NCBI RefSeq assembly: GCF_000022265.1
Contig: NC_011979.1
Span: forward strand, 60,001-92,000
From: Geotalea daltonii FRC-32
GTDB lineage: Bacteria > Desulfobacterota > Desulfuromonadia > Geobacterales > Geobacteraceae
Direction of reading: 5' to 3'
Length of the DNA stretch: 32,000 bases
This document shows positions 1 to 32,000 of the stretch, in pieces; position 1 is the first letter of the stretch, and every line of letters starts with the position of its first letter. A program made the translations under genes and the position numbers. The notes beneath the pieces are model-generated. The model had not been told where the DNA came from and made no database searches. It was given only the letters and a program-made list of their open reading frames with translations.

Positions 1-212
1 GGGGAATTTCCCTTGATGACCAGAACAAGGTGTTCGACATTTTTCGCCGGGCAGGCAAACAGGATGTCCAGGGGGATGGGATGGGACTTGCCTACGTAAA
101 GGCTCTGGTGCGGCGACTCGACGGCCAGATCTGGTGTGCTTCGGAATTCGGTGAAGGGAGCACCTTCAGTTTTAGCCTGCCATTGACAGAAGACGGCATG
201 GGAAGAGTATAA
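1..212 (+). CDS. sensor histidine kinase, C-terminal HATPase_c fragment (5' end lies outside the window)
   Basis: Frame 3 is open from the window edge (GISLDDQNKVFDIFRRAG...). GDGMGLAYVKALVRRLDGQIWCASEFGEGSTFSFSLP is a typical G1/G2-box ATP-binding end of a histidine kinase. Stop codon ends at 212, 17 nt before a response-regulator gene. Confidence 0.85.
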   Translation, partial: GISLDDQNKVFDIFRRAGKQDVQGDGMGLAYVKALVRRLDGQIWCASEFGEGSTFSFSLPLTEDGMGRV

Positions 213-229
213 ACCACGGGAGAAGAACA

Positions 230-1570
230 ATGGTCGACGAAATGGGTGCAGTTGACGGCAAAGCCGATGGCGCTCGTATTTTATATATGGAAGATGATGC
301 CGGGCTGGCCCGGCTGCTCCAAAGGACCCTGCAGCGGCTTGGGCACGTGATAGACCTGGCGGAGAATGGCGAGCTGGGGCTGGCCATGTCGGAAAAGGTG
401 GAATACGATGTAATCCTGGTCGACTACAACATGCCTCTGTGCGGCGGTATAGATGTGCTGCGCATCCTGACCGCGCGGGAAAAACATCCACCAGTGATCA
501 TGGTAACGGGCAGCGGCAATGAAAAGGTAGCTGTGGAAGCACTGAAGCTGGGCGCCACGGACTATATCGTCAAAGATGTGGAGATGGGCTATCTGGAGCT
601 GCTTCCACTGGTTATTGATCAGGTATTGCAGAAACAACAGCTTGTTGCCGAGCGGCAGCAAATGCTCACCGCCATCCACGAGAGCGAATGGCGATACAGA
701 AAGCTGGTTGAACTGTCTCCCGACGGGATCGTGATCTGCTCCGCCGGGAAATTCGTCTTCATCAATCCCGCAGGTGTGAGCCTTTTGGGTGCGCCGGAGG
801 CGAAGGACCTGCTGGGAATGGCCATGCTCGACTTCGTCCATCCCGACTTCAAGGAAATATTCAAGGCACAGCTGAGGCAGATGGAAGATTCGGGATATAA
901 CGTCCCCTGGATTGAGGAACGGTTTATCCGTTTTGACATGGCCGACATAGATGTTGAGGTCTCAGGCGTTCCCTTTACCTTCAACGGCGAACCAGCCGTG
1001 CAAATCATCTTTCGCGACATCACCGAACGCACCCTGGCCAAGCGCCGCCTGGAACAGTTGGCCCATTACGATATGCTCACTTCATTGCCCAACCGGACGC
1101 TGTTTTTCGACCGCTTCAATACCAATCTGGAACAGGGCAAAAGGTACGGCATTGCTTTTGCCCTGCTGTTTCTTGATCTGGATCGATTCAAGCAGATCAA
1201 TGACCAGGACGGGCATGATGTGGGAGACCTGCTGCTGCAGAAAGTTGCGGAGAGGCTGAAAGGATGTCTGCGTAAATCCGATACGGTAGCACGTATGGGG
1301 GGAGACGAATTCGCCGTAGTTCTCTCCCGGATCAGCGAGAGAAAGGATGCCGCAACTGTAGCGAAAAAGATTATCGGCGAGCTCTCCGTGCCCTTTCAAC
1401 TTAAGGGGAAGGAGGGTTCGATCGGCGTCAGTATCGGCATAAGTATCTTCCCTGATGACGGCACCGATTTGGAAAGCCTGCTGAAACACGCCGACACGGC
1501 CATGTATCGTGCCAAGCAGGGTGGCAGCCGGTTCGAATTTTACCAGGCAGGAGAGGGTAATTTAACTTGA
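230..1570 (+). CDS. response regulator with REC-PAS-GGDEF architecture (diguanylate cyclase)
   Basis: GGGAGAAG lies about 6 nt upstream of the ATG at 230. The N-terminal receiver reads ILYMEDD...VILVDYNMP...TGSG...A.KLGA.DYIVK. The PAS segment reads WRYRKLVELSPDGIVI. The GGDEF domain has an intact GGDEF motif and an RKSD (RxxD I-site) at the canonical 5-residue spacing. Confidence 0.9.
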   Translation: MVDEMGAVDGKADGARILYMEDDAGLARLLQRTLQRLGHVIDLAENGELGLAMSEKVEYDVILVDYNMPLCGGIDVLRILTAREKHPPVIMVTGSGNEKVAVEALKLGATDYIVKDVEMGYLELLPLVIDQVLQKQQLVAERQQMLTAIHESEWRYRKLVELSPDGIVICSAGKFVFINPAGVSLLGAPEAKDLLGMAMLDFVHPDFKEIFKAQLRQMEDSGYNVPWIEERFIRFDMADIDVEVSGVPFTFNGEPAVQIIFRDITERTLAKRRLEQLAHYDMLTSLPNRTLFFDRFNTNLEQGKRYGIAFALLFLDLDRFKQINDQDGHDVGDLLLQKVAERLKGCLRKSDTVARMGGDEFAVVLSRISERKDAATVAKKIIGELSVPFQLKGKEGSIGVSIGISIFPDDGTDLESLLKHADTAMYRAKQGGSRFEFYQAGEGNLT

Positions 1571-1582
1571 CTTTTATTTTTC

Positions 1583-2149
1583 ATGCATGGTAGCTTTTCA
1601 GACGTTTTCTCCAACACTTCCCCGGTGCCACGGGCCGTTTTATCAGAAAGAGCGATAACAGAAATGGCGATAGAGAGGGATGATGCCTTCTGGATGGGCA
1701 AAGCCATCGCCCAGGCTGAAAAGGCCGCCGCCCGCGGCGAGGTACCCATTGGTGCCGTTATCGTCAGAGATGGTAAAATAATTGCCAGAGGACACAACCT
1801 ACGGGAGGGGATGCAGGACCCCTCGGCCCATGCCGAACTGATAGCCATCCGGCGGGGGGCAAAAAAAAACGGCAATTGGCGCCTGCTCGGCACAACGCTT
1901 TATGTCACCCTGGAACCCTGCCTGATGTGCATGGGGGCGATCTTGCTGGCGCGGGTGGAAAAGGTGGTTTTCGGCTGCCACGACCCGAAAGGGGGGGCGG
2001 CTGGTTCCCTTTACAACCTGTCCGACGACAGCCGGCTCAACCACCGGGTAACGCTGGTTTCAGGGATCAGGGAAGCGGAATGCGCGGCGCTACTCAGCGA
2101 TTTTTTCGCCGCCTTGCGCCGGGAAAAGAAGCAGAATAAAAGAGAATAG
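1583..2149 (+). CDS. tadA: tRNA-specific adenosine deaminase TadA (CMP/dCMP deaminase zinc-binding fold)
   Basis: Contains the HAELIAI (H-A-E) and PCLMCMGAI (PCxxC) zinc/catalytic motifs plus GEVPIGAVIV. The coordinates give the longest ORF. The internal ATG at 1664 (MAIERDDAFWMGKAI...) yields a more typical ~161 aa protein and may be the true start. Confidence 0.9.
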   Translation: MHGSFSDVFSNTSPVPRAVLSERAITEMAIERDDAFWMGKAIAQAEKAAARGEVPIGAVIVRDGKIIARGHNLREGMQDPSAHAELIAIRRGAKKNGNWRLLGTTLYVTLEPCLMCMGAILLARVEKVVFGCHDPKGGAAGSLYNLSDDSRLNHRVTLVSGIREAECAALLSDFFAALRREKKQNKRE

Positions 2150-2158
2150 CAATCAAAC

Positions 2159-2246
2159 GGAGAGGTGTCCGAGTGGTCGATGGTGCCTGACTCGAAATCA
2201 GGTGTACGGCAACGTACCTAGGGTTCGAATCCCTACCTCTCCGCCA
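2159..2246 (+). tRNA. tRNA-Ser, anticodon CGA, class II with long variable arm, CCA encoded
   Basis: Acceptor stem GGAGAGG/CCTCTCC. Anticodon stem CCTGA/TCAGG with loop CTCGAAA. Variable arm GTACG-GCAA-CGTAC. T-arm TAGGG-TTCGAAT-CCCTA. Ends in GCCA. Confidence 0.95.
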
Positions 2247-2491
2247 GTTTTTCTGCTTTTGGCAGGCTTCCTGAAAACCCCCGACTTTCACCAGACTTTC
2301 ACCAACGAAATTCTCGGTAAAAAGGAAGGGGTTTTGTTTTGATTTCAATGTTGTCTTCTCCGAAGTATTCGAGGATGTTCCAGTAGTCCCTCCTGCTGCC
2401 TTGCGCCTGTCCCGCCAATAGAATATCTCTCCCACGATAATCTAATTATCCTCCAGCTTTCGTACTCCATACTAAAAACGTCACTCGCGGT

Positions 2492-2507
2492 TGGCACTAT
2501 TTATGCG
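2492..2507 (+). promoter_or_regulatory. candidate sigma-54 (-24/-12) promoter upstream of the giant cytochrome gene
   Basis: TGGCAC-tatttat-GC has exactly the GG-to-GC spacing of the TGGCAC-N5-TTGCW consensus. The -12 element is ATGCG rather than TTGCW. It sits in an AT-rich 400-nt gap about 140 nt upstream of the ATG at 2648. Confidence 0.3.
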
Positions 2508-2647
2508 GTTGTTGAGTTCCTATGATATGGCCTGATGTTTCCAACAGAGCATGGAGTAAGATTTTATAAAGGCATGCCAATTTTTTATAATTTCTGCTAA
2601 TGCGTGTTTTAACCGAATTCAAATTAAATAGTAGAGGTCAGGTCACC

Positions 2648-5600
2648 ATGGGGAAAACTATTGTACGAAAAATCAGGGGGGTTAGCCTTAGAGCTAAGAT
2701 AGCCTTGATAGCAGGATTTACCATGCTGCTGAGCACCTTTATGTACCAAGGGTGGTATCGACCAGTGGTTGCCAGCGCTACAGAGATGGTCTCCAATGGG
2801 GTATTCAATGGCAGCGCCGGCTGGACATTCAGTACTGCCACTTACGACAGCACCACCACAAGGACAGCCAGCAGTGGTTCTGCAAAGCTATCCATCTCCG
2901 GCCGCAATACCGCGACTATCGGCACAGTGACGCAGGCTGTTTCCATTCCTGCCGGATCGACCATTGATGCGGTTTCTCTTTACGCGCAACTCACCACGAG
3001 CCACGAAACCACTGGTGACAACATCTCGGTCGACCTTCGCTATTCCGATGCAACGACCGTCAACATCCTCAGTTCCGGCGAACTTACCAACAGTTCATGG
3101 ACTGTGAGCAACGGCACAGGGGTTACTCTGGCCATGGATGTAAACCAGGTGATCATCACCATGAACACCAAATCAGGCAACAATTCTGCCTCCACGGCAT
3201 CGCTGTGGGTGGACGAGGTTACTGTTTCCTACACTGCAGGCCTTCCCTGTTCGCTAAATATCCCGACCTTGGCCGTATCCCCTTCATCGTCTCTGGTTGC
3301 TGCCGGGGCCAATATGCTCTATACAGCAACTGTCACAAACAATGACAGTGGTGCAGGTTGCAGTAATGTTACCTTTAACTTGGGGCTGATCAACACCAAC
3401 ACGTCCGATTTTACCTTAACGGCAATTTCTCCTGCGTCACTTTTGCTTCCAGCAGGTGCGCAGGGAACTGCCGAATTTACCGTAACCGCCCAGGCTACCG
3501 CTGCAGACGGGGCGGTTAATACATCCACCGTCAGCGTCAGCGCCTTCGGCCATACTGCCCCACCCAACGCCACAGTGCAAACAACAGTAAACAGCGGCGG
3601 ATCGCCGCTGCTGCACACAAGCGCCAATTTGGATCCAACAAACGCAAAGGGCTACGGTACGTGGGGGGCATCCTATGCCTGCAGCACCTGCCACAATAGA
3701 AATTCCACCAACGTCAAGCGGGTTCTGGAAACGATAGTTACTCCACTTGGCAGCAGGCCTGTGCTTTTCTCGCGCATGACAGCATCGATTGCCAATACCC
3801 AGGGGACTTTTGGTGATGATCTCAGGACCACCTATGCCAATGCTTCCCGCAACGTCTGCGAAGTATGTCACCACAAGACCCTGTATCACCAGTACAGTTC
3901 GACAAAGATTGCCAACCGGAGCACCGATCCCCATTATAACCGCCAGGATTGTGCTGCTTCCTGTCATCCACACAGTGCAGGCTTTAAAGGGTCCGGTTGC
4001 GACGGCTGCCACGGCAATCCACCTACCAGTACGGCAACACTGGTAACCAGCCCCGAGGCGACACTGGCCCTGGGCGCCCCCCCGACCAGCGGAGGTTCCC
4101 ATTCAGCACACGTGACAGGTGAAGGAATGAAGTGCACCACTTGCCACAGCGGCAATACCATGCCGTCGGTGAGCAAAACCATCCAGATTGGCTTCGATAT
4201 CAACAATAGCAACTGGCCCGGCTTTGCCGGACCAGTTGCCTTCGGCTCCTTTAGCGGACGTTCGCCCCTTGGCGGCACTCCTGCCTACAGCTTTGTTTCC
4301 AGCAAAACCGGCACCGTCGTCAATACCAGCGCCAGCTACCGTACCTCCTGCAATGTCTATTGCCACGGCCAGTGGACCGGCGCCAATGGCTCGATAAATC
4401 CATCGTGGATTGTTACCGACGGCAGCCAGTCGGCCTGCGGTACCTGTCACGCCGCTTCAGCGGCCAATGTTCCTGCAACCGGAAAGCATACTACCCACGC
4501 CAGCAGCAGTGCCGGCAACTATGGATTCTCCTGCACCAAGTGCCATCCGGGTGCAAGCAGCTTCAACCATGTCAACGGCAGCGTCCAGTGGCGGTTAAGC
4601 TCCTCCACCACCGGTCTCATCGGCTCTACCTCCAGTTATTCCCCGGCTGTTACCGGAGCCGATCCGGCAGGAATCAGCGGTAATACCAATAAATTAGCCC
4701 CCAGTGCCACCTACGGTACCTGCACCAACATCTACTGCCATTCCAATGCCCAGTCAAACACCGGTGCTGCTACACCTGTTGCCTATACATCACCAGGGTG
4801 GAACGATGCCTCCCTTGGCTGCGGTGGGTGCCACCTGGATATGGACACCAACGCCTCCGCCACCGGTGACCATGTGAAGCACGCCCAGACCTACGCCATT
4901 TCCTGTGTCACCTGCCATAACGGCTATACGGAAACCTCTGTTACGACCGCCACTCACGTAAACAAGGTGATCGAGATTTCTTTCAGCGGCAATGGCGCTG
5001 GCACCACTTATTCCCAGGCCAACCAGGCACCTGGCAACGGCTACGGCACCTGCAGTACCAGCTACTGCCACAGTACAGCCCAATCATCCACCGGTGGCGC
5101 GACTCCCACCTATCCGGGTACCGCACCAACCTGGGGCAGTTCGACAATGAATTGCGGCAGTTGCCATCTTAATATGGATAGCAATACATCCGCCCCCGGC
5201 GATCACGTCAAACACGCCCAAGGAACAGCCAACTTCACCTGTGCAACCTGTCATAACGGCTATACCGAAACATCAGTTACAACCTCTACCCATGTGAACA
5301 AGACCATAGAACTCTCCTTCAGTGGCACCTATGCCACCGGTACCGTTTATTCCCAGGGAAATGGCGCCGTCGGCAATGGCTTCGGCAACTGCACGGCAAG
5401 CAAATGCCACGGCCAGGGTGCACCGGTTTGGGGCGGTGGTTTGTACTCGGCAACCGTTCCTTGTGAAAACTGTCACGGCTCGGCCGCAACCAGTCCGTTC
5501 TACTCCACTGCGGCTACCGGTGCTGCGCCGACAAAGGTGACGGCTGAGAATGATAGCAAGGTTGGTGCCCATGTTCCTCATCTCACGGCACGAGCGGCAT

Positions 5601-7174
5601 ATACCGGCATCGTTGCTTGCGGGGATTGCCATACCGTTCCAGCTACGATTACTGCCGTAGGCCATATGAATGGTGTTTCAGCGCCGGTCTTTTCCGGCGA
5701 TGCGGTACTGAACACAGCTAATCCGACCTATGCATCTTCAACCTGCACCGCCACCTACTGCCACGGCGGAAAGATGATCAACGGCTCAAGCAACGGGTCG
5801 GATACCAGCCCGACCTGGACCAATACTGCCTATCTTACCGGTACCCCGTCAAATACGGGTGATTGTGCCATGTGCCATGGCTGCCCCCCTACCGGTTATA
5901 CGGGCAGTTCCCACAGCGGCACAGAAGCCTTGTCTGCATGTAACGGCTGCCATTCCCACGTCAATGCAGACGGCACATTTACTGCCGGCGCCAATCGTGC
6001 TCTACACATTAACGGTATAGTCGAGGCATCCGGCGGGGACTGTCTCGGTTGTCACGCCGGCCTCAAAAATAACACGGGCAACGCCGATATCGATAATAAT
6101 GGTGTTCGCATAATCACAGCAGAATTTTCCAGAACTTCACACCATGTCACCGGTGTAACCTTGACCGTACGCCACTGTGCCATGTGCCACATGGAGGGGG
6201 ATACCAGCGGCGTCAAGGGAACACTGCATGAAAATGGCCAGATTGACCTGCGTAATGTTGATACCAACACCGCTATTGTCTGGACCGGTTCTGAGCACGC
6301 CAATATGGATAATTTTTGTTTTGCCTGTCATGACAACAATGGGGTCAACAATACTACTGTTCAAAGCATTACGGGTGGAACGGCGACCAACCCCTTCAAC
6401 GACACCCTGAGAAACAGTTACGACCAGGTCACACGCCCTGGGGTAATCGATGTCAAAACGCAATTCACTACCACCAACTACTCCCATCACGCCGTGTCCG
6501 GCCAAAAGTATACATCGTCGACACCACTTTTCTCGGCCAGTCCAAACCGGTTCGTATCCACCTTCACCCCACTCGGAGGTAGCGTTTCCATCCGCGATAC
6601 CTCGACAATCCACTGCGGTGACTGCCACACCAGCGGTAAGTGGGCGACATCAGGCGGCATCGGCGCTCACGGTTCCACCAACGAATATATGCTGCAGACC
6701 GCTAGCGGCACGGACACAACCCATACATCGACCGATTATGTCTGTTTCAAATGCCATGTCGGATCTATCTACAACGATTTAGGTGGCAAAACCCTGGGCG
6801 GTACCGCTGCTCACATTACCGGCGGTAACGGGAGCGATTACACACACACTGCAGGGACAACCGGCCTGTCTGCCCGTACGAATGGCGATGGACACATCAC
6901 CGGCATGACCTGCTCAGGCTGCCACAACTGCGGCCAAACCGGATGGGGGGGCATTCACGGCGGCAATGCCAGCTACACGGACGGTAACAATACTTCTCAG
7001 CAGACGAGGCGGTTCATGCCTGGTATGGGAAACTCCAAGTACATCCCTGGGGGCTGGACATCGGGAACCGGTGCAACCTGCTATACGCTGAACAACTCAA
7101 GCTGGAGCACGTGCAATCAGCATCCTTCCGGCGGAAAATCTGTCACCAGAACGCCACGAGCAATCACCTATTGA
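2648..7174 (+). CDS. giant extracytoplasmic multiheme cytochrome c (26 heme-type motifs) with N-terminal signal anchor, CBM-like jelly-roll and Ig-like (CARDB/NEW3-like) domains
   Basis: The ORF is open from 2600. The ATG at 2648 is preferred because GAGG lies ~11 nt upstream and it gives MGKTIVRKIRGVSLRAKIALIAGFTMLL, a basic n-region followed by a hydrophobic helix. By direct count of the translation there are 20 CXXCH, 2 CX3CH (CAASCH, CNVYCH) and 4 CX4CH (CTNIYCH, CSTSYCH, CTASKCH, CTATYCH) motifs. This matches the Geobacter CxxxxCH...CXXCH domain family, which I recall as TIGR01904. The N-terminal segment NGVFNGSAGW...LWVDEVTVSY resembles a CBM4_9/galactose-binding-like module. Confidence 0.9.
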   Translation: MGKTIVRKIRGVSLRAKIALIAGFTMLLSTFMYQGWYRPVVASATEMVSNGVFNGSAGWTFSTATYDSTTTRTASSGSAKLSISGRNTATIGTVTQAVSIPAGSTIDAVSLYAQLTTSHETTGDNISVDLRYSDATTVNILSSGELTNSSWTVSNGTGVTLAMDVNQVIITMNTKSGNNSASTASLWVDEVTVSYTAGLPCSLNIPTLAVSPSSSLVAAGANMLYTATVTNNDSGAGCSNVTFNLGLINTNTSDFTLTAISPASLLLPAGAQGTAEFTVTAQATAADGAVNTSTVSVSAFGHTAPPNATVQTTVNSGGSPLLHTSANLDPTNAKGYGTWGASYACSTCHNRNSTNVKRVLETIVTPLGSRPVLFSRMTASIANTQGTFGDDLRTTYANASRNVCEVCHHKTLYHQYSSTKIANRSTDPHYNRQDCAASCHPHSAGFKGSGCDGCHGNPPTSTATLVTSPEATLALGAPPTSGGSHSAHVTGEGMKCTTCHSGNTMPSVSKTIQIGFDINNSNWPGFAGPVAFGSFSGRSPLGGTPAYSFVSSKTGTVVNTSASYRTSCNVYCHGQWTGANGSINPSWIVTDGSQSACGTCHAASAANVPATGKHTTHASSSAGNYGFSCTKCHPGASSFNHVNGSVQWRLSSSTTGLIGSTSSYSPAVTGADPAGISGNTNKLAPSATYGTCTNIYCHSNAQSNTGAATPVAYTSPGWNDASLGCGGCHLDMDTNASATGDHVKHAQTYAISCVTCHNGYTETSVTTATHVNKVIEISFSGNGAGTTYSQANQAPGNGYGTCSTSYCHSTAQSSTGGATPTYPGTAPTWGSSTMNCGSCHLNMDSNTSAPGDHVKHAQGTANFTCATCHNGYTETSVTTSTHVNKTIELSFSGTYATGTVYSQGNGAVGNGFGNCTASKCHGQGAPVWGGGLYSATVPCENCHGSAATSPFYSTAATGAAPTKVTAENDSKVGAHVPHLTARAAYTGIVACGDCHTVPATITAVGHMNGVSAPVFSGDAVLNTANPTYASSTCTATYCHGGKMINGSSNGSDTSPTWTNTAYLTGTPSNTGDCAMCHGCPPTGYTGSSHSGTEALSACNGCHSHVNADGTFTAGANRALHINGIVEASGGDCLGCHAGLKNNTGNADIDNNGVRIITAEFSRTSHHVTGVTLTVRHCAMCHMEGDTSGVKGTLHENGQIDLRNVDTNTAIVWTGSEHANMDNFCFACHDNNGVNNTTVQSITGGTATNPFNDTLRNSYDQVTRPGVIDVKTQFTTTNYSHHAVSGQKYTSSTPLFSASPNRFVSTFTPLGGSVSIRDTSTIHCGDCHTSGKWATSGGIGAHGSTNEYMLQTASGTDTTHTSTDYVCFKCHVGSIYNDLGGKTLGGTAAHITGGNGSDYTHTAGTTGLSARTNGDGHITGMTCSGCHNCGQTGWGGIHGGNASYTDGNNTSQQTRRFMPGMGNSKYIPGGWTSGTGATCYTLNNSSWSTCNQHPSGGKSVTRTPRAITY
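4718..5386 (+). repeat. in-frame tandem duplication (110 aa + 113 aa) inside the cytochrome gene; each copy is one CX4CH + 2 CXXCH unit
   Basis: Copy 1 (4718-5047) reads TCTNIYCHSNAQS...GCGGCHLDMDTNASATGDHVKHAQ...CVTCHNGYTETSVTTATHVNKVIEISFSG. Copy 2 (5048-5386) reads TCSTSYCHSTAQS...NCGSCHLNMDSNTSAPGDHVKHAQ...CATCHNGYTETSVTTSTHVNKTIELSFSG. The copies are roughly two-thirds identical by eye. Confidence 0.8.
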
Positions 7175-7194
7175 CTCCTAGCGCATTGTTGCAT

Positions 7195-7231
7195 GAAAGG
7201 GGCCAGGCAACCGGCTCCTTTCTTTTATTTT
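7195..7231 (+). terminator. Rho-independent terminator after the cytochrome gene
   Basis: GAAAGGGGCC-aggcaacc-GGCTCCTTTC forms a 10-bp stem with one G.U pair and an 8-nt loop. It is followed by TTTTATTTT and starts 21 nt after the stop codon. Confidence 0.7.
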
Positions 7232-7288
7232 CCTGTTTACTACGAGCGGAGATGCAGGTAAACGAAAGGGTGATGCACACAACCCTAA

Positions 7289-7446
7289 CAGGTTGTTGAA
7301 AAACTATTGCGGACCCGCGGGGCCTAAAGAGTCGCTCTGCTGCGTTGCCGCTCGCTCGGAGACTCAACGTACAGAGGGTACGCCTCGTCCCCTCGCTCGC
7401 TTGAGCCTTGCATAGCGACCTCCTCATGACGTTTTTCAACAACCCG
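7289..7446. repeat. MITE-like / REP-like palindromic element or structured RNA
   Basis: Perfect 14-bp terminal inverted repeat GGTTGTTGAAAAAC (7291-7304) / GTTTTTCAACAACC (7431-7444), extendable to 16 bp with one mismatch. It is flanked by direct CTAA copies (7285-7288 and 7447-7450). The 126-nt GC-rich interior has further nested pairings (GAGTCGCT..AGCGACCTC; CGTAC-agagg-GTACG) and the direct repeat CTCGCTCG. No credible ORF lies inside. Confidence 0.5.
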
Positions 7447-7466
7447 CTAAATCACTTTTTAAATTT

Positions 7467-8660
7467 ATGATGACACGCATCCGTTTACTGTTCCCTCTGG
7501 TCGTTACCTCGCCACTTGCTTTTGGTGTATTCCTCATCATTCCGCTGGTGGTGGTTCTCCAGCGCATCAGCGGGGGGAGTTCCATCTCCCCGATAATCCT
7601 GCTGATCAACAACCTGCTCTGTCTGGCCTGGCTCCTTGCACGTCTGTTCATTGATGTGAGACGATTCCGTTCCGGGAAACGATATGGTTCAGAAGCGCTG
7701 TTCCGAGGGCGGGCCGCAACCGTACCCTTTGGCCGGGAACAGCTACGCGAGCATCTCGTGCGAACAGGCTATATCCTCGATGAATCCGGGCGCTACGGAG
7801 AGCGGCCTGACCGGGGGTATTGGGGAAGGCTCCTCCTGCTGACAGGGCTGTCATTCACCCTTCTGGTAGGGACCTACGACAACGTTCGTCAATTCTCCGG
7901 CACCATTCTGCTTGGGGTCGGCGGGCCGCTCAAGCTCTTCGAAGCCTCCTCCTACGGGATTCTCACCAAGGGTGCACTCTCCTCGTTCGATGAACTGCCG
8001 GTCAAGCTTCAGATAACCCGTCAGATCCTTCCTGATGGCAAGTATCCTAAAGGCGCTACCGACATCGTCATATGCGACCCGGACGGAAAGGAACTGCAGC
8101 GGGCGACCATCAGGCCTGGCTCTCCCCTTAGCATCGGCGCCTTTGAGATCCACATGGCCCGTTTTTTGTTCGATGCCTGGCTGGTCGTCACCACCACATC
8201 GAACCACATCGTCTTCACCAATTTCGTCAAACTCCTTCCCCTGGACAAACCGAAAGAGGGATATACATTCCATGGTGAAATCGATGATGATCATTTCGAG
8301 AAGGTCAAGGGAGAGGTATGGCTCCGGCCACAGGACAAAGCCATGAAAGTGGCAGTGGACTACAAAGGATCTCGTATAGTGGATACCGAACTATTCCTCT
8401 GGGGAGAGAACAAAAAGGAATCGGCCGGCTATGTTGCCAAGCTCGAAGGACTGGGGCAATGGAGCGAGATCCATGTAACCCGCCGCCGCCACAAGAGTGC
8501 GCTGTTTGCCGGTGTGTGGACTGCCCTGCTAGGATTGTTGATACGTCTGAGCTGGAGGCCTCGACGGGTCTGGATTACAGAAACGCCCGACGGCATATCT
8601 TTGCGCACTACGGATGCGAAAGTACTTAAAGCCATCAACGACTCAACCGTTGACATATAA
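7467..8660 (+). CDS. ResB-like (cytochrome c biogenesis Ccs1/ResB family-like) membrane protein, divergent paralog 1
   Basis: It has ResB-like topology: two N-terminal TM helices; a third TM after a basic stretch (RPDRGYWGRLLLLTGLSFTLLVG), where true ResB has ..LLFHLSFLLLLAGG..; a ~220-aa soluble domain; and a C-terminal TM (ALFAGVWTALLGLLIRLSW). The family assignment is by eye only. There is no obvious RBS. Confidence 0.5.
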   Translation: MMTRIRLLFPLVVTSPLAFGVFLIIPLVVVLQRISGGSSISPIILLINNLLCLAWLLARLFIDVRRFRSGKRYGSEALFRGRAATVPFGREQLREHLVRTGYILDESGRYGERPDRGYWGRLLLLTGLSFTLLVGTYDNVRQFSGTILLGVGGPLKLFEASSYGILTKGALSSFDELPVKLQITRQILPDGKYPKGATDIVICDPDGKELQRATIRPGSPLSIGAFEIHMARFLFDAWLVVTTTSNHIVFTNFVKLLPLDKPKEGYTFHGEIDDDHFEKVKGEVWLRPQDKAMKVAVDYKGSRIVDTELFLWGENKKESAGYVAKLEGLGQWSEIHVTRRRHKSALFAGVWTALLGLLIRLSWRPRRVWITETPDGISLRTTDAKVLKAINDSTVDI

Positions 8661-8698
8661 ACATCCCATTCACCTACCCACATTACAGGACCCAACCT

Positions 8699-9769
8699 AT
8701 GACATTCAGATGCCTTGTTTCTTTCTTACTATTCATCACTATGGCCCTTGCCGCGTGCAGGCAGGAGACGGAGCCTCCCCTACAGAAAGGAGAGGCAGTG
8801 CGCCTTCTGGTAAGGCAAAACGGCAAGTTCGGCTATATTGACCAAAGTGGAAAACTGGCGATCCCGGCCCGATTCGAGAACGCGTCACTTTTCTCCGAAG
8901 GGCTGGCAGCAGTGAGGATTGGTGGCAAGGATGGCTATATCGACACATCCGGCAAAATTGTCATCGAACCCCGGTTCAAGGCGGCCTCTATCTTTAACGA
9001 AGGGCTGGCGGCAGTTCTGGTTGGTGACAGGTGGGGGTATATCAACAAGGCCGGCAAGATGGTTATCCCCTCAAGCATTGTTTCGACCTTTGCTTTTACC
9101 GAGGGTTTGGCGGTAGTCGTGGCCGTCACCAAAGATGGTTACAAGGCCGGGTACATGGATGCAACGGGCAAGATGATCATTCAGCCGCTTTACGAAGATG
9201 CAAGGTTCTTTTCAGAGGGTTTGGCGCCAGTGAAGAAGGGAAAAAAATTCGGCTTTATCAATCGTTCCGGGACCATGGTGATCCAGCCGATGTTTGATGA
9301 TGCTACCCCCTTCCGCGAAGGGTTGGCTGCCGTGAAGATCAATGGCAAGTACGGCCAGTGGGGCTTCATCGATACCAATGGCGTCTGGGTAGTAGAGGCA
9401 AAATATAAAAACTGCCTCCGGTTCAAGGAGGGCGTGGCCGCAGTAGAGCAAGAAGGCACCTGGCGGTTTATTGACCGGCGAGGCAAGGATGCCGTGCCGC
9501 TGACAATGGACGGACCATCGCTCTTTTCAGAGGGGCTTGCGCCGGTCAAAATAAGGGGGAAAGTCGGTTACATCGACCGCCAAGGACGAGAGATCATCCC
9601 TCCCCGTTTCGAGGCTGCAACGATTTTTATCAAAGGGTTGGCGGCTGTGCGCCAAGGGGACCTGTGCGGATACATCGACAAGAAAGGGAATCTGGTCGTT
9701 CCTCCCACCTATGAGTGGTACCAGCCAATTATCGACCAAGTGGTCACCTTCGCGGCAGAAATTGAGTAA
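8699..9769 (+). CDS. WG-repeat (KWG-type) lipoprotein
   Basis: Signal peptide with lipobox LAAC (MTFRCLVSFLLFITMALAAC). About ten repeats follow the pattern GK.GYID..GK.VI.P.F..A..FSEGLA.V, as in the WG-containing-repeat family. Confidence 0.85.
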   Translation: MTFRCLVSFLLFITMALAACRQETEPPLQKGEAVRLLVRQNGKFGYIDQSGKLAIPARFENASLFSEGLAAVRIGGKDGYIDTSGKIVIEPRFKAASIFNEGLAAVLVGDRWGYINKAGKMVIPSSIVSTFAFTEGLAVVVAVTKDGYKAGYMDATGKMIIQPLYEDARFFSEGLAPVKKGKKFGFINRSGTMVIQPMFDDATPFREGLAAVKINGKYGQWGFIDTNGVWVVEAKYKNCLRFKEGVAAVEQEGTWRFIDRRGKDAVPLTMDGPSLFSEGLAPVKIRGKVGYIDRQGREIIPPRFEAATIFIKGLAAVRQGDLCGYIDKKGNLVVPPTYEWYQPIIDQVVTFAAEIE

Positions 9770-9881
9770 GTCGTGACGAAAATGCTAAAAGGCTTGAAGG
9801 TTTAACAGGTTTACTTGTTAACGGATGGCATGATATTTTAATAAAACCGGCAACGGAGCCGAAATTTGGAGGTTTCTCACT

Positions 9882-10715
9882 GTGGCACCTCTTGAATCAA
9901 TCTTTGTCTGGATATCCCTCTGTGGTTACGGAATCATCAGTAGCCTGTACATTTATGCCTTCGTCTTCAGGAAAGAAAACATCCTCCAGAAGATCATCTA
10001 CCCCATTGCTGCGGTATTTCTGATCCATACAGCCTCCATCATCGCCAGGTATGTTGCTGTCGGGAACCTGCCGTGGGCAGGGGATTACGAATCGGCAACG
10101 GCAGGTTCCTGGTTCGTGGTGCTGTTTACCATCATCTTTATATGGAAACATCGCAGCCTCAGTGCCATCGGCGTCGGCACTATTCCGTTCTCCCTGCTCC
10201 TGTTCGGTTTCGGTGTCATGCGTTCTCCCCAACTCATTCCCATGTCGGTTTCTTTGAAGTCTTTCTGGTTGGGAATCCATGTTTTATTTGCCTGGCTGGC
10301 TTTTGGCGCTTTTGCCATCGCCTTCGGCCTGGGAATTATCTACCTTCTTAAGGAGAAGAACCCCCGGAAGGAGTTTTACGCAAAATTCCCCGATCTGCCG
10401 ATGCTTGATGAATTGATGTTCAAGTATGTGGTCTTCGGCTTCATAACCGATGCCGTGATGATCCCGTCCGGAGCTATCTGGGCCAAGGATCTGTGGGGGA
10501 ACTATTGGTCATGGGACCCGGTTGAGACTTGGTCATTGGTGACATGGCTGATATATGGTTGCGCCATTCACCTGCGTCTCACCATGGGGTGGCGAGGCCG
10601 CCGACTGGCCTGGATCGTTATTTGGGCATTGGCTGGAATGGTCATTACCTTTTTCGGCATCAATTTCTTTGTCACATCGAGCCTGCACCTCTTCCGTGCG
10701 ATGCAGGGGCAGTAG
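9882..10715 (+). CDS. ccsA: cytochrome c-type biogenesis protein CcsA/ResC (System II heme-handling subunit)
   Basis: GTG start with GGAGG ~9 nt upstream. The WWD motif WGNYWSWDPVETW lies at 10494-10532. Flanking conserved histidines are present (GIHVLFAW upstream, CAIHLR downstream). The protein is polytopic. Confidence 0.9.
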   Translation: MAPLESIFVWISLCGYGIISSLYIYAFVFRKENILQKIIYPIAAVFLIHTASIIARYVAVGNLPWAGDYESATAGSWFVVLFTIIFIWKHRSLSAIGVGTIPFSLLLFGFGVMRSPQLIPMSVSLKSFWLGIHVLFAWLAFGAFAIAFGLGIIYLLKEKNPRKEFYAKFPDLPMLDELMFKYVVFGFITDAVMIPSGAIWAKDLWGNYWSWDPVETWSLVTWLIYGCAIHLRLTMGWRGRRLAWIVIWALAGMVITFFGINFFVTSSLHLFRAMQGQ

Positions 10716-10723
10716 GAGCAGGC

Positions 10724-12121
10724 GTGCTGAAAAACTTACTTGCAGCCCTCAAGTCTTTGAAGGTCACTGCCGCACTGATCATTGCACTGGCGATGCTCTG
10801 CCTGTTGGGAATCACAGTGCCCCAGAAGTCCATTCTCGGCAGGGAGGCGTACTTGGCATGGCAGCAGGATCATCCCACTCTGGTCGCCTTGCTTGAGACC
10901 TTCAATCTCACGGAGTTCCACTCTTCCCCCCTGATGATGACCCTGTGGGTGCTGTTTTTCGGAAACCTCCTGTTGGTCATGATCGACCGGCTGCCTGGGA
11001 TCTGGAAACTCTGCAGGGAGGTGCGGCTACCTGATAATGCCGGGTTCGTGCAAAGCTACCGCTGTTCCGCTGAACTGAAAGGTGCATCGCTCGATAATAT
11101 TGCATCGGTTCTGGACAGTCATGGCTATCGGGTGATGCGTGACGGCGCGGCGTTGGCCGGCATTCGTAATCGCTATGCCCCACTGGCCACTTTGCTGTTC
11201 CACCTGAGTTTTCTGCTGCTGCTGGCGGGAGGGGTGCTAACAATCTATACCAAATTCCGCGCCGAGGTTGATCTGGCTGTCGGAGAGCAGTTTGACGGGA
11301 ATTATAAACAAATTTTTACACGCCCCAAATTCGGCACCGTGCCGTCCTCGAAATTCACCGTAACCGCTGTGAAACCGACCTACTACAATCAGGCGGTGCC
11401 GGTTGACCTGGCAGTTGATCTGGAGACCCGTCAGGGAAGGAAGAGCATCAGCATCAATCGCCCTTACTATGATGGCCGGTTATCCTTTCTCATCAAGACT
11501 GTCGATGTCGCCCCTCTTTTTGTCGTTCAGGATTCTGCCGGCAAAGAGATCGACGGTGTGTTCGTCAAACTCAAGATTCTGAACGGTGATGAAGATGGCT
11601 TTTCTCTGCAAGGGTATACCGTCCGCGCCCGGTTCCATACCGACATTGTCGCCGAGCAGAGCCGGACAAGGGGCCTGTCGTCAAACCTGCCCCAGGCGCT
11701 GAAACAGCAGCCGAATGACAGCTCATCCAAACAGACCAGGGAAATCGTCAATCCAGCAATGACACTCTCCCTTGAAAAAGATGGGCAGAGGCTGCAGACC
11801 GTAACCCTCCGCCCCCATGAGTCCGTCTTGTTTGGCAACGGGCAGCGCCTGGTATGGCAGGACTACACCTACTGGATCAATTTTTACGTTGGGCAGGAAA
11901 GGGGGCTCATGATAATTTACGCCGCTTTCGTGCTCATGACCATTGCGCTGGTCATCCGTTTTGGCTTCTATCGCCGTGATATTCGAGCCCTGGCAGAGGA
12001 AGAGACGGTATTTCTTGCCGGCCGGTCCGAGTACTTCCCGGTCATGTTTAGGGAAGAGTTCGCCGGACTTAAGGCGGCAATGCAGTTTTCCGGAACAATA
12101 GAGGTACAAGACGAGCCATGA
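10724..12121 (+). CDS. resB: cytochrome c biogenesis protein ResB/Ccs1 (System II)
   Basis: The tracked ORF (from 10529) overlaps ccsA. I trimmed it to the GTG at 10724, which has AGGAG 5 nt upstream. The N-terminus VLKNLLAALKSLKVTAALIIALAMLCLLGITVPQ is the classic ResB start. TM3 carries a conserved His (LLFHLSFLLLLAGG, codon 11201-11203). A large periplasmic domain and a C-terminal TM follow. Confidence 0.85.
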   Translation: MLKNLLAALKSLKVTAALIIALAMLCLLGITVPQKSILGREAYLAWQQDHPTLVALLETFNLTEFHSSPLMMTLWVLFFGNLLLVMIDRLPGIWKLCREVRLPDNAGFVQSYRCSAELKGASLDNIASVLDSHGYRVMRDGAALAGIRNRYAPLATLLFHLSFLLLLAGGVLTIYTKFRAEVDLAVGEQFDGNYKQIFTRPKFGTVPSSKFTVTAVKPTYYNQAVPVDLAVDLETRQGRKSISINRPYYDGRLSFLIKTVDVAPLFVVQDSAGKEIDGVFVKLKILNGDEDGFSLQGYTVRARFHTDIVAEQSRTRGLSSNLPQALKQQPNDSSSKQTREIVNPAMTLSLEKDGQRLQTVTLRPHESVLFGNGQRLVWQDYTYWINFYVGQERGLMIIYAAFVLMTIALVIRFGFYRRDIRALAEEETVFLAGRSEYFPVMFREEFAGLKAAMQFSGTIEVQDEP

Positions 12122-13461
12122 AGCTGATTCTTGTCTCACCCCCATTCGGTGAAAAAGGGCAAAAATCGAAAGGCCTTCCCATTGCGCCGCCGGTGCTGGA
12201 ATATCTTGCCGGGCTGACCCTGCAGGTTCGTCCGGACGTGACGGTTGAGCTGGTAGATGCCAACAAGGAGCAGTTCAACCCGGACCAGGCCGATGCCGAC
12301 CTGATCAGTTTCACGGTGCTTACCCCCCAGGCTCCCTGGGTCTATCGCATGGCTGACCGGCTGCGCCAAATGGGGCGGCAAGTGCTCCTTGGCGGCATAC
12401 ATGTGACGGCACTGCCCGATGAGGCGGGTCGCCATGCCGATGCTATTGTCCTTGGCGAGGCTGAAGAGATCTGGGGAGCGCTTCTGGACGATGCTGAGAA
12501 GAGGCGATTGAAGCCGGTATATCAGGGCGGATTCCCGGAGCTGAAGGGGCTCTCCAGGCCAATCACCAACCTGTGGAAGACCAACTACGTTTACGGCTAT
12601 TTTCAGACTTCCCGCGGCTGTCCCCATCGCTGCACCTTCTGCTCGGTTCACGAATTCTTCGGCGGCCGGGTGAGAACCCGCCCGATTGACGAGGTGGTTG
12701 CCGAGATTGCCCAAAGCAAACGGCGCCTGTTCTGGGGGATCGACGACAACGTCTGGGGTGTCAACATGGACTATACCATCGAGCTCTACCTGGAGATGGG
12801 GAAGAGCCTACGGGGCAAGTCCTGGTTCGGCTCAGGCGACTTGGTTTCGGTGGACCACCCCCGGGCAGGCGAGCTTTTGACCAATGCCCGCAAGGCCGGC
12901 TTAACGGCGGTGCTGGTGGGCTGGGAATCCAACAACATCGGCAGCCTGGAGGAGTATAAGGCGGTCACCAAGCAGGGGCGACAGCGGCGGGATGCCATTA
13001 AAAAAATCCGGGATCATGGCATCGAGGTCATGCTCTTCATGATGATCGGCGGCAGGCAGGACCGGCGCGAGGATTACGAAGGCATACTCAAGTTGTGCGA
13101 TGAACTGAAAGTCTCGGCCCATCCGGTTATGACCACTCCGTTTCCAGGGACACAGCTGTACGAGCTGTATAAGCCGTATCTTGTTCCCGGCCTCGACTGG
13201 GACAGCTTTGACGGCAATCATGCCGTATTTACCCACGATGACCCACTGATGAGCATCGACTACCGGGAAGAGGCGATCGTCAAGCTGCGGGCCGAGCTTT
13301 TCACCATTCCACGAATTCTGGGACGTATCCCACAGATCTCCTGGCGCGGTTTTCCCATGTCCCACATCACTTCGTGGATGATACAGTATCCCCAGGGGCG
13401 GGCATTTACCCAGTTCGCACGGGAGCGGGAAGCACTGAAGAAGACCGAGGCACCGGGATAG
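12118..13461 (+). CDS. B12-binding-domain radical SAM protein (class B rSAM) 1
   Basis: The ATGA start overlaps the resB stop. The N-terminus has a Rossmann-like B12-binding-type segment (KLILVSPP...ADLISFTVLT...LLGGIHVTALP). The CX3CX2C cluster motif GCPHRCTFC lies at 12619-12642. Confidence 0.9.
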   Translation: MKLILVSPPFGEKGQKSKGLPIAPPVLEYLAGLTLQVRPDVTVELVDANKEQFNPDQADADLISFTVLTPQAPWVYRMADRLRQMGRQVLLGGIHVTALPDEAGRHADAIVLGEAEEIWGALLDDAEKRRLKPVYQGGFPELKGLSRPITNLWKTNYVYGYFQTSRGCPHRCTFCSVHEFFGGRVRTRPIDEVVAEIAQSKRRLFWGIDDNVWGVNMDYTIELYLEMGKSLRGKSWFGSGDLVSVDHPRAGELLTNARKAGLTAVLVGWESNNIGSLEEYKAVTKQGRQRRDAIKKIRDHGIEVMLFMMIGGRQDRREDYEGILKLCDELKVSAHPVMTTPFPGTQLYELYKPYLVPGLDWDSFDGNHAVFTHDDPLMSIDYREEAIVKLRAELFTIPRILGRIPQISWRGFPMSHITSWMIQYPQGRAFTQFAREREALKKTEAPG

Positions 13462-13544
13462 CGGAACTTGGCCTGTTGGGAGTTTGGTTTCTGATATATA
13501 TCGGTACTGCCGACTGCTGCGCGATTGGATCGAGGTGAGATGAA

Positions 13545-15164
13545 ATGCTTGATAAAAGGAAGATCAGTGCCATTGTCCTTGGTGCATCTTTTTTTTCCGG
13601 GGCTGCGGCGCTGATTTACGAGGTGGTCTGGTCACGGGCTATGTCGCTGGTACTGGGGAGCACCGTCTACGCCCTCTCAACTATGCTTGCCACCTTTATG
13701 GCCGGACTGGCTGTTGGAGGGTTCATCGGCGGGCGTCTCGGAGACCGGATGGACCCCGTGAAGGCGCTTGGCCTCTGCGAGATCGGTATCGGTATAGGCG
13801 GGATCGCCAGCATTCCTATTATCCATGCGCTGCCGGAGCTTTACGCAAGGATGTACCAGTCACTTCACCTGAATCCTCCCCTGTTTTTCACGGTCCAGAT
13901 TGCCCTCTGCGCTTTGGTAATGTTCTGGCCGGCGCTTCTCATGGGGGCGACCTTCCCCCTGGTGACCAAAAGCATCACCGGTGAGCTTTCCGAGGTGGGG
14001 CGGAAGATCGGCATCGCCTATGGCACCAACACCCTTGGGGCGGTGTTCGGTTCCCTGTCTGCAGGGTTTTTCCTTATTCCCACGCTTGGAATCAAAGGGG
14101 CAACCTTTCTGCCGGCAGGAATCAACGTGATTCTTGGCATTGTTCTCCTGTTGACGGCACGTTCAGGCTTGCGCCCGGCGATTGGGATATTTACGCTCTT
14201 TTTAGCCGTGGCGGCCTGGAGTGCCGAGACGAAGGAACGAACCACCCTGGTCAATTTCTACACTGCCAATCGGGGTAGTAGTTGGGCGGAGTTGCCATTG
14301 GTGCAGAGCCCCTTTTTGGAATCTGCCCGGGTTTTTCATGAGGAAAACGCCTCCGGTTCGGTAAGGGCCTTCAGGATGCCGGACGGGAACCTGATGCTGC
14401 AGGTCGGTGGAAAAATCGAAGGAACACTCCAGCCCGATATCGCTAATACCCGCCTCCTTGCTTATCTTCCCCTTGCGGCCCACACCGAACCCCAAAAGGC
14501 TCTCATCATAGGTCTTGGGGCTGGCATTACCGTAGCCGCTGCCAAGGGGCATGTACCGGTAACGGACCTGGTGGAAATAAATCCGGCGGTGGTCAGGGCA
14601 GTGGCCCATCACGGAAAAAAAGGGCTGCTTGACGGGGTAAAGGTCATTGTCAATGATGCGCGACAATTTCTTACGATGAATGATGTCCGATACGACGTTA
14701 TCTCCTCCGAACCGTCTTATCCCACCGAATCAGAGGTGGCGAGCCTCTTCAGCAGCGAGTATTACCGTATCGCGGCCGGCAGGCTGAATGAGGGAGGAGT
14801 ATACTGCCAGTGGCTTCCCTATTACGTGCTTGCCAATGACGATGTGACGATGATGATCAAAACATTTGCCACGGCATTCAAGCATGTGATGCTCTGGAAG
14901 GTGCCTGAATCACTTGATCTGATAATGCTTGGCCGGAATATCCCGTTTGAGCGCGGAGAGGGGGAGATCAGGGAACGAGTTCACCGTATGGCCGGTGAAG
15001 ATCTTGACTTTGTCCTGTCCCGGACTCCGGAACAGGTGGCAGAGCTGGTCAAAGACGGGCGTATACCTATAAACACCGATGACAGGCCAATTCTGGAGTT
15101 CCTTCTGGCCCGTAATTTTCTTATGGGGGATATTGCCCGTATAGAAAGAGACGAGAACCATTGA
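13545..15164 (+). CDS. fused polytopic membrane domain / spermidine-synthase-like (aminopropyl- or methyltransferase fold) protein
   Basis: The N-terminal ~220 aa form about 7 TM helices. The C-terminal half has a SAM-type GxGxG motif (LIIGLGAGITVAAA), VTDLVEINPAVV, DVISSEPSYP and YCQWLP, typical of the spermine/spermidine synthase-like family. GAGGTGAG RBS. Confidence 0.8.
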   Translation: MLDKRKISAIVLGASFFSGAAALIYEVVWSRAMSLVLGSTVYALSTMLATFMAGLAVGGFIGGRLGDRMDPVKALGLCEIGIGIGGIASIPIIHALPELYARMYQSLHLNPPLFFTVQIALCALVMFWPALLMGATFPLVTKSITGELSEVGRKIGIAYGTNTLGAVFGSLSAGFFLIPTLGIKGATFLPAGINVILGIVLLLTARSGLRPAIGIFTLFLAVAAWSAETKERTTLVNFYTANRGSSWAELPLVQSPFLESARVFHEENASGSVRAFRMPDGNLMLQVGGKIEGTLQPDIANTRLLAYLPLAAHTEPQKALIIGLGAGITVAAAKGHVPVTDLVEINPAVVRAVAHHGKKGLLDGVKVIVNDARQFLTMNDVRYDVISSEPSYPTESEVASLFSSEYYRIAAGRLNEGGVYCQWLPYYVLANDDVTMMIKTFATAFKHVMLWKVPESLDLIMLGRNIPFERGEGEIRERVHRMAGEDLDFVLSRTPEQVAELVKDGRIPINTDDRPILEFLLARNFLMGDIARIERDENH

Positions 15165-15246
15165 ACCAGGTTCAGCGGAGCTGCCTCGCAGAAGCAACTT
15201 TTTGTACCTTCTATATTTGACAATGAGTGAGCAAGGAGAAAATCCA

Positions 15247-15654
15247 ATGCAGATCAGCCCGGAGCTGGGTGTGGCCATCATGATGAACAATTATTTTCAC
15301 GATGTGGCCACCGCACTTCTCGCCGCCTCCGCCTTCGTCATTCACGCCATCGTCAGGACCCAGGCAGTTATGGCAAGTCGGGAAGCAAGCCTCTTTTTCC
15401 TCAGGACCTATGACCAGATGGTCAAATTCTTTCGCTTTGCCCTCTGGTGGATCATTATCGGCGGCATTCCCCGGACCGTCTTCTACACCAGTTTCGAGTG
15501 GGCTAACGCCGCGGACAAACTGCAGGTGCCTGCATTGATGGTCAAGCATGTGGTGATGGCAGTGCTGGTCATCTGGGGGGTCTATGCATGGCGCCGGCTC
15601 AAGGTGAAGGTTGCAGCCCTCAGGCAAAGCGTCCAGGCCGTCGCTCAAGGGTAG
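15247..15654 (+). CDS. small (135 aa) 3-TM membrane protein with intramembrane histidines, unknown function
   Basis: AAGGAG lies 8 nt upstream of the ATG at 15247 (the tracked ORF starts at a TTG at 15202). The TM segments contain MNNYFHDVATALL, VIHAIV and VKHVVMAVLVIW. The stop is 6 nt before the next gene. Confidence 0.6.
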   Translation: MQISPELGVAIMMNNYFHDVATALLAASAFVIHAIVRTQAVMASREASLFFLRTYDQMVKFFRFALWWIIIGGIPRTVFYTSFEWANAADKLQVPALMVKHVVMAVLVIWGVYAWRRLKVKVAALRQSVQAVAQG

Positions 15655-15660
15655 GCTCCA

Positions 15661-16890
15661 TTGCTCCTGCGCATACTGAAAAGCTCGTTTCTCAAACGGC
15701 CAAAGGCGGTATTGTTCCTGTTGCTCTCCATAACCATGGGCGCTGCCGTGGCAACAGCCTTCCTTGGTATTTACGGAGAAGTATCCCATAAGATGGCCCT
15801 TGAGTTACGCAGCTACGGCGCCAACATCCTCGTGGAACCCTCCGTTACCGATGATGGGGGGGAACTGGTCGAGGCCGACCTGAAAAATATCAAAACCGTT
15901 TTCTGGAAGTACAACATTACAGGCTTCGCACCATACCTCTTCGGTATCGTCGAGCTGGAAGCCGCCGGCAGAAAAGAACGCGGCGTTGTCAGCGGTACCT
16001 GGTTCGCCAAGGAACTGCAGGTGGAAGGGGCAGAGCCGTCAACCCAGGGGGTACGGCAGATTGCTCCCTGGTGGGAAATAGCCGGTGAATGGCCTCAAGC
16101 TGCAGACGAAGCAATAGTCGGCGTCTCCCTGGCAAAAAGATTCGCCTTGAACCCGGGGAGCGAGATCATTGCCCGAAAGGACGGCAGAAGCCGGCGGTTC
16201 AAAATCTCAGGGATCGTGACCACTGGCGGTTACGAAGAGGAGCAGCTCTTTGCCCCGCTGGCGACAGTGCAGGGACTGCTGGCAAAGGAAGGGCGCATCT
16301 CCAGAGTTCTGGTCAGTGCCCTGACGGTGCCCATGGATGAGTTCGGCTCCAGGGATCCGGCGACCATGAACAAGCTTGAATACGAAAAATGGTACTGCAC
16401 CGCCTACGTCACCTCGGTTGCCAAGAATGTGGAGGAGGTAATGACCGGGAGCAGGGCCAAGCCGATCTGGCAGATAGCCAGTGCCGAAGGTTCCCTGCTT
16501 AAAAAATTCAATCTGATCATCATCCTTCTGACGTCCCTGGCGCTGGCGGCATCGGCCATTGCCGTCTCCACCAGCCTCATGGCATCGATGGCCGAAAGGC
16601 AAACGGAGGTTGCGCTGATGAAAACCCTTGGCGCTGACCGCTTCCAGGTAATCGCCATTTTTATCGGCGAGATTCTGATCATTTCCGTGATTGGGGGGCT
16701 GCTCGGCTACCTGCTGGGGGATCAGCTGGCAGAATTGATCAGCCGTGTGGTGTTCAACTCCAAGATCAAATCGCCTCTATGGCTTTTTCCCACTGCCATC
16801 CTGTCTGCGTTTGCCGTTGCCGTGGCCGGTAGCGTAGCTCCGCTGCAAAGGGCGTTGCTCATTAAGCCGGTGCAGGTAATAAAGGGGTGA
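15661..16890 (+). CDS. ABC transporter permease, FtsX/MacB type, with large periplasmic domain
   Basis: TTG start. The N-terminus LLRILKSSFLKRPKAVLFLLLSITMGAAV is followed by a ~230-aa periplasmic domain, then three C-terminal TMs with the FtsX signature region (MKTLGADRFQVIAIFIGEILIISVIGGLLGYLLG). Confidence 0.85.
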   Translation: MLLRILKSSFLKRPKAVLFLLLSITMGAAVATAFLGIYGEVSHKMALELRSYGANILVEPSVTDDGGELVEADLKNIKTVFWKYNITGFAPYLFGIVELEAAGRKERGVVSGTWFAKELQVEGAEPSTQGVRQIAPWWEIAGEWPQAADEAIVGVSLAKRFALNPGSEIIARKDGRSRRFKISGIVTTGGYEEEQLFAPLATVQGLLAKEGRISRVLVSALTVPMDEFGSRDPATMNKLEYEKWYCTAYVTSVAKNVEEVMTGSRAKPIWQIASAEGSLLKKFNLIIILLTSLALAASAIAVSTSLMASMAERQTEVALMKTLGADRFQVIAIFIGEILIISVIGGLLGYLLGDQLAELISRVVFNSKIKSPLWLFPTAILSAFAVAVAGSVAPLQRALLIKPVQVIKG

Positions 16891-16891
16891 T

Positions 16892-18055
16892 ATGAGCAGG
16901 AAACGCTGGTTTTTTCATGTGGTAACCCGCTCCCTTGCCCATCGCAAGGGTGGCACGCTGCTGCTGTTGCTTGTTCTGGCCATGGCATCGAGTCTGGTTA
17001 CCGCTCTGGGGATTGTTTCCTTCTCCATGGAGAAAAAGATCGCCGAGGAGATCAGGCGGTATGGCGCCAACCTGGTGGTTGTGGGAGACAGTGCCGGAAT
17101 GGAAGTGGGAAGTGGTGGCATGAATTTCGGTATGATAGCTGAACCGGCTTATGTGGCTCAGGGACAGGTGGAACAAGCCCTATTGCAGGATCGTACCGTA
17201 CGGGCGGACTATTCCCCAAGCCTGCGGGGAGCTTTCAATCTTAAAGGCAGAAATGTTGCTGCGGATGGCGTTGAGTTTTCAACGGTACGCAGGCTCTTCC
17301 CCTGGTGGCGGGTGAGTGGCGGGTGGCCGCAGGCACACGAATGCCTTATCGGGAATGACATTGCCCTGCGTCATTCCGTAAAACCGGGTGATGAGCTGAC
17401 TTTGGCGGGTTCGGCCGGAAATCTGGTTGTCAGGGTTGCGGGAATTGTCTCCAGCGGCGGCGAAGAGGATGGGCTGGTTTTTGTTAATCTGCAGGCCCTG
17501 CAGAAGGCGCTGGGAGTGCCCGGGCAGGTAACGGCAGTCAGAGTTTTGGCTTCGGCGTCGGGTGAGGATCTCCGGCGGTTTGCGGGCAACCTGCAGAAAC
17601 GTCTGAATGGGGCTAAGGTGAAAGAGGTTCGCCAGGTTGCCAGGACCAGTGAGTCGTTGCTGAAAAAGGTTCAACTGTTGATGCTGCTGGTGACGGCGGT
17701 GGTGCTGACCGCCTGCGGCGGCAGTGTTGCCGGCACCATGGGCAGCAGTGTGCTGGAACGCGGCAAGGAGATCGGCCTGCTCAAGGCAATCGGCGCCTCC
17801 AGGAAAGAGGTCCTGCTGCTTTTTGGGGCAGAGTCTGCCTTCTTGGGTCTTGTTGGGGGTCTGGCAGGATATGTTGCCGGCTATGCCATTGCCATCCTGG
17901 TTACCGAAACGGTCTTTTCCGTGGCTGCCGACTTTTTGCCTGCCCTTTTCCCGGTTGCCCTGGCGGCCAGCTGTTTCTTGGCCCTCCTTGGCAGCACGGG
18001 ATCCATGATCGCGGTTTACCGTCTCGATCCGGTTTGCAGCCTGAGGGGGGAATAG
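16892..18055 (+). CDS. ABC transporter permease, FtsX/MacB type (second subunit)
   Basis: Starts 1 nt after the previous stop, with an AAGGGG RBS. It has the same architecture as the first permease (LKAIGASRKEVLLLFGAESAFLGLVGGLAGYVAG). Confidence 0.85.
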   Translation: MSRKRWFFHVVTRSLAHRKGGTLLLLLVLAMASSLVTALGIVSFSMEKKIAEEIRRYGANLVVVGDSAGMEVGSGGMNFGMIAEPAYVAQGQVEQALLQDRTVRADYSPSLRGAFNLKGRNVAADGVEFSTVRRLFPWWRVSGGWPQAHECLIGNDIALRHSVKPGDELTLAGSAGNLVVRVAGIVSSGGEEDGLVFVNLQALQKALGVPGQVTAVRVLASASGEDLRRFAGNLQKRLNGAKVKEVRQVARTSESLLKKVQLLMLLVTAVVLTACGGSVAGTMGSSVLERGKEIGLLKAIGASRKEVLLLFGAESAFLGLVGGLAGYVAGYAIAILVTETVFSVAADFLPALFPVALAASCFLALLGSTGSMIAVYRLDPVCSLRGE

Positions 18056-18057
18056 GG

Positions 18058-18753
18058 GTGACATCCGTGAAAACTGAGTCTTCGATCATCAAGACCGTTG
18101 GATTGACCAGAAGCTACGGCGAAATTTGTGCCCTGGCGCCTCTGGATTTGCAGGTAACCGAGGGGGAATGGCTGACGATCATGGGGCATTCAGGGTCCGG
18201 TAAAAGTACTCTGCTGAATCTTTTGGGGGGTCTGGACCGCCCAACAGCCGGCACTCTGCTGGTTGACGGGGAGAACCTCCTTTCCCTCAGTGAAGACCAG
18301 TTGGCCAGGTTCAGACGGGAATCCGTCGGCATCATCTTTCAACAGCACCACCTGATTCCCTATCTCACCTCATTGGAAAACGTGATGATGGCCCAGTATT
18401 TTCACAGCATTCCCGATGCTGTTGAAGCCAGTCTGGCACTGGAAAAAGTGGGGCTGGGCAAGAGGCTGGCCAACCGGCCGAGAGAACTGTCCGGGGGGGA
18501 GCAGCAACGGGTCTGCATTGCCAGGGCTATCATTAACAATCCGAAGCTGCTCCTCGGCGACGAGCTGACCGGCAATCTCGACCATAAAAGTACCCATTTG
18601 GTTATGGAATTGCTGAAAGAACTTCATGAGACGGAACGGTTTACCCTGGTGCTGGTTACACACAATCAGGAGGTGGCCGGCTGGGGACAGCGGACCATCT
18701 TCATGGATGACGGCACAGTGGTAAAGGATGTGCGGCAGGGGAGGAGTAACTGA
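18058..18753 (+). CDS. ABC transporter ATP-binding protein (MacB/LolD-like)
   Basis: Walker A GHSGSGKST, Q-loop FQQHHL, signature LSGGEQQRV and Walker B LLLGDELTGNLD are present. The GTG at 18058 is preferred over the overlapping ATG at 18034; the start is uncertain by up to 33 nt. Confidence 0.9.
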   Translation: MTSVKTESSIIKTVGLTRSYGEICALAPLDLQVTEGEWLTIMGHSGSGKSTLLNLLGGLDRPTAGTLLVDGENLLSLSEDQLARFRRESVGIIFQQHHLIPYLTSLENVMMAQYFHSIPDAVEASLALEKVGLGKRLANRPRELSGGEQQRVCIARAIINNPKLLLGDELTGNLDHKSTHLVMELLKELHETERFTLVLVTHNQEVAGWGQRTIFMDDGTVVKDVRQGRSN

Positions 18754-20096
18754 TGCCGCTCCTTGTCAAGGGCTTGACCTTGCTGATTCTCTGGGGTGTC
18801 CTGGTAGTGGGCCTGACGCGGGCCTTTGCCGCGAGAAAGAGTGCGCTGACGGCCGGTTCCGTGCTTGGGCTGATTACCGGCACTGTTGCCGGTTTCCTGC
18901 TCTTCGGTTCTTTCACCGGCGAACTACCCTTTGCCATCATTAAATCTCTGGTTGCCGTTGCCTTTATTTCCCTTTTTATCGTAGCCGCTTTTGCCTGGCA
19001 CAAGGCTCCTGCACCTGCGATAACGGTGTTCTCTCCTTCTCTGTCCGACCATCCTGCTGTCACCGCAATGGCAGCCTTTCTCACCGCTACGGTTTTTGCC
19101 ATCCTGGCTGTCTTTCGTCTATCCAACAGCGGCGATAATGCCACAGTGCTTGCAGTAGGCTTCATTCTTCTGGCAATGGTGGAACTCTGGCTGGTGGTTT
19201 ACCGGCTGGAGCCGCTCCTGCCATCGGTCCTCAAAATGCCCAGGGGGGGGCTACCCCTTCTGGCCGTCTCCCTGTTCCTGTTTATCGCTTCCTCTTCCCC
19301 CCGGCTCGACCTTTTTTCGCCCCTCAGCATGAAGGTGATGAAGCTTATCCATGACTTCGTCCACCAGTTTTTTGAATCCATGCTCATTCCGGACCATCCC
19401 TTTTTCCGTACCGATGTCTGGGACTATATAGGAATGCTTTTCAGCAACGGTGTCGGTTTCTGGGGGGGGCTTATCATCTGGTTTATTCCAGCGGCATTGA
19501 TAGCAATTGCCGTATTCCGCCAGCCTCTCCCTTCGGTGGCCCATGTGCGACAGGCCGCCACACGCCGCAAGTTGATCGCGGGCCATCTCCGCGAACGGCG
19601 CTGTCTGCTCTTTTTTCCGTTTTTTGCAACTATATTGATGGCAGTTGCAGTATATGAGAGTGGCCACCCTTCTGTTGAATACTGGGACCCGAAGCCTATT
19701 GCCGTAAAAGCAGATGGTGCTGGGACGATTCACATCCCTGTCAAGGATGGTGAAACAGACCTTAAAGATGGGAAACTTCACAAATATATCTTCCTGCAGG
19801 GTGCAAAGAAGGTACGCTTCTTCGTCCTTTACCGTTCAGATGAACTGACCGTCGTCCTCGATGCCTGCTCCATCTGCCAGCCGGAAGGGTACGGACAGAG
19901 CGAAGGTACAGTCATCTGTTATTATTGCAAGACCTTGATCCCGCTGGAGACGGTGGGCAAGCCGGGAGGCTGTAATCCGGTACCAGTCTCATTCACCGCC
20001 GACGCTGGTGGTGTGCATCTTTCTGCCGTGAGTCTTATCAACACCTGGAATGAACAGGTTCAATCGGCGAAAAAAGTCCCAGGGGGGCCAGAATGA
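18753..20096 (+). CDS. polytopic membrane protein with C-terminal DUF2318-type Cys-rich domain (COG4393-like)
   Basis: The start overlaps the ATPase stop (TGATG). The N-terminus has about 8 TM helices. The C-terminal soluble domain carries LDACSICQPEGYGQSEGTVICYYCKTLIPLETVGKPGGCNPVP (CxxC...CxxC...C), characteristic of DUF2318. Confidence 0.7.
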   Translation: MPLLVKGLTLLILWGVLVVGLTRAFAARKSALTAGSVLGLITGTVAGFLLFGSFTGELPFAIIKSLVAVAFISLFIVAAFAWHKAPAPAITVFSPSLSDHPAVTAMAAFLTATVFAILAVFRLSNSGDNATVLAVGFILLAMVELWLVVYRLEPLLPSVLKMPRGGLPLLAVSLFLFIASSSPRLDLFSPLSMKVMKLIHDFVHQFFESMLIPDHPFFRTDVWDYIGMLFSNGVGFWGGLIIWFIPAALIAIAVFRQPLPSVAHVRQAATRRKLIAGHLRERRCLLFFPFFATILMAVAVYESGHPSVEYWDPKPIAVKADGAGTIHIPVKDGETDLKDGKLHKYIFLQGAKKVRFFVLYRSDELTVVLDACSICQPEGYGQSEGTVICYYCKTLIPLETVGKPGGCNPVPVSFTADAGGVHLSAVSLINTWNEQVQSAKKVPGGPE

Positions 20097-21331
20097 GGCG
20101 CCTGCTCCGAGGTTTTCACAGTATCATCGCTTCACGTGCGGTAACTCCCATCATTCTTGGATGTTTCGCTCTCATCTACATTATCATCGCCTTTTACACT
20201 GACGAGACCTTGGTCGCTCTTATGGCCCTTGTCAGGAGTAACAGCCCCCTTATCCTGCTCCTATCCTGCATACCGGTAAATCTCCTTGCCATTCTTTGCC
20301 GCGAAACAGCCCAGTTCAGCGACAGAAGGCATGCAGTAAGGCTTTCAGCGAAAGGATTACCCGTCGGGACTTATCAGGAAAGGGTATTTCTCGGCACAGT
20401 TCAGACAGGGCTGTTGGAGAAAAAAATTGAACAATCAGGCTACCATTATCGAATAAAAGGAGACTCTTGCGCTGCATGGAAGGGAATAAGCATTTTCCCC
20501 GCTCGATTTCTGTTTCTCATGGGCAGCTTTTGTCTCTTTGCGGGCATATTGGTCAGCCTGACCACCAAGGTTTCTCTGCGGGATGTCGTTATAGAGGGGG
20601 AACCCTTGCCCGAGGCAGTCGGGGTGAGGGGGCGAGTAGAGCAAATCACTCTTCGTCAACATAATGGCATCATTTTGTCCCATAGCCTCGACATGGACAT
20701 CACCTTAGGGGAGGGCGATGAAGCGAGCGTGAGAAAATTCGGCGTTTACCCCCCTGGCCGGATTAATGGTATCTTTTTCTATCCCCGTTACCTCGGCCTT
20801 GCCCCACTTATCGAATTTACTCCCCCTGAATCCGGACAGGTTTTTTCCAGCTATATCAAACTAATGATCTACCCTCCGGGAAAAGAGGATGGCGTCCAGA
20901 TTCCCCGGTCTCCTTACAGGATATCCTTTACCATCATCGAGCCCATGACCGGGGCAGAGCCGTATATCACAGGCAAGTTCAATCTGCGCTTCAAGGTCTT
21001 GAAAGGCAACGATCAGGTTTCGGAAGGAACGCTGCCACTGGGGGGGACCGTGAGCAGGGGAGGGTACACACTTTCTTTTCCTGATGCAAAAAAACTTGTT
21101 GCTGTAGATTTTGTCAAGGATCCTGGCCTGCCGCTGCTGTGGATCGCCGGCCTTCTCTTCCTGGGAGCAATTGTTGCTTATATTCCCATCAGAATGTTTG
21201 CTCCACGCAGGGAGATTATCTTTATTCAACGTAATGGATCAACAGAGGTCTTTTCTCGGGCAGAAGGACGAGCAGCAAAACACCGCGGCATCCTCCACAA
21301 TATGCTCGATCACCTCTGCCAAAGTCAGTGA
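20093..21331 (+). CDS. ResB-like membrane protein, divergent paralog 2 (lacks the TM3 histidine)
   Basis: ATGA overlap with the DUF2318 gene. The layout is ResB-like: LLRGFHSIIASRAVTPIILGCFALIYII, then SPLILLLSCIPVNLLAILCRE, then TM3 ARFLFLMGSFCLFAGILVS, then a VIEGEPL soluble domain and a C-terminal KDPGLPLLWIAGLLFLGAIVAYIP. The assignment is by eye. Confidence 0.55.
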   Translation: MRRLLRGFHSIIASRAVTPIILGCFALIYIIIAFYTDETLVALMALVRSNSPLILLLSCIPVNLLAILCRETAQFSDRRHAVRLSAKGLPVGTYQERVFLGTVQTGLLEKKIEQSGYHYRIKGDSCAAWKGISIFPARFLFLMGSFCLFAGILVSLTTKVSLRDVVIEGEPLPEAVGVRGRVEQITLRQHNGIILSHSLDMDITLGEGDEASVRKFGVYPPGRINGIFFYPRYLGLAPLIEFTPPESGQVFSSYIKLMIYPPGKEDGVQIPRSPYRISFTIIEPMTGAEPYITGKFNLRFKVLKGNDQVSEGTLPLGGTVSRGGYTLSFPDAKKLVAVDFVKDPGLPLLWIAGLLFLGAIVAYIPIRMFAPRREIIFIQRNGSTEVFSRAEGRAAKHRGILHNMLDHLCQSQ

Positions 21332-21481
21332 TTTCACATTTTTTCAGCAACCAGTATTCCTGATGGCCGGCAATTTTTCTCTGTGAAGTTGCACAAGATG
21401 CTAAAATCTTGCTTGTAAAAAATCAGGCTGAATAACCATGCAGGGGAGTGGAAATTGCAAAACAGAGGGTGGAGACAGTCC

Positions 21482-22948
21482 ATGGAAGCAAGCAGAGCAA
21501 AGAAGATCCTTTTTGTCACCCCTCCGTACCACTGTGGCGTGGTGGAGGTCGCCGGGCGGTGGATACCGCTGAACTTCGTCTATCTTGCCGGTGTTGCCCG
21601 AGAAGCCGGTCTGGATGCGGAGATATACGATGCCATGACCAAGGATCATGGGTATCCTGAGATCGAACAGCGTTTGCAGGCGTCTACCTTCGATGTGGTG
21701 GCCACGACAGCTATTACTTCCACCATCAACGACGCTCTCAAGACTCTGCAACTGGCGAAGCAGATCAATCCCAATGCCGTCAGCATCATCGGCGGAGTCC
21801 ATCCAACCTTCTGCTATGAGGAAGTTTTCAATACAACCGATGCAGTGGATTACATCATCTGCGGCGAAGGGGAGACAACCCTTAAAGCCCTGCTGATGGC
21901 ACTGGAAAAGGGAACTGACGTGGCCGAGGTTCCGGGGGTTGCCTTCAAAAGGGATGGCCGCGTCATCAAAACCGCCAAGCGCTGCTTTCGGGAGAATCTC
22001 GATGATCTGCCAGCAGCCTGGGACCTCCTTGACTGGTCTGATTACAAGTACTTCGTCATCCCCAATTCCCGTTTAGGCGCCATCAGCACCTCCAGGGGCT
22101 GTGATCACGATTGCATCTTCTGCTCACAGCAGAAGTTCTGGGAGCAGTCGTGGCGGGGTCGGGATCCGCAGAAGGTGGCAGACGAAATCCAGTACCTCTT
22201 CGAGATCTATGGGGTAAATGTCTTCCTCATTGCCGACGAGTACCCGACAAAAGACCGGGAGCGGTGGGAAGCCCTGCTTGATATGGTCATCGCAAAGGAC
22301 CTGCCCATTTACCTTCTTATGGAGACAAGGGTTCCGGATATCATCCGTGACAGGGAAATCCTCTGGAAGTACCGAAAGGCCGGGGTGGTTCACATCTATA
22401 TCGGCATCGAAGCCACCGATCAGGAAACCCTCGATTTCATCAAAAAAGAGCTTGATGTGGACCAGTCAAAGCTGGCCCTTGATCTGATCCACGAGCATGG
22501 CATAATCACCGAGACCTCTTTTGTTCTCGGCTTTCCCGATGAAACAAAAAAGAGTATCGAAAAAACGTTGAAGCTGGCCCAGTACTATAATCCCGACAAT
22601 GCCCATTTCCTTGCCATAACGCCCTGGCCCTATGCCGACATGTTCAATGACGTCAAGGACTACATCAAGGTTCATGACTACGCCAAATACAACCTCATCG
22701 ATCCCATCATCGAGCCGAAACGGATGAGCCTTCTCCAGGTGGACGTGGCCATTGTCGACTGCTATCGACGTTTTTACATGAAGAAGCTACCTGAGGTCTT
22801 CAACATGAAGGACCCGTTTAAGCGCGATTACTTGATGAAGGCGATGAAGCTGATCATGAACAGCTCCTTCATAATCAAAAAGCTCGGTAAGGGTACGCTG
22901 GGCAAGGTGCCGGCAATGATCGAAGAAATGATGGCAAAGATGTCCTGA
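21482..22948 (+). CDS. B12-binding-domain radical SAM protein (class B rSAM) 2
   Basis: The ATG at 21482 has GGTGGAG ~8 nt upstream (the tracked ORF starts at a TTG at 21455). The B12-binding-type N-terminus reads KKILFVTPP...FDVVATTAIT...IIGGVHPTF. The CX3CX2C motif GCDHDCIFC lies at 22100-22123. Confidence 0.9.
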   Translation: MEASRAKKILFVTPPYHCGVVEVAGRWIPLNFVYLAGVAREAGLDAEIYDAMTKDHGYPEIEQRLQASTFDVVATTAITSTINDALKTLQLAKQINPNAVSIIGGVHPTFCYEEVFNTTDAVDYIICGEGETTLKALLMALEKGTDVAEVPGVAFKRDGRVIKTAKRCFRENLDDLPAAWDLLDWSDYKYFVIPNSRLGAISTSRGCDHDCIFCSQQKFWEQSWRGRDPQKVADEIQYLFEIYGVNVFLIADEYPTKDRERWEALLDMVIAKDLPIYLLMETRVPDIIRDREILWKYRKAGVVHIYIGIEATDQETLDFIKKELDVDQSKLALDLIHEHGIITETSFVLGFPDETKKSIEKTLKLAQYYNPDNAHFLAITPWPYADMFNDVKDYIKVHDYAKYNLIDPIIEPKRMSLLQVDVAIVDCYRRFYMKKLPEVFNMKDPFKRDYLMKAMKLIMNSSFIIKKLGKGTLGKVPAMIEEMMAKMS

Positions 22949-22990
22949 ACCTGGTTTTTGTAAAAAAGCGGGAGAGGGTTTTATTAAAGT

Positions 22991-23029
22991 CAAGAAGGGG
23001 CTGGACATTCAATGTCCAGCCCCTTCTTG
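22991..23029. terminator. bidirectional intrinsic terminator between convergent operons
   Basis: CAAGAAGGGGCTGGACATT-c-AATGTCCAGCCCCTTCTTG has perfectly complementary 19-nt arms, giving an effective stem of ~17 bp. T/A-rich sequence lies on both sides. It sits between the rSAM stop (22948) and the minus-strand stop (23059). Confidence 0.85.
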
Positions 23030-23058
23030 TTTAATCATGTCTTATCAAGAAAATGCTG

Positions 23059-24579
23059 CTACTGAACCTTCCCTAAGGCCGCCTGTTTCACCGTTTTAAC
23101 TCTCATTAATTCCGTCATCCGCGCCAGTGGTGTTTTATTCACTCGGGTTCCGTCATGGTAAAAAGTTACCAACTGGAGAGCGCCATCTTTGGCTGCCTTC
23201 ATGGCAACATCGTCAGGAGTGAAGGTGGTCCGTCCCAGGGAGCGTTTGGTGGGCCACTCTACGCCGCTGTAGCTGAGATAGACCAGCTTGGAGCAGTAGA
23301 CTCGCTCCTTGGACTCCACATCGAAGTTGAAATCGTACGGTTTACCAACCTGGCGCAGGGTCTGGATGACCGTTTTGGCCCGACTTTCCCTGGTCAATTC
23401 AGGCTTGCGCAGGGCGCCGAAGCTGTCGATGTTGAAGAAGTGGTCCAGGGTATTCATCTCCACCCCGGAACGGAGCGCCTCCACCACCAGCCGGCCTTGG
23501 CGGATCTGGTCGTGGTAGCGCTTCACAACCGGATTTTCCCAGATACCGAGCTCCTTCAGTTCCGTTTCGTTGCCGACCCAGACCGCCGCGTGGCCCCAAT
23601 AGCCGGGGATCAACTTATCGGTAAGGCGGAAAGGAGTCTTTTCCAGCAGGATGTCTCCTGCCTGCAGGGTTGCCTTGACCTCTTCCAGCATCTCCGATTT
23701 GCCGTAAAGCTTGCCCTTGCGTGTTTCCACCAATCCGACCGCATTGCCGAAAAACATGCTGAACAGGTTCATGCCGCCGCGCTCGAAGGAGGATAACGTG
23801 TCGGTGGTGACGGCACCGAAAAAGCCGAGCTTTCTTCCGATGACATAGAGGGGGGACCATTTGCGAACCATGGTATAGGAGGGGCTCTGCTGGATCAGGG
23901 TAGAGACATATTCGATTTCAGAGCTTTTTGCCATTGAACGGTTGAGCCTGACCGATTCTTTTTCGTAAAACTTGATGGCCTTGCGCACCCGTTGCCGGTT
24001 GGCCACCGAATCGTAATGGAGGGTAACCTTGGCCAGGGCAGCGCTGTTTACGGCATAGCCCGGATCCCGCTCGTTGAGGAGCCGCCGCAGCTTGCTGTCT
24101 CCCTCGAAGAGGGAGATGGCAAGCAGATAATTGTCGTAGAGGACCAGGGCCGAGGAGAGGGAAAGCATGATTCCCTTGAGGCGCGCTTCAGGTGTAATGC
24201 CAAGCTGTGCCAGGTCTTTTTCCGATCTGTCCAGCCAGCACTCGTGTGACTCGGCTACGGCGAGTAGTTCCTTGCGCAGGGCAAGGTGTTCGACAATCCC
24301 CTGGTTGAGCAGGTCCAGGTCTTCGCCGGTCAGGGGCTTGCCCTGTTCCTGCTTGTTCTTGATGCTATTGCCCACTTTGATTGTCTCGGCCCGCAGCATC
24401 AGCGCCCGTTCTGCCAGGAAACGGAAATCGTTCAGTTCCTCCTGTAGCGTTTTTTCAACGGAGGCATTGGTGGTGCCATGGTTGCGTACGAGATGGTCTT
24501 TGCATATATCGGCTGCAAAGGCGGGAATGGAGAGAAAGAGGGTGGTTAACAGGGACAGGGCAGAGAGACGGTGCTTCAT
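23059..24579 (-). CDS. secreted protein with C-terminal YiiX/YaeF-like permuted papain-fold (NlpC/P60-related, C92-type) amidase domain
   Basis: The ATG at 24579 has GGAG ~9 nt upstream and gives the signal peptide MKHRLSALSLLTTLFLSIPAFA|AD. The C-terminal domain has its His motif (GYWGHAAVWVG) before its Cys motif (RVYCSKLVYLSY), which is the permuted order of the YiiX family. The N-terminal ~300 aa are helical and of unknown function. Confidence 0.7.
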   Translation of the reverse strand: MKHRLSALSLLTTLFLSIPAFAADICKDHLVRNHGTTNASVEKTLQEELNDFRFLAERALMLRAETIKVGNSIKNKQEQGKPLTGEDLDLLNQGIVEHLALRKELLAVAESHECWLDRSEKDLAQLGITPEARLKGIMLSLSSALVLYDNYLLAISLFEGDSKLRRLLNERDPGYAVNSAALAKVTLHYDSVANRQRVRKAIKFYEKESVRLNRSMAKSSEIEYVSTLIQQSPSYTMVRKWSPLYVIGRKLGFFGAVTTDTLSSFERGGMNLFSMFFGNAVGLVETRKGKLYGKSEMLEEVKATLQAGDILLEKTPFRLTDKLIPGYWGHAAVWVGNETELKELGIWENPVVKRYHDQIRQGRLVVEALRSGVEMNTLDHFFNIDSFGALRKPELTRESRAKTVIQTLRQVGKPYDFNFDVESKERVYCSKLVYLSYSGVEWPTKRSLGRTTFTPDDVAMKAAKDGALQLVTFYHDGTRVNKTPLARMTELMRVKTVKQAALGKVQ

Positions 24580-24634
24580 CAGACGATCTCCTTCATGCGG
24601 TGATGTATCCGTCATGCATCAGGACAGGACGGGG

Positions 24635-25237
24635 TCATTGCTTCAATTCACTACCATACCGGCGGATGAACTTCTTGAAATTGATCCAGATGTCGTTGAA
24701 GCCGAAGGCCTGCATCTCCTTTTCCGCTTCGGCCAGGGACCATTTGTCCACCTTCATCCGATAGGCGGCAACGACGATGCCGGTCCGGTCCTGGCCATGG
24801 CGGCAGTGGACGAAGATCGGCTGATTGGCAGGATCAGCCAGGAGCGCGACAACCCCGTCCACCTTCTCTTTCAGCCCATCCCGCGACATGGCAATGGGTA
24901 CGGCGATGGCTCGCATCCCGGCAGCTTCCACCTGTGCTTTTTCGCTTTCACTGGTCCTGAGGTCGATCACGGTTTTGATCCCCATTTTTTTCAGGGTGGC
25001 ATAGCCGTCGGCGCCGGGCTGGGCACCGCGGTAGATACCGGGTGCGATGTGGCCGACGTTGGTCAGACCGGGAAGGTTGGCAAGCCCCTCGGCGGCACGG
25101 GGGCTGGCAGGTGCAGACGCGACAGTCTGCCGGGCAAGGCCTGGGGTTCCGCCCAGGACGAGGCAGGAGACGATTAGCCAGGAAAAGGTCATTAGGCGGG
25201 CACAGGGGCGGTGGTGATTCAATCCGGGAAATCTCAT
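24635..25237 (-). CDS. protein-tyrosine/dual-specificity phosphatase-like lipoprotein (CX5R active site)
   Basis: The active-site loop is VHCRHGQDRTG (HCX5R-T/S-G). The ATG at 25237 has GGAGG 4 nt upstream and gives MRFPGLNHHRPCARLMTFSWLIVSC, a lipobox-like IVSC. The longest ORF extends to 25342, where its ATG overlaps the upstream stop (ATGA), so the start is ambiguous. Confidence 0.8.
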   Translation of the reverse strand: MRFPGLNHHRPCARLMTFSWLIVSCLVLGGTPGLARQTVASAPASPRAAEGLANLPGLTNVGHIAPGIYRGAQPGADGYATLKKMGIKTVIDLRTSESEKAQVEAAGMRAIAVPIAMSRDGLKEKVDGVVALLADPANQPIFVHCRHGQDRTGIVVAAYRMKVDKWSLAEAEKEMQAFGFNDIWINFKKFIRRYGSELKQ

Positions 25238-25338
25238 GAGTCCTCCACGCATTGGGGTACCTTCATGTATCATAAGAGCCGTGCGGAGTGCCACCGTTTT
25301 TTCCGGCCGTTGCGAAAAAAACCTCAGTAAAATCTTTT

Positions 25339-28248
25339 TCATTTTCCTTTCCTTCTGATATCGACCGTGGTCATCAGTCCTTCCGGTGTGAAAGCCAGGC
25401 GGGCGTTGACCCTCTCCAGGGAGTTGACCAGGGAAAGTGTCTTCGACGACCGGTTGCCGGCGGCAGGCTGCTTGGGTTGCCAGACGTTGCCGTGGACCGT
25501 GCAGGTCACGGAGCCGCTCATGTCATCGATCATGTAGCGCCCGCCTGACGGGCAGTAGGGCTGGTAGCCGCGCAGTCCGGTCACGGTCGATTCAAGGCCC
25601 TCGGCCGGCACGCCGATGGTCTTGAGCAGGATGGATGCCAGGGGCAGGTTCTTCTGGCAGGCATGGCGCAGATCCTCCTGCCATCCCAGGCTGACGGTCT
25701 CCTCCAATTGTTTGAATGCGGAACGGTAGACCGACATCTCCATGTTCCCTTCCTGTTTGACCACTTTCTTCGCACTTCCTTTGGCTCCAGCATCCATCAG
25801 CTCAGTAACGATGTCGCGCCGCGAGGCGATCACCAGTCGATCGTCCACCACGGCGGAGTAGAGCCTCAGCTTTATGACCCACAGGTTGAACGCGGCCACA
25901 TAAAGCGGTTTACCACGATGGTCCTCGATACTGTAGGTTTCGACGCCCAAATCATCACTGCGGCTATGGCGGGGGCCGAGTGCCCGAAACAGTTGGGGAA
26001 TGGCGCGCGCTGCCTTTTGGGAGTCAGTGACTTTTACTGACATGTAGGTGGGGAGATTGAGGGCCGAGCCCAGATAGCCGATGACCAGAGGTTCCAGGGA
26101 TGACCGCCCCATCTCCTGCCCCATGAGCCCCAGGGCGTTGTGCCCCGCGGAAAAGAGCACCTGGCCGTCGCAGAGATTGAGGGAAATTTCGTCCCCCAGC
26201 CAGCCCGTGGGGAGATTGCCCCGCTTGGACAGCTCATGGAGCGGCGTGAGGCCATTCAGCCACTCTGTTGACATGTGACCCCGCAGCGACAGGATGGTGC
26301 GCGGCAGGACCATGCTCTCGGTCAGCGTGCCGGGAGAGCGACCGGAGAAAGCGGCCAGGCCATCGTACCAGGAGTTCTCGATCAGCGGCAGGATGCAGGT
26401 CTGAATGCGGATGTCCTTGCCCATCTTCACTCGAATGCCGATCGGATCGAAGAAGCGGGTCCAGTAGCGGTTATAGTTTTCGACGAATGCCTTGTAGCGG
26501 GCAGCCTCCAGGGGGGTGACCGACACCAGCGGGAGTTCGTCGACCGGGGTGAGTACCCCCTGGCGGTTATGGAGCGAACAGTGCGGCTCGCCATGACCAT
26601 CGATGTCGTAGTCGCCATGATCCGGACAGATGGTGGGATGCTCACCCAGGTAACCGCCATCCACGAGCTCCTTCATGGTTGGCTCGCGACGTTTCTCGGC
26701 CTTGAACCAGAGACGGGCATTGGCGATCAGCGCCATATTGCCGCTGCAGCGCATACGCCTGGCCTCTACGATCTTGGAGCGGGGACCGACCAGATTCCTG
26801 ATATGGGCATCGGACAGGTAGATGAAGATGTCTTCGTCCTTGGCGTTTTGGGGGAAGATGGTGCGCATGTAGCGGAAATCTTCGGCCTGGGCCAGGGAGG
26901 GGAGCCGCCCGGCCAGGACGGCAGCGATTTTTTCGATCTCTTTCTTACTGGTGGAGACAATGGCGGTGTTGCCGACGATCAAGGCACAGGAGGAGACCCG
27001 CCTGTCGGGGGATACAACGGCGACGCCACGGTGGCCGCCGATGGCGAACGGGGAGCGAACTGCGCCTCGCTTGGCGACTGCCTCGGCATAATGCTTATCC
27101 AGCTGCTTGCGGAACCGGTCCCGGTCCTTCAGGGAAAACAGCACCGTGAAAGCGGTCCCCTCCTTGAGAAAGGGATCGCTGCCGGTAAAGGCCATATCCG
27201 CCACGACCCGGTCGCCGAACCAGCGGGTGAGTTGGCTGTTTTCCAGGCAGAGCTGGCTGCTTACCTTCCGGCGCACCTGGAAGTCCCTGGCGCTTGTCTC
27301 GACCTGGTGCAGCAGATTGCCCCCCCATTCGTCCAAGAGGTCGGCCAGCTCAATCTCTTTGTTGATGTCGGCAAAGAAGACTGCGTAGTGGTCTTGGGGA
27401 ATGGCCGCCGCCAAGGGAGGCAGCTGGGGATTGCGACCCTGCAGCATATCCTGGAAGGGATGGGACTTGATCGTCGGGCCGCTCAGGCTGGAGAGCGGCA
27501 GCTCTGCCTCAGGTGCCGCTTCAGTCTTGAGGATTGCGTTCCGCTGTGCCGGGCTCTCAGGGCCGGTGCCCAGCAGTTCCAGCTGCAACGACTCCTGGAT
27601 AGCGGCGGCGCCGGTAAAGACGCTGTATAGGTCAGGCGGCTCCCGCCGGAAACGTGCTGTCGCTTCGTTTAGATTTGGTGGCAGGCCGTAGCGCGGGGCG
27701 ATGGCCAGGTTCCAGTAGTGGCTGAAGGAATCCTCCCCGTGGGGATCGGCCAGGGCGAGGCTTATCTGCTGTTGCTGGGCCCATGCCCGGCGCACTTCAG
27801 GATTTTCCTGGGGTGCGTCCGGGAGCTGGAAGGACAGCTTCACCAGAGGCCGGTGCGATTCGCCGGCTGTGCGGGCGGTGATGGTGAGCCGGATCGGGCC
27901 GCCATGGTCGTACCGGCCGGTAACGGTAAAGGTCCGCTCGGTAGCGCTCTCCGCTGGCGAATCCTCCGCGTCATCATCCCGGTCGGCTGGCGGCTTATTC
28001 TCATACTGAGCCTGGGCCGCAACCAGCCAGCAGTCCCCCGACTCCACCGTTACCCCCAGCCCCATGGGACCGGCCGGGGTATCCTTCGGCAGCGGGACCT
28101 GGAGGCGGAAATAGCCGTCATCGCCACTCCGATGAACCTCCGGGATGACGGGCTTCGTCGGGACCGTGGCGACACCGATTGCCGCCACCGCCGCAAGGGA
28201 AAAGCCGACAACAATGGGGATAATCAGTAACAGGGTGATTCTTTTCAT
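25339..28248 (-). CDS. large (969 aa) secreted or membrane-anchored protein of unknown function
   Basis: The ATG at 28248 has GGAGG 7 nt upstream (the tracked ORF starts 33 nt further upstream, at 28281). The N-terminus MKRITLLLIIPIVVGFSLAAVAAIG is a signal or anchor. I recognise no domain family. It contains two related Cys motifs (see findings). Confidence 0.8.
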   Translation of the reverse strand: MKRITLLLIIPIVVGFSLAAVAAIGVATVPTKPVIPEVHRSGDDGYFRLQVPLPKDTPAGPMGLGVTVESGDCWLVAAQAQYENKPPADRDDDAEDSPAESATERTFTVTGRYDHGGPIRLTITARTAGESHRPLVKLSFQLPDAPQENPEVRRAWAQQQQISLALADPHGEDSFSHYWNLAIAPRYGLPPNLNEATARFRREPPDLYSVFTGAAAIQESLQLELLGTGPESPAQRNAILKTEAAPEAELPLSSLSGPTIKSHPFQDMLQGRNPQLPPLAAAIPQDHYAVFFADINKEIELADLLDEWGGNLLHQVETSARDFQVRRKVSSQLCLENSQLTRWFGDRVVADMAFTGSDPFLKEGTAFTVLFSLKDRDRFRKQLDKHYAEAVAKRGAVRSPFAIGGHRGVAVVSPDRRVSSCALIVGNTAIVSTSKKEIEKIAAVLAGRLPSLAQAEDFRYMRTIFPQNAKDEDIFIYLSDAHIRNLVGPRSKIVEARRMRCSGNMALIANARLWFKAEKRREPTMKELVDGGYLGEHPTICPDHGDYDIDGHGEPHCSLHNRQGVLTPVDELPLVSVTPLEAARYKAFVENYNRYWTRFFDPIGIRVKMGKDIRIQTCILPLIENSWYDGLAAFSGRSPGTLTESMVLPRTILSLRGHMSTEWLNGLTPLHELSKRGNLPTGWLGDEISLNLCDGQVLFSAGHNALGLMGQEMGRSSLEPLVIGYLGSALNLPTYMSVKVTDSQKAARAIPQLFRALGPRHSRSDDLGVETYSIEDHRGKPLYVAAFNLWVIKLRLYSAVVDDRLVIASRRDIVTELMDAGAKGSAKKVVKQEGNMEMSVYRSAFKQLEETVSLGWQEDLRHACQKNLPLASILLKTIGVPAEGLESTVTGLRGYQPYCPSGGRYMIDDMSGSVTCTVHGNVWQPKQPAAGNRSSKTLSLVNSLERVNARLAFTPEGLMTTVDIRRKGK

Positions 28249-28289
28249 AATAGTACCTCCTGACGCAGATCCTTTTTTCATTCTTGAGC

Positions 28290-30971
28290 CTAATGTTCCT
28301 CACGATGTGGCGGCACCGGCGAAAACCAGCCGATGACCAGAAGAAGGAGTCCGACGGCGACGAAGGAGACGATCCGTTCCACGGTGCCATGCCCGGCCAG
28401 GTCCACCAGGAACAGTTTCAGGACGGCCATGCCGAGGAGTGCTGCCCCCGCCAGCCAGGCTGCACGCAGTCCGCGTCGTGTGGCCGTGACCATGGTGCAG
28501 AGGGCCAACAGGCTCCAGAAGATGGCAAAAGCGGTCTGGGCCAGTCCCGAATGCAGCAGTGCCTCTGGGGTAAAGGGGATGCCGCGCCAGTGGTGCAGCG
28601 CCCGGGCAAGGATCGAATTGAGCCAGATAAAGATGGTCAAGGAGCCTGCAGCGGTCAGCACCGTGCGGTTGCCGTCCACGAGTTCGGCCAGGTGGGGTAG
28701 CTGCAGCAGACGCTTGATCCACAATAAGAGGGTGGTAAAGGTAGTAACTATAGCCAGGTCGAGGGGGTTAAGAATCGGCAGCCAGGGGAAGGGCCACGGA
28801 TCACCACTGCATCCCAGTGACACAATCACTGCCCAACAGAGGGATACTACTGCCAGGGGCAAGGCCACGATGCCCAGGTACAGTTCTTCATGTTTTCGCA
28901 AAGGCCAGACAGACCTTTTGCCAGAGGTAATGCCAGCGAGCATGATGATGACAACGATACCCCGGCTGATGGTGAGCCAGCTGCCGGTTTTGCCGAAGAA
29001 GAAGTGCACCTGCCAGCCCAGTTCCCAGGTTGCCAGGTAAGCGGCCAACCAGACGGCACCGCCGTGGAGAAGGGTGCGGTTAATCGGCTGCAATTCATCC
29101 TCTTGCTGGTAAAGGAGCCACCAATGGGCGGCAAAGGCTGCCGGCCAGGCAAACCAGCCGCCGTGAGCCAATGGATGACGCGGCAGGTCGGGCAGGAGGA
29201 AACAGACCATGGCTGGCAGGAGCAAGAGGGGCGGGTAACTCAGGTCCTGCCAGGACAGGCGGCGCTGCAGGAGATGACAGGCCAGGCAGGAGGCGGTGAC
29301 GAAGACCAGGCTGAAGCCATAGGCGAGATCGGCTGCAGTGTGAAGATGAATCTCGTGCAGACCGCCGGCGAACCACCAGATGAGCCCCCACGCGGTCAGC
29401 AGGTGTCCGAGGGGCTGCTCCCAGGCCGCTGCCTGCCGCTGGTGCTGCCGGATGGTCCAGGAGCTCAGGAGCCCTGCCATGCTGATCAGGATGCCGCCCA
29501 GGTACAGGCCGTTCAGTATGGGCAGGTAACCTGTGGATGAAGGGAGATCGGCGATAAAGGCGATACCGCCGGCAAACTGGAGGATGATACCCAGTGCCCG
29601 AGCCAACTGACGCTTCTGGCGGAACCCGACCCAGATCAGGGCCGCTCCCTCCACGGCCCAGGCTGCCGAGGTCCAGCGACCGTCAAAGGCGAGGGGCACG
29701 GCAAGGGTGAGGAAGACGGCCCCGAAGGTGAGGAAGGCATCGGCAAGGGTCCGCAGGCGGTCATCGCTCAAGAACAGGTACAGAACCAGATAAAGCATCC
29801 CTGCTGCTAAGGCGCTCCAGGCGAGCCCGTAGCGGAAATTTTCCACCAACCCCGCCTGCAGAGCAAAGGCGGCGATGGGGGTGCCGAAGACAAGGGTGCC
29901 GTCGACGATCCCCTTGAGCTCCGGTGGCTGGCGGAAGGCGAAGAGAACGGCAATCCCCACATAGATGAGGAAGAAGAGGATGAGGAACGGCTCTACCGTG
30001 GTGAAATGGGCGGGATGATAGAACTGGACCCCCCAGATGGTGCCCAGAACAAATGTATAGGCGAAGCCTGCCAGATTTAGGGGGCGCCACGAGCGATACC
30101 AGGCGATGCCGACAATAATGGCGTTGAGCACGGCATAATAGCCGAAGAGAAAGGCGGGGCTACCGGTGCCGATGGACGCCAGGAGCGGCGCGATGAAGCC
30201 ACCCGAGATGCCGAACAGGGCCAGGGTGCGGGAACTCTGCACAACGGCCAGGGTGCCGCAGAGGCCGGAGATTGCCACCAGCAAGATGAAGGAGGCGGTG
30301 GGCGAAAGCAAGGCGAAGAGACGGAAGGCAGCGTAGGTGGTCAGGAAGAGAATGCCGATCCCGCCACCTTGTAGTGCCAGGGCATACTCAGCGCGACGGT
30401 CGCGCAACCGCCAGCCGGTGCCGAGAAGTGCCAGGCCCCCCATGGCGGTCAGTACGAGGCGCAACTCGATGGGGAAGTGGCCATGGGCTGCGGCATATTT
30501 GACCAGAAAGGAGACGCCGAAAAAGAGTATCACAATCCCCAACTTCACCAGCAGGTTGCCACCGGTAAAAAAGTTGGTGATGGCGTCCATGATCGGGGAT
30601 GGTTCAGGTGGCGTCTCGGCGACATACACCGGCCGGGGCGGATGCACGGCAGGTGCAGGTTTCTGGACTGTTTGCGCAGCGGGTACAGGGCCCTTGACGG
30701 GTGGGGAGGCCTTTGCCTGAGCCGGTTCAAAACCGGGTGCCGCTGCCATGGGCATGGTTGCCTCGGCCGTTACCTTTTCCTGGCGCTGTGTATGCTCTGC
30801 TAGCTTGCGGCGCAGCCAGCCTACCTCCTTTTCCAGGGCCGCAAACTTCTCCCGCAGCTCTGTCAGGCTCCCCATTAGCCACCCAACACATGCACCGAAG
30901 ATAGCGCCGGGAAAACGGTCCGTGGCCCCACCAATTACTGCGCCGATTAATACATAGAAAAGCGTAGGCAT
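28290..30971 (-). CDS. DUF2339-family polytopic membrane protein
   Basis: GGAGGAG RBS. The N-terminus has a glycine-zipper helix, then a coiled-coil (LTELREKFAALEKEVGWLRRKLAEH), then a Pro/Ala-rich linker, then about 25 TM helices over ~750 aa. This is the standard DUF2339 layout. Confidence 0.8.
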   Translation of the reverse strand: MPTLFYVLIGAVIGGATDRFPGAIFGACVGWLMGSLTELREKFAALEKEVGWLRRKLAEHTQRQEKVTAEATMPMAAAPGFEPAQAKASPPVKGPVPAAQTVQKPAPAVHPPRPVYVAETPPEPSPIMDAITNFFTGGNLLVKLGIVILFFGVSFLVKYAAAHGHFPIELRLVLTAMGGLALLGTGWRLRDRRAEYALALQGGGIGILFLTTYAAFRLFALLSPTASFILLVAISGLCGTLAVVQSSRTLALFGISGGFIAPLLASIGTGSPAFLFGYYAVLNAIIVGIAWYRSWRPLNLAGFAYTFVLGTIWGVQFYHPAHFTTVEPFLILFFLIYVGIAVLFAFRQPPELKGIVDGTLVFGTPIAAFALQAGLVENFRYGLAWSALAAGMLYLVLYLFLSDDRLRTLADAFLTFGAVFLTLAVPLAFDGRWTSAAWAVEGAALIWVGFRQKRQLARALGIILQFAGGIAFIADLPSSTGYLPILNGLYLGGILISMAGLLSSWTIRQHQRQAAAWEQPLGHLLTAWGLIWWFAGGLHEIHLHTAADLAYGFSLVFVTASCLACHLLQRRLSWQDLSYPPLLLLPAMVCFLLPDLPRHPLAHGGWFAWPAAFAAHWWLLYQQEDELQPINRTLLHGGAVWLAAYLATWELGWQVHFFFGKTGSWLTISRGIVVIIMLAGITSGKRSVWPLRKHEELYLGIVALPLAVVSLCWAVIVSLGCSGDPWPFPWLPILNPLDLAIVTTFTTLLLWIKRLLQLPHLAELVDGNRTVLTAAGSLTIFIWLNSILARALHHWRGIPFTPEALLHSGLAQTAFAIFWSLLALCTMVTATRRGLRAAWLAGAALLGMAVLKLFLVDLAGHGTVERIVSFVAVGLLLLVIGWFSPVPPHREEH

Positions 30972-30984
30972 AAAATGCTCCTCC

Positions 30985-31161
30985 CTAGCGCAGCATGACG
31001 CCGGTTCCCAAAGCCCGCTCCATGGCTCTGCGGATGCGATGGTACGACAGGGGCCGATGGGCCAGCCTTCGCCGATGCAGCGTGTAAAAGAGGGTGGTGG
31101 AAAAAACCAGGGCTAAGAATGGGAGAACAGCGACGGCGATATGGACGAGTAATGATTTCAT
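30985..31161 (-). CDS. 58-aa single-TM peptide with highly basic C-terminus, first gene of the DUF2339 operon
   Basis: This ORF is not in the supplied track (below 60 aa). My own translation is MKSLLVHIAVAVLPFLALVFSTTLFYTLHRRRLAHRPLSYHRIRRAMERALGTGVMLR. GGGAGG lies 7 nt upstream of the ATG. The stop is 13 nt before the DUF2339 ATG, and the intervening bases supply that gene's RBS. Confidence 0.55.
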   Translation of the reverse strand: MKSLLVHIAVAVLPFLALVFSTTLFYTLHRRRLAHRPLSYHRIRRAMERALGTGVMLR

Positions 31162-31198
31162 GGGTTACCTCCCTGTGATGCACTTGATGAAAGGTACA

Positions 31199-31215
31199 TA
31201 GCAGGGAGGGTGCCA
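31199..31215 (-). promoter_or_regulatory. candidate sigma-54 (-24/-12) promoter for the minus-strand operon
   Basis: The minus strand reads TTGGCAC-CCTCC-CTGCT. It has a perfect TGGCAC, the correct GG-to-GC spacing, and a -12 element CTGCT versus the TTGCW consensus. It lies about 40 nt upstream of the ATG at 31161. Confidence 0.35.
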
Positions 31216-31366
31216 AGCTTTCTGGTTCTGCTAACTATCCGTTTTTCCTTTTCTTATTTGATTGGTGGTGGGGCTATTGATAGGGAGCTGATGAACATGA
31301 TGTGCATTTTTTGTATGTATCCCATCATAAAATGTAGGCTAATTATCAATGACAAGAGGTGAGGTG

Positions 31367-31395
31367 GGCGGGGAACCATTTTCTTTTTCCCCGCC
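31367..31395 (-). terminator. possible terminator hairpin after the InlB-B-repeat protein gene
   Basis: GGCGGGGAA-ccattttcttt-TTCCCCGCC has a 9-bp GC-rich stem and sits 25 nt downstream of the minus-strand stop at 31421. No clean U-tract follows on the minus strand, so confidence is moderate to low. Confidence 0.35.
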
Positions 31396-31420
31396 AGGGA
31401 CCACTGGCGTTTTCTATCCA

Positions 31421-32000
31421 CTACTTCAGCGTAATGTCACTGACGGTTAGTGTCCCGCTCTTGATGGTCAACACCGGGATGATTGCCGTTCCTGTAAGCG
31501 TAGTGAAGGATGAATCATACCCCCCCTGCAAGGTGAGGGAAACGGGCCTGTCCATTACCAGCGACTGGCCGAGGTTGAGATCCCGTGCCTTGATGATGCT
31601 CCCGTCCGGTGAGTCGGTAAGGGCTTCCTGGATATATGCGTAGCACGCGGAGGATACCATCGACCCGCATCCGTAATAGTAGGCATTGACCGAACGGTCT
31701 TCGCTCATTGTGAGCGTGCAGGTGGTGCCGTTGCTGCTGCAGGCGCCGCTCCAAAAACCGAAGTAGGAGGTGGCGCCGGGAGAGGCGGTGAGGGTTACTA
31801 CGGTGTCTACGCCGTATGTCTGAGTACAGCCGCCGGAGGTGCAGGAGATGTCGGGGGAGGGCGAAGAATGGACATTGCCAATCGTGAGGGGGAAGTTGAG
31901 GCTCAGTACGGCGCTCGTCCTGGTGAAGGTCGCTGTAGCATTCTTTACCGCATCCATGACGACGGTACAGCTGCCCGTGCCGCTGCAGGCACCTGACCAG
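31421..32000 (-). CDS. surface/secreted protein with divergent InlB B-repeat domains, 3' part only (5' end lies outside the window)
   Basis: The frame stays open to the window edge (WSGACSGTGSCTVVMDAV...), so the listed Met at 31957 is internal. Two copies of the motif [F]WSGAC.(3-5)C.(1-2)TM are visible: WSGACSGTGSCTVVM and FWSGACSSNGTTCTLTM. This is typical of the divergent InlB B-repeat (Flg_new_2-like) domain. Confidence 0.7.
   Translation of the reverse strand, partial: WSGACSGTGSCTVVMDAVKNATATFTRTSAVLSLNFPLTIGNVHSSPSPDISCTSGGCTQTYGVDTVVTLTASPGATSYFGFWSGACSSNGTTCTLTMSEDRSVNAYYYGCGSMVSSACYAYIQEALTDSPDGSIIKARDLNLGQSLVMDRPVSLTLQGGYDSSFTTLTGTAIIPVLTIKSGTLTVSDITLK

Follow-up and report, generated by a model that had tools for sequence, protein, structure and literature searches.

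A proposed gene module of cobalamin radical-SAM enzymes and a Fet-type unit, coupled with System II cytochrome c synthase genes in Geotalea daltonii FRC-32 and in four phylum-level groups

Wolinella has dedicated haem lyases, NrfI for CXXCK and CcsA1 for CX15CH. Aklujkar et al. (2009, PMC2700814) proposed that ResB/ResC pairs serve neighbouring giant cytochromes in G. sulfurreducens and G. metallireducens, so the idea of such dedicated pairs is already published; cluster #3 of G. metallireducens also holds spermidine-synthase-related and radical-SAM genes (PMC2700814). Nearly all occurrences of DUF2318 reportedly fall in Fet clusters (PMC6083913); for the products FetABCDEF, a relay of reducing power into the periplasm has been proposed (PMC10783030). 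In a literature search we found no paper linking ResB/ResC pairs with radical-SAM enzymes, DUF2318 or the small membrane protein described below.

The window, a 32,000-nucleotide stretch of the G. daltonii FRC-32 genome, contained a 20-kb array of 14 plus-strand genes (Geob_0053 to Geob_0066), each annotated individually in GenBank, which answers a question left open by a preliminary description of this DNA. On the left the array was bounded by a plus-strand tRNA-Ser(CGA) gene lying outside the system (2159–2246; ARAGORN, Rfam RF00005 at 52.7 bits), and on the right by an 18-bp perfect hairpin between convergent gene ends (22991–23034, −33.9 kcal/mol), which was not called by a consensus terminator scan because its T-run was weak. 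The genes, both boundaries and the seven junctions quoted in the preliminary description were borne out on re-checking: ccsA and resB were 8 nt apart; resB and the first radical-SAM gene (rSAM1) shared a 4-nt ATGA overlap; the gaps from the small-protein gene (small) to permease 1, from permease 1 to permease 2 and from permease 2 to the ATPase gene were 6, 1 and 2 nt; the ATPase and DUF2318 genes overlapped by 1 nt, and the DUF2318 gene and the third ResB-family gene by 4 nt (ATGA). The tight packing was not uniform, with a largest gap of 292 nt directly 3′ of the cytochrome gene and others of 112, 83, 82 and 123 nt. The aminopropyltransferase-like fusion was present as described but lay between rSAM1 and small, not after both radical-SAM genes, where the preliminary title lists it. 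The array was best explained as about six separate transcription units in a row instead of a single operon. As had been claimed, a scan of 21 proteins of the window gave no thiol-disulfide oxidoreductase (CcdA/ResA).

Geob_0056 (9882–10715, plus strand) was a CcsA, a ResC-type haem-handling protein (PF01578, E 3.5e-38; TIGR03144, 172.6 bits, under the cut-off of 187.6), with the canonical WWD motif WGNYWSWDPVETW and invariant histidines H133, H230 and H269. Geob_0057 (10724–12121, plus), a 465-aa ResB/CcsB, matched PF05140 over its full length (E 1.2e-28) and had an invariant membrane FH motif (H160). The 397-aa product of Geob_0054 (7467–8660, plus; ResB-like protein 1) matched PF05140 in its C-terminal part only (35.1 bits, cut-off 24.6) and ResB in hhalign at 98.5%. 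The third member of the family that had been proposed, Geob_0065 (20093–21331, plus; ResB-like protein 3, 412 aa), had no Pfam or NCBIfam match and was confirmed as a ResB homologue by profile-profile comparison (hhalign, 99.8%, E 1.6e-28). Conserved-residue analysis revealed no conserved histidine in its family, and this His-less homologue followed the DUF2318 gene in 31 of 43 cases. The Nitrospirota CcsA-like protein was divergent, the Asp of WWD being replaced by Thr and only one His being invariant, as would suit a protein with another ligand. By our own estimate, assuming 1–4 copies per genome, a ccsA gene would be expected by chance in roughly 2% of 20-kb windows.

Two proteins, Geob_0058 (rSAM1; 12118–13461, plus) and the 488-aa Geob_0066 (21482–22948, plus; GenBank start at 21482, reading frame opening at 21455), carried both PF02310 and PF04055 and were cobalamin-domain radical-SAM enzymes, with cluster motifs C168-x3-C172-x2-C175 and CDHDCIFC, respectively. 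No NCBIfam family reached its cut-off with rSAM1, the predicted model of which was of low confidence (pLDDT 62); it was the most conserved member of the module (63–99% identity across phyla). Geob_0066 resembled BchE (TIGR02026) over nearly its full length (432 bits, E 3e-129, cut-off 481); BchE was by far the closest family, all others scoring at most 142 bits. Lower-scoring matches of the two enzymes included the lipid-modifying B12-radical-SAM enzymes HpnR, HpnJ and the ladderane enzyme. The nearest solved structure for both, a weak match, was the protein methyltransferase QCMT/MgmA (9CCB), which counts against the reading proposed below.

The small protein (Geob_0060; 15247–15654, plus) was a 135-aa three-helix membrane protein of no Pfam family and a constant partner of rSAM1, with two near-invariant histidines; its motifs were an invariant NNYFHD and a near-invariant KH. 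Its gene was the first of a tightly packed unit, followed on the same strand by genes for two FtsX/MacB-type ABC permeases, both with PF12704 and PF02687 (Geob_0061, 15661–16890, with a FetB/FetC-like domain set, and Geob_0062, 16892–18055), a LolD/MacB/FtsE-like and FetD-like ABC ATPase (Geob_0063, 18058–18753; PF00005, E 5e-34; TIGR02211, 216.9 bits, under the cut-off) and a FetA-like protein (Geob_0064, 18753–20096), polytopic by hydropathy and with a C-terminal DUF2318/FtrD-like domain (PF10080, E 1.4e-23). The Cys motif of the latter, CSIC-x13-CYYC-x14-C, matched that reported for C. jejuni FetA (PMC6083913). In Nitrospirota the unit was joined by a thioredoxin with a membrane anchor, in which TGA stood for the first redox residue (W-U-x-x-C) in all 13 of the 13 cases; it is predicted to be a selenocysteine protein and completes a FetABCDE-like set.

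Orthologues of rSAM1 were found at 75 loci in four phylum-level groups (Desulfuromonadota, Nitrospirota, Myxococcota and Actinomycetota-like). Among the 37 well-flanked loci, in which 5 kb or more lay on each side of rSAM1, its partners were small (32), a ResB family member (29), CcsA or a CcsA-like protein (28), DUF2318 (21), a BchE-like enzyme (19) and ABC components (about 20). ResB, CcsA, rSAM1 and BchE-like genes were contiguous in Actinomycetota-like genomes, as were rSAM1, small, CcsA-like and short ResB-like genes in Nitrospirota, where an SRPBCC ligand-binding protein also adjoined rSAM1. Gene order and strand differed between phyla, so the association is not merely inherited synteny, and this conserved but rearranged neighbourhood supported the earlier proposal that System II genes are coupled with radical-SAM and ABC/DUF2318 genes. 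A facultative neighbour, Geob_0059 (13545–15164, plus), the MFS/spermidine-synthase-like fusion (NF037959, 107.7 bits, cut-off 40), occurred in 13 of 78 loci, Anaeromyxobacter included, and in 10 of the 37 well-flanked ones; its suggested link to the array holds to that extent. Geob_0055 (8699–9769, plus), a WG-repeat protein with a lipoprotein-type N-terminus (..LAAC) and eight repeats (PF14903, E 3e-101), recurred in an Oryzomonas MAG and another Geobacteraceae MAG. Both were absent from the array of the closest other species, Geotalea sp. SG265.

We propose, at a probability of about one half, that three of the array's units (ccsA-resB-rSAM1; small-FtsX-FtsX-ATPase-DUF2318-ResB-like 3; and the BchE-like gene) form one conserved module, an accessory System II-derived haem-handling machine with its own supply of periplasmic reductant. 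The proposal is based on the identified parts, the canonical CcsA/ResB motifs, the seven translationally coupled junctions, the rSAM1 orthologues at 75 loci, the co-occurrence in the 37 well-flanked ones set beside the ~2% estimate for ccsA, the ResB homologue behind DUF2318, the Nitrospirota thioredoxin and the FetA-type Cys motif. From established knowledge of their families, CcsA and ResB would bring haem in reduced form through the inner membrane and ligate it to apocytochromes in the periplasm. The Fet-type unit, comprising the ABC transporter, the Cys-rich DUF2318 protein, the His-less ResB homologue and the two-histidine small protein, may stand in for the CcdA/ResA pathway missing from the window, delivering reducing power or holding the apoprotein at the periplasmic face. 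The two cytoplasmic radical-SAM enzymes might act before export. A tetrapyrrole is our preferred guess for their substrate, because Geob_0066 was closest to BchE, the Nitrospirota CcsA-like protein was divergent and an SRPBCC protein lay beside Nitrospirota rSAM1. Haem-biosynthesis genes were not nearby, which counts against haem handling and a tetrapyrrole substrate alike, and we know of no report of modified c-haem from Geobacter cytochromes.

A more distant clade, 43–45% identical to a Geomonas paralogue, kept part of the core with no CcsA or ResB nearby. Thermincola potens retained rSAM1-like, small and BchE-like genes among envelope-polysaccharide genes, LtaS, Wzy, glycosyltransferases, a LuxE acyl-protein synthetase and a giant surface protein; a Coriobacteriia genome had three rSAM1-like genes and small, and no BchE-like gene. 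This clade counts against a haem-handling function, as do eight of the 37 well-flanked loci, which had no haem-handling gene within 10 kb. The Thermincola locus would fit a core of rSAM1, small and BchE-like enzyme with a role in synthesis or modification of a membrane lipid or another part of the envelope; CcsA and ResB would then often lie nearby only because they and the core both help to build an extracytoplasmic electron-transfer apparatus. Consistent with this were the LolCDE/MacB/DevA-like ABC unit, the matches to lipid-modifying enzymes, ArnT/PMT-like, carbamoyltransferase, SGNH-like and MFS/spermidine-synthase-like neighbours in several loci, and the combination of ResB/ResC pairs, glycosyltransferases, acyl-protein synthetase and radical-SAM genes in G. 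metallireducens cluster #3 (PMC2700814). However, resB and rSAM1 are joined by a start/stop overlap, System II and radical-SAM genes are contiguous in the Actinomycetota-like and Nitrospirota genomes, the DUF2318 partner is itself a ResB homologue, and the BchE score of Geob_0066 is three-fold above that of any lipid enzyme, and we consider an envelope function unlikely.

The preliminary description had suggested that the whole array might be private to the adjacent cytochrome, maturing, modifying or exporting it as an analogue of NrfI or CcsA1 needed because of the CX3CH/CX4CH sites of that cytochrome. This cytochrome, Geob_0053 (2648–7174, plus; 1508 aa), is a member of the known family TIGR01904 (94.5 bits, cut-off 27; also PF09698/PF14522), with an N-terminal membrane anchor or signal and, by composition, a Thr/Ser-rich region of ~340 aa free of haem motifs. 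By motif count it had 20 CXXCH, 2 CX3CH and 4 CX4CH, i.e. 26 sites, in agreement with its GenBank name ‘cytochrome c, 26 heme-binding sites’. Each of the 12 ccsA-holding Geobacteraceae loci (window included) had a large multihaem cytochrome immediately upstream in the same orientation, CX4CH-rich giants flanked the core in one Nitrospiraceae and one Anaeromyxobacteraceae genome, and dedicated ResB/ResC pairs had been proposed in 2009 (PMC2700814). But a private pathway seems improbable. A consensus scan placed a sigma-70-like promoter match (TTTATA-17-TATAAT, 10/12; 2563–2591, plus) 5′ of the cytochrome gene, and an intrinsic-terminator-like element (7195–7232, plus) began 21 nt past its stop codon, consisting of a hairpin (7195–7222, −17.6 kcal/mol) followed by the U-run UUUUAUUUU; this and the 292-nt gap part the cytochrome from the remaining array. 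CX3/4CH motifs were lacking in eight of the 12 upstream cytochromes and present in only four; those of Geomonas and Oryzomonas had 9–10 plain CXXCH. Over all 78 loci, 55 had no multihaem ORF against 23 that did, and merely 10 had a CX3/4CH cytochrome; the window CcsA, moreover, has a fully canonical WWD/His set and is not specialised. A species-level scan with invariant rSAM1 peptides returned no genome of Geobacter sensu stricto, a genus from which rSAM1 is thus presumably absent and which carries many TIGR01904 cytochromes (the ‘GSu’ in the name of this CX4CH domain family presumably refers to G. sulfurreducens). Geob_0053 is a variable neighbour of the module, which is not specific to CX3CH/CX4CH sites; in Geobacteraceae the large multihaem cytochrome upstream is plausibly a candidate client. 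Since most of the combination of System II genes, two B12 radical-SAM enzymes, small and the Fet-type transporter recurs in at least four phyla, it is probably one undescribed machine, not a private cytochrome helper.

Iron or haem acquisition, with the Fet-like unit for uptake or reduction of iron, the ResB/CcsA-like proteins for haem transport and the radical-SAM enzymes for anaerobic degradation or remodelling of a tetrapyrrole, appeared very doubtful. It would agree with the need of C. jejuni for FetABCD for growth under iron limitation (PMC10783030), with the near-confinement of DUF2318 to Fet clusters (PMC6083913) and with the radical-SAM chemistry of anaerobic haem degradation (PMC10404700). 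However, FTR1/FetM and P19/FetP were absent from the window and from two Pfam-annotated relatives; this absence, and a likeness to Campylobacter Fet proteins by domain set and Cys motif only, also count against a Fet-type role. To our knowledge, the haem-degrading radical-SAM enzymes are of class C (HemN-like), not cobalamin-domain enzymes, and CcsA/ResB are known only as exporters and lyases. That the array is merely unrelated operons side by side, its tight junctions reflecting ordinary packing within each, fits the five gaps of 82–292 nt, the internal terminator-like site and the two genes missing in Geotalea sp. SG265, but is already disfavoured and most improbable, because the co-occurrence survives rearrangement in four phylum-level groups and two of the cross-functional links (resB/rSAM1 and DUF2318/ResB-like 3) are start/stop overlaps.

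The proposed haem-handling module resembled the System II synthase (CcsA/ResC plus CcsB/ResB) in its WWD/His CcsA and adjoining full-length ResB, and the Geobacter ResB/ResC pairs (PMC2700814) in the giant multihaem cytochrome upstream. It differed from these pairs in two further ResB homologues, one without a conserved histidine, in the translational coupling of resB to a cobalamin radical-SAM gene and in a window without CcdA or ResA; that paper (PMC2700814) describes neither the rSAM1/small core nor the DUF2318/ABC unit nor a conservation over several phyla. As with NrfI and CcsA1, a cytochrome with unusual haem motifs is accompanied by an additional System II-type component, but here CcsA is canonical, the type of neighbouring cytochrome varies between species, and the conserved additions are of radical-SAM and Fet type, with no specialised paralogue of the lyase among them. 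FetMP-FetABCDEF of Campylobacter jejuni and E. coli (PMC6083913, PMC10783030) likewise has a DUF2318 membrane protein with CxxC-x13-CxxC-x14-C, two FtsX-type permeases, one ATPase, thioredoxin partners (here in the Nitrospirota relatives) and a proposed role in supplying periplasmic reducing power. Unlike it, the Geotalea unit lacks FetM (FTR1) and FetP (P19), has the order BCD-A instead of A-BCD, and is partnered by a ResB homologue, a small two-histidine protein and radical-SAM enzymes, the relatives' thioredoxin being a predicted selenoprotein. The best sequence and fold matches of both radical-SAM enzymes were class B enzymes (QCMT/MgmA, PDB 9CCB; AprD4, TsrM, TokK, CysS and OxsB), which have the same N-terminal cobalamin-type domain and radical-SAM barrel; at E 1e-8 to 1e-15 and ~17% identity the likeness is of class level only, and nothing in them corresponds to the invariant C-terminal stretch of rSAM1 (RGFPMSHITSWMIQYPQGRAF). 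BchE, the anaerobic Mg-protoporphyrin IX monomethyl ester cyclase, is like Geob_0066 a cobalamin-domain radical-SAM enzyme, but Geob_0066 scores under the family cut-off, belongs to a non-phototroph and is found in the context of cytochrome assembly, whereas that of BchE is (bacterio)chlorophyll synthesis.

The 14 consecutive plus-strand genes that the preliminary description had placed between a tRNA gene and a very strong bidirectional terminator (2648–22948, Geob_0053 to Geob_0066) were all found, together with both borders: tRNA-Ser(CGA) on the left (2159–2246, plus strand), the only match in an Rfam scan of the whole window, and on the right an 18-bp perfect hairpin (22991–23034, −33.9 kcal/mol) facing a convergent gene. 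As assigned with Pfam and NCBIfam, the genes encoded, in order, a 1508-aa cytochrome (by motif count 20 CXXCH, 2 CX3CH and 4 CX4CH sites), a ResB-like protein (ResB-like-1), a WG-repeat lipoprotein-like protein, CcsA (PF01578, E = 3.5e-38), ResB (PF05140), a B12-domain radical-SAM enzyme (rSAM1; PF02310, PF04055), a fused MFS/spermidine-synthase-like protein, a 135-aa membrane protein without a Pfam family (here “the small protein”), two FtsX permeases, an ABC ATPase, a DUF2318/FtrD-like membrane protein (PF10080, E = 1.4e-23), a 412-aa protein without a family match (ResB-like-3, aligned to ResB by hhalign) and a BchE-like B12 radical-SAM enzyme (PF02310, PF04055, TIGR02026). The fusion protein scored 107.7 bits against NF037959 (cut-off 40), with PF07690 N-terminal and PF01564 C-terminal. 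NCBI records for the array proteins, under Geotalea (formerly Geobacter) daltonii FRC-32, are ACM18430 to ACM18443, and nine of the ten window proteins queried matched by exact sequence; the tag Geob_0060 stands in the record of the small protein, and the range Geob_0053 to Geob_0066 was otherwise deduced from consecutive accessions. The flanking genes were unrelated to the array: upstream a response-regulator/PAS/GGDEF protein and a TadA-like deaminase, and downstream a C92 amidase, a phosphatase, a 980-aa ORF and a DUF2339 protein. The 980-aa ORF (25339–28281, minus strand) had no Pfam family and lay between the tyrosine-phosphatase-like and DUF2339 membrane protein genes.

The seven gene junctions reported earlier were exact to the nucleotide. 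Two tight units were seen, ccsA-resB-rSAM1, where resB started 8 nt downstream of the end of ccsA, and small-FtsX-FtsX-ATPase-DUF2318-ResB-like-3, where the two FtsX-type permease genes and the ABC ATPase gene of the DUF2318 unit had junctions of 1, 2 and −1 nt. A promoter-like match preceded the cytochrome gene (2563–2591), and 21 nt past its stop codon stood a GC-rich hairpin (−17.6 kcal/mol) followed by UUUUAUUUU. The gap from the cytochrome gene to the next gene was 292 nt, and other gaps in the array were 112, 83, 82 and 123 nt. Because of this terminator-like site and the five gaps of 82–292 nt, a single 14-gene operon was rejected; the array is probably divided into several transcription units. 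The spacer between the cytochrome and ResB-like-1 genes contained a 164-nt element (7286–7449) ending in 19-nt inverted repeats, TAACAGGTTGTTGAAAAAC and GTTTTTCAACAACCCGCTA, with a predicted fold of −64.7 kcal/mol (z = −4.1). The spacer had no Rfam match, and the repeat core was missing from the Geotalea toluenoxydans locus; the element could be a small mobile or regulatory one.

The window CcsA was canonical. Its WWD motif, WGNYWSWDPVETW (residues 205–217), was invariant across 15 orthologues, as were H133, H230 and H269. These match the expected set, a pair that flanks the WWD motif plus a membrane histidine, and each is presumed to occupy its expected topological position. PF05140 covered ResB over profile positions 2–485 of 486, with an invariant FH (H160). 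CcsA scored 172.6 bits against the TIGR03144 equivalog (CcsB/CcsA, cut-off 187.6), falling just short, as a diverged paralogue might. The predicted activities of this pair are haem export and thioether ligation. As noted before, no thiol-disulfide oxidoreductase was encoded in the window: a scan of its 21 proteins turned up neither CcdA/DsbD nor ResA/CcsX of the thiol-reducing pathway. A gene for CcdA may lie in another part of the genome. The claim of three ResB-family genes holds, because the 412-aa ResB-like-3 was a genuine ResB homologue (hhalign probability 99.8%, E = 1.6e-28, 311 columns). Since its family had zero conserved histidines, ResB-like-3 is unlikely to ligate haem in the manner of ResB. 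A 242-aa CcsA-like protein of Nitrospirota was likewise homologous to CcsA (hhalign 99.8%); its WWD motif read YWLWTAKELW (Asp to Thr) and only one histidine was invariant. Its gene was located at 11744–12472 of L005, a Nitrospirota relative of the array, with homologues in about 19 Nitrospirota loci; in every case a small-protein gene stands before it and a short (~238 aa) ResB-like gene after it.

Relatives of the array were sought by scanning one genome per species (185,579 species) with two invariant rSAM1 peptides. Seventy-five loci were returned, from Geotalea, Geomonas and Oryzomonas, many Nitrospirota/Thermodesulfovibrionia, Anaeromyxobacter and other Myxococcota, one Deferribacteres MAG and Actinomycetota-like “Geothermocultor” MAGs. 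All ORFs of the loci were clustered, family HMMs were built and the loci were re-scanned; neighbours were counted in the 37 loci where rSAM1 had 5 kb or more of sequence on each side. The small protein was encoded near rSAM1 in 32 of the 37, a ResB-family protein in 29, CcsA or the divergent CcsA-like protein in 28, DUF2318 in 21, the ABC ATPase in 20, the BchE-like enzyme in 19 and the MFS/spermidine-synthase fusion in 10. CcsA/ResB proteins stood beside rSAM1 in all four phylum-level groups, with order and strand varying by group. The order was f12 (an ORF family), ResB-like, ccsA, resB, rSAM1 paralogue, rSAM1, small, ABC, DUF2318, ResB-like-3 and two BchE-like genes in Geomonas; resB, ccsA, MFS/spermidine synthase, rSAM1 and small in Anaeromyxobacter; resB, ccsA, rSAM1 and BchE-like, with small further on, in “Geothermocultor”; and ABC, DUF2318, ResB-like, SRPBCC, rSAM1, small, CcsA-like, short ResB-like, thioredoxin, BchE-like, DUF2318 and ResB-like in Nitrospirota. 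The ResB-like-3 family followed DUF2318 in 31 of 43 cases. Geotalea sp. SG265 lacked the WG-repeat and fusion genes and kept everything else in order. In the draft genome of G. toluenoxydans JCM 15764 (locus L007, 11381–17900) several genes (the fusion, small, permease 1 and DUF2318) appeared to be split in two; a newer assembly has intact proteins for these genes, and the splits are probably sequencing frameshifts rather than pseudogenes. Persistence of co-occurrence across the groups despite changed order and strand is strong evidence for joint action of the haem-handling genes, the radical-SAM enzymes, the small protein and the DUF2318/ABC unit. The proposed coupling was therefore upheld by synteny for the System II genes, the radical-SAM enzymes and the ABC/DUF2318 unit; the aminopropyltransferase-like fusion also belongs, but as a facultative member (10/37).

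Both radical-SAM enzymes carried an N-terminal B12-binding-type domain (PF02310), PF04055 and a CxxxCxxC cluster motif (CPHRCTFC at residue 168 of rSAM1; CDHDCIFC at residue 216 of the BchE-like enzyme). The latter scored 432.1 bits against TIGR02026, much closer to BchE than to other curated families; since this was below the equivalog cut-off (481.35), it was filed as BchE-like only. rSAM1 reached the cut-off of no curated NCBIfam family. A PDB sequence search gave radical-SAM matches at class level only, and the nearest solved structure for both enzymes was a weak match, the MCR glutamine methyltransferase QCMT/MgmA (9CCB). Class B folds (AprD4, MgmA, TsrM, CysS and OxsB) were matched with a low-confidence model; because the rSAM1 model was poor (pLDDT 62), its fold matches confirm the enzyme class only. 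The conservation of rSAM1 was unusually high: it was 75–78% identical in Nitrospirota, and 2082 of the 8000 candidates scored were homologues at E ≤ 1e-20. A second rSAM1 paralogue (~42% identity, sharing the C-terminal RGFP.AH motif) was found at 6750–8066 of the relative locus L014; it sits between resB and rSAM1 in Geomonas-type clusters and also occurred in the Geomonas/Geobacter loci L009, L011, L020, L072 and L075. Many Geomonas-type clusters had two BchE-like genes in tandem. Membership of GSU2888, a radical-SAM enzyme from the published Geobacter ResB/ResC cluster, in the rSAM1 family was probed with the Geomonas paralogue as query, and proteins of Geobacter sulfurreducens and G. metallireducens were absent from its 120 best matches.

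The small protein was the most frequent neighbour of rSAM1. The best 120 of its 777 homologues were unnamed or “hypothetical”, and only 228 clusters at 50% identity were found in 1.84 billion representatives. An NNYFHD motif was invariant and a KH motif nearly so. Its AlphaFold model had three long helices (pLDDT 76) and no significant PDB fold match; two distant members matched CopD weakly (E = 0.03 and 0.0015). In rare fusions its C-terminus was joined to periplasmic domains (SurA_N plus PPIase, PKD/NHL, PsbP/DcrB-like), which places the C-terminus outside the cytoplasm, as judged from these domain arrangements. Three such fusions were P0394, P0402 and P0496 (PKD/NHL/TSP3 repeats, 1083 aa; SurA_N plus PPIase, 434 aa; PsbP/DcrB-like, 296 aa). 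Profile-profile tests of the small protein against CcsA, ResB or DUF2318 were negative, as were those of the DUF2318 membrane domain against CcsA and of f12 against ResB.

The best-supported reading is that the module is an accessory, System II-derived haem-handling machine. The CcsA/ResB-type proteins would handle haem, the ABC/DUF2318 unit would serve as a periplasmic reductant or in a holding function, and the radical-SAM enzymes would act in the cytoplasm, with a tetrapyrrole as the preferred guess for their substrate. A more novel reading, an unrecognised branch of cytochrome c or haem-handling biogenesis, is put at about one chance in five. Here the two cobalamin radical-SAM enzymes would alter a tetrapyrrole or other cofactor in the cytoplasm, a System II-type or degenerate CcsA/ResB pair would carry the product across the membrane, and the ABC/DUF2318/(seleno)thioredoxin proteins with the two-histidine mini-membrane protein would take the place of CcdA/ResA in supplying reductant to the periplasm. 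Should this hold, the FetABCDEF proteins would also gain a general function. A serious rival is that the core makes a lipid or envelope product. A more distant rSAM1-like clade, with 43–45% identity to the Geomonas paralogue, retains some of the core but has neither CcsA nor ResB beside it, so the core may act on something more general than haem. In Thermincola potens, rSAM1-like, LuxE, BchE-like and small genes had envelope-polysaccharide genes and the gene of a 4140-aa surface protein as neighbours, and a Coriobacteriia genome had three rSAM1-like genes and small without the BchE-like gene. The Thermincola locus (L082, 8365–21338) combines the core with genes for the LuxE acyl-protein synthetase and the surface protein, which is of Big_5/RCC1 type, and has no CcsA or ResB.

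The preliminary description had also proposed that the array may be dedicated to the adjacent cytochrome with its CX3CH/CX4CH sites. This cytochrome belongs to a known CxxxxCH/CxxCH domain family (TIGR01904, 94.5 bits, cut-off 27, five stretches; PF09698 is of the same class), and CXXCH sites followed each of its four CX4CH sites. A large multihaem cytochrome was encoded directly upstream on the same strand in all 12 Geobacteraceae loci with ccsA (window included), which makes it plausible that the cytochrome is a client of the module in this family. CX3/4CH sites were present in only four of the 12 (the window, G. toluenoxydans, Geotalea SG265 and one Geobacter MAG), and the Geomonas and Oryzomonas cytochromes had 9–10 plain CXXCH; the type of cytochrome next to the module thus varies. 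Across 78 loci, 23 had a multihaem ORF and 10 a CX3/4CH-bearing one; specificity for non-standard haem sites was thus not supported. A RiPP-type radical-SAM cassette was rejected because clustering of the ORFs of the loci gave no conserved precursor peptide family; the short ORFs adjoining the Nitrospirota genes were a membrane peptide and the N-terminal half of a Sec-thioredoxin.

In the accepted view, System II requires nothing beyond CcsA, ResB and a thiol-reducing pair. To our knowledge, current schemes of cytochrome c assembly include neither a radical-SAM enzyme nor an ABC/DUF2318 unit, and no description of the combination was found in the searchable literature or curated family libraries. 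That these genes stay together in Desulfuromonadota, Nitrospirota, Myxococcota and Actinomycetota-like genomes hints that organisms living by multihaem cytochromes have a step missing from those schemes or make a specialised product. That ResB/ResC pairs serve neighbouring giant cytochromes is, as a general idea, not new: four ResB/ResC pairs were described in G. sulfurreducens and G. metallireducens in 2009 (Aklujkar et al., PMC2700814), and cluster #3 of Table S5 there lists 26–34-haem cytochromes with a spermidine-synthase-related gene, an acyl-protein synthetase and radical-SAM genes. The module gives a way to approach the question, dating from that paper, of why Geobacter-type bacteria have more than one ResB/ResC pair, and since G. 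daltonii is in culture the proposals are directly testable.

The ABC/DUF2318 unit resembled the Fet proteins of Campylobacter. The window DUF2318 protein carried CSIC-x13-CYYC-x14-C (residues 372–407), the motif reported for C. jejuni FetA (CxxC-x13-CxxC-x14/15-C; PMC6083913). The fetA cluster also encodes a pair of FtsX permeases, an ATPase and a pair of thioredoxins. It is needed when iron is limiting, and its proposed role is the relay of reducing power to the periplasm (PMC6083913, PMC10783030). The periplasmic thioredoxins FetE/FetF were absent from the window. In all 13 Nitrospirota-type relatives (L005, L022, L027, L028, L029, L032, L042, L043, L045, L049, L053, L071 and L073), the first redox position of a membrane-anchored, TlpA/ResA-like thioredoxin encoded next to the cluster genes was an in-frame TGA (..FFASW-U-KRC..; W-U-x-x-C), and the protein is predicted to be a selenocysteine oxidoreductase. 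Gene callers split it into ORFs of 65 and 99 aa; in L005 the gene lies at 13398–13922 (plus strand). The selenothioredoxin would supply the thiol-redox partner missing from the window and complete a FetABCDE-like set in these relatives. By domains and motif, the window unit is likened to FetABCDEF, both having the DUF2318 cysteine motif, two FtsX permeases and an ATPase. In iron uptake the Fet proteins are linked to FetMP, whereas neither FetM (FTR1) nor FetP (P19) was found in the window or in L004 and L005, the relatives annotated with Pfam. The window unit is a module of Fet type in another setting, and it would give these accessory proteins a second context that is independent of iron uptake.
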